64,000 nucleotides of DNA, from positions 10,786 to 74,785 of the forward strand of contig JAPLHV010000157.1 of assembly GCA_026389455.1 (NCBI GenBank), in the 5' to 3' direction. This stretch comes from Coprothermobacterota bacterium (GTDB lineage Bacteria > Caldisericota > JANLFM01). Of this stretch, positions 1 to 64,000 are shown piece after piece. Each line of letters begins with the position of its first letter. The first letter of the stretch is position 1. Both the position numbers and the translations under genes were made by a program. The notes below the pieces were generated by a model. It searched no databases, had not been told where the DNA came from, and was given only the letters and a program-made list of their open reading frames with translations.

Positions 1-9880: not shown

Positions 9881-10988
9881 CAAACAAACAGACCAAAACC
9901 GGAAAGAGCCTCAACATCGAGCAACGCGGTCCAAAATGCCGAACATCTCGAGACTCTCCATGGCCTCTCCTCTCGCTTATGTGATCGCCTTTTTGCTCAC
10001 CTTCCTCATCGGCGGAGCGGTGATCTACGCCCTTACCGGGCAAAACCCCATTGCGGTTTACGGCTCATTCTTTTCCCACAGTTTCTTTTCGCAATACGGC
10101 ATCCTGGAAGTGCTGGCGAAAGCGACGCCGATCATCATTGCCGGCGCAGGAATGATCATTGCTTTCCGCTGCGGCCTGTGGAATCTGGGGGCGGAAGGGC
10201 AAATGGCGATTGGAGCGATCGTAGCAACAGCCATCGGCGTCAACCTCAATCTGCCGGCCGGCATCTTATTGCCGGTCATATTCCTCGCTTCTTTCATAGG
10301 CGGCGCTCTGTGGTCCGGAATCGCTGGATTTCTGAAGACCAAGTTTGGCGTCCACGAAATGCTCTCTACCCTAATGCTGAACTACATTGCTTTGAAGTTG
10401 TTGGAGTATATGATCAGCGGACCTCTCAGCATGCCCCATCCTAACTACCCCAGGACTTCGGAAATCCTGTCGCAGGCGCAGATGCCTTTCCTCCAATACC
10501 CGCTTAATACAACCTTCCTTATCGCTTTGGCGCTCATTCCAATCGTCTGGTTCATCATCAATCGCACCAGCCTTGGGTATCGTTTGCAGGCTGTCGGCTT
10601 TGGGCGTGAAGCGGCACGGCTGGCAGGCATGGACATCGCCAAGCTGACGATGATCGTGATGTTGATCAGCGGCGGTATCGCTGCGCTAGGCGGCACCGTC
10701 GAAGTTGTGGGCGACTTCATGAGAATGGAGAGAAATGTCACTGGGGGCTATGGATTCACTGCCATCGTGGTGGTGATGTTGGCCAGAGAGGAAATCATCG
10801 CCATGCCGTTTGCGGCTTTTTTTATCTCCGGCATGATCGTCGGCGCCTCTTCCCTTACTCTCGCCGGAATCCCCGCTTCCTTTTCGCAAATACTCATCGG
10901 TCTCTTGCTGTTGTGCGTAATCTTTGCCGGATACATCGAGCGATGGTTGAGGCAGCGATGGGAATATGCCGGGAAAATGGCATGTTAG
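9870..10988 (+). CDS. ABC transporter permease (BMP-family importer, permease 1)
   Basis: Multi-TM hydrophobic protein; TTG start 10 nt after GAAGGAGG; overlaps the ATPase stop. Confidence 0.7.
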   Translation: METSKQTDQNRKEPQHRATRSKMPNISRLSMASPLAYVIAFLLTFLIGGAVIYALTGQNPIAVYGSFFSHSFFSQYGILEVLAKATPIIIAGAGMIIAFRCGLWNLGAEGQMAIGAIVATAIGVNLNLPAGILLPVIFLASFIGGALWSGIAGFLKTKFGVHEMLSTLMLNYIALKLLEYMISGPLSMPHPNYPRTSEILSQAQMPFLQYPLNTTFLIALALIPIVWFIINRTSLGYRLQAVGFGREAARLAGMDIAKLTMIVMLISGGIAALGGTVEVVGDFMRMERNVTGGYGFTAIVVVMLAREEIIAMPFAAFFISGMIVGASSLTLAGIPASFSQILIGLLLLCVIFAGYIERWLRQRWEYAGKMAC

Positions 10989-11095
10989 CCAACTCTCCAA
11001 GACTCCCTTGTCGCCAGGAGCTTCCACTTCAGCAGACCTTGGCATCTGCGAAGTTCAGCATGATCTCGAACCATGACCTTTGTGTGAGGTGAGCA

Positions 11096-12022
11096 ATGAC
11101 TCTCGATCTGATCGTCAACCTTCTGTTTGCAACGCTCAACATCTTGCCGATTTATCTGATCGCTTCTTTGGGGGGATACCTTTCTCAACGCGTCGGCGTG
11201 TACGATATCAGCATGGAAGGCAACATGACCTTTGCCGCCGTGTTGGGAATCATTGGTTTTTTTGTCGCAGACTCGCCTTGGATGGGCTTACTATTCGGTT
11301 TCCTGGGCGGTGTATTCTTCGGTTTAATACTCGCGACATTGGCGGTGAGATTCAACTTAGATCAGATCGTCATTGGTTTTGGCTTATGGTTCCTCGGTCT
11401 CGGTCTTGGCAGTTTCCTCTATAAGCTCTATGTTCCCTCCGACCAGCATACCATCGGCTTTTCTACGCTCGGTCAGCTTGTCGGGTATAAAGGAGAGTTG
11501 ACCGGATTCGCACGTTTCCTGGAGTTGGATGTCATTTTCTATCTTTCCATCCTGCTCCTGATCATTATTTCACTGGTGGTTTACCGAACCAGACTGGGGC
11601 TTCAGATGAGAGCCACCGGAGAGAATCCTGCCGCCGCGGATGCTGCAGGAGTGAACATCTTCAGGATCCGCTATTTCACCATCTTGGTGGGCGCCGGCCT
11701 TGTCGGGATCGCCGGCGCATATCTGGCGGTTGCTTTTCTCCAAGGCTTCACTTCCGGGATGGTTGCCGGCCGCGGCTGGATCGCCTTTTCCATCGTGATA
11801 TTCGGACGCTGGAAACCATCGAACATCTTCTGGGGTTGCCTCTTGTTCGCTGGAATCAATGGATTGCAGGTAAGGCTACAAACCATCGGTGTGACGATTC
11901 CATCCGACTTAATGACCATGGCTCCCTATATCGTCACACTGATTGCATTGGTGATCATCATGTCAAGAAGCGGTAGATCCCGCATACCATCGGCATTGGG
12001 AATTCCGTACTATAGAGAATGA
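11096..12022 (+). CDS. ABC transporter permease (BMP-family importer, permease 2)
   Basis: Multi-TM protein; ATG after GAGGTGA. Confidence 0.7.
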   Translation: MTLDLIVNLLFATLNILPIYLIASLGGYLSQRVGVYDISMEGNMTFAAVLGIIGFFVADSPWMGLLFGFLGGVFFGLILATLAVRFNLDQIVIGFGLWFLGLGLGSFLYKLYVPSDQHTIGFSTLGQLVGYKGELTGFARFLELDVIFYLSILLLIIISLVVYRTRLGLQMRATGENPAAADAAGVNIFRIRYFTILVGAGLVGIAGAYLAVAFLQGFTSGMVAGRGWIAFSIVIFGRWKPSNIFWGCLLFAGINGLQVRLQTIGVTIPSDLMTMAPYIVTLIALVIIMSRSGRSRIPSALGIPYYRE

Positions 12023-12103
12023 GAAAGAAAGGAGAGCATTGATTTTTGTTCCAATGGAAACACTTAGCAAGTTTGCCCAAAAACAAGGAGGAAAAGAAGG
12101 TAA

Positions 12104-14167
12104 ATGGGTAAAAAGACTGTAGTATTGCTGGTTACTTTGGTTTTGTTAGCAACATTCCTAATCGGATGCGCCGCTCCGGCGGCTACGCCAACTCCGACAG
12201 CTACTCAAACAGCTTCCTCGCCAACGCCGACTCCGACCTCAGCAAAACTGACACTTGCTGCAATCTTGTATGGCCACGCCAATGAAGGAACCTGGGATCC
12301 GGCTGGATACAAAGGAATCCTTTCAGTACAGGAGAAAATTCCCTTCGAGCTTAGCATGAGTGAAGCAGTGAGCTCCCAGGATGCTGAAAAAGTGATCCGC
12401 GATTGGGCTGCGCGAGGGACCAACATTGTTTTCGCCCACAGCGATACATACACCGATCAATTAATCACGGTGGCCGCCAATTTTCCCAATGTCTATTTCA
12501 TTGGTGAGTTCGGCATTGATCCCGCAGTGAAAGCCTCCGAACCAGACCAGGCGAAGTATCAAAAAGCCAATGCGCCAAAGAACCTCGTTTTCCTTGGCGA
12601 CACACCGGAGGAAGGCAACTATCTCGCTGGTTACGCAGCCGCATTATCGAGCAAGTCTGGCAAGATCGGGATCCTGCAACCTTTTGAATCCGGAACCATG
12701 AACCGTTACACCAACGCGTTCATTTATGGCGCCAAGGCTGCCAAACCAGACATCCAGACTCTCGTCGTCTATGTAGGTGATTACGTGGCGCCCGCTGAGA
12801 CGAGAGATGGCATCAAGAGCATGGCACAGCAGGGAGCGGATGTCATATTCACGGAGTTGGACGATAATTCGTCGATCCTGGAATGCGCCGCCCAGAAGAT
12901 CCAGTGCGTCGCCATGTATGTGGACAAGATGGATTTCGATCCAAAGACTGTCCTATCTTCCGTGGTTCAAGATTGGTCTGTTCAATTGATGAGCGCGGTT
13001 GAAGCAGTGCAAAAAGGCGCTTGGACTGCCTTCCGCCAGGCTAACTACTTCCAACCTCAAACGCTTTCCAATGGCTCCGTACACCTTGGCGCCTGGGGTA
13101 CTGCGGCAACGGAAGATGTGAAGAAAGCAGTCGCTGGCGTCGAAGCCAAGATCATCTCCGGGGAAATCAAGGTTCCTATGGACGATTCCAAGCCTCTCTC
13201 CGGCCCGAAATTGTCGGTAACAGCCATTCTTCCCGGCCAAGCCAATGAAGGCACCTGGTGTACAGCGATCATGGAAGGATTTGCTAATGCTCAGAAAGTC
13301 GTCGCGTTCGATCTCAACCTGAACGAAGCGACGGAAAATCAGGATGCCAACAAGGCAATGACGGACTGGGCCGGGCAAAATGTGAATGTGATCATGTGCC
13401 ACGGCAACCAATACACGGATTCCGCCATTGAGGTCGCCTCTCGTTTCCCCAATGTGTATTTTATCGGAGAGGCTTACATCGACCCAGATTCGATCGTCGG
13501 TGACCCAGCACAGGACAAGTACCAAAAAGCCAATACGCCAAAGAACTTTGTTCTCGCCGGCGTGACACCAGAGGTAGGGAACTACCTGGCCGGCTATGCG
13601 GCCGGGCTGATGAGCAAGTCAGGAATGGTGGGCGTCTTGCAACCGTTCGAAGCTGCGCCCTTGAATCGCCAGTCCAATGCGTTCATTTTCGGAGCCCAAG
13701 CAGCGAATCCCAACATCAAGTTCAGTGTCGTCTATATGGGCAATTATGTCGCTCCTGACTTAACCAGGGATGCCGTGAAGTCGTTAAAGGAACAAGGCGC
13801 AGACATCATTTTATCGGAAATGGATGACAACTCCGCCATCTTGGAATGCGCTGCCAATGGTATTTACTGCGTCACCCCTTGGGCAGAGAGACATGATCTC
13901 GACCCAAAGACGAATTTGGTCAGTGTTTTTACTGACTTCTCCGTAGCGCTGACAGGCGCCCTTGAGGCAATTCAAACGGGTACTTGGGATGCTTATCGGG
14001 AAAGCAACTATTTCACGCCTCAGACGTTGGCCAATGGTGGCACGAGACTTGGTGTTTGGGGAGATACCGTTCCGGAAGACGTCAAGACGAAAGTTGCAGC
14101 GATCGAGGCAAAGCTTAAGGACGGCAGCTTGAAGGTTGAATGGAGCACAGAAAAGCCAGCCCAATAA
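12104..14167 (+). CDS. BMP-family (PnrA/Med-like) substrate-binding lipoprotein with two tandem BMP domains
   Basis: Signal peptide plus lipobox LIGC, then a Pro/Thr-rich linker. Two internally homologous ~320-aa halves share NEGTW, PNVYFIGE, KYQKAN.PKN, GNYLAGYAA and DDNS.ILECAA blocks. Confidence 0.75.
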   Translation: MGKKTVVLLVTLVLLATFLIGCAAPAATPTPTATQTASSPTPTPTSAKLTLAAILYGHANEGTWDPAGYKGILSVQEKIPFELSMSEAVSSQDAEKVIRDWAARGTNIVFAHSDTYTDQLITVAANFPNVYFIGEFGIDPAVKASEPDQAKYQKANAPKNLVFLGDTPEEGNYLAGYAAALSSKSGKIGILQPFESGTMNRYTNAFIYGAKAAKPDIQTLVVYVGDYVAPAETRDGIKSMAQQGADVIFTELDDNSSILECAAQKIQCVAMYVDKMDFDPKTVLSSVVQDWSVQLMSAVEAVQKGAWTAFRQANYFQPQTLSNGSVHLGAWGTAATEDVKKAVAGVEAKIISGEIKVPMDDSKPLSGPKLSVTAILPGQANEGTWCTAIMEGFANAQKVVAFDLNLNEATENQDANKAMTDWAGQNVNVIMCHGNQYTDSAIEVASRFPNVYFIGEAYIDPDSIVGDPAQDKYQKANTPKNFVLAGVTPEVGNYLAGYAAGLMSKSGMVGVLQPFEAAPLNRQSNAFIFGAQAANPNIKFSVVYMGNYVAPDLTRDAVKSLKEQGADIILSEMDDNSAILECAANGIYCVTPWAERHDLDPKTNLVSVFTDFSVALTGALEAIQTGTWDAYRESNYFTPQTLANGGTRLGVWGDTVPEDVKTKVAAIEAKLKDGSLKVEWSTEKPAQ

Positions 14168-14190
14168 TACCGGATCTACAAGGAATTCTC

Positions 14191-14223
14191 GTATCAAAGG
14201 CCTCGAACTGAGGCCTTTGATAC
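14191..14223 (+). terminator. Strong hairpin (14-bp stem, 5-nt loop) after the binding-protein gene; no U-tract
   Basis: GTATCAAAGGCCTC gaact GAGGCCTTTGATAC perfect inverted repeat. Confidence 0.3.
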
Positions 14224-14285
14224 GTACGAGAAAAGATAGTGATCTCCAGTACAAAGCGTAAGCTAATTATTATTCGAGGTGAATC

Positions 14286-15311
14286 ATGAAAGCAGCAAGG
14301 CTTCATCCAGGAGAATCAAAGCTTAGATTGGAAGATGTTGAAAAGCCAGAGCCTTTGGCAGGATGTGCAATTATCAAGGTGAGAGCCGCTGGAGTCTGTG
14401 CAACGGAAACCCACTTCGTGGAAGGGTTGATCCCTGTAGGCGCCCCCTTGGTGTTGGGGCATGAAATCGCTGGAGACATCGAGTCGATCGATACGTCTAT
14501 TAAAACCTCCCTAAAAGCGGGAGATCGCGTTGCCGTATACAACATGATGAGTTGCGGTGATTGCTTCAACTGCCGCAATGACATGGAAAATATGTGCACA
14601 CAAGCTGCCGGCCAGCTTGGTTTCAATGCCGACGGAGGTTTTCAGGAGTATGTTCGGGCGCCAATACGTTCCTTGGTGGCCCTACCGGCCAACGTCTCAT
14701 ACGAGGAAGGCGCTGTTCACGCATGCTCCGGCATGACTGCCGTTCATGCGACACGGTTGGCCAGCACAAAGATCGGCGACATCGTCGGCGTACATGGAGT
14801 AGGGGGAGTCGGCCTGATGTGCATCCAGGTCGCCAAGCTCTGTGGCGCCAAAGTGATCGCCATCGCAGACTCAGAAGAGAAGGCCACTCTTGCCAAAGAG
14901 GTTGGCGCAGACGATGCGATTGTCTGTTCAAACTATGCGGCTTTGCCTGAAGCGATCAAGGAAGCAACCGCTGGCGCTGGCATGGATGTAGTCTATGATT
15001 TGGTCGGCAGCACAGTGGGATGGAATGCCATGGTCGATTCCTTGGCTTGCCGTGGGCGCTTGGTTATCATCGGCTATCGTAAGGAAGATATGCTTAATTT
15101 CTATCCTGTCGGCATGCTCTTGAAAGAAGGGCAAATCCTTACTTCCGTGGCTGGTTGCAAGCGAGACCTGGAGCTTTCGCTGCGTTATGCCGATGAAGGG
15201 CGAATTACCACCATTGTCGCCAATCGAGTTCCGCTGGAGATGGTGAATGAAGCGATTCAGTTGATCATTGACCGGAAGGTGAAGGGAAGAAGCGTTATCA
15301 CCACACCCTAA
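14286..15311 (+). CDS. Zn-dependent alcohol dehydrogenase (MDR family)
   Basis: GHE motif region (VLGHEIAGDI), cysteine-rich structural-Zn loop (CGDCFNCRN) and a Rossmann GVHGVGGVG motif. Confidence 0.8.
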   Translation: MKAARLHPGESKLRLEDVEKPEPLAGCAIIKVRAAGVCATETHFVEGLIPVGAPLVLGHEIAGDIESIDTSIKTSLKAGDRVAVYNMMSCGDCFNCRNDMENMCTQAAGQLGFNADGGFQEYVRAPIRSLVALPANVSYEEGAVHACSGMTAVHATRLASTKIGDIVGVHGVGGVGLMCIQVAKLCGAKVIAIADSEEKATLAKEVGADDAIVCSNYAALPEAIKEATAGAGMDVVYDLVGSTVGWNAMVDSLACRGRLVIIGYRKEDMLNFYPVGMLLKEGQILTSVAGCKRDLELSLRYADEGRITTIVANRVPLEMVNEAIQLIIDRKVKGRSVITTP

Positions 15312-15423
15312 ATCACGTTGGATATTCGCCATTTGATCTTGGCGTCTATTCCCGCTTTAATGGTTTTATCCCATAATGATTTGATCTCATCGCAGGAATG
15401 ATGAATCAAAAGAAGGAGAAATT

Positions 15424-16161
15424 ATGAGAAAAGCGATACCAGAGCAGGTTTCCCAGACGGAAATTACCTTCAAAGTAGAGGAAATTGAGGCAATACTCAG
15501 TCCGCCAGACATGGTCATTAAACCTTGGTCCCCGATGTACTGTGACCTTAAGCAGAAGGACGGCGCCAAGAAGACCATGTTGATCCGATCCATCGAGCGA
15601 GATGAGATTCCTCTCGTTCTCCCCTACATCAAGCGGTATATGGATATTGATCGAGACCTTTACGATGTGGTCGGCGCTCGCGTCTATGCTGAGTTATTGG
15701 CCATGTTACGGAATCGGATCAAAGATGAGTACTTCTTGATTGGAACGGTGGATGGCGAATTGGCGGGTATCGCCAATGGTCGTCTACTCAGTGAGAAGAT
15801 CAACATCAGCTTGCATACCATGGCCTTCATGCGGGGGATGAACGCAGGAGCTGTCCTGTATTATGCGAAGTGCGTCTATTGTTTCGAGGTTCTCCAACAG
15901 GAAGAGTTCTGGGCAACCTACGAAAGCTATAACGGTTGGAAAAGGTGGGGCATCGGCATGGCCTTGCCTACTTACCCATACCCGGATGTGCAACACGAAT
16001 TGGGTGGCGCCCGTGTTTTCTACCTCACGCGCAAGTACTGGGATGCCTATATCCGTGAGTACACCAAACAATTGGCTGGGACGGAGCTTCTACCCAATCC
16101 GCTACCGGAATTGTTAGAAAAAAACAAACAGCTCATCATTCCAACAGAAATCCTTGTCTAA
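15424..16161 (+). CDS. Hypothetical protein (245 aa), no recognisable motif
   Basis: ORF with a good AGGAGA RBS; sits between the ADH and decarboxylase genes in the same orientation. Confidence 0.5.
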   Translation: MRKAIPEQVSQTEITFKVEEIEAILSPPDMVIKPWSPMYCDLKQKDGAKKTMLIRSIERDEIPLVLPYIKRYMDIDRDLYDVVGARVYAELLAMLRNRIKDEYFLIGTVDGELAGIANGRLLSEKINISLHTMAFMRGMNAGAVLYYAKCVYCFEVLQQEEFWATYESYNGWKRWGIGMALPTYPYPDVQHELGGARVFYLTRKYWDAYIREYTKQLAGTELLPNPLPELLEKNKQLIIPTEILV

Positions 16162-16263
16162 AGAAGAGGCTCAGGCAGTCTTCCTGAATGGGGGGGGGCT
16201 GCCTGAGCATTCCCAGGGACAAGAGGGTCTGGTCATAATGGTTCGATCAAGTGGAGGAAAATA

Positions 16264-17805
16264 GTGGACGAGCTTATTAGACAATTGGCTGAACAGAAGA
16301 AGAAGATAACGGAGGGCATGGGGGAAAAAGCAGCGGAAAGCCGGCACAAAAAGGGCCAGCTTACGGCGCGTGAGCGGATCGAACGGCTATTGGATCCCGG
16401 ATCCTTTCAGGAGCTGGATCGGTTCGTAAAAACACGGTCTACCTACTTTGGGTTGGATAAGAAAGATATCCCCGCAGAAGGGGTGATTACTGGATTAGGT
16501 TTGGTGAATGGCCGGCGTGTCGCCTTGTCTGCCCAGGACTTCTCCGTTTTAGGTGGTTCAATAGGGGAGATGCATGGTCTGAAAATGATGAATATGCAGG
16601 ATCTTGCTCTGAAAATGGGCATTCCCTTTCTTTGCTTGAACGATTCAGGCGGCGCTCGCATTCAAGAGGGAATCGATTCATTGATGAGCATCGCTGAAGT
16701 GATGAAGCGAAACAGCCTTGCCTCTGGCGTAATACCTCAAATTTCGATGGTGTTGGGTCCGGTGGCAGCCGGAGCAGCCTATTCGCCATCCCTGATGGAT
16801 TTCGTGATAATGACTGAGATTGCCACGATGTACATTACCGGCCCCGACGTACTGGAAGCGGTAACGGGTCAGAAAACGACTCACGAGCAGTTGGGTGGAG
16901 GAATGGTTCACAATCAACTGAGCGGAGTAGCTCATTTCCTCACCAAAGACGACAGTGCAGCGATTTCCTTAGTAAAGAAGCTTTTATCTTTTCTTCCAGA
17001 CAATTATCTGCATGAATCCCCACTATCTCCGAATCAGGATTCAATCAGTCGAGTGGATGAATCGTTGCGGGTTATCGTTCCTGCAAATCCCTCTAAATCC
17101 TATGATGTGAAGGAAGTGATCCACCGGTTCGTCGATCTTAGCGATTTCCTGGAAGTCCACGCACTCTTTGCACCAAACGCGGTCGTTGGGTTCGCTCGAT
17201 TGGGGGGGCGAGCCGTCGGGATCGTGGCTAATCAGACCCAATACCGGGCCGGAGCTATGGATATCAATGCGTCCGATAAGATCGCTCGCTTCGTCCGTTT
17301 CTGCGATTGTTTCAATATTCCCCTGATCACGTTGGTGGATACGCCAGGATTCTTCCCCGGTATCGAACAAGAGCATGGCGGCATCATTCGGCATGGCGCC
17401 AAAGTACTCTTTGCCTACAGTGAGGCGACAGTGCCAAAGATTACCTTGATTCTTCGCAAAGCTTATGGTGGAGCTTACATAGCCATGTGCTCGAAGCACT
17501 TAGGGGGCGATCTATCTTTCGCCTACCCGACAGCAGAGGTTGCGGTGATGGGCGCTGAAGGAGCTGTCAATATCTGTTTCCGCAAAGAGATCGCCGAGGC
17601 AGCTGATCCGGCGCAAGCCCGAAAAGAGAAAATCGAGCAATACCGATCGCAGTTTTCCAATCCCTTCCGAGCTGCTGAGCGCAGTTATGTTGATGATATC
17701 ATCGACCCGAAAGATACGAGGCCGGTGTTGGCAAGCGCTTTGGAGTTTCTCCGCTCCAAGAGCGTCGAGGCGCCCGATAAGAAGCACAGCAATATGCCCT
17801 TATAG
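16264..17805 (+). CDS. Acyl-CoA carboxyltransferase subunit (methylmalonyl-CoA decarboxylase alpha / propionyl-CoA carboxylase beta family)
   Basis: About 513 aa with the N- and C-terminal carboxyltransferase domains typical of PccB/MmdA; GTG start after GGAGGA. Confidence 0.8.
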   Translation: MDELIRQLAEQKKKITEGMGEKAAESRHKKGQLTARERIERLLDPGSFQELDRFVKTRSTYFGLDKKDIPAEGVITGLGLVNGRRVALSAQDFSVLGGSIGEMHGLKMMNMQDLALKMGIPFLCLNDSGGARIQEGIDSLMSIAEVMKRNSLASGVIPQISMVLGPVAAGAAYSPSLMDFVIMTEIATMYITGPDVLEAVTGQKTTHEQLGGGMVHNQLSGVAHFLTKDDSAAISLVKKLLSFLPDNYLHESPLSPNQDSISRVDESLRVIVPANPSKSYDVKEVIHRFVDLSDFLEVHALFAPNAVVGFARLGGRAVGIVANQTQYRAGAMDINASDKIARFVRFCDCFNIPLITLVDTPGFFPGIEQEHGGIIRHGAKVLFAYSEATVPKITLILRKAYGGAYIAMCSKHLGGDLSFAYPTAEVAVMGAEGAVNICFRKEIAEAADPAQARKEKIEQYRSQFSNPFRAAERSYVDDIIDPKDTRPVLASALEFLRSKSVEAPDKKHSNMPL

Positions 17806-17816
17806 AAAGCAGGCAG

Positions 17817-18167
17817 ATGATGCAATTTGTGACCTTGTGGGACGGAGTTCTCCTTTCCCTTATCGGGATGGTCAGCGTATTTGGCGTACTGGCAATCCTC
17901 GGAGCGATTCTCACCCTCTTTCGATACATATTTTACCGGCCTTCCCCTCAAGCCGGATCGTCAATCGTTGAGACAGCACCTCCCCAATCAACCATAGGTT
18001 TACACTTCAGCAAGACGAAAATGGCAGCGATCATGGCCGCAGTCTCCGCTGGCCTCGAGCAACAACCCAAGGCGGACACGATAGAACAGGGGACAACAAC
18101 CGTAGTATCTCGTCCGCATCGCAAATCCTTCAAAATGATCAAGATGGAGCGCTGGAATCGTGATTAG
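17817..18167 (+). CDS. OadG-like small membrane subunit of a Na+-translocating decarboxylase
   Basis: N-terminal single TM helix followed by a Pro/Ala-rich linker; positioned between the carboxyltransferase and the biotin carrier. Confidence 0.5.
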   Translation: MMQFVTLWDGVLLSLIGMVSVFGVLAILGAILTLFRYIFYRPSPQAGSSIVETAPPQSTIGLHFSKTKMAAIMAAVSAGLEQQPKADTIEQGTTTVVSRPHRKSFKMIKMERWNRD

Positions 18168-18552
18168 AAAGTTCAAAGTGAAAGTGGAAGATGAAGTATT
18201 TCTGATTGAGGTGGAAGAGTTAGATAAGGATAAAGTTATCCAAAAGGAGACAGTGAAACCAGTTAGCGAGGTGATTGCGCCTCCTCCAATTCCACAAGTT
18301 ATAAGTGCACCACCAAAAACCCCGAAAATCGCGGCAGCGCCTGGCGTCATTACCGCGCCCCTTCCCGGGAAAATTAACACTATTGCAGTAAAAAGCGGTG
18401 ACGCGCTCAAACGCGGCAACCTGCTTCTACTGATTGAAGCGATGAAGATGGAAAACGAGTTATTTGCTCCCTATGACTGCACCGTCAAGAAGGTTTTCGT
18501 GTCTGTTGGTCAGATGGTGGAGATGGGAGAGCAGTTGCTGGAGATCGGATAA
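18160..18552 (+). CDS. Biotin carboxyl carrier protein subunit
   Basis: Biotinyl-lysine motif EAMKMENE; Ala/Pro-rich linker. Confidence 0.8.
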   Translation: MIRKFKVKVEDEVFLIEVEELDKDKVIQKETVKPVSEVIAPPPIPQVISAPPKTPKIAAAPGVITAPLPGKINTIAVKSGDALKRGNLLLLIEAMKMENELFAPYDCTVKKVFVSVGQMVEMGEQLLEIG

Positions 18553-18558
18553 TCAGAG

Positions 18559-19677
18559 ATGGATGCAATCATCCGCTTGTCCCAAATAACCGGCTTCTCT
18601 GCGTTGACCTGGCAACAGGGGGTTATGATCCTGGTAGGGTTGCTGTTCGTATTCCTGGCCATCTTCAAGAAAACCGAGCCTTTATTGTTGTTGCCGATTG
18701 GCTTTGGTTGCGTCCTTGCCAATCTTCCCCTCACAGGGATTCTGGATGCTCCCTCCGGCATCATCTATCTGCTGCTGCACTTCGGCGTGGAATCCGAGTT
18801 CTTCCCGTTGTTGATTTTTCTTGGGTTGGGAGCGATGACCGATTTCGGCCCCTTGATCGCCAACCCGTGGACCATTCTGATGGGAGCGGCCGCACAATTT
18901 GGTGTATTCGTCGCCATGCTTTTCGCCCAGCTGCTCGGTTTCTCCATTTTGGAAGCCGCTTCCATAGGCATCATCGGCGGGGCAGATGGGCCGACTACCA
19001 TCTATGCAGCCGTTGCTCTGGCGCCTCATCTCCTGGGAACCGTGGCCTTGGCTGCCTACACCTACATGTCGCTGGTGCCAATTATCCAGCCTCCAATCAT
19101 GCGACTTCTCACTACCAAGAAAGAACGCTCCGTGGTGATGGCTCAGTTAAGGCCGGTCTCGAGGGTTGAAAAAGTCCTCTTCCCGATCGTCGTTACGATC
19201 GTCGTCAGCCTGATATTTCCTGCAGTTGGCCCCCTCATCGGTATGTTTATGCTTGGAAACATTCTCAAGGAATCCGGGGTTGTTGAACGATTGGCCAATA
19301 CCGCTGCCAACGATTTGATCAACATCGTCACCATCTTCCTCGCGACCAGCGTTGGAGCGACCATGCAGGGAGATACCTTCCTTACCACCAAGACCTTGGG
19401 CATCGTTCTTCTCGGCTTGATCGCTTTTGCCTTCAGCACAGCCGGCGGTGTTTTGCTGGGAAAACTTTTCTACATAGTGACGCGAGGCAAGGTGAACCCC
19501 TTGATCGGGTCGGCAGGCGTTTCCGCAGTGCCAATGGCCGCGAGGGTATCGCAGCGCGAAGGCCAACGGGAAAACCCAGGGAATTTCCTATTGATGCATG
19601 CCATGGGTCCCAATGTGGCCGGTGTAATCGGCACAGCCGTGGCTGCGGGTGTGTTTTTAGCGTTATTGGGTCGATAA
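18559..19677 (+). CDS. Na+-translocating decarboxylase beta subunit (OadB/MmdB family)
   Basis: 372-aa polytopic membrane protein with the characteristic OadB N-terminus; paralog of the ORF at 22006-23241. Confidence 0.8.
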   Translation: MDAIIRLSQITGFSALTWQQGVMILVGLLFVFLAIFKKTEPLLLLPIGFGCVLANLPLTGILDAPSGIIYLLLHFGVESEFFPLLIFLGLGAMTDFGPLIANPWTILMGAAAQFGVFVAMLFAQLLGFSILEAASIGIIGGADGPTTIYAAVALAPHLLGTVALAAYTYMSLVPIIQPPIMRLLTTKKERSVVMAQLRPVSRVEKVLFPIVVTIVVSLIFPAVGPLIGMFMLGNILKESGVVERLANTAANDLINIVTIFLATSVGATMQGDTFLTTKTLGIVLLGLIAFAFSTAGGVLLGKLFYIVTRGKVNPLIGSAGVSAVPMAARVSQREGQRENPGNFLLMHAMGPNVAGVIGTAVAAGVFLALLGR

Positions 19678-19768
19678 ATACTCCGATTCACAACCCTTAG
19701 GAATCATCCATCAGGATTTTTGGAGCTATTTGATGGCACGAGGTTTGTATTGCAAGAAAAGCTACCTG

Positions 19769-19810
19769 CTAGGAAGGCAGACCGATGCGAGCTGCATCAA
19801 GCCTTCCTAG
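19769..19810 (+). promoter_or_regulatory. 10-bp inverted repeat within the ~330-nt leader of the transporter gene
   Basis: CTAGGAAGGC ... GCCTTCCTAG. Confidence 0.2.
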
Positions 19811-20013
19811 CTGGACGCTCGCTTGAACGCAGTGGTTGTGTATCCTGACAATGTGTCAAAAACGAGGAATACCGAAGAGTATACTTTCTTCCTAAGGAGA
19901 GCTTGGGAACAGAGCAGTTCAGTGATTTCTTCCCCTCGAATCTCATGCACTTTCCACCGCTCCTTTTATCTGAAACCATGCGCTCCAACCGGCGCAAGGA
20001 GGAATAACCAGCA

Positions 20014-21261
20014 ATGCATGAATCGTTGAGCGTCCCCTTGTGGGCTTCCATCCCTTTCCTCCTGATGCTCCTGGCCATCGCCCTGGGGCCCTTGTTCAAG
20101 CCGCACTGGTGGGAGAGAAACTACCCCTGGGTGGCGCTTGCCCTGGGGGCCGTAGTGATCCTGCTCTACCTCTTCTATTTCCGCACCCTGGCACCGCTGG
20201 GGGAGGTGGCCCTGGACTACTTCGCCTTCATCTGCCTGATCGGCTCCCTCTTTGTCGTTACAGGGGGGATCCTGATCCGCATCGAGGGGGTGGCTACCCC
20301 CTTCCTCAATACGGCCATTCTCCTCGTGGGAGCCATCATCTCCAACGTCATCGGCACCACCGGCGCCTCGATGCTGCTGATCCGTCCTTTCCTGCGTTTG
20401 AACAAGGGGAGGCTCTCTCCCTACCTGGTGGTCTTCTTCATCTTCCTGGTCTCCAACATCGGCGGCGCCTTGACCCCCATCGGCGACCCGCCCCTCTTCC
20501 TGGGCTTCCTCAAAGGAGTGCCCTTCTTCTGGCTGATCCCCCGGGTGTGGTTGATCTGGCTCTTCACCATCGCCCTCGTCCTGGCCGTCTTCTACTTCTT
20601 CGATGTGCGCAACCGTCGCGGCCTGGACGCCGAGCCCGCCTTCGCCGGACCCTTCCGGGTGCGGGCTTTCGGCCTCTACAACCTGGCCTTCCTGGCCGGG
20701 ATCATTCTGGCAGTGCTCTTCCTGCCCACTCCCTGGCGCGAGCTGGCCATGATCGGCTGTGCCCTGGCCTCTTTCCTCGTCACCCGTCCTTCCATGATCC
20801 ACGAGGACAATGCCTTCACCTTTGGCCCCATCCGCGAGGTGGCCATCCTCTTCGCCGGCATCTTCGTCACCATGCTGCCGGCCCTGGCCTGGCTGCGCGG
20901 CAACGCTCCGGCCCTTGGTCTGAGTACCCCCGGCCAATTCTACTGGGCTTCCGGCACCCTTTCCTCTTTTCTGGACAACGCCCCCACCTACCTCTCCTTC
21001 CTCAATACGGCCATCGGCTACACCGGCCTGGACGTGCCGGCCATGCTGCAACAGGCGCCGCAATTCATCGTGGCCATCTCGCTCGCTGCGGTCTTCTTCG
21101 GCGCAACAACCTACATCGGCAACGGGCCCAACTTCATGGTCAAGTCGATCTCCGAGACGGCCGGGGTGAAATGCCCCTCCTTCCTTGGCTATATAGCGCG
21201 TTTCTCCATCCCCATCCTGATCCCTATCTTCGCCTTGGTCTGGTTCCTCTTTTTGCGGTAG
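20014..21261 (+). CDS. ArsB/NhaD-superfamily ion transporter (putative Na+/H+ antiporter NhaD-like)
   Basis: 415-aa polytopic membrane protein with the duplicated hydrophobic repeat of the ArsB/NhaD/CitMHS fold; AAGGAGG RBS. Confidence 0.6.
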   Translation: MHESLSVPLWASIPFLLMLLAIALGPLFKPHWWERNYPWVALALGAVVILLYLFYFRTLAPLGEVALDYFAFICLIGSLFVVTGGILIRIEGVATPFLNTAILLVGAIISNVIGTTGASMLLIRPFLRLNKGRLSPYLVVFFIFLVSNIGGALTPIGDPPLFLGFLKGVPFFWLIPRVWLIWLFTIALVLAVFYFFDVRNRRGLDAEPAFAGPFRVRAFGLYNLAFLAGIILAVLFLPTPWRELAMIGCALASFLVTRPSMIHEDNAFTFGPIREVAILFAGIFVTMLPALAWLRGNAPALGLSTPGQFYWASGTLSSFLDNAPTYLSFLNTAIGYTGLDVPAMLQQAPQFIVAISLAAVFFGATTYIGNGPNFMVKSISETAGVKCPSFLGYIARFSIPILIPIFALVWFLFLR

Positions 21262-21295
21262 GGGAGCAGTGGTTCAGTAGTCAAGTGATTAAGTA

Positions 21296-22005
21296 ATTTA
21301 GTTCCTTCTCATTACAAGTGGGTAACCTACCAGCCTGCGGCAGGAGAAGACATGCTGCCGCAGGCTGTCTAGTCCAGCTACCCTGTAAATAGCCCCCGGC
21401 AGGGTGTTCATGGCGATAATGGTCTTAAAGAGTCTTGTCGACCCTGGGATGGGACCGTGGCGCCCCAGTGCGGCATCCTATTCTCATGGATCTACCGCGC
21501 CGCATCGTTCTTGCACGACTATGCGATCCTCCCCAAAGAGAACCTCCCTCAAGCGGTTTGACTAGACAGCCCCGGCAGCTCGATAGCCCCCGGCAGCCCG
21601 ATAGCCCCCGGCAGCCCGATAGCCCCCGGCAGCTCGATAGCCCCCGGCAGCCCGATAGCCCCCGGCAGCCCGATAGCCCCCGGCAGCTTGATAGCCCCCG
21701 GCAGCTTGATAGCCCCCGGCAGGGTGTTCTGTGACATGCTGCCGCAAGTTGATTTGTTGTCGTCAGCCTTAATAATCCCAGAGACATTGTTTCTAGACAT
21801 GCTGCCGCAGGCTGTTCTGTAGACATGCTGCCGCAGGCTGTTCTGTGCCCACTCGGGATGAGAAAGAGCAAGAGACATGCTGCCGCAAGTAGACATGCTG
21901 CCGCAGGTAGACATGCTGCCGCAGGTAGACATGCTGCCGCAGGTAGACATGCTGCCGCAGGTAGACATGCTGCCGCAGGTAGACATGCTGCCGCAGGCTG
22001 TTCTG
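21296..22005 (+). repeat. Composite non-coding repeat region, copy 1 of the ~140-bp element plus tandem arrays
   Basis: Hairpin at 21331-21367; 18-mer atagcccccggcagggtg at 21389-21406; motif gggaccgtggcgccccagtgcggcat at 21451-21476; eight 18-bp AGCCCCCGGCAGCYCGAT units at 21567-21726; 26-bp and 18-bp AGACATGCTGCCGCAGGT arrays at 21790-22000. Confidence 0.9.
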
Positions 22006-23241
22006 TTAAGTATTGGCTGGTTTAGAGATACGGTTCATCAACCACCGCAAGAGATAGATGCAGATGCCGATCAAGACCAGAGCCAAGAGGACTTTCCCCA
22101 TCCCTTGAAGGAGGATTTGCACTCCTACCCAGACGCTTGAGATGTTTCCGAAACGCAGGGCCAAATCCAACAGCACGCCCCCAGCCAACACGGAACCGAT
22201 TTGGCCTGAGACATTGGCGCTGGCGGCAGGCATCATCAAGTAGTTATGGCGGTCTTCCTTCTGCCCCATGATGTGTACCAGGCGGGCGGACATCGGGAAT
22301 GAGGAGAGCCCGGCCGCCCCGATCAAGGGGTTGACCTTCAAGCCGGCCGCATGCAACCCCTTTCCTACCAGGATGCCGATGGCAGTGGAGAGAGCGAAGG
22401 CCAACAAACCGAGGGCGAAAATCAGCAAGGTGTCGGCTCGTAAAAAGATATCTGCTTTCATTGTGGATCCAACGGCGATGCCCAAGAGCAGTGTGACTAA
22501 GCCGGCCAGGGTTTCTTTAGCTGTTTTGGCTAACATTTCTGTGACGCCGGAGGTGGCCAAGATATTTCCAAACATCAAGGCGCCGATCAGTGGAATGCTC
22601 ATCGGGCTCAAGAAACTGGTCAAGATCACGATCATGTATGGGAACGTTTTGATCATCCCATCATTGATCTTCACGGCACTGATTTCCATGCGCACCATTC
22701 GCTCCTTCTTGGTTGTCAGAAGGCGCATGATGGGAGGCTGGATGATTGGAACGAGAGCCATGTAGGAATAGGCAGCAAGGGTCACCGTGCCCAGTATCTG
22801 TGGCGCCAATAAGGAAGTGACGAAGATGGATGTTGGCCCATCGGCGCTGCCGATGACGCCGATGGATGCTGCTTCGAAGAGACTGAATCCCAAGAGCAAG
22901 GCGACGATCATGCTGCCGAAGATTCCGATCTGGCCGACTGCCCCAAAGATGATCAACCACGGCTTTTCCAAGAGCGGCCGAAAATCCATCATTGCGCCGA
23001 TGGAGATAAAAATCAGGAGAGGGAAGAACTCGTTTACCACGCCGTACTGGAAGAGGAGATCGAGGAAGGAGCCCGTCTCAGCAAGGGGGGAGAGCGGAAG
23101 GTTGACCAGTAGGATGCCGATCCCGATCGGCAGAAGGAGGAGAGGCTCATATTTTTGACGGACGGCGAGGTAGGTTAGCAAGAGACCCACGAGGATCATC
23201 ACCGCTTGCTTGAGGGTTGGGAGGTAGATGAAGTTTTCCAT
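22006..23241 (-). CDS. Na+-translocating decarboxylase beta subunit paralog (OadB family), not adjacent to other decarboxylase subunits
   Basis: 411 aa, clearly homologous to the ORF at 18559-19677. Confidence 0.75.
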   Translation of the reverse strand: MENFIYLPTLKQAVMILVGLLLTYLAVRQKYEPLLLLPIGIGILLVNLPLSPLAETGSFLDLLFQYGVVNEFFPLLIFISIGAMMDFRPLLEKPWLIIFGAVGQIGIFGSMIVALLLGFSLFEAASIGVIGSADGPTSIFVTSLLAPQILGTVTLAAYSYMALVPIIQPPIMRLLTTKKERMVRMEISAVKINDGMIKTFPYMIVILTSFLSPMSIPLIGALMFGNILATSGVTEMLAKTAKETLAGLVTLLLGIAVGSTMKADIFLRADTLLIFALGLLAFALSTAIGILVGKGLHAAGLKVNPLIGAAGLSSFPMSARLVHIMGQKEDRHNYLMMPAASANVSGQIGSVLAGGVLLDLALRFGNISSVWVGVQILLQGMGKVLLALVLIGICIYLLRWLMNRISKPANT

Positions 23242-23448
23242 ATCGTGATCCTTTCTGAACCCGCGGATTGGTTTATTTCACGAATGGCGTTAGTATAGCT
23301 AATCTGAAGGCTGCATGCAGTCGAACGATCACCCTTCCTGTTGTTTGAGGGGAATTGAGCGAAAGATTGGATCCCCCATCTTCTCAACCATGAACTCAAG
23401 GCCTTAGAATGGTATAAAGATCCAGCGAATGAGAGGAGAAAGTGACGC

Positions 23449-24309
23449 TTGATTAGACCGTTCAAGTACAGCAAACCGCGTTTCTTGAGGGAAGCGCTGG
23501 AAGCCTTGGAAAAAGAGAATGCCCGAGCCCTGGCTGGTGGAAGCGATCTTTTGGTAGAGTTGCGGGAAGGGAAGAGCCAAGCAGAGCACATTGTTGATGT
23601 GAAAGCCATTCCTGAGCTAAGTTGTTTCTCGATTGGCAAGGATGGGATCATTATCGGGGGGCAGTTAACACTCAATGAATTAGCAGAATCCAAGGAACTT
23701 GGGCAAACATGTCCTATCTTGGGTGACGCAGCCAGGACGGTGGCCACGCCGCAAGTGCGCAACCGGGCTACCCTGGTTGGAAATCTATGCACTGCTTCCC
23801 CTGCGGCCGATTTGGCGCCTCCACTTTTCGTGTTAGGCGCCGCTGTGGTTGTCGCTTCAAAAGAGGGAGAGCAAAGAATCCCGATCCAGCAGTTCTTCCA
23901 AGGACCGAAAAAGAACTGCTTACAGCCTGGCCAACTGGTCCTGCGGGTAGAGATCCCGCCACGCTCCACTGGACGAGGCGTGTTCATGAAGAAATCGCGC
24001 GTGCGAGGACATGATCTGGCTACCATCAATGTAGCAGGCTGGACAAATCCTCAAGCCGGCATCCTGCGCATTTGCATCGGGGCTTGTGGTCCCACCCCGG
24101 TATTGCTGACGAGCAGCGATGAGCTCTATCAGCGGGCGGTTTGCCGTGATGAGCTTCTTGATGGATTGGCCACGCTCGCCCAGGACCAAATTGCCCCAAT
24201 TGACGACTTGCGGGCATCTGCTGCGTACCGCCGCAGTCTGGTTACTGTTTTCCTGGGTCGGATGGTGCGGATTCTTTTCCCGGAGGAAGGAGGCTGGCCT
24301 CATGTTTGA
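23449..24309 (+). CDS. Mo-hydroxylase FAD-binding subunit (second copy)
   Basis: AGGSDLL motif; TTG start 10 nt after GAGGAG; paralog of the ORF at 1189-2067. Confidence 0.75.
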   Translation: MIRPFKYSKPRFLREALEALEKENARALAGGSDLLVELREGKSQAEHIVDVKAIPELSCFSIGKDGIIIGGQLTLNELAESKELGQTCPILGDAARTVATPQVRNRATLVGNLCTASPAADLAPPLFVLGAAVVVASKEGEQRIPIQQFFQGPKKNCLQPGQLVLRVEIPPRSTGRGVFMKKSRVRGHDLATINVAGWTNPQAGILRICIGACGPTPVLLTSSDELYQRAVCRDELLDGLATLAQDQIAPIDDLRASAAYRRSLVTVFLGRMVRILFPEEGGWPHV

Positions 24310-24832
24310 TGAAACCCCACAGAACACCCTGCCGGGGGCTATCAAGCTGCCGGGGGCTGTTTACACGATCAGCGTTGAAGTAAACGGGAAAGCATGCACC
24401 GAGGAGGCGCCTGCTCAGATGACTTTGCTGCAATTCCTGCGCGAACGGCTATTTTTGACCGGGGCCAAGGAGGGTTGCGGAGTAGGGGAGTGTGGCGCCT
24501 GCACGGTGCTTCTAAATGGGCGAGCTGTTGATGCCTGTTTAGTCCTGGCAGTGGAGGCAGACCAGGCCAGTGTCCGCACGGTGGAAGGGGAAGCCAGGGA
24601 TGGAGAATTGACTCTCCTTCAGCGAGCCTTCATCGAGCACGGCGCGGTGCAATGCGGCTTCTGCACTTCGGGAATGCTTTTATCGGCACAGAGCTTGTTG
24701 GAGAGTAACCCTCATCCCAACAGAGAAGAGATCGTAGAAGCCATCTCCGGCAACCTTTGCCGCTGTACCGGCTACGTGCAGATTCTGGAGGCGATTGAAG
24801 CGGTTGGAGAGGGAATGGAGGAGGGCGGATGA
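24302..24832 (+). CDS. Mo-hydroxylase [2Fe-2S] subunit (second copy); N-terminal ~20 aa encoded by the dispersed repeat
   Basis: CGVGECGACTV, CGFCTSGM and CRCTGY motifs; ATG 24302 overlaps the upstream stop (ATGTTTGA); residues 6-17 (TLPGAIKLPGAV) are encoded by the CACCCTGCCGGGGGCTAT repeat. Confidence 0.75.
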   Translation: MFDETPQNTLPGAIKLPGAVYTISVEVNGKACTEEAPAQMTLLQFLRERLFLTGAKEGCGVGECGACTVLLNGRAVDACLVLAVEADQASVRTVEGEARDGELTLLQRAFIEHGAVQCGFCTSGMLLSAQSLLESNPHPNREEIVEAISGNLCRCTGYVQILEAIEAVGEGMEEGG

Positions 24833-27258
24833 GCGCTGATCAGGATTACAAATACATCGGCAAAGGGATCTCCCGCCTGGATGGGCCGGAGAAAGTAACC
24901 GGCAGCGCCATGTTCGTACACGACATGACCCTGCCGGGGATGCTCTATGGCAAGATGGTGAAGTCTCCCCACGCTTGCGCGCGCATCGTTTCCATCGATA
25001 TCAGCGAAGCGGAGAAGTCGCCGGGCGTGCGCGCTGTTCTCGTCGGTAGAGAGCTGCCCTACAAGGTTGGCATCTACATGATCGACAAAGACATCCTGGC
25101 CAAAGAGGTAGCCCGCTACCATGGAGAGCCGGTGGTGGCAATCGCCGCACAGAGCGAGTTGGCCGCCGAGGAGGCTTGTGCCAAGGTGAAGATTGTGTGG
25201 GAGGCGTTGCCCGCTGTGCTCGACCCGCGCGAAGGATTGTCTCCAGCAGCCCCCTTGGTTCATCCAGAGTTGGCGAGCTATAGCTACATGAAGGGTGTCT
25301 TTCAACCTCAACCCGGCACCAACATCTCCCACCACCAGAAGATCCGTAAGGGTGATGTGGAGATAGCTCTTGCCAAAGCGGACGTAGTTTGGGAAGCCAA
25401 GTTCTACAACCCTCCCGTGCAGCATGTTGCCATGGAGACGCACACCTGCATCGCTCAAGCTTTGCCCGGCTCCCAAGTTCAAATCTGGACTTCAGCCCAA
25501 TCTCCCTTCACCGTGCGCAACCTCTTCTCAGCCTGCTTCGGCATCCCTCATCAAAATATCCGTGTCCATGTTCCCTACGTGGGAGGCGGTTTCGGCGGAA
25601 AAGCCGGCATTCACCTGGAGCCGTTGGCATATCTCCTATCCCAAAAAGCGGGAGGGCGTCCAGTCAAACTGACCATGACCCGCGAAGAGGAGTTCGGCGC
25701 CATGCCTTCCCGCCAAGGTCTTTACAGCCAGTTCACCACTGGCGCCACGCGCGAAGGGAAGATCATCTCTTTGGTCGCAAAGTACATTTGGGACGCCGGC
25801 GCCTATGCGGACTATGGGGTAAATGTTGGGCGAGCGGCCTCCTATTCGGGAGCCGGTCCCTACGAAATACCGAACTGCCATATCGATTCTTTGGTGGTCT
25901 ATACCAATAAGGTGTTCGGCACAGCTTATCGCGGCTTCGGCCATTTGGAAGCGCTCTGGGGAATCGAGCGAAACATGGACATCGGCGCTCGCCGGCTTGG
26001 CTTGGACCCAGTGGAGTTCCGCCGGCGCAATGTGTTGCGTCCTGGAGCAAAGACGATTACAGGTGAGACAGTGACCGAGCACACCGGCCGTGTCGACCTC
26101 TGCTTGGAGAAAGTTGCCGAGGAGATCGGCTGGAATGGGATTCAGACGGAGGAGGAGAGGGCACAAGCGATGGCCGGCGGAAAGGTGCGGGGAAAGGGAG
26201 TGGCTCTGCTGCACAAAGCCCCGGCGATGCCTGTCTTCACTTCCAGCGCCGCCCTGCTGAAGTTCAACGAGAATGGCTCGGTGGATCTCCTCACCTCGAT
26301 CATCGACTACGGTCAAGGAACCTACACCGCTCTTGCTCAAGCTGCAGCAGAGGAGTTGAAGATGCCCATCGAGCGGATTCAAGTTCCCTGGGAAAGTGAC
26401 ACTGCTATGACTCCTTATGACTGGCAGACAGTCGCCAGCCGCGGCGCTTTCATGGGCTGCAAGGCAGTGATTGCAGCGGCCCGTGACGCGTTGCAGCAGA
26501 TCAAGGAAACTGCCAGTCAGGTATTGCGGGCGCCGGTGGAAGAGCTGGTGTGCCGGGACGAGGTAGTTTTCGTCGCCCATCGCCCAGAAGAATGCCTTTC
26601 CTATCGAGAGGTAGTGATGGGGTACAGCTACCCCAACGGGAACTCCATCGGTGGACCGGTGATCGGCCGAGGTCACTACATCGCCCAGGGGCTGACCCAT
26701 CTTGACTTGGAAACAGGGCAGGGTTTACCCGCTCTGGATTGGACCTACGGCGCCCATGGGGCAGAGATCGAGGTGGATCTGGACACTGGGGAGATCACCG
26801 TGCTCAACCTGGCTACCGCTCTTGACGTCGGCCAGGTGCTAAACGCCCAATCCCTGCGTGGGCAGATCATCGGCGGCGTGGTGCAAGGGTTGGGGAGCGC
26901 CTTGTTGGAGGAGTTCCGCTTCTCACCCCAAGGCCGGCTGCTGAATGCCGGATTCGTCGATTATAAGATTCCAACCAGCAAGGATCTGCCCAGGAAGATG
27001 AGCCAGCATATAATCCTGACGGAACAGTTGGACGGGCCGTATGGAGCCCGCGGAGTGGCTGAACACCCCATGATATCAGTGCCAGGCGCGATCGGGAATG
27101 CTCTTTATGATGCCCTGGGAATTGATTTCTTCGAGTTGCCCCTGAATGCGGAGCGCGTTTGGCTGGGAATCCAGCGAAAGAGAAGTGAGACCCAGGACAC
27201 CCTGCCGGGGGCTATCAAGTTGCCGCGGGCTATACACTTGGATAAGGGAGGCGCCTGA
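24829..27258 (+). CDS. Mo-hydroxylase molybdopterin-binding large subunit (second copy)
   Basis: 809 aa; GGGFGGKAG motif; ATGA start/stop overlap; last ~20 aa (QDTLPGAIKLPRAIHLDKGGA) are encoded by the dispersed repeat. Confidence 0.85.
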   Translation: MSADQDYKYIGKGISRLDGPEKVTGSAMFVHDMTLPGMLYGKMVKSPHACARIVSIDISEAEKSPGVRAVLVGRELPYKVGIYMIDKDILAKEVARYHGEPVVAIAAQSELAAEEACAKVKIVWEALPAVLDPREGLSPAAPLVHPELASYSYMKGVFQPQPGTNISHHQKIRKGDVEIALAKADVVWEAKFYNPPVQHVAMETHTCIAQALPGSQVQIWTSAQSPFTVRNLFSACFGIPHQNIRVHVPYVGGGFGGKAGIHLEPLAYLLSQKAGGRPVKLTMTREEEFGAMPSRQGLYSQFTTGATREGKIISLVAKYIWDAGAYADYGVNVGRAASYSGAGPYEIPNCHIDSLVVYTNKVFGTAYRGFGHLEALWGIERNMDIGARRLGLDPVEFRRRNVLRPGAKTITGETVTEHTGRVDLCLEKVAEEIGWNGIQTEEERAQAMAGGKVRGKGVALLHKAPAMPVFTSSAALLKFNENGSVDLLTSIIDYGQGTYTALAQAAAEELKMPIERIQVPWESDTAMTPYDWQTVASRGAFMGCKAVIAAARDALQQIKETASQVLRAPVEELVCRDEVVFVAHRPEECLSYREVVMGYSYPNGNSIGGPVIGRGHYIAQGLTHLDLETGQGLPALDWTYGAHGAEIEVDLDTGEITVLNLATALDVGQVLNAQSLRGQIIGGVVQGLGSALLEEFRFSPQGRLLNAGFVDYKIPTSKDLPRKMSQHIILTEQLDGPYGARGVAEHPMISVPGAIGNALYDALGIDFFELPLNAERVWLGIQRKRSETQDTLPGAIKLPRAIHLDKGGA

Positions 27259-28814
27259 TGCAACGCCTCGTCGTGAAGAAAGACCAATACCGCGACTCGG
27301 TTTCCCTGATGCAGCTCTCATTGGAGCTGAAGGAAGGGGCGGGTCTGGAGGAAGCATTCGTGGCGATGGGCGTCCCCGCCAACCGGGAAATCCTCGCCAA
27401 GATGGGCATTTCCAAGGATCAGTTGGATGGGGTTGGCCCCAATGATCTGCTGATTGCCCTCTTGGCGGAAGATGACGCGTCGATCGAAAAAGCTTTGCTA
27501 GCCATCCCAGCATTGATGGAGGGAACCTGCGCGCAACCCGAAGGAGGCGAAGCCTACCAGCCGCGCACTCTTGAGCAAGCGCTGCGCCAACTTCCTCAGG
27601 CCAATCTGGTGCTGATCTCCAATCCGGGTCCCTATGCCTCTGGTGAAGCGAGAAGGGCCTTGGAGAAAGGGCTCCACGTGATGATCTTCTCGGACAATGT
27701 GCCCCTCGAGGAGGAGATCGCTCTGAAGAAACTGGCCCAGCAGCGCGGTCTTCTATTGATGGGTCCGGATTGCGGCACCGCATTGCTCAACGGCAAACCT
27801 CTTTGTTTCGCCAACGTCGTGCCATCCGGAGCGATCGGCATCGTTGGCGCCTCTGGCACCGGAATTCAGGAAGTCAGTTGCGCCATCGCCCGGTTAGGAG
27901 AAGGGGTTTCCCAAGCCATCGGTACGGGCGGACGCGATTTGAGCCGGGAAGTGGGCGGCTTGATGGTGGCTGAAGGGATTAAGGCGTTGGCCCAAGATTC
28001 GCAGACTCAAGTCATCGTGGTGATCTCTAAACCGCCCGCCCCGGAAGTAGCCAAACGGGTCACTGACCAGTTGGTCTCCTGTGGAAAACCTAGCGTGGTC
28101 TGTTTTATTGGGGAAAAACAACAATCCAACGAGGGAACCCTCTGGTTCGCAGGCAGTCTCGCTATGGCTGCCTCTTCGGCTGTCGCCCTTCGCCGCGGGG
28201 AAACACCCGGTCCACTCATTCAGGATGATAACCTGTTGGAGCGAATCGCCACCGAGGAAACTTCCGGGATGAGTGAGAAGCAGCGCTTCCTGCGCGGACT
28301 CTATACCGGGGGCACCCTGGCTGATGAAGCCATTTGCCTGCTGGAGCAGGAAGTTGGCCCTATCTATTCCAACATCCATAAAGAAAAGGAGTTCCAGTTG
28401 ACAGATCCAACCCGCTCGCGGGAGAACACGATCATCGATTTGGGAGATGATTATTTTACCCGAGGGAAGCCGCACCCAATGATTGATCCTTCTGGGCGGG
28501 CCACTCGGATGATAGAGGAGGCGGAAGATCCTGAAGTGGCTGTGCTCTTATTGGACCTGGTCTTGGGATATGGATCGCACCCCGATCCGGCTGGAGCGAT
28601 CTACTCGGCAGTGACTGGAGCAAAAGAAGCGGCTCGCGCCAGGGGCGGGCATTTGGCGGTGATCGCCTCCATCACCGGAACCGCCGGCGATCCGCAAGGG
28701 CTGCAGCGCCAGCGGGAAACTCTGGAAAGGGCTGGGTGCCGCGTGATGGCTTCCAACTGGGAGGCTGCCACCCTGGTTGAACGCATCCTGCAAGATCGGG
28801 CGGTGCGGTCATGA
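27258..28814 (+). CDS. fdrA: FdrA-like protein (CoA-binding / succinyl-CoA-synthetase-alpha-like fold)
   Basis: N-terminus KKDQYRDSVSLMQLS...MGVPANREIL matches the E. coli FdrA N-terminus as recalled from memory; ATG overlaps the upstream stop. Confidence 0.65.
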   Translation: MQRLVVKKDQYRDSVSLMQLSLELKEGAGLEEAFVAMGVPANREILAKMGISKDQLDGVGPNDLLIALLAEDDASIEKALLAIPALMEGTCAQPEGGEAYQPRTLEQALRQLPQANLVLISNPGPYASGEARRALEKGLHVMIFSDNVPLEEEIALKKLAQQRGLLLMGPDCGTALLNGKPLCFANVVPSGAIGIVGASGTGIQEVSCAIARLGEGVSQAIGTGGRDLSREVGGLMVAEGIKALAQDSQTQVIVVISKPPAPEVAKRVTDQLVSCGKPSVVCFIGEKQQSNEGTLWFAGSLAMAASSAVALRRGETPGPLIQDDNLLERIATEETSGMSEKQRFLRGLYTGGTLADEAICLLEQEVGPIYSNIHKEKEFQLTDPTRSRENTIIDLGDDYFTRGKPHPMIDPSGRATRMIEEAEDPEVAVLLLDLVLGYGSHPDPAGAIYSAVTGAKEAARARGGHLAVIASITGTAGDPQGLQRQRETLERAGCRVMASNWEAATLVERILQDRAVRS

Positions 28815-30259
28815 GCGTGGTCGACCTTTTCGGGCAATCCTTGCAAGTGATCAACATCGGTCTAGAGTCATTCGCCCAGAACCTCCGACAGGAGAGAGTG
28901 CCAGTGGTCCAGATGGACTGGCGGCCGCCGGCGGCTGGGGCGGAGGGAGTAGGGGAGACACCCTTGCGCATTGACCGCAAACAAGCCAACCGGGAAGCCG
29001 TCGACCGCTTGCTGCGCGGGCTGCCCGTCTTGACGGGCGTCTCCACAGCTGGAGCAGTGATCCCCGGGATGCGCAAGGATCTCTTCTTGCATGCCGGACC
29101 TCCCATCAGTTGGGAACGGATGTGCGGACCGATGCGGGGGGCAGTGATCGGTGGGATCCTCTTCGAAGGGCTGGCGGCGAGCGAGGAAGATGCCGAGCAA
29201 CTGGCCGCCTCCGGGGCGATAGCCTTCGAGCCCTGCCATGAACACGACGCTGTGGGACCGATGGCAGGCGTTACCACCTGGAGCATGCCGGTATGGGTGG
29301 TAGAGAACCGCACCTTCGGCAACCGCGCCTACTGCACCTTGAACGAGGGACTTGGAAAGGTGTTGCGCTACGGCGCCTACGCTCCTCCGGTCATCGAACA
29401 TTTGCGCTGGATGGCGGAGGAGTTGGGACCGGTCTTGGCTTTGACGATGGAGCGTCATGGGCCGTTGGACCTACGCGCGCTGATCGCTCAGGCCCTGCAG
29501 ATGGGCGATGAAGGTCACAATCGAAGTCGTGCCGGCACCTCTCTACTGATCCGCGAATTGGCGCCCGAGTTGGTTCGCCTGAAAGTGAAGCGAAAGAAAC
29601 TATCTGAAGTTCTCCGCTTTCTTCATAGCAACGACCATACCTTTCTCAATCTTTCCATGCCTTCGGCCAAGTGCATGCTGGATGCAGCCAACGGTGTGGA
29701 GGGCAGCTCGATGTTGGTGACTATGACCCGCAATGGCACGGATTTCGGCATTCGGCTGGCCGGCCTCCCCGAGCGCTGGTTCACCGCGCCAGCCAACTTG
29801 GTGCGCGGCCTCTATTTTCCCGGATACAGCGAATCGGACGCGGCCCTTGACATCGGCGACTCAGCCATCACCGAGACAGCCGGGCTGGGGGGGTTCGCCA
29901 TGGCCGCTGCTCCTGCCATCGTCCAATTCGTCGGCGGAACCCCGCAGGATGCTCTGCGCCTGACCCAGGAGATGTATGAAATCACCTTGGCGGAAAGCCA
30001 GAGCTGGCAGATCCCTAACCTCGGCTTCCGTGGAACGCCCAGCGGGATCGACCTCTTCCGTGTGCTGACCAGCGGCATCCTTCCATCCATCAATACGGGC
30101 ATCGCCCATAAAGATCCAGGCGTGGGAATGATCGGGGCCGGTCTCGTACAGCCGCCCTGGAACTGTTTTCAGTCTGCCTACCAGGCTTACGTGCAGCAGT
30201 ACGCCGCTACTCTTAGCGGAAATGGAGATAACCAACGAATCAAGGAGGAGAAACAATGA
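28811..30259 (+). CDS. DUF1116 (YlbE-like) protein
   Basis: 482 aa; conserved tail GLGGFAMAAAPAI...NTGIAH shared with the ORF at 1-394; located after the fdrA-like gene as in the E. coli fdrA-ylbE arrangement. Confidence 0.55.
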   Translation: MSVVDLFGQSLQVINIGLESFAQNLRQERVPVVQMDWRPPAAGAEGVGETPLRIDRKQANREAVDRLLRGLPVLTGVSTAGAVIPGMRKDLFLHAGPPISWERMCGPMRGAVIGGILFEGLAASEEDAEQLAASGAIAFEPCHEHDAVGPMAGVTTWSMPVWVVENRTFGNRAYCTLNEGLGKVLRYGAYAPPVIEHLRWMAEELGPVLALTMERHGPLDLRALIAQALQMGDEGHNRSRAGTSLLIRELAPELVRLKVKRKKLSEVLRFLHSNDHTFLNLSMPSAKCMLDAANGVEGSSMLVTMTRNGTDFGIRLAGLPERWFTAPANLVRGLYFPGYSESDAALDIGDSAITETAGLGGFAMAAAPAIVQFVGGTPQDALRLTQEMYEITLAESQSWQIPNLGFRGTPSGIDLFRVLTSGILPSINTGIAHKDPGVGMIGAGLVQPPWNCFQSAYQAYVQQYAATLSGNGDNQRIKEEKQ

Positions 30260-31128
30260 AGCTGATTGACCTGACTATTCCTTTCGGCATTGCCACCCCG
30301 CCCTGGCCGACCTATGAGCCGCTGCAGTTGAAGTATTTTAAACGGTTGGCGCCCAACGGCGCCAACGGGCAACTGCTGACCACATCCAACCACGTCGGCA
30401 CTCACCTCGACGGGGAGATTCACTTCTACACACCGGGAAAAGACATCGCCTCGCTCTCCCTCGATTTCCTGGTCCATGAGGGAGCGGTCGTAGACCTTTC
30501 CGATTGCACGACTGACTACGACATCTACACTTCAAAACAGGTGGAGGAACGGGTAGAGGTCCGTGAAGGAGATATCTTGATCATTCACACCGGCTTCCAC
30601 CATTACGGCTGGGATCAACCCACGGCCAACGAGGTCCGTTACATGGTGCAGCACCCAGGCCCGGATGTGGAGTTCGTGGAGTGGGCAAAAGCCAAGAAGC
30701 TGCGTTGGATCGGGGTGGATTGCGGAAGCGCCGACCATCCCATGAATACCATCATCCGCAATTGGATGCCTGTTCAAGCCAAGGAGGCAGACGCTTTTTT
30801 CCGCCAGAAGTTCGGCGTCTCTCTGGAGGAGCGCTTTTCCCCGGATAAGTATCAGATGATGCACACACGGCTTTTCAGCCAAGGCATTATCCACGCCGAA
30901 TGCGTGGCCGGCGACATCGATCTGCTGCTCAACCAGCGGGCCATTATCGGATGTTTCCCCTGGCGTTTCGTGGACGGTGAATCCAGCATCAGTCGGATTG
31001 TGGCGATGGTCGAGGATGGACGTTACGAAGAATTGATGAAGAAGAAGGCGATGGCCTCGCTGACTCGCTTCGGCGACGTGGCAGGCGCCAGGAACCCCTG
31101 GATCCACGAACAGGCGCGAAAAAAGTAG
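30256..31128 (+). CDS. Cyclase-family metal-dependent hydrolase (kynurenine formamidase-like)
   Basis: HVGTHLDGEIH motif; ATGA overlap with the upstream gene; paralog of the ORF at 421-1182. Confidence 0.7.
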   Translation: MKLIDLTIPFGIATPPWPTYEPLQLKYFKRLAPNGANGQLLTTSNHVGTHLDGEIHFYTPGKDIASLSLDFLVHEGAVVDLSDCTTDYDIYTSKQVEERVEVREGDILIIHTGFHHYGWDQPTANEVRYMVQHPGPDVEFVEWAKAKKLRWIGVDCGSADHPMNTIIRNWMPVQAKEADAFFRQKFGVSLEERFSPDKYQMMHTRLFSQGIIHAECVAGDIDLLLNQRAIIGCFPWRFVDGESSISRIVAMVEDGRYEELMKKKAMASLTRFGDVAGARNPWIHEQARKK

Positions 31129-31219
31129 AGAGTCTCTTCCGTTTTGATCAAAGCGATGAGGGCGCCGGAAAGGGCGTCCTTGTTGTTATTCCGCAGATCA
31201 GAAGAATGCCAGAAAAACC

Positions 31220-31248
31220 TTGCCAGGGAAGAAAACATCTCGTATAAT
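31220..31248 (+). promoter_or_regulatory. Sigma70-type promoter (TTGCCA - 17 nt - TATAAT) upstream of the recombinase gene
   Basis: -35 hexamer at 31220-31225 and consensus -10 at 31243-31248 with a 17-nt spacer. Confidence 0.55.
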
Positions 31249-31253
31249 TTCTT

Positions 31254-31308
31254 ATGTCGGATAAGTGCCATTATCCGACATTAACTTAAGATGATATTAT
31301 CCGACATA
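31254..31308 (+). other. dif-like 11-6-11 palindromic recombinase core site plus an extra arm copy
   Basis: ATGTCGGATAA-gtgcca-TTATCCGACAT at 31254-31281, with a third TTATCCGACAT arm at 31297-31307. Confidence 0.55.
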
Positions 31309-31354
31309 AAGTGTACTCTCTCTCGATGAAGCAACAAAAAAAGCGGCCTTAAAA

Positions 31355-32320
31355 GTGGAGATAGAATCAGGAAACCTCGTCCAAGGTTGGGTGCGCGAGT
31401 TCCTCGAGCATCTGGAGATCGAGAAGAACTACTCGCAGTTGACGCTCCTGACCTACGGCAAACTGCTTCATCGCTTCACCGGTTGGTTGAATGAACGGCA
31501 ACTTGTCACAAAAGACGCCGCTGAGTTGGATCTAGAGACGATTCGGCAGTATCGCCTCTACCTTGCCCGCCTTCGCACGGATCAAGGCAAACCGCTGAAG
31601 AAAGTGACCCAAGCCTACCATGTCATTGCCCTGCGCTCCTTATTGCGCTTCCTGATCACTCAGAAACGGCTCTCAGTACTGTCTCCCGAGTTAGTGGAGC
31701 TTCCCAAGCTACCCCAGCGATCGGTAAACTTTCTCTCGATTGAGCAAATCGAAGATCTGCTGAAAATGCCGGACATTGTCTCGATCAGCGGTTTGCGCGA
31801 CCGAGCGATGATGGAAACACTTTTCAGCACAGGGTTGAGAGTCTCCGAGTTAGTCTCGTTGAACTGTGAACAGGTCAACTTGGATCGTCGAGAGTTCGGC
31901 GTGGTGGGAAAGGGTGGAAAGGCGCGAGTGGTCTTTCTATCTCAAGAAGCAGTTTTCTGGTTGAGACAGTATTTGGAGAAGCGCAATGACGAGTGCCACC
32001 CCCTCTTCATCAGTCACAGCGAGCGAGGGAAGCAAAGCCTCGACCGCCGTCTGACCGCTCGCTCGGTGGAGCGGCTGGTGCGAGCCTACGGCCAACGCGC
32101 ACGCTTACCTTTCGAGATCAAACCACACACCTTGCGTCATTCTTTCGCCACCGACTTGCTTTTTGCCGGGGCAGACATCCGTTCGGTTCAGGAAATGCTA
32201 GGACACGCCAGCATTCGTACTACTCAGGTGTACACGCATGTCACTGATCGCCAACTTCGTGATGTCCATCGCGCCTTTCACGGACATTCTCGCAGTGACT
32301 CTTCGGAGCAAGATAAATGA
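31355..32320 (+). CDS. Tyrosine site-specific recombinase, XerC/XerD family
   Basis: C-terminal catalytic region HTLRHSFATDLL...LGHASIRTTQVYTHV (R-H-R-Y tetrad context); N-terminal SAM-like domain; GTG start. Confidence 0.85.
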   Translation: MEIESGNLVQGWVREFLEHLEIEKNYSQLTLLTYGKLLHRFTGWLNERQLVTKDAAELDLETIRQYRLYLARLRTDQGKPLKKVTQAYHVIALRSLLRFLITQKRLSVLSPELVELPKLPQRSVNFLSIEQIEDLLKMPDIVSISGLRDRAMMETLFSTGLRVSELVSLNCEQVNLDRREFGVVGKGGKARVVFLSQEAVFWLRQYLEKRNDECHPLFISHSERGKQSLDRRLTARSVERLVRAYGQRARLPFEIKPHTLRHSFATDLLFAGADIRSVQEMLGHASIRTTQVYTHVTDRQLRDVHRAFHGHSRSDSSEQDK

Positions 32321-32324
32321 TTAC

Positions 32325-32712
32325 GGTTCCTTTTCATTTCAAGTGGGCATCCTACCAGCCTGCGGCAGCATGTCTTCTCCTGCCGCAGGCTGTTTAGTCC
32401 AGCTTCCCTGTAAATAGCCCCCGGCAGGGTGTTCATGGCGATGATGGTCTTTGAAGAGTCTTGTCGGCCCTGGGATAGTCCCAGGGATAGTCAAGCCCTT
32501 TTGCTCTTGAGGTCTCACCGACCCCGATCTGGTTTGCGCCGGAATGGTCCTCGTAGGGGCGGGTTTGAAACCCGCCCACGCACGAGCTGTCTCGGCATAG
32601 TGATGACTCATTCTCCAGAACACCCTGCCGGGGACTCCTAGGGGCGACGTATGCGTCGCCCCTAGGAGGGCTATCGAGCTGCCGCAAGTTGACTTGTTGT
32701 CGCTTACCCACC
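32325..32712 (+). repeat. Composite non-coding repeat region, copy 2 of the ~140-bp element (direct orientation relative to copy 1)
   Basis: Region 32345-32480 is about 90% identical to 21318-21455; hairpin at 32356-32392 with inverted loop; 18-mer at 32414-32431; 10-bp-stem hairpin at 32557-32577; perfect 13-bp IR at 32637-32666; shared end motif CTGCCGCAAGTTGAYTTGTTGTCG. Confidence 0.85.
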
Positions 32713-32772
32713 ATATCTTATCCCTTCCGGAAGGCGAAACGAGGCTCTCAGGGGCCTTCTCGCGCGAATTCC

Positions 32773-33681
32773 TTACAGCCCTTGCTGCCAGCCGTTTTCC
32801 AAGCCATGCTCCTCTAAGCAGCGAGAAGCGGAAGCGTATTCCTCGATCGAGATCGATCGGCGAAGCAAAGGATGTTCGCTGGCAAGGTAGGCAGGGAAAT
32901 ATTGAGCCATTACACTCAGGCTAGTCGTGGGAGAAAGTTCTTCGGCAATGAAACGAAAGGTCTCCTGCGTTCCCGCCAACCCACCCGGCAAGACAAGATG
33001 ACGGATGATCAAACCTCGCTTGGCGATCCCCTCATCATCTATCTGCAGCTCCCCCACTTGCCGAACCATCTCGCGCACTGCCTCCCTGTTGCGCGCAACA
33101 TAATCCCCTACTCCGGAAAGCTGGAAGGCCACGCGCTCGTCGGCGTATCGCATATCCGGCAAGTAGATATCGATGATGCCATCCAACAAAGCCAAGGTTT
33201 CCAAAGCATCATAGCCGGAGGTGTTATAGACGAAAGGGAGGCGAAAGCCCTGGGGGATGGCTAAGAGAAGAGCTTCCAGGATTTGTGGGACAACATGGCT
33301 GGGAGTGACTAAGTTTACGTTGTGACAGCCTCGATGCGCTAGATCCAGCATGATCTTGGCCAGTCCCTCGGCGGTGACGGTGCGGCCGTGCCCAATCTGG
33401 CTGATCGGGTAATTCTGGCAATAAATGCAACGCATATTGCAGTTTGTGAAGAATATCGTTCCTGATCCGCGAGACCCTGATAAAGGCGGCTCCTCGCCAT
33501 GGTGTGCGTTGAAAGAGGAGACTTGAGCGATGCATCCGGTATGGCAGGCGCCGATCTCCAGGGTGCGGTCTACTCCGCAACGGCGCGGGCAGAGGGTGCA
33601 TTTCCTTAATGTTCTCAGCCCCTCCCCTACTCTCTCCTCCAATTCACCGCTTTGATACAGCCTTAAATAGGATGGTTCCAT
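32773..33681 (-). CDS. AmmeMemoRadiSam-system radical SAM enzyme (PflA-like activase family)
   Basis: CNMRCIYCQN radical-SAM cluster motif (CX3CX2C) and overall size of about 300 aa. Confidence 0.65.
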   Translation of the reverse strand: MEPSYLRLYQSGELEERVGEGLRTLRKCTLCPRRCGVDRTLEIGACHTGCIAQVSSFNAHHGEEPPLSGSRGSGTIFFTNCNMRCIYCQNYPISQIGHGRTVTAEGLAKIMLDLAHRGCHNVNLVTPSHVVPQILEALLLAIPQGFRLPFVYNTSGYDALETLALLDGIIDIYLPDMRYADERVAFQLSGVGDYVARNREAVREMVRQVGELQIDDEGIAKRGLIIRHLVLPGGLAGTQETFRFIAEELSPTTSLSVMAQYFPAYLASEHPLLRRSISIEEYASASRCLEEHGLENGWQQGL

Positions 33682-33795
33682 AGCTAAAGAGGCGCCCTGA
33701 CGAGAGTCAGGGCGCCTCTTTGTTTCTTTTTCTTCATGTCTCTCGGAGGCAGATGGAATCAGGACTTTGGGCGACCGAGAATCGAGAAAGGGTTG

Positions 33796-33999
33796 TTACT
33801 GAATCCGTTGGACGTTGGCTGCTTGAGGCCCCTTGGGTCCGTCAACGATATCGAAGCTCACCTGATCGCCTTCTTCGAGGGACTTGTAGCCACCGGCGTC
33901 AATCGCCGAATAGTGAACAAATACATCCTTATCGCCTTCTACTGCGATGAACCCAAACCCCTTCTGGGCGTTGAACCACTTCACTTTACCTTCGGTCAT
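33796..33999 (-). CDS. cspA: Cold-shock protein (CspA family)
   Basis: KGTVKWFN-type motif [18 protein letters not shown]; 67 aa. Confidence 0.9.
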
Positions 34000-34136
34000 T
34001 CAAAATCCTCCAATATCTTACTAAAAATTCTCCTTTTAGGAGATAAGAAACTTTAAGGCAGATGAAAACAAATGTCAAGCCCTACGCGCAGCCCAGCGCA
34101 CTCGTTTCCCCTCCGTTATCGAGTAATCAGGAAGAC

Positions 34137-35327
34137 CTAGGGCAGCTCGGAGGGCATCTCGGCTAATATCAGAGAAAGGGTAAGGGTTTGACCATCTCGC
34201 AAGACGGTGAGGGTGATCGAATCCCCGACCTGCTTTTGCTGCACGATCTGGCGCAAATTCTCCATCTTGGTGATGGGTGTGCCGTCAATGGCCCGGATCA
34301 CGTCGTTCTGGCGAAGACCAACCTTCGAAGCGGGGCTGTTGGCGACCACTTCCTGAATGATCACGCCGGCCGTATCCGGTAGCTTCAAAGAAGCGGCCAT
34401 CTCTTCGTTGACTTTGCTGTAGGTGATCCCAATCCACGGTTTGATAGCGCGCCCATATTGAAGGATGTCGCTAAGGATGCTCTTGGCGGTGTTGATGTCC
34501 ACCGCAAAACCGATCCCTTGGGCGGAGCTGAGGATGGCCGTGTTGATGCCGATTACTTCACCATGGATATTGATCAAGGCGCCGCCGGAGTTTCCCGGGT
34601 TGATGGCTGCGTCGGTTTGGATCAAATCTTGTAGAGGCCTCCCGGTCTCAGGCGAGCTTATGGTCCGGCCAAGGGCGCTGACGACGCCGACCGTGACGGT
34701 GTTCTCGTATCCGTATGGGTTCCCAATGGCGATCGCCCATGAGCCGACGCGGAGGTTGGCGGTATCGGCCAGGGTGGCTTGGGGCAGCCCGGTGGCTTCG
34801 ATCCGCACCACGGCGATATCAGATAATGTGTCTTCGCCCAGGACCGAGCCGGAAAAGGATCGCCCGTCGGGAAGGGTGACTCTGATCTCTAAAGCGTTCT
34901 GAATCACGTGATAATTGGTCAGGATAGTGCCGTTGGCGCCGTCCACGATCACCCCGGAGCCTTGCCCTTCCTGCGGCAACGGCTCTTGCGGGCTGTAGAA
35001 ATCGGGAAAACCGAAGGGGTCGGCGGACTGTTGCGCCTGGAACTTGGTGTCAATGAAGACCACTGCCGGAGCCACCTTCTCCACGGCTCGGGTAATCGCG
35101 TCCTGGGTGCTTTCATTGATCCCTTGTGGTTCTGGAGAGGGGGGCTGGGAAGATGGTGTGGCGATCGGTGAGCTGGGCTGGATCAAGGGAGACGGACTGG
35201 AAGCGGTCACATTAGGGGTACTGGGGGAAGAGGGTGAAAAGTAATAGCCCATCCCAGGGCCGGCGCAACCGACCAATAAGAGGACAACCAGCGCGGCGAT
35301 GGGTATAAGCAAAGCGATTCGTTTCAT
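34137..35327 (-). CDS. htrA: Trypsin-like serine protease with PDZ domain (HtrA/DegP family), lipoprotein-type signal
   Basis: Catalytic motifs TNYHV and GNSGGAL plus a C-terminal PDZ domain; start at ATG 35327 after AAGGAG (MKRIALL...LLVGC). Confidence 0.85.
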   Translation of the reverse strand: MKRIALLIPIAALVVLLLVGCAGPGMGYYFSPSSPSTPNVTASSPSPLIQPSSPIATPSSQPPSPEPQGINESTQDAITRAVEKVAPAVVFIDTKFQAQQSADPFGFPDFYSPQEPLPQEGQGSGVIVDGANGTILTNYHVIQNALEIRVTLPDGRSFSGSVLGEDTLSDIAVVRIEATGLPQATLADTANLRVGSWAIAIGNPYGYENTVTVGVVSALGRTISSPETGRPLQDLIQTDAAINPGNSGGALINIHGEVIGINTAILSSAQGIGFAVDINTAKSILSDILQYGRAIKPWIGITYSKVNEEMAASLKLPDTAGVIIQEVVANSPASKVGLRQNDVIRAIDGTPITKMENLRQIVQQKQVGDSITLTVLRDGQTLTLSLILAEMPSELP

Positions 35328-35399
35328 GCACTCACTCCTTTCTTTACAATTGAGCCTACCGCACACGTATGAATGATGGGATAAGAGTATGTGAAGGAA

Positions 35400-36260
35400 T
35401 TATGAAGATGTCGGATAGGAGATGGCCAAGGCGGCGTATCCGACCACTTGCTCCCTTCCACTGCAGGTTTCCCCCGATGTAGCGTAGCGAAGCAGCTCAA
35501 CCTGGTGAGCCCCAGCCTGCCGAGCTGCCTCGATCAGCAAAATGACGGGGGCAAAACCACACATCGAGATCGGGACCGTGGTCACTCGCTGGTAAAGGAG
35601 GTCGCTATTCAGAGAGAGGATCGCCTCAAGGGCCATCTGATCCAAGCGATGGGCTTGCTCTTCGAAGTGATAGTGGGACAAGTCCGTGGAGGCAATGAAG
35701 ACCGCTTCCCTCTCCTCCTTCAAGCGGATGCCGATCGCTTCACCGACACGCTTTAGAGTGTCCAATTTATATGAAGAGACGCAAAGCGGCAGGAGACGAG
35801 CCTCTGGGTTGAGGTCTTGAAGGAAAGGCAATTGCACCTCTATCGAATGTTCGCGGCGGTGGGCCATGTCGTCTTCCTTCAGCTCGGGGATTTTGGCCAG
35901 GAAGTCGCGACCTTCCTCCTCGGCGATAGGTATCTGCCCGAGGGGGGTCGTCCAGGAGCCACCCGTCATCAGGGAAAAGGGAGCTCCCCTGCCTGTGTGA
36001 TTGGGTCCAGCCAGAAGAGCCCATTTGAACCCATTCTCGGCGAGCCGTTTGTAGGCATGTGCGGCGATCGGCCCCGAGCAGAGAAAGCCGGCATGGGGAA
36101 CCACCAAGCCAAAGAGCTTTCCGCCGGTAGGGTTCGCTTCTAAGGGAAGACGCAACCCAGGACCTAAGGGGTGTCGATAGCACTCCCCGATCAGCCGTGA
36201 CAGAGCGCCAGGCTCTCCAGGGTAAAAGGTTCCGGCAACAACGGGGACACGCACGCTCAC
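35400..36260 (-). CDS. MEMO1-family protein (AmmeMemoRadiSam system protein B)
   Basis: N-terminal VAGTFYPG motif and VVPHAGF motif; GTG start. Confidence 0.75.
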   Translation of the reverse strand: MSVRVPVVAGTFYPGEPGALSRLIGECYRHPLGPGLRLPLEANPTGGKLFGLVVPHAGFLCSGPIAAHAYKRLAENGFKWALLAGPNHTGRGAPFSLMTGGSWTTPLGQIPIAEEEGRDFLAKIPELKEDDMAHRREHSIEVQLPFLQDLNPEARLLPLCVSSYKLDTLKRVGEAIGIRLKEEREAVFIASTDLSHYHFEEQAHRLDQMALEAILSLNSDLLYQRVTTVPISMCGFAPVILLIEAARQAGAHQVELLRYATSGETCSGREQVVGYAALAISYPTSS

Positions 36261-36272
36261 GGTCAGGCCACC

Positions 36273-37544
36273 TTAGCGGACGACGATTTGCTCTCGAGAC
36301 GGTCCTACCGAAATCACCCGGATAGGAACCTGCAATTGCTCCTCAAGATAGGATACATAAGCTTTGGCAGTAGACGGAAGATCACTCCAAGCATGCGTGC
36401 TGCCCAGCTCCTCTTTCCATCCAGGGAGGGTTTGGTAGAGAGGGGTCAGTCTCTCCAGATCAAGAGCCAAGGCGGGGATCCCCCTCACCATTTGGCCATC
36501 GAGCTGATAGCCCGTGCAAACATGCAGTTCAGGAAGGCCGGAGAGGACATCCAGCTTGGTCAGGACAATCTCGTCGGGCGAGTTGGCAAAAGCGGCCATC
36601 CGCATCATCGGCAGGTCAAACCAGCCGCAGCGACGCGGGCGTCCAGTGGTCGTTCCGTATTCCTTGCCACGCTCGCGGATCGCTGTGCCCAACGTGTCGT
36701 TCAGTTCAGTCGGAAAGGGGCCGGCGCCTACGCGCGTGGCGTACGCTTTGGCGACGCCGATCACTTTGCTGATGCGCCGCGGTCCAACTCCAGAACCCAA
36801 GGAAACCATCCCGGCCGGCGGAGAAGTAGAGGTGACAAATGGGTAGGTGCCGATTTCGTGGTCAAGCAGTGTGCCTTGGGCGCCTTCCATGAGAAGGTTC
36901 TGCCCCTCGGTCAGGGCTCCCTCCAGGAAAGTCATCGTATTGGTGACGAAGGGGCGAATGAACTCGGCGTCAGCGAGGAGTTGTTGGTAAAGGGGCTCCA
37001 ACTGTATGGGTTGGCCTCCATAGACGCGTTCGATCAAGCGGTTCTTTTCCTCCACCGTTTGAGTCAGCAGTTCGCGCAGGTGGTCGGGGTGAAAAAGGTC
37101 GCAGACACGAATCCCTTTTCGCGCCACTTTGTCTGCATAGACAGGGCCGATGCCGCGTCCGGTGGTGCCGATCTTCTCCTGTCCTCGTGACTCTTCCTCC
37201 AGTTGGTCCAGCAGGCGGTGGTAAGGAAGCGCCAAATGGCAGCGGTCGCTGATCAGAAGCTTGGCCAAGGGAGGGCCTGTACGGCGAACCAACTCGTACT
37301 CTTCGCGCAAACTGACAGTGTCGATCACCACGCCATGCGCCACAACACAGGTCTTATCGGCGTAAAGCATGCCGGACGGCAGCAAGTGGAAGCGAAACGT
37401 CACGCCATTGGCAATGACCGTGTGCCCGGCATTGGCCCCTCCATTGAAACGGACCACGATTTGGTGCGATGGCGCAAGATAATCAATGACCCGCCCTTTC
37501 CCCTCGTCCCCCCATCCAAGGCCGACCAGAACAGTCACACTCAC
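36273..37544 (-). CDS. purA: Adenylosuccinate synthetase
   Basis: GLGWGDEGKG P-loop and GANAGHTV motifs. Confidence 0.9.
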   Translation of the reverse strand: MSVTVLVGLGWGDEGKGRVIDYLAPSHQIVVRFNGGANAGHTVIANGVTFRFHLLPSGMLYADKTCVVAHGVVIDTVSLREEYELVRRTGPPLAKLLISDRCHLALPYHRLLDQLEEESRGQEKIGTTGRGIGPVYADKVARKGIRVCDLFHPDHLRELLTQTVEEKNRLIERVYGGQPIQLEPLYQQLLADAEFIRPFVTNTMTFLEGALTEGQNLLMEGAQGTLLDHEIGTYPFVTSTSPPAGMVSLGSGVGPRRISKVIGVAKAYATRVGAGPFPTELNDTLGTAIRERGKEYGTTTGRPRRCGWFDLPMMRMAAFANSPDEIVLTKLDVLSGLPELHVCTGYQLDGQMVRGIPALALDLERLTPLYQTLPGWKEELGSTHAWSDLPSTAKAYVSYLEEQLQVPIRVISVGPSREQIVVR

Positions 37545-37558
37545 AGGGGTTCGTCCTT

Positions 37559-38899
37559 CTACTGAGCCAGACGTTCGACGATTCGCCGGGCTACCAGCAC
37601 CCCTGTGGCAGAGGCTTGCATCAGCCCACGGGTGATGCCAGCCCCATCGCCGATGGCGAAGAGGTTGGTCACCTCGGTCTCCAAGCTGGGCGTCAACTGA
37701 GGTCGGGCGGAATAGAATTTCACCTCGATGCCATACAGCAAGGTATGGCGGGAAGCAATGCCGGGAGTGAGTTGGTCGAGCGCTTGGAGCATCTCCAGGA
37801 TATTCGTCAAATGACGGTAGGGCAGCACGAAGGAGAGATCCCCAGGAGTGGCATCAGCCAAGGAAGGCGTGACGATGCCATGCGCCAGCCGATCATGGGT
37901 GGAGCGGCGACCGCTTTGCAGGTCGCCCAGTCGTTGCACAATAACGCCTCCTCCCAGCAGGTTGGCCAGTTGAGCGATGTATCGGCCGTATGTGATGGGT
38001 TCTTTGAAAGGGGCAGTGAAACGAGTGCTGACCAAAATAGCAAAATTGGAATTTTCGGTCTTGCGATTGGCGTAGCTGTGCCCGTTGACTGTTGTTACCC
38101 CATCTGCCTTTTCTATTGCTACAACACCGTATGGGCACATGCAGAAAGTCCGGACGCGGTCGTCGAAGGAACGGCTGAAGTACTCCAGTTTGGCCTCGAA
38201 GGAGACAGTGGTAAGCGGTTCCAATACAGCGGCGGGAACCTCTACGCGGACACCCACGTCGACCGGGTTGCGGGTCATCGTCAACTGAAGGCGTTGGCAT
38301 TCCTCTACCAACCAGGAAGCCCCCTCTCGACCGGGCGCCATCACCAGGATCCGGCATTGGAATTCCTTGCCGTCGCTGGTTTGCACCCCACGCACGATAC
38401 CCCCCTCCACTAAGATACGGCTGACATGGCAGCCTGTCCGGATCTCCACTTTTGGGGCAAGGTGATCGCGAAATCGTTGCAGGATGGCTGTGCAGTTATC
38501 TGTGCCGAGATGCCGGATTTTGGCCGGAACAAAGCGTAGGCTGGCCATAGCGGCTCGCCGGCGCAACGCTGAGATGGCGTCTTCGTCGGCGCCGAAGATC
38601 TCGGTAGGGGCGCCGAAATCGAGGTAGATCCGATCGACGTATTCGATCAGGCGCGCAGCCTCTTCCGGGCCAACGATATCTTTCAGATACCCACCGATAT
38701 CGGCGGTCAGCGTCAGTTTTCCGTCTGAGAAGGCGCCTGAACCTCCCCAACCGCAGGTCAGGGAGGAGCGTTCGTTCAGCTCCTGGCCTTTTTCCAAAAG
38801 CAAGATTCGCAGGGGAAGGTTCTGTCGGGTTAGTTCAAGGGCTGTGAAAATACCGGCGGGACCGGCTCCCACGATGATCAGATCGTACTTTTCACTCAT
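37559..38899 (-). CDS. FAD-dependent oxidoreductase (GG-rich dinucleotide-binding N-terminus; COG2509-like)
   Basis: LIIVGAGPAGIF Rossmann motif; 446 aa. Confidence 0.6.
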   Translation of the reverse strand: MSEKYDLIIVGAGPAGIFTALELTRQNLPLRILLLEKGQELNERSSLTCGWGGSGAFSDGKLTLTADIGGYLKDIVGPEEAARLIEYVDRIYLDFGAPTEIFGADEDAISALRRRAAMASLRFVPAKIRHLGTDNCTAILQRFRDHLAPKVEIRTGCHVSRILVEGGIVRGVQTSDGKEFQCRILVMAPGREGASWLVEECQRLQLTMTRNPVDVGVRVEVPAAVLEPLTTVSFEAKLEYFSRSFDDRVRTFCMCPYGVVAIEKADGVTTVNGHSYANRKTENSNFAILVSTRFTAPFKEPITYGRYIAQLANLLGGGVIVQRLGDLQSGRRSTHDRLAHGIVTPSLADATPGDLSFVLPYRHLTNILEMLQALDQLTPGIASRHTLLYGIEVKFYSARPQLTPSLETEVTNLFAIGDGAGITRGLMQASATGVLVARRIVERLAQ

Positions 38900-38926
38900 A
38901 ATCCCTCACCGTGTCGAGTTATTTAA

Positions 38927-39004
<78 letters not shown>

Positions 39005-39056
39005 ACCGCCAAGGAATCCTAGCATGTTTTCGTGCTGTGATCAAGGAAGATTGCTC

Positions 39057-40415
39057 TTAGTCTTTCCCCTTGGTTCGCGAAATACGAGAGCGGAACTGCA
39101 AGCGGATCGGCGTTCCCACCAAACCTAACTTCTGGCGCAACTCGTTGTGCAAGTGGCGCTCGTATGAGAAATGAAGGTTTTCCCGCTTGTTGACGAAACA
39201 GAGGAAGGTGGGCGGCGCGGTTCCCTTCTGCGTCGCATAGAAGATCTTAAAGGCCTTGCCCGGAGCCTGAGCCGGCGGGTTTGCCTCCTGGATCTCCGCA
39301 AGGATGCGGTTCAATGCGCCGGTGGTAACCTGGGTATGGTAAGAGTTAAGGATCGTGGAGACGAGCGGGGGGACACCCTTCAGGTTCCAACCAGTCACGG
39401 CCGAAACAGGGAGGGCTTCGGCGAAGGAGAGGAAATCCAATTCGCGCCGCAAGAAGGGAAGGAAGCGCTGCCATTTTTCTCCTTGAAGGTCGGTCAAATC
39501 AGCTTTATTCACCAAGACCAGGCAAGCCTTGTTTGCTTCTTGGATCAACCCGGCGATCTTGCGGTCTTGAGCCAGGATTCCCTCGCTGGCATCCAATACG
39601 AGAAAAGCCAAATCTGCCCGTTCCAATGCTTTGGTAGCTCGCAAAATACTGTAATACTCTATATCCTCCCCTACTCGGCTTTTCCGTCGGATGCCGGCAG
39701 TGTCTACCAACAGGGCATCGCCGAACGAGGAGTGCCAGATGATATCCACAACATCGCGCGTGGTTCCCGGTAGGGCGCTGACGATGGACCGTTCCTCGCC
39801 CAGCAAGGCGTTCAGCAGAGAGGACTTCCCGACGTTCGGGCGGCCGACGATGGCAATGCGACCCACCAGCGGTTTCTCCTCAACTGGCTCTTCGAGGGAG
39901 CTCTCCAGAGGCGGCAAGTCCTCTACGATTGCGTCCAGCAAATCGCCTACGTTTAAGCTGTTCAAACCGGAAACAGGAATCGGGTTAGGCCATCCCAAGG
40001 AAAAGAAGTCAAGGCTTCTAGGCAACTGTGAGGCGTGGTCGATTTTATTGACGGCCAACAGTGCCGGTTTACCGCTTCGCCGTATCAGGCGGGAGACATC
40101 CTCGTCCAACGATTGTGGTCCTGCTTGACCGTCCACCAGGAAGAGGATTAGGTCGGCCTGCTCAATCCAATCCTTCACGTTTTTTTGAACTCGCTGCTGC
40201 AGCTCGGAATCTTCCAGGAAGTCTAATCCACCGCTGTCCACCAGGGTGAAGGTTCGGCCCTGCCATTCGACCTCTGACATCAGCAGGTCGCGAGTGACCC
40301 CCGGTTGCTGGTGTACGATCGCCTTCCGTTGTTCACAGAGGCGGTTGAAAAGAGCCGATTTGCCCACATTGGGTCGGCCTAGAATAAGAACCTTGGGAGT
40401 TATGGAAGGGGGCAT
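39057..40415 (-). CDS. der: Ribosome-associated GTPase Der (EngA), tandem GTPase domains plus KH-like domain
   Basis: Two G1 motifs, GRPNVGKSALFN and GRPNVGKSSLLN. Confidence 0.9.
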   Translation of the reverse strand: MPPSITPKVLILGRPNVGKSALFNRLCEQRKAIVHQQPGVTRDLLMSEVEWQGRTFTLVDSGGLDFLEDSELQQRVQKNVKDWIEQADLILFLVDGQAGPQSLDEDVSRLIRRSGKPALLAVNKIDHASQLPRSLDFFSLGWPNPIPVSGLNSLNVGDLLDAIVEDLPPLESSLEEPVEEKPLVGRIAIVGRPNVGKSSLLNALLGEERSIVSALPGTTRDVVDIIWHSSFGDALLVDTAGIRRKSRVGEDIEYYSILRATKALERADLAFLVLDASEGILAQDRKIAGLIQEANKACLVLVNKADLTDLQGEKWQRFLPFLRRELDFLSFAEALPVSAVTGWNLKGVPPLVSTILNSYHTQVTTGALNRILAEIQEANPPAQAPGKAFKIFYATQKGTAPPTFLCFVNKRENLHFSYERHLHNELRQKLGLVGTPIRLQFRSRISRTKGKD

Positions 40416-41086
40416 GGGGTGAGTTGAGGTGAACCCAGACGCTCTTCCACCAAAGCGAAGATCTGGGATAGAGTCTCATCTAGCGAGAGTTGGCTGGTAT
40501 CGACAATCAGGGCGTCCAAGGCCGGTTCGAGCGGAGCTACGGATCGAGTGGAATCAATCCGGTCTCGCAGACGAAGGTTTTCCTGAACCTCTTCCTCCCC
40601 AGCGCGCAAGCCCAAACCACGGCGCTGGTGTACGCGCCGGCGATTGCGAACCTTTAGATCGGCCACCAGGAAGAGCTTCAGGGGAGAAGTAGGGAAGACG
40701 ACCGTGCCGATGTCTCTTCCCTCTACTACTGCGCGTCTCCCTTCGACCAGTTGGCGCAAGGCCTCGTTGACCTTTTCCCGTATAGCCGGTATCGCCGCCA
40801 CGAAGGAAACCTGGCTCTCCACCAGAGGAGATCGCAATTCGCGAGTCAGAATATGACCCTTGCGGCGGTGTTTGCCCAGCCGGAACTCGAAGCGGATCGC
40901 AGGCAAGGCAGCCAACACTGCGGATTCCTCCATCGGAACGCGCAGCTCTAAAAAGCGATAAGTGAGGAAACGATAAAAAGATCCGGAGTCGATGTACTCC
41001 AGTTCATAACGAGCGGCAACGGCACGGGCAATGGTGCTCTTTCCCGAGGCAGCGCCGCCATCGATGGCAATGACCAGAGAACTCAC
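40400..41086 (-). CDS. cmk: Cytidylate kinase
   Basis: IAIDGGAASGKST P-loop; 228 aa; overlaps the der start. Confidence 0.85.
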   Translation of the reverse strand: MSSLVIAIDGGAASGKSTIARAVAARYELEYIDSGSFYRFLTYRFLELRVPMEESAVLAALPAIRFEFRLGKHRRKGHILTRELRSPLVESQVSFVAAIPAIREKVNEALRQLVEGRRAVVEGRDIGTVVFPTSPLKLFLVADLKVRNRRRVHQRRGLGLRAGEEEVQENLRLRDRIDSTRSVAPLEPALDALIVDTSQLSLDETLSQIFALVEERLGSPQLTPCPLP

Positions 41087-41388
41087 CTGGATTGCAGCAA
41101 TTCCTTTACACGGGTAGAAAACTCCTGCTCGGTGGAGACGGCGGCCAGATCAATGTCCTCCCCGATGAACCCTTCGATCAGCCCACGGATTAACTCCCCC
41201 CTCCAGAGCTGTTTGCCGCCTCGAGCCTTGCACTCGCGAGCGATCTTGTCGATCCAACGCAGTTGATGTTGCGGCAAGAAAAGGATTACTTTCTCCAGAG
41301 TCTCAATCGGTTGTTTGGCTGACGCGCTCTCCGGGGAGGATCCTTTGACTCGTCGTCCTTCTTTCATCAGATCGCTAAACCTTGGCAT
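41083..41388 (-). CDS. Hypothetical protein (101 aa), co-oriented and overlapping with the ExeA-like ATPase gene
   Basis: ORF only. Confidence 0.4.
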   Translation of the reverse strand: MPRFSDLMKEGRRVKGSSPESASAKQPIETLEKVILFLPQHQLRWIDKIARECKARGGKQLWRGELIRGLIEGFIGEDIDLAAVSTEQEFSTRVKELLQSR

Positions 41389-42187
41389 TATCTAGGACAC
41401 CTCCCAAGTCTTTCACTACATCTTGAACGATCGGTACATCAAGCTTCTTTGTTCGCCGGATGTAACCTTCCAACAAGCACATATCGCAGATCATGTTGAT
41501 CAAGCGAGGAACCCCGGTAGAGTAATGATAGATCTCGGCGATGGCTTCCGGTGTGAAGGGGAAAAGGGGGGCGCCGGCTGTACGCAAACGATGGGCGATG
41601 TACTCGGTCGTTTCCTTCTCGCCCAGCGAGGCCAGACGGGCACGAATCACGACCCGTTGATTTAACTGGGGAATCTTGCGGAGGCGGCCTTCCAGCTCCG
41701 GTTGGCCGACCAATAAAACAGTGTAAAGTTTGTCCTTGTTGGTCTCCCAGTTGGTGAGCAGGCGGATCTCCTCCAGACAATCCCTGGATAGAAGTTGTGC
41801 TTCGTCCAGGATCACAACCAAAGAAACGCCGGCCTCCAATTGTTCGAGGGCATGTTTACGTAAAACAGCGATGATATCGCGTTTGTAATGAGGCACTTGC
41901 TCGAAACCAAACTCGTAACAGATCTCCCGAAGCATCTGAACTGGCGTAACCTTGGGGTTCAGCAACACCGCAGCGCGGGCATTGCGCAACTTTCCGATGA
42001 CCACGCGGGTGAGGGTCGTTTTCCCCATCCCCACTGCGCCGATCAACATGGCCAGCCCTTTCCGGGAATGGATGGCGTAGCGAATGCGGGCTTCAGCCTC
42101 CTCGTGTTGCTGGCTGGGGTAAAGGAATGCCGGGTCCGGGGTGGTCCCGAACGGTTGCTCGCGTAAACCCCAGAAGCTCTCGTACAA
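41375..42187 (-). CDS. AAA-family ATPase, ExeA/GspA-like
   Basis: Walker A GAVGMGKTTL and Walker B VILDEAQ. Confidence 0.65.
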   Translation of the reverse strand: MYESFWGLREQPFGTTPDPAFLYPSQQHEEAEARIRYAIHSRKGLAMLIGAVGMGKTTLTRVVIGKLRNARAAVLLNPKVTPVQMLREICYEFGFEQVPHYKRDIIAVLRKHALEQLEAGVSLVVILDEAQLLSRDCLEEIRLLTNWETNKDKLYTVLLVGQPELEGRLRKIPQLNQRVVIRARLASLGEKETTEYIAHRLRTAGAPLFPFTPEAIAEIYHYSTGVPRLINMICDMCLLEGYIRRTKKLDVPIVQDVVKDLGGVLDNAKV

Positions 42188-42190
42188 GAC

Positions 42191-42583
42191 CTAGCCCTCT
42201 TCTCGCAGAGCGATAGCCTCGATCTCTACGCGGACGCCCTTGGGCAAAGCCAAGACGGCGACGGTAGATCGTGCCGGGAAAGGCGGGGAGAAATAGCGCG
42301 CGTAGATCTCGTTGACGGCTGGAAAATCGGCCATGTCCGTCAGAAAAATGGTCGTCTTTACAACTGCTTTCAAGTCAAGGCCGGCCTGCTCCAATAATCC
42401 CTTGAGGTTTTTCAACGACTGTTCTACCTGAGCCTGGATATCCCCCTCTACCAGGGCGCCGTCCGGGAGCAGGGGGATTTGGCCGGAAAGGAAGATAAAG
42501 CCACCTGCCTCCACACCAGGCGAATAAGGACCGACCGGGGGTGCGGTGCAATCGGATGCGAAACTGCAGCGTTTGCCCATCAT
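42191..42583 (-). CDS. ridA: RidA/YjgF-family reactive-intermediate deaminase
   Basis: 130 aa with the YjgF signature region. Confidence 0.75.
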   Translation of the reverse strand: MMGKRCSFASDCTAPPVGPYSPGVEAGGFIFLSGQIPLLPDGALVEGDIQAQVEQSLKNLKGLLEQAGLDLKAVVKTTIFLTDMADFPAVNEIYARYFSPPFPARSTVAVLALPKGVRVEIEAIALREEG

Positions 42584-43884
42584 GCCTCCTTCAAGAGTTC
42601 TCCTACTACATCATAAACTAATCCTCGGATAATGCGAACGGTCAGGTAGGCGCCCGGTTCGGCATTTGTTTGTGCCCTGGGACCGCCGCACCCCAGTGCG
42701 GCATCGTCTTGTGCTTGTATCCTTACCCAGGCATCGATCTCCGGAGCGTCGCGCGTCGACCGGCAGAGCAACGTTCCCGGTTCTTCCGGGTCAGGATGAT
42801 CCGCCAGAACGCGTATCTGCGATCCTACGAGATGTTGGTTCTGCTCTGAATAGATTCGCTCCTGCAGTTTCCAAAGAGCATCGTAACGGCGCTCTACTTC
42901 ATCGGAGGGGAGCTGTCCGGGCAGGTGGGCAGCCTCGGCGCCTCCCTCTGCGTAGAAGGGAAAGAGAGCGAGACGATCGAAACGAAGCTCCTCGACAAAA
43001 TCGTACAGCTCTTGAAATTCACTGTCTGTTTCCGAGGGGAAGCCGGCGATCAGCGACGTTCGCAAGGCAGCTTCCGGCCATTCTGTTCGGGCGACATCCA
43101 GAACGCGCCGCACTTCAGCCTCCCCGCCCGGCCGTTTCATGAGACCGAGGATACGATCATCGATGTGTTGTACCGGGATATCCAGGTAGGGAACCACTGC
43201 CGGTATCTCGCGCAGTCGTCGCAGAAAATCGCGGTCCACTCGTTGCGGGAAGAGATAGAGGAGACGGACCCAGGGGAAGCCGAGATCGGCGATCTCCGCC
43301 ACCAAGTCAAGGTAGCGTGGCGACCCGTAAAGATCGATCCCCCAGAGGGTGGCGTCTTGAGCCACCAGCACGATCTCTTGAATTCCGGCTTGGCGTAGCC
43401 CCCGCGCCTCTTCCAGCAGATACTCGCGCGGAAGCGAACGAAATGGCCCGCGCAGCGAGGGAATCAGGCAAAAGGAACAGTTGCGGCTGCAGCCTTCAGC
43501 GATTTTCAGATAAGCGTACGGAAAAGTAGTCACCAGTCGCGGCGCCTGGCGTGCCTCTAATCGGGCAACCTCGCTGAGATCTTGAAAGGAATGCACCTCC
43601 GGAAAAGCTTCAGCCAAGCCGGTGCGATCTCGCTGCACCAGACAACCTGTCACCACTACCTGCCGATGGCGGCCGCTGGGGTGATTCTCTACAGCATCCT
43701 CGATAGCAGCCCAGCTTTCCTGGGTGGCTGGTTCGATGAAAGTACAGGTGTTGACGATTAACAAATCCGCTTCTTCGGGTTGACCTACCACCCAGCCGCG
43801 CTGGGCATAGTCGGCAAGGATCCGCTCACCGTCCACGCGGTTCTTTGGACAGCCTAGGTTGATCAGACCAACGATGCCCCTCAA
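42580..43884 (-). CDS. rimO: Radical-SAM methylthiotransferase, RimO/MiaB family
   Basis: UPF0004 N-domain (INLGCPKN), radical-SAM core CSRNCSFC and a TRAM-like C-terminus; the C-terminal region contains the dispersed motif (see findings). Confidence 0.8.
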   Translation of the reverse strand: MRGIVGLINLGCPKNRVDGERILADYAQRGWVVGQPEEADLLIVNTCTFIEPATQESWAAIEDAVENHPSGRHRQVVVTGCLVQRDRTGLAEAFPEVHSFQDLSEVARLEARQAPRLVTTFPYAYLKIAEGCSRNCSFCLIPSLRGPFRSLPREYLLEEARGLRQAGIQEIVLVAQDATLWGIDLYGSPRYLDLVAEIADLGFPWVRLLYLFPQRVDRDFLRRLREIPAVVPYLDIPVQHIDDRILGLMKRPGGEAEVRRVLDVARTEWPEAALRTSLIAGFPSETDSEFQELYDFVEELRFDRLALFPFYAEGGAEAAHLPGQLPSDEVERRYDALWKLQERIYSEQNQHLVGSQIRVLADHPDPEEPGTLLCRSTRDAPEIDAWVRIQAQDDAALGCGGPRAQTNAEPGAYLTVRIIRGLVYDVVGELLKEA

Positions 43885-44630
43885 GGAGCGGGGTACTGGA
43901 AAATGCTGGGCAACGGCGCAGCCACTGGGTTGCCATCGACGCTCAATTCAAATTTAACAGGGTCATCGAAGGTGATGGTGAAAGTCCATTGGCGAAAGGT
44001 GTAGGTTGTGCCGGCTTCCATGGTCTGCTCGAAAATGACGCGATCCGCGCTCTGAACCAAAATATGACCGCTTTCCAGCGCCGTCACCCGCACCTCAACC
44101 TCGTTCCCGGTGGGAAGTGGGCTGCCTGTCGGTAAGTTGGCAGTAGGGCTGGTTGTTGCGGGGGGCGTAATAGACAGCGAAGCGGTGGAAGTGGGAGTGA
44201 CGGTCGGGGTGTTGGTTGGAGGCGGAGCGGTGGAGGGAAGCAAGATGTTGGCGATGATCAAACCGCCTACCACCAATACAAGAATGATAGCGATGATCAC
44301 CAGGGCGCGCGTCCAGGGATTGCTGCGGCGGGTAAATGCTTCCACCGAGGGAGTCGGTATGCGCTCAGGGGATTTTTCTATTTGATACAAAGGGATTGCT
44401 TGACGGTTGAACGCTTCGACGAGAGGCTCAGGATCAAGGCCCAAGAACTCGCCATATTTGCGCACGTAGGCTCGCGCGTAGACGAGCCCTGGCATCACCA
44501 GGAAGTTATTCTCCTCGATGGCTTGCAAGTAACGCAAGGAGATACGCGTAACTTGCTCTACCTCTTCCAGTATGATGCCACGGGAGAGCCGCAGTTCCTT
44601 GAGAGCTGTTCCGATGTCCATCTCGGCCAT
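43881..44630 (-). CDS. rodZ: HTH (XRE-type) membrane protein, RodZ-like
   Basis: N-terminal HTH, a single TM segment, a Pro/Thr-rich linker and a C-terminal DUF4115-like domain. Confidence 0.6.
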   Translation of the reverse strand: MAEMDIGTALKELRLSRGIILEEVEQVTRISLRYLQAIEENNFLVMPGLVYARAYVRKYGEFLGLDPEPLVEAFNRQAIPLYQIEKSPERIPTPSVEAFTRRSNPWTRALVIIAIILVLVVGGLIIANILLPSTAPPPTNTPTVTPTSTASLSITPPATTSPTANLPTGSPLPTGNEVEVRVTALESGHILVQSADRVIFEQTMEAGTTYTFRQWTFTITFDDPVKFELSVDGNPVAAPLPSIFQYPAP

Positions 44631-44725
44631 TATGCTCTATCTTAGAGAAGGTCTTCCAACCTTGTCAAAAAAGAAGGATTTTGGTTGACATCCACCAGCT
44701 TTCTTCCCTAGAATTTCCTCCAGCT

Positions 44726-44816
44726 CCCCGCCGGTGGCGTGGTAATATCACCCCGCCGGTGGCGTGGTAATATCACCCTGCCGGGGGCGTGGTAATATCA
44801 CCCTGCCGGGGGCTAT
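44726..44816 (+). repeat. Three tandem 25-bp repeats (CCCYGCCGG-GGCGTGGTAATATCA) ending in the 18-mer
   Basis: Direct reading of the sequence; each unit carries TGGTAATAT, resembling an extended -10 element. Confidence 0.85.
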
Positions 44817-44900
44817 TTGCTCTCCCCTACTCCGGCTTGGCGTCCTCGTGCAACTTAGTCGGGTTCGAACAGAGGGGATCCTTAGCAAGGAGGCTTTTTG

Positions 44901-45521
44901 GTGGATGGACTCTCATTATTCTGGCGGGGCCTCGCACTGGGCTTCAGCATCGCGGCGCCGGTGGGTCCGATCGGTTTGCTTTGCATCCAACGTACGCTGA
45001 ACGGCGGGATGATTCAAGGTTTTGTCTCAGGTTTAGGCGCAGCCAGTGCGGATGCCATCTACGGGACTATTGCCGCGCTAGGTCTTGCCTCATTGGCTTC
45101 CTTCCTTGCGTCCATCTCTTTCTGGGTCCAGCTCGTCGGTTCGCTTTTTCTCCTCGCCTTGGGGGTGCGCATCTTCCTATTGCGATCCGCAACGCTCACG
45201 ACTGGAAGTTCAGGTTCGGGATTGTTGGCTTCCTACGGCAGCGCTTTCCTGCTGACCCTGGCCAACCCAATGACCATCCTCTCTTTTCTGGCTGTCTTCG
45301 CCGGGATCGGTTTGGCCAGTGCCAGTTCAGGCTACAGCGGGGCCGGATGGACGGTGGCCGGCGTATTCCTTGGGTCAGCTTGCTGGTGGTTGTTCCTCAG
45401 CGCTGTGACCGGCTTGCTCCGGAAACGCGTGACAGTGAAAGCCTTGCTCTGGGTGAATCGTTTTGCCGGCTGCCTGCTCGTCGGCTTCGCCATCTGCTTG
45501 CTCGTAAGTCTGTGGAGATAA
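44901..45521 (+). CDS. LysE/RhtB-family amino-acid exporter
   Basis: About 206 aa with 6 TM segments and the characteristic LysE N-terminus GLALGFSIAAPVGPIG; GTG 44901 lies 7 nt after CAAGGAGG. Confidence 0.75.
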   Translation: MDGLSLFWRGLALGFSIAAPVGPIGLLCIQRTLNGGMIQGFVSGLGAASADAIYGTIAALGLASLASFLASISFWVQLVGSLFLLALGVRIFLLRSATLTTGSSGSGLLASYGSAFLLTLANPMTILSFLAVFAGIGLASASSGYSGAGWTVAGVFLGSACWWLFLSAVTGLLRKRVTVKALLWVNRFAGCLLVGFAICLLVSLWR

Positions 45522-45751
45522 GATCGAAAACCGTAGACTCATCATCCGATCGTGAAGGTTTTCCTTCGACTTGGTTTGGGAAAGCCTCTTTCCCGTGCCA
45601 TCAACCCTCCTGTGATCCCACAGGGGCCGCCTTCATGAGTCGGTTGGAGTATCCGGCATTATCCTATCGTTTTATATTGCCGATCACAGCAAGGGCTTCT
45701 CGCACTAATTAAGGAAACCATTCAGACGGGCATCATGCTATCCTGTCTGTC

Positions 45752-46750
45752 ATGGATCGTTTGAACGAGATGGATCGACTGATGGGAACGCTCACGGTTG
45801 AAGAGATTCACCAAGCTGCGGAGCGCATTCGTCCCTTTGCTCACCGCACCCCGGTTTTTACCTGCAAGAGTCTTAACGAGCGCACCCAAGCAGATATTTA
45901 TCTCAAAGCTGAAAACCTGCAAAAGGTCGGCGCCTTCAAGTTTCGCGGCGCCTGCAATGCGGTCCTTTCCCTCTTGCCGGAGGAAGCTGAGTGCGGCGTA
46001 GCCACTCACTCTTCGGGGAATCATGCCCAGGCTCTGGCTCTTGCCGCCCGCTTGCGTGGAATCCCCGCCTACATCGTCATGCCCCGCACCGCTCCTCAAG
46101 TAAAGGTGGCTGGAGTGGCCGGGTATGGCGGGCAGATCACTTTCTGCGAGCCGACCTTGGAAGCGCGCGAGACAACACTTGAGGATGTGGTGCAACGAAC
46201 CGGCGCCACCATCGTCCACCCGTACAACGATCTTCGGGTGATCGCTGGTCAGGGAACAGCGGCGTTAGAACTGATGGAGCAAGTGCCTGACCTGGACGTG
46301 GTGATGACCCCAGTGGGCGGTGGCGGGTTGCTCAGTGGGACAGCCATCGCTGTCTCCGCCCTCTCGCCTCGAACCCGCATCATCGCTGCCGAGCCGGAGG
46401 GAGCCGATGATGCCTATCGTTCCCTGCTGGCTGGCCGGATCCTCCCTTCGGTGTACCCCCAGACGATCGCTGATGGCTTGTTGACTTCCCTGGGGACACT
46501 GACCTTTCCAATCATCCAAGAGTTGGTAGAACAGATTGTCACCGTTAGCGAGGATGCCATCCTGTCGGCCATGCGTTTCACCTGGGAGCGAACCAAGCTG
46601 ATCATCGAACCTTCCGCAGCCGTTCCGCTGGCCGTCTTCTGGGAAGCCAAGGTCGACCTGATAGGGCTTCGCATCGGAGTGATCCTCTCCGGGGGAAACG
46701 TCAGTTTGGATCAGCTACCCTGGCAGATTGACCGGCCGACCCTTTCTTGA
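45752..46750 (+). CDS. PLP-dependent threonine/serine dehydratase (serine-racemase-like fold-type II)
   Basis: PLP-lysine motif SLNERTQADIYLKAENLQKVGAFKFRG; glycine-rich loop GGGGL. Confidence 0.8.
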   Translation: MDRLNEMDRLMGTLTVEEIHQAAERIRPFAHRTPVFTCKSLNERTQADIYLKAENLQKVGAFKFRGACNAVLSLLPEEAECGVATHSSGNHAQALALAARLRGIPAYIVMPRTAPQVKVAGVAGYGGQITFCEPTLEARETTLEDVVQRTGATIVHPYNDLRVIAGQGTAALELMEQVPDLDVVMTPVGGGGLLSGTAIAVSALSPRTRIIAAEPEGADDAYRSLLAGRILPSVYPQTIADGLLTSLGTLTFPIIQELVEQIVTVSEDAILSAMRFTWERTKLIIEPSAAVPLAVFWEAKVDLIGLRIGVILSGGNVSLDQLPWQIDRPTLS

Positions 46751-46756
46751 TCTCGT

Positions 46757-47437
46757 TCATTCGATGAGGCCTCGATTCTGTAGGCGCTGGTGTTCCCAAT
46801 CAGCGAAATCCTGAGGAGGCGCGATTTTCTCGTTTTCCGGTTTCAACTGAAGTATCAGGGCGTGCTGTGGGCACCCGCTCACACACAAACCGCAGCCGAT
46901 GCAACGTGCTCGATCCACGCTTGTCCGGCCGCCCTCGAAAGAGATGGCCTGCACTTGACAACGCCCAAGGCAGATCCCGCAATTGGCACATAGATCGGGA
47001 TCAAGAACGGCGAAATAGTTGGCCTGCGCGACGGAGTTCTCGATCCCAAATTGGGTGATCCCACGCAAAATACCGCAACAACAGCCGCAGCAGTTGCAGA
47101 CATAGCCGACTCCCTGCGCTACATTGCTGACCGTGTGGACCAAGCCCATCTCCTCGAAGCGTTCCAAAACAGCGATTGCCTCTTCCTTGGACAGATCGTG
47201 CGGCCCAGGGTCGCGCGGTTTCGAAGAGAAGCTCAAGCAGGACCGCACCGGGAACTCGCAATGCCGGTGACCGGCAAGATCCTGCTGTACGCGGCAGATA
47301 CAATCGGAGAGAACGAAGGTCTTCGCTGAGATCAGGATCTTCTGGACCTCGTCGTAAGGAAGGATCCATTCCGACTTGACAGATTGCTGGGCGGGGATCA
47401 CGCGGTGGAAGGCCGGCTGAGGCGTCATCAAGCCCAT
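46757..47437 (-). CDS. Cys-rich Fe-S protein with two 4Fe-4S ferredoxin motifs
   Basis: CxxCxxCxxxC motifs CANCGICLGRC and CIGCGLCVSGC plus a CNCCGCCCG cluster; GGAGGAG RBS. Confidence 0.6.
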   Translation of the reverse strand: MGLMTPQPAFHRVIPAQQSVKSEWILPYDEVQKILISAKTFVLSDCICRVQQDLAGHRHCEFPVRSCLSFSSKPRDPGPHDLSKEEAIAVLERFEEMGLVHTVSNVAQGVGYVCNCCGCCCGILRGITQFGIENSVAQANYFAVLDPDLCANCGICLGRCQVQAISFEGGRTSVDRARCIGCGLCVSGCPQHALILQLKPENEKIAPPQDFADWEHQRLQNRGLIE

Positions 47438-47577
47438 TGCTCCTCCCTCTGCCAGATAATGGTCGAAGAGGTGAGGGTTGAGTGACCTAGTGGTTTAGTG
47501 GTTGAGTGATCTAGTAAATAATAAATCTTGATCTTACTCAACTACTTAATTACTCAACTACTGAACTACTGAATTAC
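47438..47577 (+). repeat. AT-rich 140-bp element with two GTTGAGTGA direct repeats on the left and two inverted TACTCAAC on the right
   Basis: Local GC content is visibly far below the flanks. The inverted-repeat structure was read directly. The element supplies the stop codon of the 70-aa upstream ORF. Confidence 0.6.
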
Positions 47578-47786
47578 TCGTTTGCCTCTTCGGTTGTCAG
47601 ACCTACTCGTCGGGCTAGTACGTCCAAAGGCTCCCATTGGCCTGTCAAAAGGCCAGCCAGCCACGCTTCTTCGGTTGAGAAGATCTTCCTCAGGATGGCG
47701 ATCTCCACTCCAATGGATGTCCGTGGGAATCCGTTGGGCAAGCGATCTAAAGCGCCAGCCAATCTTTCATATTCATTCTCATCCAT
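47574..47786 (-). CDS. Small ORF (70 aa), possibly the detached N-terminal part of the Fe-S protein gene
   Basis: ORF in the same orientation immediately upstream of 46757-47437; its stop lies within the AT-rich element. Confidence 0.3.
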   Translation of the reverse strand: MDENEYERLAGALDRLPNGFPRTSIGVEIAILRKIFSTEEAWLAGLLTGQWEPLDVLARRVGLTTEEANE

Positions 47787-47848
47787 CTCGTTATCCTCCT
47801 GGATTAAGCCGGTGTAATCACCCTGTCGGGGGCTAATTCATTGCCAAG

Positions 47849-48481
47849 CTATTCTCCGGGCAGCTCCTCTTTCCTCAATTCGGCTTGAGAGTCGCCGTCC
47901 ACTCGCCAATAGGCGCCGCCGCCTCCTTCACGCGCCATCAAGCCGTATTCCACCAAGTTTCTTCGCAAGCGCGCTGAATCATCGCTAAACCGCAACAAGA
48001 TCTCGTTCACTTCCTTTTCAGAGTAACGCCGGTTTCGCTCGAATGCTTGATTGATGTGGCGAAGGATGGCCTGCTCCTTCTTTTGCTGTGCAGGAAAAGC
48101 CAGCAGGCGCCCATCGGGCGAAAGGAAGGTCTTCAGAACCTTTCGATCATAGGCATCTGCATCGACAGCCGCCGCTACGGTAGGCAGCATTTCCTGTGAT
48201 AAGACTCGCTGGGCCATCTCTTTTAGCGCGTCGAAGCGGAGTTGATAGACGCTGTAATAGCCTTCCGCCCTAGCGTCGACCAACTTGACCTTGGCAAGAC
48301 GGGAGAGATGGTGGGAAACGGTCGAGGAACTGAGGCCCAATATCTCCGCCAACTGTTCCACCGAGAGAGCTTCCTTGGCCAAGAGAGCGACGATCTTGAG
48401 GCGGTTGGGGTCTGAAAGCGCTTTAAAAAAAGCCAGCAATTCCTCTACATAAGAGTTCTCGTTCATCTGATCTCCTTTCAT
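47849..48481 (-). CDS. ArsR-family transcriptional regulator with C-terminal extension
   Basis: Winged-HTH region LSDPNRLKIVALLAKEALSVEQLAEILGLSSSTVSHHLSRL. Confidence 0.8.
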   Translation of the reverse strand: MKGDQMNENSYVEELLAFFKALSDPNRLKIVALLAKEALSVEQLAEILGLSSSTVSHHLSRLAKVKLVDARAEGYYSVYQLRFDALKEMAQRVLSQEMLPTVAAAVDADAYDRKVLKTFLSPDGRLLAFPAQQKKEQAILRHINQAFERNRRYSEKEVNEILLRFSDDSARLRRNLVEYGLMAREGGGGAYWRVDGDSQAELRKEELPGE

Positions 48482-48652
48482 ATAGATCGATGCTTGTCAA
48501 TTTAATTATAGTCAGATCAGAACGAAGCGCAAGAAGAGGGATCTTCAGCCGTTGCTTCTCTGCCCTGTCATAAGGTACTCTCTTTTCTAGTTACCTAAGG
48601 GGTCGATCCTTTCACGAGGATCTACTCAATCTAGTCACTCGGAGGCGCAGAG

Positions 48653-49174
48653 ATGAACAAGAACCTGGTCCGGCAATGGGCGAACGTGATCGCCGTCTTG
48701 GCGATGATCGTGATCAACATTCTGGCCAACGCCTTGCCCTTCAACGGGCAAAATACCGGCGCCATCTCGGACCGATTTGCCGTCTTCTTCGTGCCGGCCG
48801 GCTACGTTTTCTCCATTTGGGGTTTGATCTACATCGGCCTGCTCCTTTTCGCCATTTACCAAGCTCTTCCCAGCCAGCGCGACAACCCGCGTCTGGTCAA
48901 GATTGGCTATTGGTTTGCCTTCAGCAGCCTGGCTAACATTGCTTGGCTCTTCCTCTGGCATTATCTGCAGTTCACCAGGACCATCTTCGCCATGCTGGCC
49001 CTGCTGATCTCGCTCCTGGTTATCTATCTGCGACTGGGGATTGGAAAAGAAAACGTTCCTTCCAGCGAGCGATGGATGGTGCAGACGCCTTTCAGCATCT
49101 ACCTGGGATGGATCTCGGTGGCCACTATTGCCAATAGTAGCCAGCCTGCGGCAGCATGTCTTCTAATTGCTTGA
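48653..49174 (+). pseudogene. Tryptophan-rich multi-TM membrane protein; reading frame ends inside a half-hairpin repeat, and the downstream ORF 49167-49454 continues as a membrane protein in another frame
   Basis: The C-terminus ...SSQPAAACLLIA* is encoded by CAGCCTGCGGCAGCATGTCTTC at 49142-49163. The hydrophobic ORF 49167-49454 overlaps it by 8 nt in a different frame. Confidence 0.35.
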
Positions 49175-49641
49175 TTTCCTGAAATGGAATGCCTGGGGCA
49201 TTTCTCCGGAGATCTGGGCTGTGATCCTGCTCGTCTTAGCGACATTGCTCTCCAGCGCGATGTCTTTCCGCCGGGGGGACGTGGCCTACTCTTTGGTGAT
49301 CGCCTGGGCGTTTATAGGCATCGCCTTGAAACAGGCGGCGACCCCGCTGGCGTCCATCGCTGCTTGGGCGGCAACCGCTGTCGTGCTCGTCGATCTGGCG
49401 GCAGCAAGCATCCTCCATGCGCGGCGCCGGATACCTTCCCGAGAGAATGCGTGATCCTGCAAGTGCATGTTCCCAAGAGTGAAGAAGTGAAATCAAAGGT
49501 GCATAAGTTGGAGCTGAAATGATCCCCTGAGTCGGAGGATCGAGTACAATCGACAACAGGACATCAAAGAGACAGAGGCCGCTGGGTAATACCCCAGCGG
49601 CCTCATGAAAGGGGCTTGCGGGCCCGGGAAGCGAGCGAGGC

Positions 49642-50565
49642 ATGGAATATAAAGATTACTACCAGGTGCTGGGAGTCCCACGCGATGCGGACGAAAAGAG
49701 CATCCGCCGTGCCTACCGGGATTTGGCCCGAAAATGCCACCCGGATACGAATCGCCAGGACAAGAGCCTGGAAGAGAAGTTTCGCCAGATCAATGAGGCC
49801 TACCAGGTTCTTTCCAATGCCGACAAGCGAGCCAAATACAACCAGCTCGGAGCCAACTGGGAGCAGCTCTCCCAGCAGACCGCCTACCCGGGACCACAAC
49901 AGGGCAATTGGCAGCAGTTCGACGTGGGGCAGTCCGACTTCTCAGACTTCTTCCGAGCCTTTTTCAGCGAGAACGCGGAAAGCTCAGGGTATTCCGCCGC
50001 CAGCACCCGCCGCCGGAGCCCGCGCAAACGCAAAGGGGAAGACGTCGATGCGGTCGTGGAGATCAGCCTTGAAGAGGCTTTCAATGGTTCTTTGCGCCCT
50101 ATTTCGTTTATCCTGGGGGGGACTGCTCGCACTCTCGAGGTGAAGATCCCGGCAGGGGTCGAGGAAGGCGCCCGCATCCGCCTTCGCGGACAGGGTTACC
50201 CATCTACCAGTGGCGGGGAGCCCGGCGACCTCTACCTGATGGTCCGCATCGCTCCTCATCCCTATTTCGAGCGCAAAGGGTTGGACCTCTTTTTAGATTT
50301 GCCTGTCACCCTGGGAGAGGCCATGCTTGGGGCCAAAGTGGAGGCCCCTTCCCTGAAGGGACCGGTGATGGTAACCATCCCAGCGGAGACGCAGAACGGT
50401 GTCACCATACGTTTGCGTGGGTTGGGCTTACCCCCTGGCGGCGATCAATATCTAAAGGTGAAAGTGGTTCTCCCGCAGGAAATCACCAGCCAAGAGAAGA
50501 AGCTCTTCCAGGAACTAAAAGCGCTGGACCGCACCCAACCCCGTTCCTGTTTGGGTCAATCGTAA
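49642..50565 (+). CDS. cbpA: DnaJ-domain chaperone without zinc finger (CbpA-like)
   Basis: J-domain with HPD motif (KCHPDTN) and a DnaJ C-terminal domain; no CxxCxGxG repeats. Confidence 0.8.
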   Translation: MEYKDYYQVLGVPRDADEKSIRRAYRDLARKCHPDTNRQDKSLEEKFRQINEAYQVLSNADKRAKYNQLGANWEQLSQQTAYPGPQQGNWQQFDVGQSDFSDFFRAFFSENAESSGYSAASTRRRSPRKRKGEDVDAVVEISLEEAFNGSLRPISFILGGTARTLEVKIPAGVEEGARIRLRGQGYPSTSGGEPGDLYLMVRIAPHPYFERKGLDLFLDLPVTLGEAMLGAKVEAPSLKGPVMVTIPAETQNGVTIRLRGLGLPPGGDQYLKVKVVLPQEITSQEKKLFQELKALDRTQPRSCLGQS

Positions 50566-50624
50566 GAGAATAATAGGCGGATACCTGACCTGCTTTTCGG
50601 GTTCCGCGCCAGGAGAAAAAAAAC

Positions 50625-53120
50625 ATGACCTTCAATCTAGAGAGACTAACGATCAAAGCGCAAGACGCCCTCGCCCAAACCACCACCCTGGCTGAGAGCA
50701 TAAATCAGCAATCTCTGGAGCCGGAGCACCTGCTGGCCGCGCTATTGGAACAATCGGACGGGGTGGTCCCCCCACTTTTACAGAAACTTGGAGTTGAGAT
50801 CGTGCCTTTTACGCACCAATTGGCAGGAGAGATTGATAAGCTGCCCAAAGTATACGGCGGAGGCCAGGCCCACCCTTCCCCGCGCTTGAAGAAGGTGCTC
50901 GACCAATCGTTGCGGGAAGCCAGTCAACTAAAAGACGAGTACGTCTCCACTGAACATTTCCTCCTGTCTATGGCCGTACTCGGGGATGGAGCCGTAAAAC
51001 GTTTGCTGACCGCTGCCGGAATAGATCATGATCGTCTCTTGCAGGCTTTGGCCCAGATCCGGGGCACGCAGCGGATTACCGACCAAAACCCGGAAGACAA
51101 ATACCAGGCGCTGGAGAAGTACGGGCGCGATCTTACCGAGCTGGCTCGGCGCGGCAAATTGGATCCGGTCATCGGACGCGACGAGGAGATCCGTCGCACC
51201 ATCCAGGTGCTCTCCCGCCGCACCAAGAACAACCCAGTCCTCATTGGGGAGCCTGGAGTCGGCAAGACAGCCATTGTTGAAGGTTTGGCCCAGCGCATCG
51301 CCTCTGGCGATGTGCCGGAGAGTCTGAAGAATAAACGTGTAGTGGTTTTGGACTTGAGCGCTCTGGTGGCCGGCGCCAAGTTTCGCGGGGAGTTTGAAGA
51401 ACGGCTGAAAGCAGTCTTGAAGGAGGTAACCTCCTCCGAGGGAACCCTTATCCTTTTTATCGACGAGTTGCATACACTCATCGGAGCCGGCGCCGCCGAA
51501 GGCGCCATGGACGCCTCCAATATGCTGAAGCCGGCTCTGGCTCGCGGCGATCTACGCGCCATTGGCGCCACCACACTAGAGGAGTATCACAAGCGAATCG
51601 AGAAGGATCCCGCCCTAGGGCGGCGTTTCCAACCGGTGGTGGTGCGTGAGCCGAGCGTCGAGGACACCATTGCCATCTTGCGCGGATTGAAAGAGCGTTA
51701 TGAAGTACATCACGGAGTGAAGATCCAGGATACTGCCCTGGTGGCCGCGGCCGTTCTTTCCAACCGCTACATCGCGGATCGCTTCCTCCCCGACAAAGCC
51801 ATCGATCTGATGGATGAGGCGGCCTCACATCTGCGCATGGAGATCGACAGCCTGCCGACCGAGCTGGATGAGGTGGAGCGGCACTTGCGCCAATTGGAAG
51901 TGGAGCGCCAAGCCGTGCGGAAGGAGAAGGATCCGGTCTCCCAGTCGCGCTTGAAAAAGATGGAGGAGGAGATTGGAGCCTTGAAGGAACAAGCCCAGGC
52001 GCTGCGCGCTCGATGGCAGGTCGAGAAGGAAATCCTGCAAGGGATCGGTCAAACCACCGAGAAGATGGAAAGCATGCGCAATGAGGAGAAACAGGCCGAG
52101 AGCAAGGGTGACTGGGATCGCGCCGCCGAGCTGCGATTCGGTGTGCTCCCGGGCCTGCAGAAAGAGTTGTCCGCCCTCAACGAACGCCTGGAGGAGATCC
52201 AAAGGGGTGGAGGCATGTTGAAGGAAAAGGTCGGGGAGGAAGATATCGCCGAGATTGTCTCCAAGTGGACAGGAATTCCGGTGACCCGATTGATGGAGGA
52301 AGAAATGCAGAAGCTGGTTCGGATGGAGGAGCGTCTTGGAAGGCGCGTTGTAGGGCAGGATGAGGCCATCAGCGCCGTCTCCAAAGCCGTGCGTCGAGCC
52401 CGTTCCGGTCTCTGTGACCCGAATCGGCCCATCGGCTCCTTTCTCTTCCTGGGTCCCACCGGAGTCGGCAAGACCGAACTAGCCAAGGCGTTGGCTGAGT
52501 TTCTCTTCGATGATGAGAAGGCCATGGTCCGCCTGGATATGTCCGAGTACATGGAGAAACACACTGTCTCCCGTCTGATCGGCGCTCCTCCCGGCTATAT
52601 TGGGTATGAGGAAGGGGGGCAGTTGACCGAGGTCGTGCGCCGTAAGCCTTATACCGTGATTTTGCTGGACGAGGTTGAGAAGGCCCATCCCGACGTTTTT
52701 AATGTCCTCCTGCAGATCCTCGACGAGGGCCGTTTGACCGACGGACAAGGGCGAACGGTCGATTTCCGCAACACGGTCATCATCATGACCTCCAATCTGG
52801 GAAGTCAAATCATCCAAGAACTGTCCGGCCAATGGGAACTGATGAAAACCAAGGCGCTGGAGATCCTTCGTCTCAGCTTCCGGCCGGAGTTCCTCAACCG
52901 GATTGATGAGATCATCATTTTCCAAGCGCTCGGCAAGGAACAAGTCCGGAAGATCGTTGATTTGCAGTTGCAGCGCTTGTCAGCTCGCCTCTTGGAGAAA
53001 CAGATCGGTTTGGAAGTGACGCCTGGTGCGCGTGATTTGCTGGCTGATGTGGGGTACGAGCCTGCCTATGGAGCGCGCCCCCTCAAGCGTGCCATCCAAC
53101 GCGAGGTGATGCGCAAATAA
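50625..53120 (+). CDS. clpB: ATP-dependent chaperone ClpB; reading frame ends directly after the second AAA+ module, so the C-terminal ~30 residues appear to be missing
   Basis: Two AAA+ modules ([18 protein letters not shown]) and a coiled-coil middle domain. The ORF ends ...[14 protein letters not shown] where the stop abuts the TIR element. Confidence 0.9.
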
Positions 53121-53279
53121 GGGGACAGATTTATTTTTCCACTCTTCCAGCCTGTTCACATGCCTGGTTGCCGTCCTGCCACCCGTTTCATGAGGCAGGC
53201 CAAGTTCCGTCCCTCGCCGATAATCAGCATCCGCGAGGAGAACGGTTTGCCTGTCATCAATAAATAAATCTGTCCCCTT
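53119..53279 (+). repeat. 161-bp element bounded by perfect 18-bp terminal inverted repeats (AAGGGGACAGATTTATTT / AAATAAATCTGTCCCCTT), MITE-like
   Basis: Inverted repeats at 53119-53136 and 53262-53279 read directly; the element fills the gap between the convergent clpB and acetyltransferase genes. Confidence 0.75.
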
Positions 53280-53283
53280 TGTT

Positions 53284-54345
53284 TTAGAACATGTCGTAAT
53301 CGCCGGAGGTGATGTACCAGTCCTCCAGCACCCCCAAGGCAGTATGATCGATCGACCCGTCCGGGGAGTAAGCGATCAGAGGTTGGTTCAGCGATCGCAC
53401 GCGAAACCCGTTTTCCCGGTAGGAAGGGAGCAAGGGAGAGTGCATCATCAGCCAGGAAGCAACGATGGCCGCTTTCTCCCGATGGAACTGGTCCAGCAAA
53501 AGGGTGAGGAAAATATTTGCCAAGCGGGGATCCCAACGCTCGACGAAGAGCTCCCCCACGGAGCCCAAGCGATAGGCCAAGTCGACGGTGCGGGTGACGG
53601 CGAAGCCGCGCAGTGCGCCTTTCTCTCCTAAAGCCCAAGCCTTGTAGCCGGCCGATGGGTGATCGAGATAGCGCCAGTTCAAGTAATCGCACTCCTTTTC
53701 CACGGCGAATCGGCAGCGCTCGCGCAAGACTTGCCAGAGCGCATCTGTGTCTGCCCCAAAGCGCTGAATCGGATGGAGGGAGAAACCCTCTTCCCTTTTC
53801 CCCCGACCGGAAAAGTAGGCCCAGAGAAGCGGTTTCGCCACGGTTCCAGCCAGATGGGCCAGGGTCGGTGAAGGCAGGCGGCCTCGCAGAGCCGCGCCGA
53901 GATCCAGCACCTTCAATAAGCGTGCCACCTTGCCCACTTCGACCCAGCCGAAACGCCGGATGTAACCGTGATAAGAGTTGCGGTTGGGAAAACCGTAGTA
54001 GAGAGGGATCTTCCTGCGCGCACCCTCCTGGAAGGTCGCCAGTACGAGCTTCTTGAAGACGCCCTGACCTCGGCAGGCCGGGTCCACCATGGTGTCCACC
54101 GATTGCCCTCCGATCACTCGAGAGGCGCCGGTCTTCATGGGGACCGCAAAGTAAGCTTCCTGTCCCACGACTTTCCCGTTGGCGCGCGCCAGAGCGATCA
54201 GAGGCGAGGCGAAGGGGTTGCGTTGGTATTCCCACCGCCAGTCTTCCATTTCCCGGGGGATCTTGGGAAAAGTGCGGTGGAAGAGGTCGAGGATTCCCTC
54301 CTCGTCTCCGGGCTGGTAGAAGCCGATTTCCAGTTCGTTGGCCAT
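53284..54345 (-). CDS. GNAT-family acetyltransferase-like protein (two-domain, 353 aa)
   Basis: Acetyl-CoA-binding-type region QSVDTMVDPACRGQGVFKKLV; the domain assignment is tentative. Confidence 0.5.
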   Translation of the reverse strand: MANELEIGFYQPGDEEGILDLFHRTFPKIPREMEDWRWEYQRNPFASPLIALARANGKVVGQEAYFAVPMKTGASRVIGGQSVDTMVDPACRGQGVFKKLVLATFQEGARRKIPLYYGFPNRNSYHGYIRRFGWVEVGKVARLLKVLDLGAALRGRLPSPTLAHLAGTVAKPLLWAYFSGRGKREEGFSLHPIQRFGADTDALWQVLRERCRFAVEKECDYLNWRYLDHPSAGYKAWALGEKGALRGFAVTRTVDLAYRLGSVGELFVERWDPRLANIFLTLLLDQFHREKAAIVASWLMMHSPLLPSYRENGFRVRSLNQPLIAYSPDGSIDHTALGVLEDWYITSGDYDMF

Positions 54346-54441
54346 CGCCCTATTATAGTGTCCTGAACCGGCGCGCCAAGGGCCCCAGCTTGATCATGAT
54401 GAGAGTGGTAAGATCTCAGGGTATGCAACCAAGGAGCGATC

Positions 54442-55299
54442 ATGCAGATTCCTGATTATCACGTCCACCCCGACTACTCCATCGACGCCAAGGGGTCGAT
54501 CCAAAGATACGCCACTACTGCGGCTGCGCGCGGGCTGCCGGAGATATGTTTTACTACCCACCTCGACCTTGATCCGCTTCGAGCTACAGAAGACAGGTGG
54601 ATCCGTGATCGGGGGGAAAGACGAAGCTTCCGCACCCTGAATTGGCTTGACCATTATTGGGAGGATATCGACCGTGCCCAGTCCGAAGTGAACGGGCAAG
54701 TCCTCTTGAAGCACGGATTGGAGATCGATTATTTTCCCGGTTTTGAGACATTCGTCCGACCCGCTCGAGAGTCCTATCCCTGGGACTTTGTCTTGGTCTC
54801 AGTACACTGCCTGGAACACATTGCCATCGCCGGGCAAGAAGAGAGTGGCCCATATTTAGCGAGGCACACCCCGGAGGAAACAGCCGAGGCCTATGTGATG
54901 GCAGTCCGGGATGCTATTGCCAGCGGTTTTGGTCATGCTTTGGCCCATCTTGACTACTTCAAGCGCCAAGTCAGCCCAGGCTTTCGCCCGCGCTTCCTGG
55001 CCGCCCTCGCTCCGCGATTGCCTGAAATCCTTGAACTGCTGCAGCGTGCAGGAATGGCCATGGAGATCAATACGCGCGCCATCCGCACCTATGGGTTGGG
55101 TGAACCATTTCCTGGCACGGAGACGCTTGCGCTGGCGGTCCGCCTGGGTGTTTCCAGAATCACCATCGGCTCGGACAGTCACCGCCCCGAAGAGTTGGGC
55201 AACTGTTTTGATGAAGCCCGCCAGTTTGCTTTAGAGGCCGGCTTTACTACGGCACTCACCTATCAGAAAGGGGAGATCAATGGTTCTTTTCAACTCTAG
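54442..55299 (+). CDS. PHP-family histidinol-phosphatase (HisK/HisJ type)
   Basis: N-terminal DYHVHPDYSIDA metal-binding motif typical of the PHP domain. Confidence 0.7.
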   Translation: MQIPDYHVHPDYSIDAKGSIQRYATTAAARGLPEICFTTHLDLDPLRATEDRWIRDRGERRSFRTLNWLDHYWEDIDRAQSEVNGQVLLKHGLEIDYFPGFETFVRPARESYPWDFVLVSVHCLEHIAIAGQEESGPYLARHTPEETAEAYVMAVRDAIASGFGHALAHLDYFKRQVSPGFRPRFLAALAPRLPEILELLQRAGMAMEINTRAIRTYGLGEPFPGTETLALAVRLGVSRITIGSDSHRPEELGNCFDEARQFALEAGFTTALTYQKGEINGSFQL

Positions 55300-56272
55300 G
55301 CTTTCCTTGACCAGCCTTCCCACTCCGCTGGAAGCGCTCCCTACTCTCTCCCGCCAACTGGGGGTTGAATTATGGATCAAGCGTGATGACCTCACTTCCC
55401 CCGCGGGAGGTGGAAATAAGGTTCGTAAGCTGGAATTCCTGCTGGCTGATGCGAACTCGCGTAAAGCGACTGCGGTCATTACCCTGGGCGCCGTGCAGTC
55501 CAACCATTGCCGTCAAACTGCTCTCTTGGCTGCTAAGCTGGGGCACGAAGCTCACTTGGTCTTGATCGGCGAGGAGCCGATAGATAGACAGGGGAACCTC
55601 TTGCTGGATACCTTATCCGGCGCCACCTTGCACTTTGGAGCGCGAACCTTGGAAGAGGGGCGAGCGATCGCCCAACAGTTGATGGAGACATTGCGGGCAT
55701 GCGGCAAGGAACCCTACCTGATCCCCTATGGAGGTTCCGACCCAATCGGCGTGCAAGGGTATGTGGCTGCCTGGGCCGAACTACAGGAGCAAGCCCAAGC
55801 GCGCTCGCTCTCCTTCGACTGCATCGTCCATGCTTCCTCTTCGGGAGGCACCCAAGCCGGTTTGTTGGTGGGCCAACAGGTCTATGGCGGCAGCGGACAA
55901 GTGATCGGCATCAGCGTGGGGCCGCCCGCGACCACTCTGGCCCGGGAAGTAGCCGCCCTGGCCGGTCAAACCGCTCAAGCCATCGGCTTGGATTCTTTTA
56001 GCCTATCTTCAGCGCCAATTATCCTGGATCAGTACATCGGCCCAGGATACGCGCTCCTCGACGAGACCACCTACGCCGCCATTCGGCGATTGGCGCAGAC
56101 CGAAGCGATCCTTCTCGATCCTGTCTACACAGGGAAAGCGTTCACTGGTTTCCTGCGATTGGCTAGCGAAGGAAGGCTAGGGAAACGCGCCTTGTTCTGG
56201 CATACCGGTGGAGCGCCTGCCCTTTATAGCTACGCCGATCAATTGACAAGCAGTCAGCCTGCGGCAGCATGA
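55280..56272 (+). CDS. PLP-dependent D-cysteine desulfhydrase / ACC-deaminase-family enzyme; last residues encoded by the repeat
   Basis: LPTPLE...IKRDDLT...GGNKVRKLEFLLADA matches the DcyD family N-terminus. The C-terminus SSQPAAA* is encoded by CAGCCTGCGGCAGCATGA. Confidence 0.7.
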   Translation: MVLFNSRLSLTSLPTPLEALPTLSRQLGVELWIKRDDLTSPAGGGNKVRKLEFLLADANSRKATAVITLGAVQSNHCRQTALLAAKLGHEAHLVLIGEEPIDRQGNLLLDTLSGATLHFGARTLEEGRAIAQQLMETLRACGKEPYLIPYGGSDPIGVQGYVAAWAELQEQAQARSLSFDCIVHASSSGGTQAGLLVGQQVYGGSGQVIGISVGPPATTLAREVAALAGQTAQAIGLDSFSLSSAPIILDQYIGPGYALLDETTYAAIRRLAQTEAILLDPVYTGKAFTGFLRLASEGRLGKRALFWHTGGAPALYSYADQLTSSQPAAA

Positions 56273-56400
56273 CAGGACACCCTGCCGGGAGCTATCTACT
56301 TGCCGGGAGCTATCTACTTGCCGGGAGCTTGCCAAACTTGAAAGCCCGCGGCAGCACGATAGCCTGCGGCAGCACGATAGCCTGCGGCAGCAAGACACTG
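56255..56400 (+). repeat. Repeat cluster: half-hairpin, 18-mer, 3x CCGGGAGCTATCTACTTG and 2x CCTGCGGCAGCACGATAG
   Basis: Direct reading of the sequence. Confidence 0.85.
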
Positions 56401-56465
56401 AGATGATCGGACTGATCCGGGTATCATCCCCTTCCCCGATTCACTCCCCTCTCCCTGGCGCCGCG

Positions 56466-57194
56466 ATGCATCTGCGTGCAGCCACCTTCGACTACTGGGA
56501 GACCCTCATCGAGGAACGCGAGCAAGGCGCAGCATCCCTGGAGAGGACGGCATCCGCTTTCTACCGTCAGTCCGCTATGCTACTTCATCTCCCCCCCGAG
56601 CCTGTCTTTGAGGAAGCTCTCCAGCGACGGTTGGCGGTCACCCGAGAGCGAATGACTGGAGAGTTGCTGGAGGTTCCCTTGGACCATTTCTTCCCTCTGC
56701 TCTTCGAGGACCTGGGGTTATCGGCTGCGGCCAACAAAGTGGCTTCTCGGGAGGCTGTCCTCTTCATCACCGAGCGAGTACACGAGGTCACGGTGGCGCT
56801 GCCCGGCGCGGTCGAATTCCTCGCTTTGTTGAAGGAGAAGGGAATCAAGATTGGGCTGGTCTCCAACACCCAAATCCCACCAGCGCAACGCCGCGAAAGC
56901 CTGCGACGTTTGGGTCTCCTCCCCTACTTCGATGCTGTGGTGCTATCCTCTGGCTTCATGCACCGCAAACCCAAGCCGGCCATTTTCCAGGAAACGCTTC
57001 GTCAATTGCAGGTTCAGCCCGAGGAGTGCCTGCATTTTGGGGACAGCTTGAACGCTGATGTGAAAGGAGCGAGAGGGGCAGGAATCCTCTCGGTCCACGT
57101 GATGGCCGGCCGGAACGCCGCTTCTACCAGTGAGGCTGAACTGGTGATTCGCGATTGGAGGACCGCCCTGGCTTTATTCGCCCGGCTCTTGTAA
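56466..57194 (+). CDS. HAD-superfamily hydrolase
   Basis: The conserved HAD C-terminal motif GDSLNADVKGARGAGI; start chosen at MHLRAATFDYWETL. Confidence 0.6.
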   Translation: MHLRAATFDYWETLIEEREQGAASLERTASAFYRQSAMLLHLPPEPVFEEALQRRLAVTRERMTGELLEVPLDHFFPLLFEDLGLSAAANKVASREAVLFITERVHEVTVALPGAVEFLALLKEKGIKIGLVSNTQIPPAQRRESLRRLGLLPYFDAVVLSSGFMHRKPKPAIFQETLRQLQVQPEECLHFGDSLNADVKGARGAGILSVHVMAGRNAASTSEAELVIRDWRTALALFARLL

Positions 57195-57986
57195 GCGACA
57201 GGCTGCCTGCTCGCCGAAGACCATCTCCTCCAAGTCATGTTCAGCTTGGTGAATCTTGGAGCGGTAGACGGCCAACTGATCCTCAAAAGAGGTTCGGAAG
57301 AGATGGCTGGCCTTGTAACCGGCTTTCATCTGGGCCAACCAATCTTCCATCACGGCGCGTTCAGTCTCCCGGTAGATCCCCGGGAAGGCGATCGCTTCTA
57401 ATGGCAGCTTGGGAGGCATCGGGGGACTTGGCGCCGCCGAGTAGCCGAAGAGGATGGTCATCAATGGGTAGACGGAGGGTGGCAAGGCCAACTTCATCTT
57501 TAGATAGCCGGCATCCAAGAGGCCGCTCCGGCCCGTTTCCGAGAGCATCACGGAGGAGACGCCAAGGGCCTCGGCGGCGATGTTCATGGCCATCGCCGCC
57601 AGCGAAGCGTTCATCACGGCGATGGTGTACTCCACCAAAGGAGCTATCGGGAAGGCTTCCAAAACTTGCCGGTTTCTGTGGGTGTCCCCCAGCAAAATCA
57701 GGCCGCGGGGCGCGTGAAAGGGGATCGGCCGCTCGAAGCGCTCCTGCCAGGTGGCGCTGGTAAAGAGGACAAAGCTCCAACTTTGCAGGTTGACGGTTGA
57801 GGGAGCCAATCGTCCGGCCTCCAGAATGGCTGACCAGATATCGTCGGGGATCTCCCGGATCCGAAAGGAGCGAACGCTGCGGCGTCGTACCAGTGCCAGA
57901 AGCAGCGGATTGTCAGCCAACGAGGGGGGCAGGTGAGGTTTCCCCCGCAACAGGCGCAGCAGACTGGGGAGGAAACCTCGGGCCAT
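57174..57986 (-). CDS. Nitroreductase-family protein with C-terminal extension
   Basis: RRSVRSF...APSTVNLQSW motif; ATG 57986 follows the rSAM stop (TAATATG). Confidence 0.6.
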   Translation of the reverse strand: MARGFLPSLLRLLRGKPHLPPSLADNPLLLALVRRRSVRSFRIREIPDDIWSAILEAGRLAPSTVNLQSWSFVLFTSATWQERFERPIPFHAPRGLILLGDTHRNRQVLEAFPIAPLVEYTIAVMNASLAAMAMNIAAEALGVSSVMLSETGRSGLLDAGYLKMKLALPPSVYPLMTILFGYSAAPSPPMPPKLPLEAIAFPGIYRETERAVMEDWLAQMKAGYKASHLFRTSFEDQLAVYRSKIHQAEHDLEEMVFGEQAACRLQEPGE

Positions 57987-57987
57987 A

Positions 57988-59241
57988 TTAGCCTTCCCCA
58001 GTTTTTCCTCCGCCTTCTTGCGGGTGGGGAGGGGAGTCGGGGGACGTCTGCTTGTCAGTGAGCGAGAGGAAACCTCCAAAGAGACGATATTCATCCAGCC
58101 GGCAAGAGTTGACGAACTGTCCTTCATGGATGGTGATGTCGGGGCAACTGTCGCACATATCGGCTCGACCGTCCGGCATCACGTCTGGCGCCTGAATAAT
58201 GCCGATGCTCTGAACGTAGATTGTTTCAAAGAGGCGGCCGGGGTGGCGCAGCACGTCTCTGCCCCAGCAGCGGGCAGCTTTCTTGATCTCTTTATCGAAG
58301 GGGGCAGCCATGAAAACCTTCGAGCCGATCCTGGCTTGGGCCATATAGGCGAGATAGGTTCCTCGGAAAAGATGATGAAATACTTGAGATGCCTCCATGG
58401 CCTTCTTTCCCACCGAGCCGTAAATGGCCTTGCGCGAGCCGATCAGGGCGCCGCTAAGCCACTTGATGGAGTCGTGGCGGATGCTTCCGCCCAGGTAGCC
58501 GGAGGCCGCCAACTGCGGACAGTGTTCCTGCAAGATACGGTAAACCTCGGGGCTGGTGACGAAGCGCTCGTCGAATTTGTCGCGCACGTAGCTTAGCTTG
58601 GTCAAGTCCACTTCTTGCTTAGTGATATCGGTCCCCACCTGAGACTCGGTGGCGGTTCGATAGGTAATAAATACCAGGCCATGGACCCGGTCAATATTAG
58701 CCTGCGCCCAAGCGGCCACATCGGGGATCTCTTGGAAGGTGGAGGGATAGACCGTGGAATTGAAGACCACATAGAGTCCGCCCACCTCGGCGATCATGTC
58801 GGCGTACTTCTGACGGAGCTGGTTGTGCTCTTTCTCGCTCTTCCCGACCCAACCCGGTCGTCCCTGGTGGCTGTCGATATGGATGGTAAAGCCGGCCAAC
58901 CCGGCTTTCTTCAACTCTCGCAAAAGTTCGGGTGTGAGAGCAAGGGCGTTGGTCAGGACAATCGGCTTGATCTTGTTTTGCCGGATGAAAGCGACGATGT
59001 CCAGGATCTGCGGATGAATCAACGGTTCGCCACCCGCCAGCGATACATTATCCGGGTTGCGCCAGCGCTTGAAGAAAAGAACCTCTTCCTTGATTTGATC
59101 CAGCGATTTGTGTCCTGTCATGAACTGCCGGTAGCAACCCTCACAGTGAATATTGCAGATGTCCGACACTTCCAGCCAAGCGATAGGGTTGTCATTCATC
59201 GACCAGGGAAAGCGGTAAAGCTCTCGTTTGTCGATTGTCAT
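57988..59241 (-). CDS. Radical SAM protein with Cys-containing C-terminal domain (HpnH/DUF3463-like architecture, tentative)
   Basis: CNIHCEGC (CX3CX2C) motif near the N-terminus; C-terminal CDSCPD...C motif; alternative TTG start at 59253. Confidence 0.6.
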   Translation of the reverse strand: MTIDKRELYRFPWSMNDNPIAWLEVSDICNIHCEGCYRQFMTGHKSLDQIKEEVLFFKRWRNPDNVSLAGGEPLIHPQILDIVAFIRQNKIKPIVLTNALALTPELLRELKKAGLAGFTIHIDSHQGRPGWVGKSEKEHNQLRQKYADMIAEVGGLYVVFNSTVYPSTFQEIPDVAAWAQANIDRVHGLVFITYRTATESQVGTDITKQEVDLTKLSYVRDKFDERFVTSPEVYRILQEHCPQLAASGYLGGSIRHDSIKWLSGALIGSRKAIYGSVGKKAMEASQVFHHLFRGTYLAYMAQARIGSKVFMAAPFDKEIKKAARCWGRDVLRHPGRLFETIYVQSIGIIQAPDVMPDGRADMCDSCPDITIHEGQFVNSCRLDEYRLFGGFLSLTDKQTSPDSPPHPQEGGGKTGEG

Positions 59242-59404
59242 CGGCTCAACCAATCAGCGCTAATTTGTGGGACACAGTTCACGAATTCCACTCTTTCTCC
59301 CGTCCTTTGCATTTTGAGTCAGTAACACCCTGCCGGGGGCTTTTAACTTGCCGAGGGCTATAATGCTGCCGGGGGTCATATTGTAGCACCGCCGGCGAGG
59401 GCGT

Positions 59405-59432
59405 CCAAAAAACACCGGCCCCGAAGGGCCGG
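59405..59432 (-). terminator. Rho-independent terminator of eno (7-bp GC stem CCGGCCC/GGGCCGG, then T6 on the minus strand)
   Basis: Minus-strand reading ccggcccttcggggccggtgttttttgg lies 34 nt downstream of the eno stop. Confidence 0.7.
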
Positions 59433-59465
59433 CGCAGCGATCTCTCATCGAGAAGTCATAGAGTC

Positions 59466-60785
<1,320 letters not shown>

Positions 60786-60882
60786 TCAATATCATGCTGC
60801 CGCAAGTTATCATTTTCCCCGAAGGCTCAGGAAAATGCAAGCTATTCTCCCCTTTCTTGGGGTGAGCCCTTCAAGCTAGACA

Positions 60883-61051
60883 AGCCCCCGGCAACTTGAT
60901 AGCCCCCGGCAACTTGATAGCCCCCGGCAACTTGATAGCCCCCGGCAACTTGATAGCCCCCGGCAACTTGATAGCCCCCGGCAACTTGATAGCCCCCGGC
61001 ACCCGGCAACTTGATAGCCCCCGGCAACTTGATAGCCCCCGGCAGGGCGAT
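60883..61051 (+). repeat. Tandem array of about nine 18-bp units AGCCCCCGGCAACTTGAT (one 25-bp variant)
   Basis: Direct reading; the track ORF 60896-61942 begins inside it (MIAPGNLIAPGN...), but the true degV start is downstream. Confidence 0.9.
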
Positions 61052-61090
61052 ATCGTTGAGCTTCCTTCCCAGAGGCATTACAATAACTAT

Positions 61091-61942
61091 ATGAGCGAAT
61101 ACTCCGTTGTGGTGGACAGCGTCGCCGATCTTCCCCGGGAGACGGTGGGAACATTGGGGATCGTAGAGGTTCCTTTCCCGGTGGTGTTTGGTAATCAAAC
61201 CTTTAAAGACAAAGTTGACCTGAAGTCCAAACAGTTCTTCCAGATGTTGCGCAGCAAGCTGGATTATCCCAAAACATCCGCCCCACCGGTGGGTGAATAC
61301 CTGACGATCTTCCAACGCCTGATCTCGGAAGGGCGCAAAGTATTAACCTTGACCATCCCGGCGAGGAACAGCGGCGCCTACCAGTCGGCGACGTTGGCGC
61401 GGTCTCTTCTGGAGCATGGTGAGGTGGAAATCGTCGATAGCGGTTCGATCTCGATGGGGTTGGGGTTGATCGCTATGGAGGCGGTGGAGGCGGTCGGCCA
61501 GGAAAGAACCAGGGAACGTATCTTGGAGCGTATCCAGCAAGTCATCGCCCGTGTCCAAATATTGGCTGTAATCCCTGATCTGACCTGGGCAGCCCGCGGG
61601 GGGCGAGTCTCGTCGGCGGTCGCGCGGATTGCCTCCTTGTTGAATGTCCACCCGATGATCCGCCTGCGCCATGGGGTGATCGAGCTGGTGAGCAAGGCCA
61701 ACCCCTCCCAGACCATCGACAAACTGATTCAGCGGGTCAAGGCCGCAGTGGGCAAGCAGCCGGCTGGTATTGCGGTGATGCATGGGGATAGCAGCGAGCA
61801 GGCCTACGAGTTGAAACGACGCCTTCTACTGGAGATCAACTGCCCCAAGGAAATCCTGATCTCCGAGGTGGGACCGGCTCTTGGCTCACATTCCGGCCCG
61901 GACGTTCTAGCGGTAGCGTTTTACCCTCTCTCGCCTGTGTAA
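61091..61942 (+). CDS. DegV-family fatty-acid-binding protein
   Basis: N-terminus MSEYSVVVDSVADLP and overall DegV layout; the start was chosen at the first Met after the repeat array. Confidence 0.7.
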   Translation: MSEYSVVVDSVADLPRETVGTLGIVEVPFPVVFGNQTFKDKVDLKSKQFFQMLRSKLDYPKTSAPPVGEYLTIFQRLISEGRKVLTLTIPARNSGAYQSATLARSLLEHGEVEIVDSGSISMGLGLIAMEAVEAVGQERTRERILERIQQVIARVQILAVIPDLTWAARGGRVSSAVARIASLLNVHPMIRLRHGVIELVSKANPSQTIDKLIQRVKAAVGKQPAGIAVMHGDSSEQAYELKRRLLLEINCPKEILISEVGPALGSHSGPDVLAVAFYPLSPV

Positions 61943-62206
61943 AGCCCCTCCATTCTGAGCCTTCTCCTCCCGCTGCTTCCCTGCTCTGTTGCTGGGACTG
62001 CCGCCCCCATGGCATCTTTGCTTGTGCTGGGATGGGACCGTGGCGCCCCAGTGCGGCATGCATGAATCGTATCGACTTGTACTGTTGACACCCTGCCGGG
62101 GGCTATGTTGTTCTTGGCCGGTCAGACCTTTTCGCGGAATTCCACCTTGGCGCAAACGACCAATCAAATGATCAGTCCATCAAACGACCATTAGAGTGAA
62201 GAGCTT

Positions 62207-63577
62207 TCAGGCGGGAAGGGCGATATTCCGCTTCCATCGTCCCTGACGGTAGAAAAGAATCAGGAAGACAGCGCGGATGGTCCAGTCGATGCTTGTTGCC
62301 AGCCAGACACCTGCCAGGCCCCAACCGAAGACGAAGGCAAAGAGGTAGACCAGCAGGATCCGTGCGCCAAGAACCCCGGCCAGAGTTGCCAGCATGGGGC
62401 TGCGCGTATCTCCCGCTCCTCGCAAGGCGCCGCCCAAGACATTGAATACGGCCAAGCCGGGTTGTTCCAGTCCACCCAACTGGATGGCGATGCCGGCCAG
62501 TGCGATCACTTCTGGCGTGCTGCCGAAAAGGGAAGCCAGTTGGCGGCCGAAAAGGAGGAAGAGCAGGCCGAAGGTTCCCAGGACAGCCAAGCTGAAGTAC
62601 ATCGTGCGCCAGGTGCTGCGTTCGGCCATGACGGATTGTCCCGCTCCCATGTACTGGCCGCTCAGCGTGGTTCCGGCCACGCCGAACCCCCACCCAGGCA
62701 TATAGGAGACCGACTCGATGCTGTTGGCGATTTGGTGAGCGGCCAAGGCGATTTCCCCCAGTGCCGAGACAAGGCGCATGAAGACCAACTGCGCGGTGCG
62801 GAAGATGAGTTGTTCCCAGAAGGCCGGACCGGCAAGGCGAATGATCTGCCGGATCAGCCGGCGCCGCGGGAGAAGGTGCCGCACCCGCAGGAAGAAGTCG
62901 CCCTGGCCGCGCCAGGTTAGCAAGATGACGATCAACCCCCCTCCGGCATTGGTTGTGAGGATGGCCAAGGCTGCGCCGCGCACTCCCAAGGCAGGAAACC
63001 CCCAAGCGCCGAAAATTAGTGGGTACGCTAGAAAGACATGCAGCAAGGTGATCAAGCCTGTGACTTTCATCGGTGTCCGGGTATTGCCACTTCCGCGCAT
63101 TCCGCCAAAGAGGACGATCCCCGGGAAGAAGAGCAGATTTCCCACGAGGAGTGCCTGCAAATAATAGGCGCCCAAGGAGACAGCTTCCCCTTGAAGTCCC
63201 ATCAGACGCATCAAGGAGTCAGCGAGGGGGTAACCAGCCAGGAGGAAAACGAGTGCGCTAAGGAAAGAGAAGACGAGTGCCTGGCCGAGGATCTCGCGCC
63301 CGAAGGAGGGGTCATCGGCGCCCCAAGCACGAGCCACTAACGAGGTGGAAGCCACTGCCACGGAGGCGAATAGATTGCTAAGGACGAAATTGATGAAACC
63401 GCCAATCGCTAAGGCAGAGAGAGCGGCCGGGTTGTGCAACCAGCCGATCATCAAGGTGTCGGTGAAGGTGGCGGTGGTCAGGAGGAGGTTTTCGGCGACG
63501 GCAGGGAAGGCCAGAGAAACGATGGCCCGGTTTAAGGCCGGGCCGGGTTGGGAAGGAAGGCGGAGGGCCCGGTTCAA
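62207..63577 (-). CDS. MATE-family multidrug/sodium efflux transporter
   Basis: 456 aa with 12 predicted TM segments and a duplicated MatE-domain pattern. Confidence 0.8.
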   Translation of the reverse strand: MNRALRLPSQPGPALNRAIVSLAFPAVAENLLLTTATFTDTLMIGWLHNPAALSALAIGGFINFVLSNLFASVAVASTSLVARAWGADDPSFGREILGQALVFSFLSALVFLLAGYPLADSLMRLMGLQGEAVSLGAYYLQALLVGNLLFFPGIVLFGGMRGSGNTRTPMKVTGLITLLHVFLAYPLIFGAWGFPALGVRGAALAILTTNAGGGLIVILLTWRGQGDFFLRVRHLLPRRRLIRQIIRLAGPAFWEQLIFRTAQLVFMRLVSALGEIALAAHQIANSIESVSYMPGWGFGVAGTTLSGQYMGAGQSVMAERSTWRTMYFSLAVLGTFGLLFLLFGRQLASLFGSTPEVIALAGIAIQLGGLEQPGLAVFNVLGGALRGAGDTRSPMLATLAGVLGARILLVYLFAFVFGWGLAGVWLATSIDWTIRAVFLILFYRQGRWKRNIALPA

Positions 63578-64000
63578 CGATGGCCCTGGCTATTTCGCGG
63601 TAGGGTGAACCAGACGCGCGTGCCCCTTCCCAGCTCAGACTCAATTCCCATACGGCCGCCGTGCGCCTCCACCAATGCCTTGCTCAGGAAAAGGCCAAGG
63701 CCTGATCCGGAAGCATTGAAGGATTGCGTCGAGCTGCTGCGGAAGAAGCGTTCAAATATATGAAGCTGCTCTTCTCGAGAGATGCCAAAACCGCGATCAC
63801 GTATGGCGAAGGTTACTCCGGCTTTCTCCTCTAGAAGCGAGAGAGTCACTTTCCCCCCCGGCATAGAGTATTTGATGGCGTTGGAGAGCAGGTTCCCCAG
63901 GACTTGCAGAGTTCGCTCCCGGTCAAGATAGAGTTGTTGCAACCCTTCGCCGGCTTCCAACTCTAGGGTCAACTTCTTCGATGCGGCTTCTGGTTCCATT
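63574..64000 (-). CDS. Sensor histidine kinase, C-terminal HATPase_c part (5' end beyond the window)
   Basis: N-box LLSNAIKYS and the G2 box GSGLGLFLSKALVEAHGG; ATGA overlap with the MATE start. Confidence 0.8.
   Translation of the reverse strand, partial: MEPEAASKKLTLELEAGEGLQQLYLDRERTLQVLGNLLSNAIKYSMPGGKVTLSLLEEKAGVTFAIRDRGFGISREEQLHIFERFFRSSSTQSFNASGSGLGLFLSKALVEAHGGRMGIESELGRGTRVWFTLPRNSQGHR

Follow-up and report, generated by a model that had tools for sequence, protein, structure and literature searches.

The sizeable open reading frames (ORFs) of the 64,000-nt stretch of DNA analysed here (the window) all encode housekeeping proteins according to Pfam; as predicted, a RAYT gene is not among them, and a phmmer search of the window with E. 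coli RayT returned nothing. Between positions 21389 and 62106, the window carries a dispersed 18-mer, CACCCTGCCGGGGGCTAT, for which we counted 27 matches on both strands at up to three mismatches, compared to a mean of 0.08 and a maximum of 2 in shuffled sequences; no match lies before 21389. Nine copies are exact (including those at 21389, 21709, 24325, 27198, 32414, 44799 and 62089), and the units occur singly, in 18-nt arrays and in 25-nt arrays. The dispersed family that had been proposed from the letters alone is thus real, with copies in both orientations; all array and copy coordinates listed for the 18-mer were confirmed, TRF recovered the tandem 18- and 25-nt arrays, and we agree that the family is not CRISPR.

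The repeat units are very small (18-22 nt) and belong to two related types, the A unit, (ACAGRA)CACCCTGCCGGGGGCTAT, and the B unit, AGCCTGCGGCAGCATGTCT, which are identical at 14 of 18 positions and between which hybrids occur. A logo of 65 first units revealed an A-C-A-G-R-A flank. The sequence directly 5' of the unit is mostly CA(G/T)RA, which may be either a target preference or a part of the element, and a left end of 24 nt, ACAGRACACCCTGCCGGGGGCTAT, is strongly conserved. A units are arranged mainly as direct tandem copies, not as inverted doublets, and the arrays are homogeneous inside, each showing a 4-nt variant of its own. Whether single or in arrays, A units show little if any tendency to form hairpins (z +1.4 to -1.9), with the exception of one strand of one array (z -3.5), and their 5' side carries CAGRA and lacks GTAG. 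Inverted B-unit pairs form strong hairpins and lie directly after genes; none of the hairpins is followed by a T-run.

The first cluster includes a composite module, M1 (21297-21450), which has a second copy at 32323-32476 and is missing at the same site in the related loci L060, L061 and L063. M1 contains a 13-bp hairpin made of an inverted B-unit pair (21331-21368; dG -18.5, z -5.5) and a single A unit in minus orientation (21389-21406), and M1 copies differ by a single unit of 19 nt. It is followed by module M2 (21451-21566), which begins with the 26-mer GGGACCGTGGCGCCCCAGTGCGGCAT and is common to loci L033, L009, L034 and L023, and by a minus-strand array of about nine A units of 18 nt (21567-21726; TRF 21570-21722, 18 nt x 8.5), in which the terminal unit is of the form CACCC... 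and those inside the array are of the CGGGC, CGAGC or CAAGC type. Two plus-strand B-unit arrays within 21794-21997, one at 21794-21846 (26 nt x 2) and the other at 21873-21997 (18 nt x 6.9, TAGACATGCTGCCGCAGG), were found by TRF and had been missing from the original list. The mosaic cluster at 32323-32711 is specific to the window, relatives having just 42-64 nt here. Besides M1, with its B hairpin and the A unit at 32414-32431, it contains a GTAG hairpin of the REP-like type at 32553-32579 and an M3-like end; a further A unit, at 32621, is split by a perfect palindrome of 34 nt nested within it (32636-32669). Since the nested palindrome is a REP-like hairpin inside an A unit, the REP-like hairpins with 5' GTAG (GTAGGGGCGGGTTTCAAACCCGCCC) that occur in the same mosaics form a separate family.

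Further downstream, a plus-strand array of 25-nt period (44726-44816; TRF 44726-44813, 25 nt x 3.5), made of the 5' part of the A unit plus GTGGTAATAT and closed by an exact A unit, sits between divergent HTH_25 and LysE genes, and a lone degenerate A unit with two mismatches (47819-47836, plus) lies 13 nt downstream of an ArsR/DUF2087 gene. Three A units (59326-59384, plus) are located upstream of a radical-SAM gene, at the same position as in the ELA551 MAG (L030). About nine A units of the CAAGT type (60881-61049, minus; TRF 60883-61044, 18 nt x 8.6, one irregular unit of 25 nt) lie between divergent enolase and DegV genes, and the region 62034-62106 (plus), between convergent DegV and MatE genes, holds the 26-mer (62034-62059) and one A unit (62089-62106), both of them exact. 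Of the positions predicted for the 26-mer, 21451 is exact, 62024 should read 62034, and 42678 is a variant with three mismatches. The orientation of the units towards neighbouring genes is inconsistent.

The description of the copies as mostly intergenic was overstated, as those at 24325-24360, 27198-27233, 42678-42703, 49141-49165 and 56254-56271 lie inside ORFs. A two-unit element of 39 nt (24322-24360, plus) in the N-terminal coding part of a 2Fe-2S subunit gene (24302-24832) encodes NTLPGAIKLPGAV and lengthens the N-terminus by 13 aa, NCBI calling an identical protein of 176 aa. Two units of together 36 nt (27198-27233, plus) form the C-terminal tail, ending in DTLPGAIKLPRAIHLDKGGA and the stop, of the molybdopterin (molybdenum) subunit ORF 24829-27258; orthologs (793 aa) lack this tail, and L063 has three units at the same point. 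Sites 24322 and 27198 are both located at translationally coupled junctions. The 26-mer variant (42678-42703, minus) lies within the RimO gene (42580-43884, minus), in a lineage-specific insertion of 11-14 aa in the TRAM domain. A B unit within a 22-nt insertion (49141-49165, minus) shifts the frame of a gene for a conserved membrane protein of about 255 aa, leaving a truncated ORF (48653-49174) with the remainder in another frame (49167-49454); the truncated product recurs in at least 15 independent contigs. At 56254-56394, one B unit (minus) is followed by three A units (plus) and three B units (minus) (TRF arrays 56283-56329 and 56343-56392). The last codons and the stop of the PALP ORF 55280-56272 come from the B unit at 56254, and the units together can form a long imperfect hairpin (dG -31.8, z -1.9).

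In sister MAGs, in-frame arrays were found in genes for starch synthase, a RarA/MgsA C-domain, a sigma-54 core-binding domain and a CHAD protein; for starch synthase, L006 has 108 nt (6 x 18) in frame and L046 the empty site. In-frame units are also present in an ALDH-like N-terminus, as read from the sequence by eye rather than by Pfam scan. The encoded hexapeptide repeats are TLPGAI/KLPGAI or SPRQLD. Since 18 is a multiple of three and the unit is open in five of its six reading frames, arrays in genes would be able to persist as hexapeptide repeats in loops and tails; insertions whose length is not a multiple of three would break genes. Also in the sister MAGs, an IS256-family transposase gene carries an out-of-frame insertion of 35 nt. 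Relative to homologs the units are insertions, and the motif is thus not a conserved coding region, a possibility raised in the original prediction.

Nor is the motif confined to the window. Among the MAGs and metagenome contigs that make up our sample throughout, three other MAG species are rich in the 18-mer and about 12 metagenome contigs of the lineage, which is uncultured, also carry it, and the exact 18-mer is kept across at least four species despite diverged non-coding flanks. Other genomes have scattered single matches near chance level (by our estimate roughly 17 in 596 Gb), and the viral contigs searched had none.

For the sites of the window, comparison of five syntenic genomes of 84-93% identity revealed clean filled and empty sites without target duplication. 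Site 24322 is empty in L061, L062 and L063 (CCCACA/YTACACG), and holds one 21-nt unit in L060 and 39 nt in the window; site 27198 holds 0, 36 or 54 nt across genomes, and the native CCCATGA/AC reads CCCAGGA/CAC in the window genome. At about 30240, L060 has 69 nt, L063 one B unit and the window none, and native sequence was replaced there, not simply interrupted. Between orthologous arrays, the copy number differs by a single unit of exactly 18 nt. Recent gain is indicated by two clusters, of 720 nt and 386 nt, that are unique to the window genome and whose flanks match L060 at 93-98% identity, and by a more distant relative, L061/L062, in which the corresponding 13 kb are free of units. These differences and the two window-only clusters bear out the predicted evolutionary activity of the family. 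As local genealogies among the relatives are mosaic, with clear recombination, and presence or absence contradicts the average tree at two sites, some of the gains may be alleles moved by recombination.

In our assessment, the 18-mer is likely the signature of a repeat family specific to this lineage, whose very small, non-autonomous units spread by insertion and expand by slippage. New sites, which lie between genes, within other repeats and within genes, receive a copy of one or two units (19-39 nt) without target-site duplication. A resident unit then grows or shrinks on the spot by 18 nt at a time, most likely through slipped-strand mispairing or unequal recombination, and arrays of 2-9 copies result. 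The copying enzyme would act in trans from a gene at another place in the genome, our leading guess being a single-strand HUH/Y1 transposase (RAYT or IS200-like). Against this, no mobilising gene was found in the DNA sampled, no transposase family recurs next to the repeats, the viral contigs searched lack the 18-mer, and single units fold too weakly for obvious HUH substrates. The elements are probably selfish or neutral, and the damage to the frameshifted membrane-protein gene and the IS256-family transposase argues for selfish spread. Side effects would include remodelled gene ends, altered distances between genes and short stretches of homology at which recombination can take place.

A much less likely competitor is templated copying from existing copies without a dedicated transposase (switching of template during replication, repair of breaks or short-patch gene conversion), beginning at native sites that resemble the unit end by chance and followed by slippage. 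At several empty sites, a likeness to the element end is found as a 9-10-nt match at sigma-54, where duplicated TAACACCCTG flanks the site, as GCCGGG..TGTTC in starch synthase, where the empty site (TGCCCGGCCAAGG / GCCGGGCATTGTTC) is like the unit core and end, and as CATGA/AC at others. This likeness is explained by homology-guided copying at least as well as by classical transposition, or better. The changed flank at 27198 looks as if a patch including the flank was replaced, and the replaced sequence at about 30240, the lack of target duplications and of a transposase in the sampled DNA, the A/B hybrid units and the recombination among relatives point the same way. However, the microhomologies were spotted post hoc at a handful of sites, without statistics, and amount to only 3-4 nt at some of them (24322, M1), and the high copy number and the conserved left end suggest specific recognition. 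We know of no well-documented case in which template switching, unaided, has spread one 18-mer so efficiently.

It appears improbable that the units are genuine REP/BIME elements moved by a RAYT whose gene lies at another place in the genome. They are short, GC-rich, present in both orientations and clustered in mosaics with other modules, inverted B pairs make strong hairpins, and the co-occurring bona fide GTAG-plus-hairpin sequences make it quite possible that these genomes encode a RAYT. HUH enzymes (IS200/IS605, RAYT) insert without target duplication, consistent with the sites described above. However, A units have neither a stable palindrome nor GTAG, are mostly direct tandem copies and are frequent inside ORFs, and the nested hairpin at 32636-32669 separates the two families. 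Moreover, no RayT homolog was found in the window or in about 0.56 Mb of related DNA, about 0.62 Mb in all. The first reading holds for a dispersed, active, lineage-wide family and is not supported for its REP/BIME identity and extragenic location. A selected functional signal (protein-binding site, sigma-54-like promoter, terminator or RNA-stability element, DNA-uptake sequence) is very unlikely: the exact 18-mer is kept in at least four species while non-coding flanks diverge, the lineage has sigma-54 and GG-N10-GC (GGCA-N8-GC, read by eye) spans unit junctions, inverted B pairs lie just after genes and recombination among relatives would suit uptake-sequence drive, but units interrupt both a conserved gene and a transposase, and others lie in frame within enzyme genes, their orientation to genes is inconsistent, hairpins lack a following T-run, uptake sequences spread by point mutation and not by 21-108-nt insertions or tandem arrays, and L061/L062 dispense with units at these sites.

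The preferred reading, a family of small insertional repeats, would have its closest analogues in cyanobacterial small dispersed repeats (SDRs), Rickettsia palindromic elements (RPEs), MIRU-type VNTRs and BIME/NIME mosaics. SDRs are reportedly well under 30 nt, near-identical and sited differently in related genomes, and are said to insert into other repeats and to be tied to tandem arrays, without target duplication or a known mobiliser. Our units share their size, near-identity, non-conserved positions, insertion into repeats, link to tandem arrays and lack of target duplication and of a known mobiliser, but come from another phylum, are unrelated in sequence, have weak hairpin potential, form tandem arrays of the 18-nt unit itself and recur in frame in housekeeping genes. 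As cited in PMC5861425 and PMC3116915, the SDRs of Nostocaceae are "very small mobile repeated elements" (Elhai et al. 2008, Genome Res 18:1484). With REP/BIME/REPIN elements and their RAYTs in E. coli and Pseudomonas (PMC3116915), the units have in common that they are short, GC-rich, dispersed in both orientations and part of mosaic clusters without target duplication, and REPs of P. fluorescens SBW25 also form tandem higher-order arrays (PMC3116915); they differ in that A units are unstable as palindromes, lack 5' GTAG, are direct and also intragenic, and no RAYT was found; the separate GTAG-hairpin family of these genomes is the better REP fit. RPEs are palindromic MITE-like elements of about 100-150 bp inserted as single copies (reviewed in PMC10969869). 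They likewise give in-frame repeats in unrelated housekeeping genes, with added peptide segments apparently tolerated, whereas here units of 18-21 nt form arrays adding (TLPGAI)n or (SPRQLD)n.

Neisseria intergenic mosaic elements (NIMEs, with dRS3 20-mers) and Correia elements likewise make up intergenic mosaics, in which a short, highly repeated sequence of roughly 20 nt marks the borders of exchangeable modules; the blocks vary between strains, and recombination is implicated. In contrast to our units, dRS3 serves a phage or IS110-type recombinase as a defined inverted-repeat site, a link not found here in the viral contigs searched. MIRU units of Mycobacterium measure 40-100 bp and STRR units of cyanobacteria 7 bp, and both differ from ours in unit length and in that, to our knowledge, neither inserts de novo as a single unit into coding sequence. 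The likeness to MIRU/VNTR and STRR loci lies in dispersed head-to-tail arrays with whole-unit copy-number differences between relatives and in units that overlap gene ends within operons, as at 24322 and 27198.

The original prediction of a dispersed 18-mer repeat was confirmed by match counts and tandem-repeat detection. The 18-mer CACCCTGCCGGGGGCTAT (A unit) has 27 matches in the window when both strands are counted and up to 3 mismatches allowed, compared to 0.08 in shuffled sequences, and all of them lie within 21389-62106. Tandem Repeats Finder reported A-type 18-nt arrays at 21570-21722 (8.5 copies) and 60883-61044 (8.6 copies), shorter arrays at 56283-56392, a 25-nt array at 44726-44813, and arrays of a related repeat, the B unit TAGACATGCTGCCGCAGG, at 21794-21846 and 21873-21997. 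Aligned A and B units have 14 of 18 positions in common (CA[AT]GCTGCCG[GC][GA]GGCT[AG]T), and intermediates and hybrids of the two are present. A further 26-mer motif was found at 21451 as predicted, while its second exact copy lies at 62034 rather than 62024, and the third reported site, 42678, holds a variant with 3 mismatches.

The anatomy of the units was derived from 65 distinct first units, all turned to the CACCC strand. On their 5' side, A-C-A-G-R-A is strongly conserved, and the complete left end of an A element reads ACAGRACACCCTGCCGGGGGCTAT. The first unit is followed by 0-8 more units of the form C-N-R-G-Y-TGCCGGGGGCT-R-T, giving arrays of one (31 cases), two (18), three (6), four (1), five (1), six (6) or nine (1) units. 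Each array is homogeneous inside and has its own 4-nt variant, CGGG or CAAG at 21583-21708 and CAAGT at 60899-61031, with CTAG, CGAC or CGAG at other loci; such uniformity speaks for local expansion and against independent insertion time and again. A period of 25 nt is found in arrays both in the window (44726) and at another locus of the lineage (L022), so the period is determined by the position of slippage. Array growth is most likely due to slipped-strand mispairing or unequal exchange.

Comparison with relatives revealed that units arise de novo as insertions of 19-39 nt without target duplication, that non-coding DNA, other repeats and genes are all hit, with the frame kept in some genes and lost in others, that arrays alter in steps of 18 nt, and that the family is active on a timescale of 5-15% nucleotide divergence. 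For this comparison, we used four loci syntenic to the window over 19-35 kb: L060 (GCA_037130295.1; 89-93% identity to the window), L063 (JAPLHW; 87-91%), and L061 and L062 (ENA, Logan; 84-85%). The site at 24322 is empty in L061, L062 and L063 (CCCACA/YTACACG, the slash marking the junction), and holds one 21-nt unit in L060 and 39 nt in the window. At 27198, L060, L061 and L062 are empty, with the native sequence ...CCCATGA/ACGTATCGGATAG, and the window and L063 carry 36 nt and 54 nt, respectively, at the same point. Unit counts are therefore 1 vs 2 at 24322 and 0, 2 or 3 at 27198. A third site, at about 30240, is empty in the window, L061 and L062, and is occupied by one B unit in L063 and by a 69-nt hybrid array in L060. 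Array differences of one unit (18 nt) were also seen at other loci of the lineage (L006 vs L046 and L007 vs L010), and copies of a recurring module, M1, differ by a single 19-nt A unit inserted at CCATGA/TTACAGG. No target-site duplication was present at five resolved junctions. Larger differences concern the clusters at 21294-22014 (720 nt) and 32325-32711 (386 nt): all relatives have only 15-66 nt at the same place, and the flanking sequence shares 93-98% identity with L060; the two clusters are recent gains in the lineage of the window. A search of L061 and L062 for the A/B core over the same 13 kb found none.

At 27198 and 30240, the presence or absence of units contradicts the average tree. 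The identity between the window and L060 falls from 95-99% (24.9-26.9 kb) to 72-87% (27.0-29.8 kb), and in the latter stretch L060 has more in common with L063, and the window with L061. These mosaic local genealogies indicate homologous recombination between related species, which may have moved unit alleles between relatives. The edges of the recombination block at 27-30 kb lie within about 100-400 nt of the repeat sites 27198 and 30240, not on them.

The copies had been described as mostly intergenic, which did not hold: units lie within ORFs at 24322, 27198, 49141 and 56254, and the variant of the 26-mer lies within rimO (42678). The start of the 2Fe-2S subunit at 24302 has a strong Shine-Dalgarno sequence, its ATG overlapping the preceding stop, and the same 176-aa protein is called by NCBI; 24322-24360 encode the residues NTLPGAIKLPGAV, a 13-aa insertion compared to all orthologs (MLDETPH-YTISVEVNG). 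At 27198-27233, the ORF of the molybdopterin subunit terminates in ...QDTLPGAIKLPRAIHLDKGGA and a stop, and the protein is longer in the window (809 aa) and in JAPLHW (815 aa) than in orthologs (793 aa). By our reading of the sequence, the PALP ORF 55280-56272 ends in ...SSQPAAA, its last codons and stop stemming from the B unit 56254-56271. Since the unit is open in five of its six reading frames, and closed only in the one containing TAG..TGA, in-frame arrays can persist. In RimO (42580-43884, minus strand), a lineage-specific insertion of 11-14 aa in the TRAM domain (DAALGCGGPRAQTN) contains the 26-mer variant, and the same motif is found in the intergenic mosaics at 21451 and 62034.

In one case, the gene is split. 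ORF 48653-49174 covers residues 1-163 of a membrane protein that is conserved, with more than 4,000 homologs, and about 255 aa long; a B-unit insertion of 22 nt shifts the frame, and the remainder is read at 49167-49454, in a frame that aligns with the C-termini of the homologs. A Pfam search with the repaired protein gave no family. Since at least 15 contigs, assembled independently from at least 6 sequencing runs, have this identical truncated product, the frameshift is no artefact of assembly. Across several samples the short form appears to be fixed, and the gene is likely a pseudogene or codes for a shortened protein.

Host genes in sister MAGs were assigned by Pfam. In a starch synthase (L006), an in-frame array of 108 nt (6 x 18) encodes (SPRQLD)n, an addition of 36 aa by which the Glycos_transf_1 domain is split; the ortholog in L046 lacks the array. 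The C-domain of RarA/MgsA (L037) contains three units as an in-frame run of 18 aa, DTLPGAIKLPGAIKLPGA, directly before GYLYGHDYPGHF; judged from this gene by itself, the run is a putative insertion. A 21-nt unit lies in a sigma-54 core-binding domain (L038), arrays lie at three places in a CHAD protein (L026), and the N-terminus of an ALDH-like protein, as read from the sequence, comprises two or three units, after which no other start codon follows. An IS256-family transposase (L040) carries a two-unit insertion of 35 nt that is out of frame. This IS256/Mutator-family gene (JAPLHW010000233, 3-1286) has a further frameshift, some 130 nt downstream of the insertion, that compensates for the first, and is probably a dead IS copy.

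The motif also occurs outside the window; confinement to it would have refuted the original prediction. When one genome per species was scanned, the exact 18-mer proved to be frequent in three MAGs, namely JAPLHW01 ('Coprothermobacterota bacterium', Lac Pavin), CAYXFH01 and JBAXQG01 (isolate ELA551), and about 12 JGI metagenome contigs carry the repeat family as well. Together with the empty and filled sites, this occurrence in other MAGs bears out the prediction of a dispersed, active family. The other genomes in the scan had scattered single matches at about chance level (by our estimate, about 17), and a scan of viral contigs for the 18-mer gave zero matches. The window represents a fourth, related genome, 88% identical to a contig of ELA551 over 1.9 kb, and one of its proteins has 100% identity to an NCBI protein of a 'Coprothermobacterota bacterium' MAG. 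The identity of RimO homologs falls from 87% to 50% outside the lineage, which is thus isolated. Several short-read contigs (L053-L058, L030 and others) end within or beside a repeat unit, and the repeats appear to fragment short-read assemblies. In addition, they give rise to spurious ORF families through arrays and shift annotated starts and stops, which matters for the annotation of MAGs of this poorly known lineage.

Folding was calculated for single-stranded DNA as dG and z scores. Single A units gave -2 to -5 kcal/mol (z +1.4 to -1.9), and A arrays had no excess structure on the C-rich strand (z +1.1 and +1.3), with a modest excess on the G-rich strand of one array (z -3.5). The two-unit element at 24315-24365 forms a weak hairpin (dG -11.4, z -1.9), and inverted pairs of B units, which occur in M1, form a strong one (dG -18.5, z -5.5). 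A distinct REP-like family, GTAGGGGCGGGTTTCAAACCCGCCC(CTAC), with a 5' GTAG and a hairpin z score of -3.6, is found in the same mosaics and at many loci, and so is a further GTAG REP-like sequence, GTAGGGGCGACGCATGCGTCGCCCCTAC. In the window, such GTAG hairpins lie at 32553-32579 and 32636-32669, the latter being a perfect 34-nt palindrome nested within an A unit. These GTAG hairpins are better candidates for RAYT substrates than the 18-mer. Mosaic clusters with several recurring modules are present at 21297-22005, 32323-32711 and 56254-56394; the modules M1 (21297-21450 and 32323-32476), M2 (21451-21566), M3 (about 21727-21795) and M4 (32526-32620) assort in varying combinations from locus to locus. 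An Rfam scan of the window at gathering thresholds returned tRNA-Pro only, and the repeats were covered by no RNA family.

The REP/BIME label originally given to the 18-mer was not supported. REPs are imperfect palindromes of about 20-40 nt that form stable hairpins, a property found here only in inverted B pairs and GTAG hairpins; instead of the 5' GT(A/G)G, A units are flanked by A-C-A-G-R-A, GTAG being limited to the GTAGGGGCGGGTTTCAAACCCGCCC family. Furthermore, REPs are extragenic, whereas our units lie in ORFs of the window and of relatives, and A units are single or in direct tandem arrays, not in inverted doublets at fixed spacing as in REPINs. The mosaic clusters are reminiscent of BIMEs and of Neisseria NIMEs, but contain direct arrays and have no regular alternation; in BIMEs, palindromic units of alternating orientation are separated by conserved linkers. 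MITEs are IS-derived elements of 50-500 bp with terminal inverted repeats and target-site duplications; the inserted forms here measure 19-39 nt and have no duplication, the units have only a weak AACA..TGTT end symmetry, and no parent IS was found. Uptake sequences (DUS/USS) are scattered motifs that arise by point substitution and form no arrays, in contrast to insertions of 19-108 nt and tandem arrays. That the repeats are not CRISPR was upheld, as the units abut without spacers and no cas genes are present among the window ORFs.

Closer likenesses exist to other classes. The head-to-tail arrays vary by whole units at orthologous loci like VNTRs or minisatellites (MIRU-like). Palindromic elements of Rickettsia (RPEs) invade housekeeping genes in frame (PMC10969869), as do our units in the starch synthase and the 2Fe-2S subunit and, probably, in RarA; the units are neither of RPE size (about 100-150 bp) nor palindromic. 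In-frame hexapeptide arrays have been added to starch synthase, RarA, sigma-54 and xanthine-dehydrogenase subunits, and gene ends have been rewritten; this route to protein length variation has so far been stressed mainly for RPEs. The small dispersed repeats (SDRs) of cyanobacteria reportedly have units shorter than about 30 nt and near-identical copies at unconserved positions, and insert into other repeats without target duplication. Our repeats agree with this description, with exact 18-mers in four species, empty/filled polymorphisms and a 19-nt unit inserted in M1. We class the family as very small dispersed insertional repeats; the match to cyanobacterial SDRs is one of behaviour and does not imply common ancestry. 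No mobiliser is known for these SDRs either. The present family offers unusually clean material on the spread of repeats shorter than 30 nt: empty and filled sites are exactly defined across five syntenic genomes, single units are inserted as 19-22 nt, and copy number changes in steps of 18 nt. The combination of an 18-nt unit (six codons), tandem expansion and frequent residence in coding regions is unusual. Cyanobacterial SDRs (Elhai 2008) are cited in passages of PMC5861425 and PMC3116915.

Dispersal of the units probably proceeds through an activity acting in trans. HUH/Y1 single-strand transposition, as for IS200/IS605 and RAYTs, creates no target duplication (PMC3116915), and the lack of such duplications together with the conserved CAGRA 5' flank resembles this process. 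The prediction that the window has no RAYT gene proved correct: E. coli RayT, searched by phmmer --max against ORFs of at least 60 aa from the window and about 0.56 Mb of loci, had no match (best E 0.9 and 0.17), the single-sequence query being one that may miss divergent RAYTs, and Pfam found no transposase among the window ORFs. All-vs-all clustering of ORFs from 43 lineage loci yielded no recurrent transposase, the biggest clusters being spurious array ORFs. The HUH model is thus weakened by the lack of a RayT homolog in the DNA searched, the lack of a recurrent transposase near the repeats and the weak folding of the units.

Homology-guided templated copying is a serious rival, because several empty sites resemble an element end. 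The sigma-54 empty site has a 9-10-nt match to the element end (TAACACCCTG), that of the starch synthase reads GCCGGG..TGTTC, and others are element-end-like (CATGA/AC). We give a small chance to a mechanism undescribed in bacteria, in which a dedicated system would write and reiterate a sequence of about 18-21 nt beside CAGRA-like sites, candidates being a templated, reverse-transcriptase-like or integrase-like 'repeat writer' or an HUH enzyme with an unusually small substrate. If true, such a system would, as a by-product, steadily insert hexapeptide repeats into housekeeping proteins of this deep-branching lineage and so reshape their loops and termini. The units are unlikely to have been selected as a protein binding site, sigma-54 promoter, terminator or uptake sequence, as they disrupt genes, have no consistent orientation to neighbouring genes, are dispensable in relatives and originate by insertion, not substitution. 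Specifically, sigma-54 promoters (GG-N10-GC across unit junctions) were rejected because of inconsistent orientation and coding-region copies, and the B hairpins have no T-run as intrinsic terminators would. The tyrosine recombinase at 31355-32320 was rejected as mobiliser since it is syntenic in all relatives including L061 and L062, which have no units there; it looks like a housekeeping XerC/D-type gene, and its location directly upstream of a cluster is probably coincidental.

The first 21 kb of the window contain no A or B units and have a GC content of about 50% vs about 57% elsewhere. The first ~20 kb, also seen in L065 and L066, hold a dense plus-strand cluster of xanthine-dehydrogenase-type subunits, an amidohydrolase, an aminotransferase, a nucleoside ABC transporter and a carboxyltransferase/OAD-beta, which partly duplicates later genes of the window (23449-31128 and 22006-23241). 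Short-read contigs run unbroken through this stretch, probably a paralogous island that was acquired more recently. Near the other end, the DegV gene is preceded by an apparent promoter, TTGAGC-N17-TACAAT (61050-61093), which ends about 6 nt before the ATG; its predicted position suggests a leaderless transcript. The nine-unit A array lies directly upstream of the putative -35 element. Arrays of an 8-mer (TAGTGGTT / AAGTGGTT) were found downstream of genes at 47476-47585 and 21263-21300 and in L008, L032, L044, L060, L061 and L063. They are often followed by an inverted array (TACTCAAC), and such opposed arrays are predicted to pair into a long hairpin. Unlike the A and B units, the 8-mer array at 21263-21300 is kept at the orthologous site in all relatives.

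What the first reader, a model, noticed from the sequence alone, without database searches (positions are those of the whole stretch)
24302..27258. Repeat copies are embedded in coding termini and supply the TLPGAIKLPGA peptide at both ends of the large-subunit gene
The second 2Fe-2S subunit begins MFDETPQN-TLPGAIKLPGAV before the conserved core, whereas its paralog at 2064 starts directly at the core. The second Mo subunit ends ...QD-TLPGAIKLPRAIHLDKGGA*, whereas its paralog ends ...HPEKR*. Both extensions are encoded by the same 18-mer-derived sequence, and the genes are translationally coupled through overlapping stops and starts that lie in or beside the repeat. The element has therefore been inserted into, or domesticated as, gene junctions without breaking the operon.
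Basis: seen in the sequence. Interest (0 to 1): 0.7.

Follow-up and report, generated by a model that had tools for sequence, protein, structure and literature searches.

The report
Selfish 18-base repeat inserted into genes
A short repeated DNA element that litters this uncultured Coprothermobacterota genome has landed in frame in the dispensable first and last codons of two enzyme genes, adding floppy peptide tails that look like tolerated passengers and show no sign of having acquired a function.

Summary
The 18-mer CTGCCGGGGGCTATCAAG lies inside the 5' end of the 2Fe-2S subunit gene (24323-24361) and the 3' end of the Mo subunit gene (27196-27237). It belongs to a repeat family with 24 near-matches in the window against 0.11 expected.

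Six syntenic orthologous loci settle the history. The FeS insert is a 39-nt in-frame insertion after codon 7. It is 21 nt in one relative and absent in four. The Mo insert is a net +35 nt, +53 nt in one relative and absent in four. It shifts the frame for the last codons, so translation runs across the ancestral allF ribosome-binding site to a TGA that overlaps the allF ATG.

The ribosome-binding sites, the start codons and the FAD/FeS overlap are ancestral and were not supplied by the repeat. The encoded peptides are not conserved. The FeS insert is predicted to be disordered.

The same element fills intergenic regions. It also sits in frame inside RarA, glycogen synthase, sigma-54 and thiolase, and in the last codons of several other genes in sister MAGs. 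It is absent from slightly more distant relatives.

Verdict: a lineage-specific, copy-number-variable interspersed repeat whose insertions are tolerated. It behaves like the Rickettsia RPE and mycobacterial MIRU elements. "Inserted" is supported and "domesticated" is not.

The parts
23449..24309 (+). FAD-binding subunit gene of the second xanthine-dehydrogenase-family operon. Its TGA (24307-24309) overlaps the FeS gene start.
   Evidence: Pfam FAD_binding_5 and CO_deh_flav_C. The overlap is conserved in orthologous loci.
24282..24293 (+). Ancestral ribosome-binding site (GGAGGAAGGAGG) of the FeS gene, 8 nt before the ATG at 24302.
   Evidence: Present at the same spacing before GTG/ATG in six loci, with or without the repeat.
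24302..24832 (+). 2Fe-2S subunit gene (176 aa) carrying the N-terminal insertion.
   Evidence: Pfam Fer2 and Fer2_2. The NCBI protein P0001 is 100% identical over its full length.
24323..24361 (+). Repeat copy 1. A 39-nt in-frame insertion (AACACC + CTGCCGGGGGCT ATCAAG CTGCCGGGGGCT + GTT) encoding N8-V20 (NTLPGAIKLPGAV).
   Evidence: Absent in L002, L003, L052, L053 and L056. Present as 21 nt (one unit) in L001. pLDDT is below 50 for residues 1-17 with no secondary structure there, and the first predicted strand starts at residue 20.
24829..27258 (+). Molybdopterin-binding large subunit gene (809 aa; orthologs without the insert are 793 aa).
   Evidence: Pfam Ald_Xan_dh_C, MoCoBD_1 and MoCoBD_2; the last domain ends at residue 721.
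27196..27237 (+). Repeat copy 2. GACACC + CTGCCGGGGGCT ATCAAG + TTGCCGCGGGCT ATACAC, a net +35 nt relative to empty sites. Encodes DTLPGAIKLPRAIH.
   Evidence: Absent in L001, L053, L002, L003 and L056. Present with three units (+53 nt) at the same site in L052.
27238..27258 (+). Frameshifted read-through tail (LDKGGA*) that crosses the ancestral allF ribosome-binding site (AAGGGAGG, 27244-27251). It ends at TGA 27256-27258, which overlaps the allF ATG at 27258-27260.
   Evidence: In empty-site orthologs the gene ends GGA-TAG, 12 nt before the ATG. The same DNA read in the shifted frame gives the tail.
27258..28814 (+). allF/fdrA-like gene (CoA-ligase family), downstream partner in the operon.
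   Evidence: Pfam Ligase_CoA and CoA_binding. HMA_AllF_N in orthologs.
21326..21999 (.). Intergenic region made almost entirely of the same repeat family: a composite hairpin copy (21326-21436), an 8.5-unit array of the 18-mer on the minus strand (21570-21722), and sister-family arrays CTGCCGCAGGT+AGACATG (21794-21997).
   Evidence: The region is about 90 bp in L001, L002 and L003 and about 750 bp here.
32345..32700 (.). Second composite copy downstream of the xerC-like gene, plus a copy whose 12-mer core is interrupted by a 35-nt perfect palindrome.
   Evidence: Hairpin fold z = -3.95.
56253..56392 (.). Intercistronic copy made of 3 units facing 3 sister-family units in inverted orientation. 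It supplies the last codons (QPAAA) and the TGA stop of gene 55280..56272.
   Evidence: Fold z = -2.99.
60870..61045 (-). 9-unit array of the same 18-mer in the divergent region between the enolase and degV genes.
49143..49154 (-). Single sister-family core inside the last 10 codons of ORF 48653..49174 (…SSQPAAACLLIA*).

Best explanation
The two peptides are by-products of a lineage-specific interspersed DNA repeat.

Architecture. The repeat is built from an 18-nt module: a 12-nt core CTGCCG-NNN-GCT plus a 6-nt spacer. The spacer is RACACC in the first module and usually ATCRAG afterwards, and the element often ends GTCTAG. Modules occur singly, in tandem arrays of up to 9, and as inverted pairs.

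Spread. The family has expanded in a small clade of uncultured Coprothermobacterota. Copies persist wherever they do little harm. That means intergenic DNA, the poorly conserved first and last codons of genes, and occasional surface loops inside genes. The 18-nt period is a multiple of 3 and five of the six reading frames of the unit are open. Gain or loss of units therefore never shifts the frame and rarely creates a stop.

In this operon.
1. One copy inserted after codon 7 of the FeS subunit gene, in the unstructured leader before the first beta strand. It stayed in frame, first as 21 nt and then as 39 nt after gaining one unit.
2. Another copy inserted 6 codons before the stop of the Mo subunit gene. 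At +35 nt it shifts the frame, so the ribosome reads across the old TAG position and the allF ribosome-binding site. It stops at an out-of-frame TGA that already overlapped the allF ATG.

Shown and inferred. Shown: the insertions, their polymorphism, the unit-number variation, and the ancestral nature of the ribosome-binding sites and starts. Inferred: that the peptides are translated, neutral and disordered. Unit-number change by replication slippage is also inferred. Unknown: the mechanism that seeds new copies. The filled/empty comparisons show no inverted terminal repeats and no target-site duplication. They do show short matches between the target and the element's first module, which points to a homology- or sequence-guided process.
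For: - Family and excess over chance.
- Lineage restriction: the genome scan found at least 48 loci, almost all in three related MAGs (JAPLHW01, CAYXFH01, JBAXQG01). There are zero cores in the syntenic loci L002, L003, L053 and L056.
- Filled versus empty sites at both gene ends.
- Unit-number variation at one site: FeS 1 unit vs 2 units; Mo 2 vs 3 units; AllG/cyclase junction 1 unit (L052) vs 4 units (L001).
- Peptides not conserved.
- Insert lies outside the fold: Pfam Fer2 starts at residue 25 and MoCoBD_2 ends at residue 721. The paralog alignments stop before the inserts. AF2 gives pLDDT below 50 for residues 1-17.
- Same element in frame in unrelated proteins. RarA: an 18-aa gap against E. 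coli RarA 3PVS and against 89-96% identical orthologs, with the empty site recovered. Glycogen synthase. Sigma-54, thiolase, lysine aminomutase, RuvC, a MutS-domain protein and a DEAD helicase.
- All 10 element sites in the window avoid gene interiors, which make up 76% of the window (p about 6e-7 under random placement).
- The in-gene copies have no RNA structure beyond shuffled controls (z = -0.6 and +0.6).
Against: - No transposase, RAYT or other mobilising gene was seen. Only the window and fragments of the MAGs could be examined.
- The Mo-site insert is shared by the window and L052 but absent from L001, the window's closest relative over the FeS-Mo genes. This needs either recombination or loss, or independent insertion at a hot spot. 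The locus is a recombination mosaic, which makes the first option plausible but unproven.
- Translation of the inserts has not been observed.
- A weak regulatory effect cannot be excluded. For example, the GGGGG run could act as an internal Shine-Dalgarno-like site.
Confidence: 0.8

Rival explanations
1. Domesticated peptide tags. On this view the TLPGAIKLPGA stretches have been recruited as functional linkers or tags on the FeS and Mo subunits, for example for subunit assembly, cofactor insertion or localisation.
For: The same peptide frame (LPGAIK) is used at both gene ends, and in RarA, sigma-54 (LPGA) and lysine aminomutase (LPGAIE). Both inserts keep the genes open.
Against: - Four of six orthologous operons lack each insert.
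- The peptides differ in sequence and length between the lineages that carry them.
- The Mo tail includes a frameshifted read-through of a ribosome-binding site.
- The same DNA is mostly intergenic and occurs in both orientations. Other frames are also used: SPRQLD, QPAAA and AGGY.
- The FeS insert is predicted to be disordered.
Confidence: 0.04
2. Cis-acting regulatory element at operon junctions. The repeat would tune expression of adjacent cistrons through mRNA stability, ribosome pausing or standby binding at the GGGGG run, or binding of a protein to the 12-mer core. REP/BIME elements do this in some E. coli operons.
For: - Elements concentrate at gene boundaries.
- Intergenic composite copies and inverted arrays fold into strong hairpins (z = -4.1, -4.0 and -3.0).
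- Three junctions of this one operon are occupied in one lineage or another.
- The core contains an SD-like G-run. In TTG-variant units this is followed 9 nt later by TTG (read from the sequence).
Against: - The two in-gene copies have no hairpin partner and no structure beyond shuffles.
- Occupancy of each junction is polymorphic among close relatives that share the same operon.
- The boundary bias is equally what purifying selection against disruptive insertions would produce.
- Internal in-frame copies in RarA and GlgA are hard to explain as junction regulators.
Confidence: 0.1
3. Uptake- or recombination-signal-like sequence. The 12-mer core would be a DUS/USS-like or Chi-like signal that accumulates by biased uptake or recombination, not by transposition. 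The copies in genes would be carried in with recombined DNA.
For: - Density is about 0.6 per kb, with inverted pairs downstream of genes.
- The locus is a recombination mosaic. The left edge of the tract, which is 94-97% identical to L001, falls exactly at the FeS element.
- Four of about 14 gene-embedded copies are in DNA repair or recombination genes: RarA, RuvC, a MutS-domain protein and a DEAD helicase.
Against: - Tandem arrays of up to 9 units and conserved head and tail motifs are not features of known uptake sequences.
- New copies appear as clean insertions of 21-54 nt, not as point-mutational convergence.
- The right edge of the recombination tract is about 190 bp away from the Mo element.
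- No competence genes were seen in the window.
- The repair-gene enrichment rests on a very small sample.
Confidence: 0.05
4. Artefact. The extensions would be annotation or assembly errors, either because the true FeS start lies after the repeat or because the MAG contig is chimeric at the repeats.
For: Public annotations of the orthologs choose inconsistent, shorter starts of 150-155 aa. The identity profile changes at the FeS element.
Against: - There is no in-frame ATG, GTG or TTG between the repeat and codon 40.
- A conserved ribosome-binding site and start lie upstream in all six loci.
- Independent assemblies (L001 and L052) carry inserts at the same sites.
- The repeat (about 40 nt) is shorter than typical assembly k-mers (inference).
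Confidence: 0.02

Closest known systems
Rickettsia palindromic elements (RPE)
   Same: A short interspersed repeat that inserts in frame into unrelated protein-coding genes, including conserved housekeeping enzymes. It adds a peptide segment while leaving the host protein apparently intact, and it also occurs in intergenic DNA (RPE properties as summarised in PMC10969869).
   Different: RPEs are about 100-150 bp palindromic units from ten families in Rickettsia. The element here is built of 18-nt modules, with 21-54 nt in genes and up to about 160 nt in arrays. Its unit number varies. The in-gene copies are not palindromic, and it occurs in Coprothermobacterota. No sequence relationship to RPEs was tested or is claimed.
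Mycobacterial interspersed repetitive units (MIRU-VNTR)
   Same: Tandemly repeated units whose length is a multiple of 3, sitting at cistron junctions of operons. Reading frames run through them and overlap the neighbouring gene's stop or start. Copy number varies between strains (PMC12548453 for insertion at start codons with a -4 overlap).
   Different: MIRU units are 46-101 bp (from my own knowledge of Supply et al. 1997) and carry their own small ORF coupled to the downstream gene. Here the unit is 18 nt, the copy is fused into the host gene itself, and the overlaps and ribosome-binding sites are ancestral or accidental.
REP/BIME (REPIN) elements of proteobacteria
   Same: High-copy short GC-rich motifs in intergenic regions. 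They are often found in inverted pairs that form hairpins downstream of genes, and they combine with other motifs into mosaic composites.
   Different: The core is only 12 nt with a 3-bp internal dyad. It forms direct tandem arrays and enters coding sequence. No RAYT transposase could be looked for genome-wide.
DNA uptake sequences (Neisseria DUS, Pasteurellaceae USS)
   Same: A 12-nt conserved core at about 0.6 per kb, inverted pairs behind genes, and occurrence in tolerant parts of coding sequence.
   Different: This family has tandem arrays, conserved head and tail motifs, and spread by insertion. There is no evidence of competence.

Membership tests
Rickettsia palindromic elements (RPE) | In-frame insertion into protein-coding genes with the host ORF preserved | tested here: met
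   FeS +39 nt, RarA +54 nt and sigma-54 +21 nt, all in frame. Orthologs without the insert were recovered.
Rickettsia palindromic elements (RPE) | Unit of about 100-150 bp with palindromic (hairpin) potential | tested here: not met
   The in-gene copies are 39 and 42 nt. Their folds are no better than shuffles (z = -0.6 and +0.6).
Rickettsia palindromic elements (RPE) | Sequence membership in one of the RPE families | not tested
   No RPE consensus was available to compare. The host phylum is different and no relationship is claimed.
MIRU-VNTR | Tandem units whose number varies between related genomes | tested here: met
   FeS site 1 vs 2 units, Mo site 2 vs 3 units, AllG site 1 vs 4 units.
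MIRU-VNTR | Unit length 46-101 bp carrying its own small ORF, with start and stop overlapping the flanking genes | tested here: not met
   The unit is 18 nt. The copies are fused into the host ORFs. The FAD/FeS overlap is ancestral and the Mo/allF overlap arises from a frameshift.
REP/BIME (REPIN) | Imperfect palindrome of 20-40 nt, extragenic, often in inverted pairs | tested here: inconclusive
   Some intergenic copies are inverted pairs with strong hairpins. The unit itself is a 12-nt core with a 3-bp dyad, arrays are direct, and copies occur in genes.
REP/BIME (REPIN) | Cognate RAYT (Y1 transposase) in the genome | not testable with these tools
   Only the 64-kb window and fragments of related MAGs were available. 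None of the 46 window ORFs scanned against Pfam is a transposase; the only recombinase is a conserved xerC-like phage-integrase-family gene.
MITE | Terminal inverted repeats and target-site duplication | tested here: not met
   Filled/empty pairs at the FeS, Mo, AllG and RarA sites show neither. There is only 3-5 nt of similarity between the target and the element head. The sigma-54 site is flanked by AACACCCTG on both sides, and this is part of the element itself.
DNA uptake sequence | Over-represented 9-12-mer at about 1 per kb throughout the genome | tested here: met
   0.64 cores per kb in the window against 0.005 per kb in unrelated loci.
DNA uptake sequence | Preferential uptake by a competence system | not testable with these tools
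   The organism is uncultured and no competence genes are in the window.
Xanthine dehydrogenase / CO dehydrogenase family (host genes) | FAD_binding_5 + CO_deh_flav_C, Fer2 + Fer2_2, and Ald_Xan_dh_C + MoCoBD_1/2 subunits encoded in one operon | tested here: met
   Pfam hits for 23449..24309, 24302..24832 and 24829..27258.

The most novel reading that the evidence does not exclude
This may be an independently evolved counterpart of the Rickettsia RPE phenomenon in a deep-branching phylum. It would be a coding-compatible selfish repeat made of an expandable 18-nt module, a multiple of 3 with five of six frames open. It seeds at sites that resemble its own first module and colonises conserved genes in frame (RarA, glycogen synthase, sigma-54, the XDH-family subunits). 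It then grows or shrinks without ever breaking the frame. If so, it is a natural generator of peptide insertions and terminal extensions, and possibly a marker of recombination boundaries.
Probability: 0.45. Interest if true: 0.55.

Novelty: new variant of a known kind. Interest (0 to 1): 0.4.

Why it matters
For annotation. Start and stop calls around these repeats are unreliable. Public annotations of the orthologous FeS genes pick three different short starts, and terminal or internal LPGAIK-type peptides should not be read as functional motifs.

For biology. The family offers a second, structurally different example of selfish DNA living inside protein-coding genes. Clean filled and empty sites exist among sister genomes, and the unit number varies. 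Both features could be used to study how proteins tolerate insertions and how such repeats spread. The enzyme operon itself appears to work as in its relatives.

Tried and rejected
1. Protein search with a synthetic (LPGAIK)n peptide. The second returned nothing useful, because E-values against 5.8 billion sequences are too strict for a 45-aa repeat.
2. Rfam at gathering thresholds. Only a tRNA at 38930-39004 was found, with no known RNA family over any repeat.
3. Literature search for repeats in Coprothermobacterota. Nothing relevant was found.
4. Exact look-up of the window's own FeS protein in the contig index. It is not on record.
5. Metagenome scan with the FeS protein, intended to give a population view of the two sites. 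Only one close relative was recovered (L056, both sites empty) and the rest were 70% identical or less. This still shows that the N-terminal peptide is absent elsewhere.
6. The idea that sense-orientation insertions always use the LPGAIK frame. It was rejected because the DEAD helicase N-terminus (L006/L029) and the RuvC C-terminus use the AGGY frame.
7. The idea that the two direct copies bound a repeat-mediated exchange cassette. It was weakened because the right edge of the tract that is highly identical to L001 lies about 190 bp before the Mo element.
8. CRISPR, iteron/centromere arrays and a decayed hexapeptide-repeat gene. These were considered and dropped. The arrays have no unique spacers. 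There are dozens of chromosomal sites in both orientations. There are conserved non-coding head and tail motifs with CTAG stops.

Full report
**1. The observation**

Reading the window confirms the coordinates and the peptides.
- The 2Fe-2S subunit gene starts at ATG 24302, 8 nt after GGAGGAAGGAGG. It reads MFDETPQ-NTLPGAIKLPGAV-YTISVEVNG.
- The 18-mer CTGCCGGGGGCTATCAAG is at 24329-24346 and a partial second unit runs to 24358.
- The Mo subunit ORF (24829..27258) ends ...SETQDTLPGAIKLPRAIHLDKGGA*. The same 18-mer is at 27202-27219, followed by a degenerate second unit (27220-27237).
- The two copies share an identical 23-mer.
- The paralogous subunits at 2064..2561 and 6021..8324 align only to the cores, at 53% and 35% identity, and lack both extensions.
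- Pfam assigns the three genes to the xanthine-dehydrogenase/CO-dehydrogenase family. The downstream genes are AllF/FdrA-like, AllG and a cyclase.

The 18-mer is far from chance. The window holds 24 matches with up to 3 mismatches against 0.11 expected.

**2. The repeat family**

Tandem-repeat and core searches show a family built from an 18-nt module.
- Each module is a 12-nt core CTGCCG-NNN-GCT (mostly GGG or CAG in the middle) plus a 6-nt spacer.
- The first spacer is RACACC ("head", usually preceded by CAG). In a sister family it is GACATG. Later spacers are ATCAAG, ATCGAG and similar. Many copies end GTCTAG.

Modules take several forms in the window:
- single copies;
- direct arrays of up to 9 units (21570-21722 and 60883-61044, both on the minus strand);
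- inverted pairs or inverted arrays (21332/21355, 32357/32380, 56282-56390).

The composite intergenic copies fold into strong hairpins (z about -4). The inverted arrays give z = -3.

The window has ten sites. Six are purely intergenic and four overlap the first or last 22 or fewer codons of a gene. None is in a gene interior, although interiors make up 76% of the window (p about 6e-7 if placement were random). No Rfam family matches. The rest of the window is ordinary housekeeping DNA with no transposase.

**3. Source and distribution**

The FeS protein is 100% identical to an NCBI protein from a "Coprothermobacterota bacterium" MAG.

Almost all are in three related MAGs (JAPLHW01 from Lake Pavin sediment, CAYXFH01 and JBAXQG01). 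About five single hits lie elsewhere, which is roughly the chance expectation for a 19-mer.

Core density per kb:
- window: 0.64
- closest syntenic relatives L001 and L052: 0.33 and 0.30
- somewhat more distant syntenic loci L002, L003, L053 and L056: 0
- 612 kb of unrelated loci: 0.005

. The family is young and confined to one clade.

**4. History of the two in-gene copies**

Homologs of the FeS subunit led to five further syntenic loci with the same gene order: OAD-beta, FAD, FeS, Mo, AllF, AllG, cyclase, XerC-like. A sixth came from the metagenome scan.

*FeS start.*
- L002, L003, L053, L056 and L052 read (M)L[DH]E..[HL]-YTI[SR]VEVN with no insert.
- L001 has 21 extra nucleotides (GALPRAV, one unit).
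- The window has 39 extra nucleotides (NTLPGAIKLPGAV, two units).
- All loci keep the same ribosome-binding site, the same GTG/ATG start position and the same overlap with the FAD stop codon.
- The start is therefore upstream of the repeat. Downstream, the next in-frame start is codon 40, which would remove the first two beta strands.

*Mo stop.*
- L001, L053, L002, L003 and L056 end ...HERIG*, ...HEQIG* or ...DEQSR* at GGA-TAG (AGA-TAG in L002, L003 and L056). The allF ribosome-binding site GGGAGG follows, and the ATG is 12 nt after the stop.
- The window has a net +35 nt and L052 a net +53 nt (three units) at the same position.
- Neither length is a multiple of 3. The old stop is read as G-GAT-AAG (G-GAT-AGG in L052), and translation continues through the ribosome-binding site to the TGA of the pre-existing GTGATG. 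This produces a 1-nt stop/start overlap.
- The repeat therefore supplies neither the ribosome-binding site nor the start. The new overlap is an accident of the frameshift.

*A third junction of the same operon.* The AllG/cyclase junction carries a one-unit antisense copy in L052 (AllG ends ...SSQPAAACLDNQPIKEDHR*). In L001 it carries a four-unit copy whose CTAG tail truncates AllG to 468 aa.

**5. Are the peptides functional?**

Nothing suggests it.
- They are absent from most orthologous operons.
- Where two lineages share a site, they differ in sequence and length.
- They lie outside the Pfam domains and outside the paralog alignments.
- In an AlphaFold2 model of the FeS subunit (mean pLDDT 64, a shallow alignment), residues 1-17 have pLDDT below 50 and no secondary structure. 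The first strand begins at residue 20.
- The in-gene copies show no RNA structure beyond shuffles.
- Among 80 more distant FeS homologs from metagenomes, the alignments almost always begin at query residue 12-27. The N-terminal peptide is therefore not found elsewhere.

**6. The phenomenon is general in this clade**

A census of 101 elements in the window and fetched loci used a codon-usage filter. Pfam and PDB comparisons followed. Together they show copies embedded in real genes.

| Position | Host gene | Detail |
|---|---|---|
| Internal, in frame | RarA/MgsA (L031) | DT[LPGAIKLPGAIKLPGA]G; an 18-residue gap against E. coli RarA 3PVS and against 89-96% identical orthologs; empty site GGACAG\|GGCTAC recovered |
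| Internal, in frame | Glycogen synthase (L008) | five antisense units, [SPRQLD]5 |
| Internal, in frame | Sigma-54 (L032) | DNT[LPGA]VNT |
| Internal, in frame | Thiolase (L042) | NM[LPQA]V |
| C-terminal | Lysine 5,6-aminomutase alpha | |
| C-terminal | RuvC | |
| C-terminal | MutS-domain protein | |
| C-terminal | Window genes 48653..49174 and 55280..56272 | |
| N-terminal | DEAD-box helicase (two MAGs) | MTGHPAGGY..., with the ATG lying in the element head |

The unit is open in five of six frames (read from the sequence). LPGAIK is the commonest sense frame but is not the only one used.

**7. Mechanism**

Unit-number differences at single sites fit replication slippage (inference).

How new sites are seeded is not established. 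Four filled/empty pairs show no terminal inverted repeats and no target-site duplication. The targets do share 3-5 nt with the element's head: CACA at FeS, CA.GAAC at Mo, ACAG at RarA. At the sigma-54 site the 21-nt insert is flanked on both sides by AACACCCTG. This hints at a sequence- or homology-guided process. No partner enzyme could be searched for genome-wide.

**8. Comparison with known systems**

- Functionally the closest are the Rickettsia palindromic elements, which insert in frame into many unrelated genes (PMC10969869).
- Also close are the mycobacterial MIRUs, tandem intercistronic repeats whose frames overlap neighbouring genes (PMC12548453).
- REP/BIME elements resemble the intergenic mosaic and hairpin forms.
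- DNA uptake sequences resemble the core in density and in forming inverted pairs.

The element fails at least one defining feature of each. It lacks the size and palindromy of an RPE, the unit size and own ORF of a MIRU, and the terminal inverted repeats and target-site duplication of a MITE. Its arrays and its spread by insertion do not fit a DUS. I therefore class it as a new variant of a known kind, not as a member of any of these families.

**9. Verdict**

The reading "inserted into gene junctions without breaking the operon" is supported. "Domesticated" and "provides coupling or the ribosome-binding site" are not supported. Interest is moderate. The operon is ordinary, but the repeat family is an undescribed, tidy example of coding-compatible selfish DNA, with filled and empty sites in hand.

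Noticed in passing
window 24326-27009 compared with L001: The locus is a recombination mosaic. The window is 94-97% identical to L001 only from the head of the FeS repeat (about 24326) to about 27000. It is 81-89% identical on both sides. From 27009 onward the window differs from L001 and L052 at the same positions. The left breakpoint coincides with the repeat, and the right one lies about 190 bp before the Mo repeat.
   Followed up: partly
window 32610-32672: A family core is split (CTGCCGGGG | GCT) by a 35-nt perfect palindrome, ACTCCTAGGGGCGACG-TATG-CGTCGCCCCTAGGAG. This looks like a nested insertion of a second small palindromic element. A related TAGGGGCGACG motif abuts an array in L016.
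   Followed up: no
window 32553-32582: GTAGGGGCGGGTTTGAAACCCGCCCAC is a GC-rich hairpin preceded by GTAG, reminiscent of classical REP elements recognised by RAYT transposases. It is absent from L001 and L002 at this site.
   Followed up: no
window 21332-21366 and 32357-32391: Two copies of a composite element of about 110 bp share a perfect 12-bp-stem hairpin (AGCCTGCGGCAG ... CTGCCGCAGGCT). The 11-nt loop is inverted between them (GAGAAGACATG vs CATGTCTTCTC), as if the hairpin had flipped by recombination between its arms. Both lie about 60-70 nt after the stop of a plus-strand gene and have no T-run.
   Followed up: partly
window 44726-44813: A 25-bp tandem repeat (CCCCGCCGGGGGCGTGGTAATATCA, 3.5 copies) ends in a canonical family core. 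It appears to be a variant with a longer spacer, and it lies upstream of the divergently transcribed HTH gene 43881..44630.
   Followed up: no
L001 10533-10620; L052 8720-8760: The AllG/cyclase junction of the same operon carries an antisense sister-family copy. L001 has four units, and the CTAG tail creates a premature stop (AllG 468 aa instead of 482-486). L052 has one unit that is read through as SSQPAAACLDNQ... The window is empty at this site.
   Followed up: yes
L031 3666-3719; L008 1062-1145; L032 2260-2280; L042 728-748: The same repeat sits in frame inside conserved proteins of sister MAGs: RarA/MgsA (an 18-aa insert between MGYGQ and GYLYGHD), glycogen synthase (five antisense units, SPRQLD x5), sigma-54 and thiolase.
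   Followed up: yes
L031, L033, L021, L006/L029: Four of about 14 gene-embedded copies lie in DNA repair or recombination genes (RarA, RuvC, a MutS-domain protein, a DEAD helicase). This recalls the reported bias of Neisseria uptake sequences towards genome-maintenance genes. The sample is too small to test.
   Followed up: no
L001 4673-4723; L052 2831-2872 (public annotations P0002, P0009, P0010): Public annotations of the orthologous FeS genes start at different internal codons (150, 154 and 155 aa; one starts at an ATC codon). All of these loci have a conserved ribosome-binding site and GTG further upstream, overlapping the FAD stop. These are probably start-codon mis-calls, possibly provoked by the repeat.
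   Followed up: partly
window 55280-56272 and 48653-49174: Two more window genes end inside family copies (...SSQPAAA* and ...SSQPAAACLLIA*). For 55280..56272 the TGA stop itself lies in the element.
   Followed up: partly
window 1189-8324 and 23449-31128: The window holds two paralogous XDH-family gene sets. The first is interleaved with amidohydrolase, aminotransferase and nitroreductase genes and is followed by a Bmp/PnrA-type ABC transporter. The second is fused to allF/allG (oxamate carbamoyltransferase-like) and a cyclase. This suggests two different N-heterocycle catabolic modules.
   Followed up: no

What the first reader, a model, noticed from the sequence alone, without database searches (positions are those of the whole stretch)
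31220..31308. dif-like 11-6-11 perfect palindrome plus an accessory arm sits between a consensus promoter and the XerC/D-family recombinase gene
ATGTCGGATAA-GTGCCA-TTATCCGACAT has exactly the architecture of Xer core sites: 11-bp arms with inner ATAA/TTAT ends like E. coli dif, and a 6-bp spacer. A third TTATCCGACAT arm lies 15 nt downstream, and the site starts 6 nt after a TTGCCA-17-TATAAT promoter. Known single-recombinase Xer systems keep their site immediately upstream of the recombinase gene (xerS/difSL, and an XerA/dif pairing recalled for archaea). This is therefore either an unconventional chromosome-dimer-resolution module or the core attachment site of the island, and binding there would autoregulate the recombinase.
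Basis: partly seen in the sequence, partly recalled or inferred. Interest (0 to 1): 0.7.

Follow-up and report, generated by a model that had tools for sequence, protein, structure and literature searches.

The report
Dif-like recombinase site overlapping xer promoter
A perfect 28-bp palindrome built like a chromosome-dimer-resolution (dif) site sits on the promoter of a Xer-type recombinase gene and is kept there across a whole class of Chloroflexota bacteria, so it is most likely the enzyme's own target and self-regulating switch, an arrangement not described for this group in the papers I could search.

Summary
ATGTCGGATAA-GTGCCA-TTATCCGACAT lies at 31254-31281. A third identical arm lies at 31297-31307. 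A TTGCCA-17-TATAAT promoter ends 5 nt before the site, and the xer gene starts at 31355.

This is not an island. The gene is a conserved core gene of Dehalococcoidia-like Chloroflexota, with housekeeping synteny on one side and metabolic genes on the other.

All 12 distinct family loci examined (seven protein clusters, 55-92% identity) carry an 11-6-11 inverted repeat just upstream of xer. The arms change symmetrically and fit one consensus, A-T-(G/T)-T-C-G-(C/G)-A-(A/T)-A-A. That is the XerC-arm type of canonical dif. No XerD-type arm is present. A model built from these arms found only five strong sites in about 1 Mb of other loci, all upstream of xer genes at 40-51% identity (two in named Patescibacteria genomes).

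The site overlaps the promoter or start region wherever it is adjacent. Extra direct-repeat arms occur in some lineages, up to six at a 28-bp period.

Best reading: a self-contained dif-xer module that represses its own gene, resembling XerS/difSL, with TnpI/IRS-like accessory arms. Terminus location, single copy per genome and catalysis are untested, and GC skew in the window does not show a terminus.

The parts
31152..31187 (+). Stem-loop ending the upstream cyclase gene/operon (terminator-like), so xer needs its own promoter
   Evidence: The fold is -24.2 kcal/mol with z = -4.6. The cyclase ORF ends at 31128. L001 has a different hairpin at the same place.
31220..31248 (+). Sigma-70-type promoter TTGCCA-17-TATAAT of xer
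   Evidence: It is the only promoter-like match in 30500-33000, 11 of 12. The same geometry holds in L001 and L002. Near-consensus promoters ending 6-12 nt before the site also occur in L006, L008 and L033. This is a consensus match only; no transcript data exist.
31254..31264 (+). Left 11-bp arm ATGTCGGATAA of the core site
   Evidence: It fits the family half-site consensus and resembles XerC arms of published dif predictions.
31265..31270 (+). 6-bp asymmetric central region GTGCCA (reverse complement TGGCAC, family consensus roughly TG-n-n-A-C)
   Evidence: It is GTGTCA in L001 and GTTACA in L003. It is TGTAAC, TGTCAC or TGTATC in other lineages, which is the opposite polarity relative to xer.
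31271..31281 (+). Right 11-bp arm TTATCCGACAT, the exact reverse complement of the left arm
   Evidence: Symmetric covariation across 15 sites: 6 of 11 positions change on both sides, and 0 of 500 shuffles reach the covariation score.
31291..31307 (+). Accessory (third) arm TTATCCGACAT at 31297-31307, a direct repeat of the right arm 26 bp start-to-start, preceded by the hexamer ATGATA
   Evidence: The arm, ATGATA and the spacing are identical in L001 and L002, while the first nine bases of the 15-nt linker diverged. Analogous extra arms occur in L005 (one) and L169 (six at a 28-bp period).
31326..31352 (+). Eight-codon upstream ORF (MKQQKKRP*) ending 2 nt before the xer start codon
   Evidence: Read from the sequence. 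It is present in L001 and fused in frame in L002. Its function is not tested.
31355..32320 (+). xer gene: 321-aa Xer-type tyrosine recombinase with a complete catalytic set
   Evidence: It has Pfam Phage_integrase and SAM_1 domains. NCBIfam scores are XerD 248.6, XerC 240.4 and XerA 211.6 bits, all below the equivalog cut-offs. The best solved relative is E. coli XerD 1a0p at 1.5e-44, with the R, K, H-x-x-R, H and Y residues aligned. It belongs to a large Dehalococcoidia/Chloroflexota family.
32356..32392 (+). 13-bp-stem hairpin after xer (terminator-like)
   Evidence: See (pair I4; -30.5 kcal/mol, z = -4.8).

Best explanation
The 28-bp palindrome is the binding and recombination core site of the recombinase encoded immediately downstream. 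The two form a self-contained dif-xer module.

Inferred mechanism:
- One Xer monomer binds each 11-bp arm. Both arms are of the XerC-arm type, so a homodimer per site and a homotetramer per synapse suffice.
- Two copies of the site on a chromosome dimer are synapsed, and strands are exchanged across the 6-bp central region, which resolves the dimer.
- The site spans about +1 to +28 of the gene's own promoter, so occupancy blocks transcription and holds the recombinase at a low, self-limiting level.
- The third arm, 26 bp downstream, binds an extra monomer. It strengthens repression and/or gives the otherwise symmetric core a polarity and architecture, as the DR accessory motifs do for TnpI at the Tn4430 IRS.

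Shown here: the sequence anatomy; conservation and symmetric covariation of the site with the gene across the family; the XerC-arm-like consensus; the recurrent overlap with the promoter; an intact catalytic set.

Inferred, not shown: that Xer, rather than another protein, binds; that strand exchange occurs here; that this is the only such site and serves dimer resolution; the role of the third arm.
For: 1. All 12 distinct family loci examined, spanning seven protein clusters at 55-92% identity, have an 11-6-11 inverted repeat within 12-270 nt upstream of xer.
2. The arms change symmetrically. Six of 11 positions change on both sides, 86.7% of cells pair, and 0 of 500 shuffles reach the covariation score. 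Slid controls pair in 23-44% of cells.
3. In the close relatives L001 and L002 all three arms are identical, while the first nine bases of the linker and the DNA upstream of the promoter diverged.
4. The half-site consensus A-T-(G/T)-T-C-G-(C/G)-A-(A/T)-A-A matches the left, XerC-side arms of published dif predictions. Examples are ACTTCGCATAA, ACGTCCGATAA and TTGTCCGATAA, with inner ATAA/TTAT and TGTAnn centres.
5. A half-site model scanned over about 1.05 Mb of loci not used to build it gave only five sites scoring 19 or more, against a background maximum of 16.4. All five lie in the non-coding DNA upstream of a xer gene: L010 (Woesebacteria), L033 (Saccharibacteria), L090, L093 and L095. 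In three of them the site is 500-880 bp from the gene, so the linkage is more than an operator constraint.
6. The central region is conserved and asymmetric, as in recombination sites.
7. Near-consensus promoters end 6-12 nt before the site in the window, L001, L002, L006, L008 and L033. In L171, L172 and L095 a -10-like hexamer follows the site directly.
8. The catalytic residues are intact.
9. There are precedents. difSL lies immediately upstream of xerS, and its authors speculated it is in or next to the promoter. Site-gene proximity is called a possible hallmark of single-recombinase Xer systems, and some archaea have a xerA/dif module.
10. Logical point (my inference): a complete, perfectly symmetric site bound by an active recombinase would recombine with any second copy. 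It is therefore unlikely to coexist with a separate dif for the same enzyme.
Against: 1. No test of binding, cleavage or copy number per genome was possible.
2. A canonical dif profile built from published sites does not rank this site first in the window (z about 4.2, with several higher chance hits), because the XerD-type arm is missing.
3. The window shows no replichore switch. Cumulative GC skew rises throughout. Third-position skew depends on gene strand in the same way on both sides of the site: + genes -0.075 and -0.058, - genes -0.216 and -0.131.
4. Gene orientation does converge just downstream of xer in the window and five other loci, and GC skew changes sign in L003, L005, L006 and L008. 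That signal is confounded with coding strand.
5. The accessory arm is absent from most lineages, so it is not essential.
6. Some relatives carry a second Xer paralog nearby (L006, L007, L089), so a one-enzyme system is not proven for the family.
7. Kono et al. 2011 predicted a different, weak dif for three Dehalococcoides genomes.
Confidence: 0.6

Rival explanations
1. The site is an operator only. Xer binds the palindrome to repress its own promoter, but the chromosome's working dimer-resolution site lies elsewhere, and this copy is not used for strand exchange.
For: The site overlaps the promoter or the start of the transcript in nearly every lineage where it is adjacent. The window shows no terminus signature by GC skew. 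Kono et al. predicted other dif candidates near the skew switch in Dehalococcoides.
Against: In L093, L095 and L010 the site stays linked to xer at 500-880 bp with no clear promoter relation. The full 11-6-11 layout and a conserved asymmetric central region are kept, and repression alone does not need them. A second full site for an active recombinase in the same chromosome would be recombinogenic (my inference). The Dehalococcoides predictions are weakly palindromic and differ between closely related strains.
Confidence: 0.2
2. The palindrome is the operator of another dimeric transcription factor that controls xer, and its resemblance to dif is a coincidence.
For: Inverted repeats that overlap promoters are typical repressor sites. 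No binding data exist.
Against: No other copy occurs in 64 kb, so there is no sign of a regulon. The same arm motif follows xer genes from Dehalococcoidia to Patescibacteria and is not found next to other genes in about 1 Mb of loci. The arms match XerC-side arms of known dif predictions. The 11-6-11 layout matches tyrosine-recombinase core sites.
Confidence: 0.07
3. The element acts as RNA. A 5'-terminal hairpin of the xer mRNA (arm 1 with arm 2, or alternatively arm 1 with arm 3) controls stability or translation.
For: The predicted transcript would start at the left arm. The 61-nt segment folds at -17.2 kcal/mol with z = -4.4, pairing arm 1 with arm 3. The 117-nt leader pairs arm 1 with arm 2. 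Covariation keeps the pairing.
Against: The whole leader is not unusually stable (z = -1.9). There is no Rfam match. In L171, L172 and L095 the -10 element lies downstream of the palindrome, so it would not be transcribed with xer. In L008 and L170 the arms match in only 8 of 11 positions. Of 165 arm-position cells, 22 are unpaired and only 4 are G-U pairs.
Confidence: 0.05
4. The site is the attachment or resolution site of a mobile element (an island, an IMEX, or an IME1-like element of Dehalococcoidia) whose integrase is this Xer-like protein.
For: Site-next-to-integrase is the usual layout of integration modules. XerCD-family integrases head the IME1 elements of Dehalococcoides. The left flank differs between lineages. 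The same palindrome type occurs in 15 viral contigs, some with Xer-like genes.
Against: There is no second copy of the site in 64 kb and no tRNA at the gene; the nearest is tRNA-Pro at 38927. The flanks encode xanthine-dehydrogenase-type enzymes, transporters, csp, htrA, purA, der and cmk, with no phage, transposase or conjugation genes. The gene keeps conserved synteny in lineages down to 58% identity and belongs to a very large, apparently vertically inherited family.
Confidence: 0.05

Closest known systems
XerS/difSL module of streptococci and lactococci (Le Bourgeois et al. 2007, PMC1914069)
   Same: The recombination site lies immediately upstream of the recombinase gene and is conserved as a module. 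The neighbouring genes vary. The authors speculated that the site lies in or next to the promoter. The site was originally found by the same kind of comparative reasoning used here.
   Different: The protein is not XerS: NF003462 scores 131.7 bits against a cut-off of 267, and it has 321 aa against 356. difSL is 31 bp with imperfect, unequal arms. Here the site is 28 bp with perfectly symmetric XerC-type arms plus an accessory arm. Function and FtsK dependence are shown for XerS and not here.
Canonical XerCD/dif (E. coli and most bacteria; Kono et al. 2011, PMC3025954)
   Same: The 11-6-11 layout, the inner ATAA/TTAT ends, a left-arm consensus of the type nnTTCGCATAA or nTGTCCGATAA, and a central region resembling TGTAnn. 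The closest solved protein is E. coli XerD.
   Different: There is no XerD-type arm, and both arms are the same. The site abuts the gene instead of lying far from it. The protein is below both equivalog cut-offs. There is an accessory arm.
XerH/difH (Helicobacter, Campylobacter) and archaeal XerA/dif
   Same: These are single-recombinase systems whose site lies near the gene. Some archaea have a xerA/dif module. The XerA model nearly reaches its cut-off (211.6 against 220).
   Different: XerH is only a distant relative (5jjv, 7.9e-15). The XerA cut-off is not met, and the organism is bacterial.
TnpI/IRS resolution site of Tn4430 (Vanhooff et al. 2010, PMC2847244)
   Same: A perfectly symmetric inverted-repeat core, plus directly repeated accessory motifs bound by extra recombinase subunits. 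These give polarity and resolution selectivity without host factors. This matches the core-plus-direct-arm anatomy here and the six-arm array in L169.
   Different: There is no transposon: no transposase and no terminal repeats, and the gene sits in a chromosomal housekeeping context. Arm length and spacing differ. The accessory arms are lineage-specific here.
XerL/dif of Legionellales (PMC9765430)
   Same: A lineage-specific dif served by a single recombinase, recognised by these criteria: about 30 bp, palindromic, non-coding, with varying flanking genes. In Coxiella a dif copy lies immediately adjacent to xerL.
   Different: It is a different protein clade. Terminus location and function were shown there and not here.
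IME1 mobile elements of Dehalococcoides (bioRxiv 10.64898/2026.09.15.751708)
   Same: A XerCD-family tyrosine recombinase in Dehalococcoidia, placed at the edge of a unit.
   Different: IME1 elements integrate next to a tRNA and carry primase-helicase, pI-like and repressor genes. None of these is present here.

Membership tests
Canonical XerCD/dif | 28-bp site: two 11-bp arms around a 6-bp central region | tested here: met
Canonical XerCD/dif | Unequal arms, with the conserved XerD arm TTATGTnAAnT | tested here: not met
   Both arms are identical and of XerC type. A published-dif profile gives z of about 4.2, not the top hit in the window.
Canonical XerCD/dif | Recombinase passes the XerC or XerD equivalog model | tested here: not met
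   XerD scores 248.6 against a cut-off of 329.6. XerC scores 240.4 against 335.15.
Canonical XerCD/dif | Two paralogous recombinases in the genome | not testable with these tools
   There is no second Xer in the 64-kb window. A paralog lies nearby in L006, L007 and L089 only. The whole genome was not available.
Canonical XerCD/dif | Site at the replication terminus (GC-skew switch), one per chromosome | tested here: inconclusive
   Gene orientation converges at xer. GC and GC3 skew in the window show no switch. There is one copy in the window.
Canonical XerCD/dif | Activation by FtsK | not testable with these tools
   This needs experiments.
Single-recombinase Xer modules (XerS/difSL, XerH/difH, XerA/dif) | Site kept next to the recombinase gene as a conserved module | tested here: met
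   All 12 distinct family loci and 5 held-out loci.
Single-recombinase Xer modules (XerS/difSL, XerH/difH, XerA/dif) | Protein belongs to XerS, XerH or XerA | tested here: not met
   XerS scores 131.7 against 267. XerA scores 211.6 against 220. The XerH structure is only a distant match at 7.9e-15.
Single-recombinase Xer modules (XerS/difSL, XerH/difH, XerA/dif) | One recombinase is necessary and sufficient for recombination at the site | not testable with these tools
   The symmetric arms are compatible with a homomer. No functional data exist.
TnpI/IRS-type resolution site (Tn4430) | Symmetric core plus directly repeated accessory recombinase-binding motifs | tested here: met
   Also in L005 and L169.
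TnpI/IRS-type resolution site (Tn4430) | Part of a Tn3-family transposon (transposase, terminal inverted repeats) | tested here: not met
   The neighbours are metabolic and housekeeping genes.
Integrative element attachment site (island, IMEX, IME1) | Second copy of the site bounding an element; mobile-element genes; often a tRNA target | tested here: not met
   Synteny is conserved in relatives.
Integron (IntI/attI) | Integron-integrase protein model | tested here: not met
   TIGR02249 scores 113.3 against 265.

The most novel reading that the evidence does not exclude
Dehalococcoidia and some Patescibacteria use a previously undescribed class of chromosome-dimer-resolution system. It would consist of a single Xer acting as a homotetramer on a palindromic dif made of two XerC-type arms, encoded right behind its site and repressed by it. 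Lineage-specific arrays of extra recombinase-binding arms (one here, six at a 28-bp period in L169) would act as a built-in topological filter. They would give directionality without accessory host proteins, as in TnpI/IRS, and possibly without FtsK.
Probability: 0.2. Interest if true: 0.75.

Novelty: new variant of a known kind. Interest (0 to 1): 0.55.

Why it matters
Dimer resolution is close to universal, but its components are known experimentally only in a few phyla. The only dif predictions I found for Chloroflexota are three weak, mutually inconsistent sites in Dehalococcoides.

A conserved dif-xer module would give a concrete, testable dif for Dehalococcoidia, which include organohalide-respiring and abundant subsurface and marine lineages, and for part of the candidate phyla radiation. 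It would add a further case to the rule that single-recombinase Xer systems keep their site at the gene. It would provide a natural example of a chromosomal Xer site with cis accessory arms. It would also offer a compact site/recombinase pair for marker excision in organisms that lack genetic tools. If the site marks the terminus, it would help orient replichores in fragmented MAGs.

Tried and rejected
They served as a held-out or negative set, not as family sampling.

2. A simple best-palindrome scan upstream of those 79 genes found nothing consistent. The only matches of 10 or more out of 11 were GC-rich terminator hairpins.

3. A canonical dif profile built from published sites did not single out the site in the window. 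The reason is the missing XerD arm. It also found no convincing canonical dif elsewhere in the window.

4. Terminus tests were inconclusive. Window GC skew, left/right skew in six loci and per-gene third-position skew are dominated by a coding-strand effect and lean against a switch in the window.

5. The viral-contig scan for the degenerate palindrome gave 15 contigs of very different GC content. Only L184 shows a site-upstream-of-xer layout. I had no null expectation for that collection, so I draw no conclusion from it.

6. Rfam found nothing relevant.

7. The single 1-mismatch arm at 35408-35418 lies inside the end of a coding region and is within chance expectation.

8. Literature searches for Chloroflexi or Dehalococcoidia with dif, XerC or XerD found only Kono et al. 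2011 and the IME1 preprint.

9. Island, integron and invertible-promoter readings were rejected on gene content, protein scores and the 6-bp spacing between the repeats.

Full report
**Observation.**
The sequence is as described. TTGCCA is at 31220-31225, followed by a 17-nt spacer and TATAAT at 31243-31248. Five bases follow. Then come ATGTCGGATAA (31254-31264), GTGCCA (31265-31270) and TTATCCGACAT (31271-31281). After a 15-nt linker there is a third TTATCCGACAT at 31297-31307. The repeat finder gives 11-nt arms that are 100% complementary with 6 nt between them. It also gives a 13-nt perfect complement between the left arm and the third arm. The 11-mer occurs exactly three times in the 64-kb window, all here. 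The 28-mer with up to three mismatches occurs once, against none in 100 shuffles. The promoter is the only sigma-70-like match in 2.5 kb, at 11 of 12 positions. A strong hairpin at 31152-31187 closes the upstream cyclase gene, so xer needs its own promoter.

**The gene and its surroundings.**
ORF 31355-32320 is a 321-aa tyrosine recombinase with the SAM-like and catalytic domains.
- It scores 248.6 bits for XerD, 240.4 for XerC, 211.6 for XerA and 131.7 for XerS. All are below the curated cut-offs.
- Its best solved relative is E. coli XerD. The catalytic Arg, Lys, His-x-x-Arg, His and Tyr all align.
- Its closest homologues come from Dehalococcoidia and Chloroflexota metagenome genomes, and the family is very large.
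- The window has no second Xer and no tRNA near the gene; tRNA-Pro is at 38927.
- The left flank encodes two xanthine-dehydrogenase-type clusters, an amidohydrolase, an aminotransferase, a nucleoside-type ABC transporter, a carboxyltransferase, oxaloacetate-decarboxylase beta subunits and a citrate transporter.
- The right flank encodes a radical-SAM protein, a cold-shock protein, HtrA and a Memo-like protein. The syntenic relative L001 continues with PurA, Der and Cmk.
- Nothing here looks mobile.

**Relatives.**
I fetched the genomic context of homologues from seven protein clusters.
- Down to 58% identity, the gene keeps the convergent neighbours radical-SAM or small ORF, csp, htrA, memo and purA on its 3' side. 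The 5' side differs in every lineage.
- A second group has the conserved upstream neighbours dapF, an aminotransferase and hflX, with variable genes downstream.
- All 12 distinct family loci carry an 11-6-11 inverted repeat just upstream of xer:

| Locus | Left arm | Centre | Right arm |
|---|---|---|---|
| L001 | ATGTCGGATAA | GTGTCA | TTATCCGACAT |
| L002 | ATGTCGGATAA | GTGCCA | TTATCCGACAT |
| L003 | ATGTCAAATAA | GTTACA | TTATTTGACAT |
| L005 | ATTTCGCAAAA | TGTAAC | TTTTCCGAAAT |
| L172 | ATTTCGCAAAA | TGTAAC | TTTTGCGAAAT |
| L171 | ATGTCGTAAAA | TGTCAC | TTTTGCGACAA |
| L006, L007 | GTGTCGCAAAC | TGTAAC | TTTTGCGACAA |
| L089 | ACGTCGCAAAC | TGTCAC | TTTTGCGACAA |
| L008 | GGTTCTAATAA | TGGCAG | TTTTGCGAACC |
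| L170 | AGTTCGCAAAT | GAGTTG | TTATGCGAACC |
| L169 | ATTTCGCGAAA | GTGCCC | TTATCCGAAAT |

- In the 92% and 86% relatives all three arms are unchanged, while the first nine bases of the linker and the DNA upstream of the promoter diverged.
- Across 15 sites, six of the eleven arm positions show changes on both sides and 86.7% of cells pair. No shuffle of 500 reaches the covariation score, and slid registers pair in only 23-44% of cells.
- Caveat: the first eleven sites were picked as the best palindromes, so the pairing percentage is partly selected for. The shared arm motif is not.

**An independent test.**
I built a half-site model from the 22 arms.
- In about 1.05 Mb of loci not used for the model, only five sites score 19 or more. 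The next best score is 16.4. These loci are mostly Patescibacteria and assorted phyla.
- All five lie in the non-coding DNA upstream of a xer gene that is 40-51% identical to the window protein:
  - L093: ATGTCGCATAA TGTATC TTTTGCGACCC
  - L095: ATGTCGCACAA TGTATC TTTTGCGACAT
  - L010 (Woesebacteria): ATGTCGCACAA TAATAC TTTTGCGACGT
  - L090: ATGTCGGAAAC TGTACC TTTTACGACGT
  - L033 (Saccharibacteria): ACTTCGCATAA TGGTTC TTTATCGAAGT
- In L093, L095 and L010 the site is 500-880 bp from the start codon, with no large ORF between. The linkage is therefore kept even where the site cannot be a promoter-proximal operator.

**Likeness to dif.**
- The arm consensus is that of the left (XerC-side) arm of published dif predictions. 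Examples are ACTTCGCATAA (Akkermansia), ACGTCCGATAA (Alicyclobacillus), TTGTCCGATAA (Corynebacterium) and ATGTCTGATAA (Thermodesulfovibrio). The inner ATAA/TTAT ends and TGTAnn central regions are also shared.
- The central regions here fit T-G-n-n-A-C when read in one polarity. That polarity is the same as xer in most lineages. It is the opposite in the window, L001 to L003 and L169.
- What is missing is the XerD-type arm TTATGTnAAnT. A profile of published dif sites therefore scores the site only at z of about 4.2, below several chance hits in the window. None of those hits is palindromic.
- The site is best described as a dif-like core made of two XerC-type arms. This is what a homomeric enzyme would need.

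**Relation to the promoter.**
Near-consensus promoters whose -10 hexamer ends 6-12 nt before the first base of the site occur in the window, L001, L002, L006, L008 and L033. In L171, L172 and L095 a -10-like hexamer follows the site directly, so the site covers the -35 and spacer region. Occupancy would block transcription in either layout. Le Bourgeois et al. speculated the same for difSL and xerS.

**Accessory arms.**
- The third arm is present at the same spacing in the window, L001 and L002.
- L005 has one extra arm on the other side of the core.
- L169 has six direct arms, TTTGCGAAAY, at a 28-bp period between the core and the gene.
- Most other lineages have none.
- Background half-site hits at the threshold used are 0.3 per 400 bp.
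- In Tn4430, a perfectly symmetric IR1-IR2 core is flanked by direct DR1-DR2 motifs that bind extra TnpI subunits. These give the site polarity and resolution selectivity. That is the closest mechanistic analogue for the arms here, but it is an analogy only.

**Is it at the terminus?**
- Genes run on the + strand up to xer and on the - strand after it in the window. The same holds in L001, L003, L005, L006 and L008.
- GC skew is positive on the left and negative on the right in L003, L005, L006 and L008.
- In the window and in L001, however, the right side is about zero, and cumulative skew rises throughout the window.
- Third-position skew follows gene strand in the same way on both sides: + genes -0.075 and -0.058, - genes -0.216 and -0.131. 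This argues against a replichore switch inside this window if the genome has the usual skew.
- I could not obtain a complete genome. The point remains open.

**Rivals.**
- An operator-only role for Xer is the main alternative. It is hard to separate from the preferred reading without copy-number data.
- A different transcription factor is unlikely. The motif follows xer genes across phyla, resembles known Xer arms and shows no regulon-like copies.
- An RNA hairpin is possible in the window. It fails where the palindrome lies upstream of the -10 element or is only 8 of 11 complementary. Rfam has no match.
- An island or IME1-like element is contradicted by gene content, the single copy of the site and the conserved synteny.

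**What is known.**
Site-next-to-gene modules are established for XerS/difSL and noted for XerH and some XerA systems. XerL/dif shows that lineage-specific single-recombinase systems are still being found. For Chloroflexota I found only three weak, mutually different dif predictions for Dehalococcoides strains. I found nothing on a xer-linked site.

**Verdict.**
- The site-gene pairing is an ancient conserved module of a housekeeping Xer in Dehalococcoidia, and in xer loci at 40-51% identity that include two named Patescibacteria genomes.
- The best-supported function is the recombinase's own core site doubling as its operator.
- I rate it a new variant of a known kind, with moderate interest.

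Noticed in passing
window 21391, 21711, 24322, 27195, 32416, 32618, 44771, 44796, 47816, 56275, 59323, 61034, 62086: The 19-mer AGCCCCCGGCAGGGTGTTC occurs 13 times (up to 3 mismatches) against 0.04 expected. It looks like an interspersed REP- or MITE-like repeat of this genome.
   Followed up: partly
window 32321-32772: A 450-bp non-coding gap lies between xer and the convergent radical-SAM gene. The same gap is only 10 bp in the 92% relative L001. It holds an inverted pair of the 19-mer 183 nt apart (32416-32434 and 32618-32636), a perfect 15-bp hairpin (32635-32668) and a sub-threshold PrrB/RsmZ match. It is probably an inserted miniature element.
   Followed up: partly
L169 5703-5908: The core site ATTTCGCGAAA-GTGCCC-TTATCCGAAAT is followed by six direct repeats of TTTGCGAAAY at a 28-bp period, ahead of the xer gene at 6001. 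It is an iteron-like array of recombinase half-sites.
   Followed up: partly
L006 7526-8462; L007 4337-5275; L089 1959-2225: A second Xer paralog (about 30-32% identical to the window protein) lies two genes downstream of the first xer in one subclade. It is split by a frameshift in L006.
   Followed up: partly
window 31326-31352: An eight-codon upstream ORF (MKQQKKRP*) stops 2 nt before the GTG start of xer. It is kept in L001 (MTQQKKRP*) and fused in frame with xer in L002. This may indicate translational coupling.
   Followed up: no
L173-L187 (IMG/VR contigs): Fifteen viral contigs with GC content from 0.30 to 0.63 carry exact palindromes of the type ATGTCGCAAAA-N6-TTTTGCGACAT. L184 has one about 640 bp upstream of a Xer-like gene. 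No null expectation was available, and some contigs may be misclassified cellular DNA.
   Followed up: partly
window 355-1182 and 30256-31128; 1189-8324 and 24119-27258: There are two cyclase-family paralogs and two xanthine-dehydrogenase-type clusters in the left half. With them are an amidohydrolase, an aminotransferase and a Bmp-type ABC transporter, which suggests a purine or pyrimidine catabolic region. GC content is 0.48-0.53 up to 20 kb and mostly 0.55-0.61 beyond.
   Followed up: no
Kono et al. 2011, supplement (Dehalococcoides entries): The published dif predictions for three closely related Dehalococcoides strains differ from each other and are poorly palindromic. They may be false positives and should be rechecked against the xer-upstream region.
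   Followed up: no
L009-L039 (genome-contig hits): Among the loci the truncated genome scan returned, the closest relatives of this Xer are from Patescibacteria (43-53% identity), well above those from other phyla.
   Followed up: no
window, all genes: Third-codon-position GC skew is negative on the coding strand of nearly every gene, whichever strand it is on. Plain GC-skew plots in this genome therefore mostly track gene orientation.
   Followed up: yes

Follow-up and report, generated by a model that had tools for sequence, protein, structure and literature searches.

We analysed a 64-kb stretch of DNA (the window) in which clpB (positions 50625–53120, plus strand, 831 aa) and a gene for a GNAT-type acetyltransferase (53284–54345, minus strand, 353 aa) are convergent. 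In the list of open reading frames the acetyltransferase gene is intact, and so is clpB save for the in-frame loss of 30 codons near its 3' end. The acetyltransferase gene is orthologous to genes at the loci L001–L006 which Pfam assigns to PF13527 (Acetyltransf_9), with a nucleotide identity of 89.6% to L003 and 86.3% to L001. Between the two genes lies a 161-bp element comprising two 18-bp arms and a 125-nt interior. The left terminal inverted repeat, AAGGGGACAGATTTATTT, occupies positions 53119–53136 on the plus strand, and the right repeat (53262–53279, minus strand; AAATAAATCTGTCCCCTT on the plus strand) is its exact reverse complement, complementary at 18/18 positions. As the clpB stop codon TAA is at 53118–53120, the left repeat overlaps its final 2 nt. 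An earlier note on this DNA had described a 161-bp unit with perfect 18-bp repeats between the convergent genes, and we confirmed these arms and coordinates; the distance from the right repeat to the acetyltransferase stop codon is, however, 4 nt rather than the 5 nt it gave. The arms were the sole matches to the repeat in the 64-kb window with up to 3 mismatches (0.05 expected by chance), and no further copy was found there at 4 mismatches. No target-site duplication was seen at the element, as the flanks (ending in CAAAT on the left and beginning with TGTTT on the right) show no direct repeat.

The left arm carries the motif of the TIRtrons, units in which a gene for a TIR-associated tyrosine (Y1/HUH) transposase (TIRYT) stands between terminal inverted repeats (TIRs) of its own, mostly of the form GGGGWSAS (Di Nocera et al. 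2013, PMC3733652; restated by Quentin et al. 2018, PMC6006769): GGGGACAG at 53121–53128 fits this motif, and the repeat as shared with published TIRtrons is AAGGGGACAGATTTATT(T). TIRYTs correspond to TnpA-Y1 subclass 2.1 (Quentin et al. 2018, PMC6006769) and to RAYT Group 1 (Bertels et al. 2017, PMC5581495), and subclass 2.1 is defined by an HuH site of the form NHVH, W[EQ], Y[IV]ELNP, a length of ~238 aa, a C-terminal tail with an SS motif and no GTAG REPs nearby (PMC6006769). In intact elements the end bearing the left repeat is the 3' side of the TIRYT gene, whose stop codon it contains, and the end bearing the right repeat is the upstream side of the gene. The absence of an open reading frame from the interior had already been noted, and indeed no ORF of ≥ 40 aa is confined to the 161-bp element; the interior is nevertheless not anonymous, its minus strand being the remnant of a tyrosine-transposase gene.

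Two blocks of this gene could be recognised on the minus strand. The first (53137–53215) corresponds, in alignment with the intact elements L131 and L132, to approximately codons 71–93 of the intact 231-aa protein, is frameshifted and has the peptide equivalent GRNLACLMKRVAGRq..TRHVNRLE; by blastn, window positions 53145–53210 were 91% identical to L131 and 88% identical to L132 (over 67 nt). The second (53216–53258) corresponds to approximately codons 22–35 (RQTVLLADADYRR versus NRQAVFVTDGDF). The protein-level signal of the window copy by itself is nearly gone (tblastn E 0.007–0.05), and its identification as TIRYT leans on DNA-level homology and on L003, a locus in a sister metagenome-assembled genome (MAG; GCA_964464245.1) which carries this element in the corresponding position, immediately after the stop codon of an intact clpB. 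Over 73 aa, the minus strand of the L003 interior shared 82% identity with residues 22–93 of the L131 protein (E 1e-41); its identity was 56% to the L081 protein (E 2e-31) and 48% to "tkm 1558", a TIRYT from the literature (E 5e-23). Its matches to Pfam Y1_Tnp (E 5.6e-4) and to the NCBIfam model REP_Tyr_transpos (NF047646; E 5.7e-5) fell under the curated cut-offs, and the fossil scored 23 bits against the latter model. The HUH site at L003 is degenerate, reading NRVY as against NHVH.

All of the deletions could be placed by DNA alignment with the intact L131 and L132, in which the unit measures ~762 bp between the repeat ends. Relative to this, L003 lacks ~404, ~95 and 4 nt, and the window element shares the first two of these losses and lacks 104 nt more. 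In the window the ~404-nt deletion, which took the 3' part of the TIRYT gene, left its scar at ~53143/53144; the ~95-nt deletion, which took the 5' UTR, the start codon and codons 1–21, left its scar at ~53258/53259; and the window-specific deletion of 104 bp, placed by alignment with L003 as well as L131 and L132, lies at 53215/53216 and removed the segment which in L003 still encodes ...NLKNLREWKDAYGCRIYAYCLMTNRVYLIIDPGKD, with the degenerate HUH site. All deletions postdate the arrival of the element, and their relative order can be proposed from which copies share each of them. Where a TIRtron has an intact Y1 gene with an HUH site and a catalytic Tyr, only ~40 frameshifted codons are left in the window and both of these regions have been deleted, so the unit is a relic and not a working TIRtron. 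It codes for nothing, has no self-mobility and has lost its transposase function. No TIRYT gene was found elsewhere in the 64-kb window.

The shortening of ClpB which had been suggested from the sequence, by about 30 residues, was borne out by alignment: close orthologs (85, 95 and 96% identity) have 861–862 aa and continue past REVM with DPLAMQILEG.YKEGDTVLVDAA.G.FLFH and then RK, and the window protein is without these 30 residues. The earlier note further described ClpB as apparently truncated at the left repeat; on such a reading, an active MITE would have landed in the 3' end of clpB and removed ~30 terminal codons. The overlap of the TAA with the repeat, the 30 missing residues and the perfection of the repeats all fit such an insertion, but the alignment of the window with L003 makes it highly improbable. 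This alignment contains two gaps, one of 90 nt in clpB and one of 104 nt inside the element. The clpB break lies at 53111/53112 on the plus strand, 7 nt upstream of the left repeat rather than at it, and the missing 90 nt encode DPLAMQILEGCYKEGDTVLVDAADGAFLFH in L003. At L003 the end of clpB reads ...TTC CAC CGC AAA TAA GGGGACAG (the sequence after TAA being GGGGACAGATTTATT...), so that the same left repeat abuts the natural stop codon of a full-length, 861-aa ClpB. In the window the two final codons of the ancestral gene and its stop (CGC AAA TAA) still follow directly after the scar, and the missing 90 nt are therefore an internal, in-frame deletion. Also against an inserted MITE are the lack of a target-site duplication, the lack of another copy in 64 kb and an interior which is a decayed gene. 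On this comparison of sequences, the loss of 90 bp from clpB is separate from the insertion of the element, later than it and specific to the window lineage. No microhomology was seen at the deletion junction, and neither the missing 90 nt nor the peptide they encode was found elsewhere in the 64-kb window. A mechanistic link between the deletion and the repeat, which are only 7 nt apart, is conceivable, for instance through a hairpin-stimulated deletion or aberrant cleavage by TIRYT.

The identity between the window and L003 was about equal across the element (93%), clpB (92%) and the acetyltransferase gene (90%), which fits vertical co-inheritance of all three. It should be noted that we found no element-free site in any relative, the spacers at L001/L002 and L004–L007 holding unrelated DNA, and for this reason both the insertion and its precise limits are deduced rather than observed.

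We also considered whether the shortened clpB could be an artefact of assembly or sequencing, with the real gene being full length. The source is probably an assembled metagenome, and assemblers are disturbed by inverted repeats, as illustrated by the independent Logan contig L127 (run ERR11260134), which stops within the right repeat. This same contig is, however, 100% identical to the window over the clpB deletion and the element, and the exact 831-aa ClpB product is present on three Logan contigs, L127 among them. The gap is also exactly 30 codons long, with unique sequence on either side and no part of it in the repeat, making an artefact very unlikely.

At the protein level the deletion takes out the last helix and the beta-hairpin of the D2-small domain and leaves the final Arg-Lys-stop in place. 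The Pfam profile ClpB_D2-small (PF10431) was covered at positions 1–61 of 81 in the window ClpB and at 1–81 of 81 in the L003 ortholog, so the window protein does not have the complete C-terminal D2-small domain of a full-length ClpB. The missing residues correspond to residues 818–847 of Thermus thermophilus ClpB (1QVR). Substitutions on the window branch of clpB (15 non-synonymous to 40 synonymous, against 30 to 150) did not indicate significantly relaxed selection (Fisher p = 0.12). The nearest named ClpB relatives of the uncultured lineage of the host are from "Caldiserica" MAGs (73–74%). In Mycobacterium tuberculosis ClpC1, C-terminal deletions likewise remove part of the D2-small subdomain, and deletions past a certain point are reported to abolish oligomerisation and chaperone activity while sparing the ATPase (PMC3527473). 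Unlike those constructs, the window ClpB is a natural allele which lacks 30 internal residues and keeps the last two; it would presumably be impaired.

A search for further copies of the repeat, which had been proposed as a check, found many of them. The exact 17-mer had at least 185 matches in at least 119 stretches of a genome collection, where a uniform-composition estimate gives ~69 by chance in the whole 596 Gb, and it occurs on four contigs of the sister MAG GCA_964464245.1 (L003, L071, L073 and L102). Among the matches listed there were 6 convergent exact pairs 725–798 nt apart, 3 pairs 154–419 nt apart and 30 pairs forming hairpins with loops of 7–67 nt. ORFs were checked for all six of the wide pairs except L108: at least 4 (L010, L020, L025 and L118) enclose a gene of 230–244 aa of the form MPR...NHVH...YIELNP, and another, L076, encloses a frame-shifted gene of 207 aa. 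The same 17-mer both flanks intact 230-aa TIRYT genes and makes short hairpins in many phyla. Intact close relatives (L131–L133) come from related metagenomes. The subclass 2.1 criteria were applied to the intact L131 and L132 and not to the window copy; their 231-aa proteins carry LMTNHVHLI, LWEGRF, RYVELNP and RWSSY, and thus the NHVH, WE and Y[IV]ELNP motifs of the subclass. The intact relatives matched Pfam Y1_Tnp (1e-12) and scored 72.1 and 78.6 bits against NF047646, for which the cut-off is 80. No target-site duplication was seen at the intact L131 and L132 either.

A further reading, for which the existence of intact relatives speaks, is that the window unit, though non-autonomous, can still be mobilised, with an intact TIRYT at another place in the genome acting on it in trans. 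Both of its repeats are perfect, and its 5'-truncated junction (repeat, 3–10 nt, ACAGGCAAGCC) is present not only at L003 but also, three times, at L102, in the same MAG as L003, and at L130, suggesting that the truncated copy spread after truncation. Against this, the site is orthologous and has been vertically inherited in two lineages which are ~8% diverged, there is no second copy and no TIRYT gene in 64 kb, the copies at L102 are partly a local segmental duplication, and the mobility of TIRYTs has never been shown (PMC3733652). We therefore consider that the unit is unlikely to be mobilisable today.

The repeat pair might instead have been retained as a bidirectional 3'-end hairpin, an exaptation compatible with a fossil origin, in which a long stem and a U-rich tract end or protect both transcripts. 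The arms paired in both the minimum-free-energy and the centroid fold, whichever strand was folded, with RNA z-scores of −4.5 (plus) and −5.5 (minus), a DNA z-score of −4.1 and an RNA z-score of −3.8 for L003. A T-rich run follows each 3' arm (CCCCTTTGTTTT on the plus strand and CCCCTTATTTG on the minus strand), and such a long-range 18-bp stem with T-rich runs on both strands could act in a terminator-like manner, though not a canonical one. A consensus scan found no canonical terminator between clpB and the acetyltransferase gene, which leaves room for such a role but also means that the repeat pair itself was not recognised as one; its loop of 125 nt (227 nt in L003) is far from the 3–8 nt of an intrinsic terminator, in which a G+C-rich stem precedes a T-run. 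Both arms are the same in the window and L003 although the interior shrank, yet at ~7% divergence 34 unchanged repeat bases would be expected by chance with P ~0.08 (our own estimate from the identities), which gives no evidence of selection, and L001 and L004 do without the element. An exapted role in 3'-end formation is thus rather doubtful, and the surviving 18-bp stem would be at most a passive RNA or DNA hairpin.

We conclude that the 161-bp unit is very probably a fossil TIRtron and that the ClpB loss is a separate, later 90-bp in-frame deletion. An element of ~762 bp would have taken up the whole spacer between clpB and the acetyltransferase gene before the lineages of the window organism and the L003 MAG split, with its A-rich end supplying or overlapping the clpB stop codon. 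The copy, from which the 5' UTR and codons 1–21 (~95 nt) were already missing, would next have lost ~404 nt from the 3' part of its gene, and a further 104 nt would have gone in the window lineage alone, leaving two repeats around ~40 codons of frameshifted debris. A more tentative extension, possible but far less secure, is that the window and L003 copies are decay intermediates between a ~760-bp TIRtron and a short repeat-repeat hairpin, that the truncated unit was copied in trans by TIRYT, and that the hairpin or TIRYT cleavage perhaps caused the clpB loss. The presence of the same 5'-truncated derivative at unrelated loci (the clpB–acetyltransferase spacer, L102 and L130) would mean copying in trans, and this, if true, would be the first natural evidence of TIRYT mobilising DNA defined by the 17–18-nt repeat AAGGGGACAGATTTATT.

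The element belongs, as a fossil, to a known class; its biological value is modest and it does not overturn current understanding. It does provide a dated decay series for a poorly studied class (~762 bp intact, 261 bp at L003 and 161 bp in the window), and it indicates that the repeat of one TIRYT clade has been kept as an exact 17-mer over many phyla. For annotation, what looked like a transposon striking a core chaperone resolves into two unrelated events, split by a sister genome. The natural ClpB allele without the end of D2-small is relevant to hexamer assembly and disaggregase activity.

Among known systems, bacterial MITEs (such as RUP, NEMIS/Correia, ERIC and Nezha) resemble the window unit in outline. 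Its 161 bp, perfect 18-bp repeats and non-coding interior fall within the size range of MITEs (70–300 bp, with 15–30-bp repeats), and it likewise descends from a longer element whose ends it shares, lies at gene 3' ends and could form a long RNA hairpin. The earlier note's "MITE-like" suits its anatomy, since it is what is left of a mobile element, bounded by repeats, without coding capacity and unable to move alone; it differs from a classic MITE in lacking a target-site duplication, in having an HUH rather than a DDE parent, with the decayed transposase gene as its interior, and in being present once in 64 kb and at an orthologous site in two lineages, without demonstrable transposition. The IS200/IS605 family shares a distantly related Y1 HUH core (Pfam PF01797) but has subterminal hairpins, no terminal inverted repeats and a TnpA of ~150 aa with a Y---Q motif, and the intact TIRYT relatives scored only 22.7 and 20.8 bits against its model NF033573 (cut-off 55).

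The REPIN-RAYT systems (Nunvar 2010; Bertels & Rainey 2011, PMC3116915; E. coli TnpA-REP) belong to the same Y1/HUH transposase superfamily and, like TIRtrons, have a gene between inverted repeats that recur as short extragenic hairpin doublets. By analogy, TIRYT enzymes would likely act on single-stranded DNA hairpins, with the two repeats paired in the single strand. A palindromic, extragenic position between convergent genes is also the typical location of REPs (PMC3733652). That the pair is a canonical REP/REPIN doublet belonging to a RAYT system, or an inverted repeat arisen by chance, is nevertheless scarcely credible: chance would give 0.05 matches, the arm AAGGGGACAGATTTATTT contains neither GTAG nor GTGG, the foot that REPs bear, and is not itself a palindrome (REPs being self-complementary units of 20–40 nt by the criteria of PMC6006769), the intact TIRYT relatives fall just below the NCBIfam RAYT cut-off, and the family is subclass 2.1, with which Quentin et al. 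found no REPs (PMC6006769). The closest match is to the TIRtrons themselves. The window unit shares with them inverted terminal repeats that bound the unit and GGGGWSAS, and what lies between the repeats shows homology (82% as protein, for L003) to 230-aa genes whose products have NHVH/WE/Y[IV]ELNP and a tail at the C terminus. The QRGHNRQ clade concerned also includes the published "tkm 1558", and the repeats elsewhere also occur as dimers and hairpins, as described in PMC3733652. It differs from them in that ~600 of ~760 nt are gone and in that the published motif is only 8 nt long, whereas here an exact 17-mer is common to many phyla.

Both arms of the element between the convergent clpB and GNAT genes were located as the earlier note had described them, namely as perfect 18-bp terminal inverted repeats. 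The left repeat, AAGGGGACAGATTTATTT, lies at 53119-53136 on the plus strand; after 125 nt of interior sequence the right repeat follows at 53262-53279 as its perfect reverse complement. With up to 3 mismatches allowed, AAGGGGACAGATTTATTT had no matches in the window beyond these two (0.05 expected by chance), and no further copies were found in the 64 kb at 4 mismatches. The TAA of the clpB ORF (50625-53120, 831 aa) is at 53118-53120 and overlaps the left repeat by 2 nt; the convergent GNAT ORF (353 aa) ends at 53284, so that the right repeat is indeed adjacent to the GNAT stop, at a distance of 4 nt by the ORF list and not the 5 nt first given. A contig from a separate Logan assembly (L127, run ERR11260134) is identical to the window through the end of clpB and the element. 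Its assembly break, at 5652, falls exactly within the right repeat; the inverted repeat breaks up short-read assemblies, so that such elements may be under-reported in MAGs. Rfam contained no family for the clpB-GNAT locus, the single Rfam/ARAGORN match in the 64 kb being a tRNA-Pro(GGG) at 38927-39004 on the minus strand, and a literature text search with the repeat sequence returned unrelated matches only. JGI metagenome contigs were scanned for the clpB-repeat junction, CGCAAATAAGGGGACAGATTTATT, with 0 matches, and this allele is therefore unseen in those contigs.

Comparison with orthologs and Pfam coverage confirmed that ClpB is truncated, with 30 residues missing. Its three closest homologs have lengths of 862, 861 and 861 aa (96, 95 and 85% identity), and 119 of the 120 best ClpB matches are 858-886 aa long, the exception being P0046 with 834 aa. 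Past ...IQREVM, close orthologs continue with DPLAMQILEG(R/C)YKEGDTVLVDAA(G/D)G(T/A)FLFH and then RK(E). Of the 81 positions of the Pfam ClpB_D2-small model, the window protein covers 1-61 and the ortholog covers 1-81, and by alignment the missing residues are 818-847 of Thermus thermophilus ClpB (1QVR), a region also alignable in the listed solved chains of ClpB, ClpC and Hsp104; the part of the domain removed is conserved.

The truncation had been ascribed to insertion of the element at the left repeat. This is contradicted by locus L003, from the sister MAG GCA_964464245.1, in which the same repeat sits on the stop of a full-length clpB ending ...TTC CAC CGC AAA TAA GGGGACAGATTTATT... Pairwise alignment with L003 places an exact 90-nt gap (30 codons) in the window clpB between GTG ATG and CGC AAA TAA, with the ancestral final two codons and stop retained and the other 829 codons intact and colinear with orthologs. 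The retention of the last codons and stop, together with the fusion of the repeat to the stop of an intact clpB, shows that the truncation is a later internal in-frame deletion, which on these alignments would be a neighbouring event independent of the element. The deletion ends 7 nt from the left repeat and no microhomology was seen at its junction.

L003 also holds a longer version of the element, with a 227-nt interior after the clpB stop followed by the same 4 nt and GNAT stop. Three differences mark the window in this alignment: the 90-nt clpB gap, a 104-nt gap in the element and a 4-nt AATA at the right repeat. Comparison with intact elements identifies AATAAATAAATC of the window as the ancestral state at the right repeat, the 4 nt having been lost in L003. 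Nucleotide identities between the window and L003 are similar for clpB (92%), GNAT (90%) and the element (93%), which indicates that the element came down from a common ancestor together with the genes beside it. On its minus strand, the L003 interior reads ...NRQAVFVTDGDYRHNLKNLREWKDAYGCRIYAYCLMTNRVYLIIDPGKDGRNLACLMKRVAGR... and matches two profiles, both under the cut-offs: Y1_Tnp of Pfam (E 5.6e-4) and, in NCBIfam, the REP-associated tyrosine transposase (E 5.7e-5). Outside the element, no similarity to TIRYTs, the tyrosine transposases of TIRtrons, was found in the 64 kb.

A degenerate pattern built from the 5' coding part of this fossil retrieved six metagenome contigs; L131 and L132 contain complete TIRtrons, and L133 ends with the contig after codon ~53. 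The complete units span 758 nt, from GGGGACAG to CTGTCCCC, with 17/17 repeats at both ends in L132, and encode an intact TIRYT of 231 aa whose stop codon lies inside the repeat. The L003 fossil matches residues 22-93 of the L131 protein with 82% identity over 73 aa (E 1e-41). In a four-way DNA alignment against the intact unit, L003 lacks ~404 nt, comprising the 3' two-thirds of the TIRYT gene (microhomology at the junction at most ~4 nt, TTTC), and ~95 nt comprising the 5' UTR and codons 1-21. The window has lost a further 104 nt and with them the HUH site, already dead in L003 (NRVY); no microhomology was seen at this junction. Together the deletions explain the 157 nt between the repeat cores in the window. 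We keep the earlier note's observation and part of its interpretation: by sequence comparison the element is a fossil mobile element, specifically a fossil TIRtron, of a class which is described but little studied, and not one which cut ClpB.

Translation past the clpB TAA, by read-through or recoding, was also considered. The 48 in-frame codons beyond the stop are faintly ClpB-like at first sight; they are TIRYT debris read from its reverse strand, and the ortholog C-terminus is quite different, so this reading was rejected. An inversion between the repeats restoring the ClpB tail was likewise rejected, as DPLAMQILEG... appears in no frame. A search of the rest of the window for the lost 90 nt, or for the 30 aa they encode, gave chance matches only, the best of them within the ORF at 36273-37544, which from its sequence we take to be adenylosuccinate synthetase.

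No second Clp ATPase was found in the 64-kb window. For the related ClpC1, one study reports that C-terminal deletions past a threshold leave the protein unable to oligomerise and without chaperone activity (PMC3527473), and by analogy impairment of the truncated ClpB is plausible. Non-synonymous and synonymous clpB changes number 15:40 on the window branch vs 30:150 on the sister branches, so that relaxed selection on the truncated gene is not significant (Fisher p = 0.12), and the window-specific changes are mostly conservative. Either the deletion is recent or the shortened protein is still useful. Upstream of dnaJ-clpB, the related loci L001 and L002 carry MerR-family regulator and HSP20 genes and L004 carries MerR only. 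Both genes are absent from the window (48600-49640 vs L001 507-1252), where homology to L001 begins at 49454 with the last ~68 nt of hsp20; given this loss and the clpB deletion, the heat-shock cluster has been eroded at both ends in the window lineage.

The order dnaJ-clpB-[variable spacer]-GNAT-PHP-PALP is common to the loci of the three closest homologs. Apart from L003, the relatives have unrelated DNA in the spacer: a BAAT_C-domain gene in L001/L002 (4945-5929) and, in L004-L006 (8587-10069 in L004-L007), a set of four or five small ORFs, one of them for a Rieske protein, with L007 cut off beyond them. Three lineages with ClpB 85-96% identical therefore each have different, unrelated DNA between this one pair of convergent genes, and the spacer is a hot spot of gene turnover. 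No trace of the repeat as a remnant of an older insertion was found in the relatives' spacers (L001, L004) at up to 5 mismatches, and no empty clpB-GNAT site was found among the compared relatives.

A 5'-truncated junction, consisting of the repeat, 3-10 A/T-rich nt and then ACAGGCAAGCCGTTTTCGT, is common to the window, L003 and locus L130, and occurs three times on L102, a contig of the same MAG as L003 in which the gene context differs. This suggests that a non-autonomous copy, already truncated, was duplicated into new sites and then decayed differently at each. Mobilisation of this copy in trans is no more than suggested, because the L102 pattern is partly a local segmental duplication. 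The repeat sites on L102 (1788-1827, 2423-2439 and 2859-2979) include two tandem doublets (1788/1811 and 2940/2963), with both repeats in one orientation at a spacing of 23 nt, and at 2423 the repeat abuts the TAA of an 81-aa ORF (GAG GAA TAA GGGGACAG); stop codons supplied or overlapped by repeat ends may be a recurrent feature. On L073, also from the sister MAG, what is left of the unit at 6823-6911 is the left repeat and the final ~25 TIRYT codons (..EEIEKKIERRWNLDGREGRE), and ORFs at 7299-7989, ~390 nt from this remnant, read as fragments of an unrelated transposase.

The element in the window encodes nothing. In the predicted MFE and centroid folds its arms pair with each other, as RNA from either strand (z -4.5 and -5.5) and as ssDNA (z -4.1), and a T-rich run follows each distal arm, features which would fit its reuse as a 3' hairpin. 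With its 125-nt loop the structure is not a canonical terminator, a consensus scan found none between the genes, and selection on the repeat arms is not significant, 0 changes in 34 nt between the window and L003 having a probability of ~0.08 at ~7% divergence. Because unchanged arms are unremarkable at this divergence, we rate hairpin reuse as possible, though less likely than not, and take a passive fossil as the default.

It should also be noted that the window contains a second repeat, CAGCCTGCGGCAG, unrelated to the terminal inverted repeat and usually followed by CATGTCT, with 11 copies at up to 1 mismatch vs 0.18 expected. These form hairpins with 13-nt arms, tandem copies and singles (21331-21367, 21802-21840, 21988-22000, 32356-32392, 49142-49154, 56255-56267 and 56360-56390). 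The copies at 21331/21355 and 32356/32380 are the core of a ~170-200-bp repeat, REP-like in having CTAC/GTAG next to the stem, and the 11-nt loop is inverted between the two (GAGAAGACATG vs CATGTCTTCTC). This ~190-bp repeat (window ~21287-21476 and ~32326-32532) also occurs in the sister MAG (L071 5045-5175 and 5886-6087; 76-92% identity), where one copy directly adjoins a TIRtron repeat (AAAAAAGGGGACAGATTTATTTATTTAGTTCC) and two inverted copies bracket a small two-gene cassette, toxin-antitoxin-like in appearance. The copy at 49142 is at the junction of two overlapping same-strand, membrane-protein-like ORFs (48653-49174 and 49167-49454; 173 and 95 aa), which look like one frameshift-split gene; the second has 78% DNA identity to the first gene of L004.

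A scan for the 17-mer AAGGGGACAGATTTATT, with each species represented by a single genome, gave at least 185 exact matches in at least 119 stretches, with ~69 expected in the entire collection by a uniform-composition estimate. Hosts among the matches listed include Pseudomonas, Stutzerimonas, other Gammaproteobacteria, Desulfobacterota, Nitrospirota, Acidobacteriota, Spirochaetota, Planctomycetota (anammox), Binatia, Aerophobetes and SAR324. The listed matches form 6 convergent exact pairs 725-798 nt apart, 3 pairs 154-419 nt apart and 30 hairpins with 7-67-nt loops. At least 4 of the 6 long pairs (L010, L020, L025 and L118; the L108 ORF is outside this count) enclose a gene of 230-244 aa reading MPRxGRVVLPNYPHH.VQRGHNRQVVF...LMTNHVHLL...LWEGRYKS...YIELNPVRA...QRGQLTG.RF...GRP, and the L076 long pair encloses a 207-aa frame-shifted version. 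Proteins within the long pairs match Pfam Y1_Tnp (1e-12) and score 72-79 bits against NF047646 (cut-off 80). Hairpins in Bowmanella (L017 630-688), Pseudomonas sediminis (L034 4610-4668) and Stutzerimonas tarimensis (L018 1778-1836) have common 17-nt arms and similar 25-nt loops (TATGRCRCAGCRC..TCAGCCTRAA), suggesting a ~59-nt mini-element which may have spread across genera.

RAYT-like genes with flanking long terminal inverted repeats were described by Di Nocera et al. 2013 as "TIRtrons" and their products as "TIRYTs"; many TIRtron repeats have GGGGWSAS in common, and some form moderately abundant families, as dimers or clusters (PMC3733652). Quentin et al. 2018 placed TIRtrons in TnpA-Y1 subclass 2.1, characterised by NHVH, W[EQ] and YIELNP and by a median length of 238 aa; its members have a C-terminal tail resembling a helix-turn-helix and come without REPs (PMC6006769). 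The subclass corresponds to Group 1 of the RAYTs of Bertels (PMC5581495). By analogy with the HUH/Y1 family, an intact TIRYT would cleave and join ssDNA at ends recognised as hairpins. The window repeat includes GGGGACAG, a fit to GGGGWSAS. Among the TIRYTs in the literature, "tkm 1558" (Additional file 5) is a member of the same QRGHNRQ clade, and the L003 fossil shares 48% identity with it (E 5e-23).
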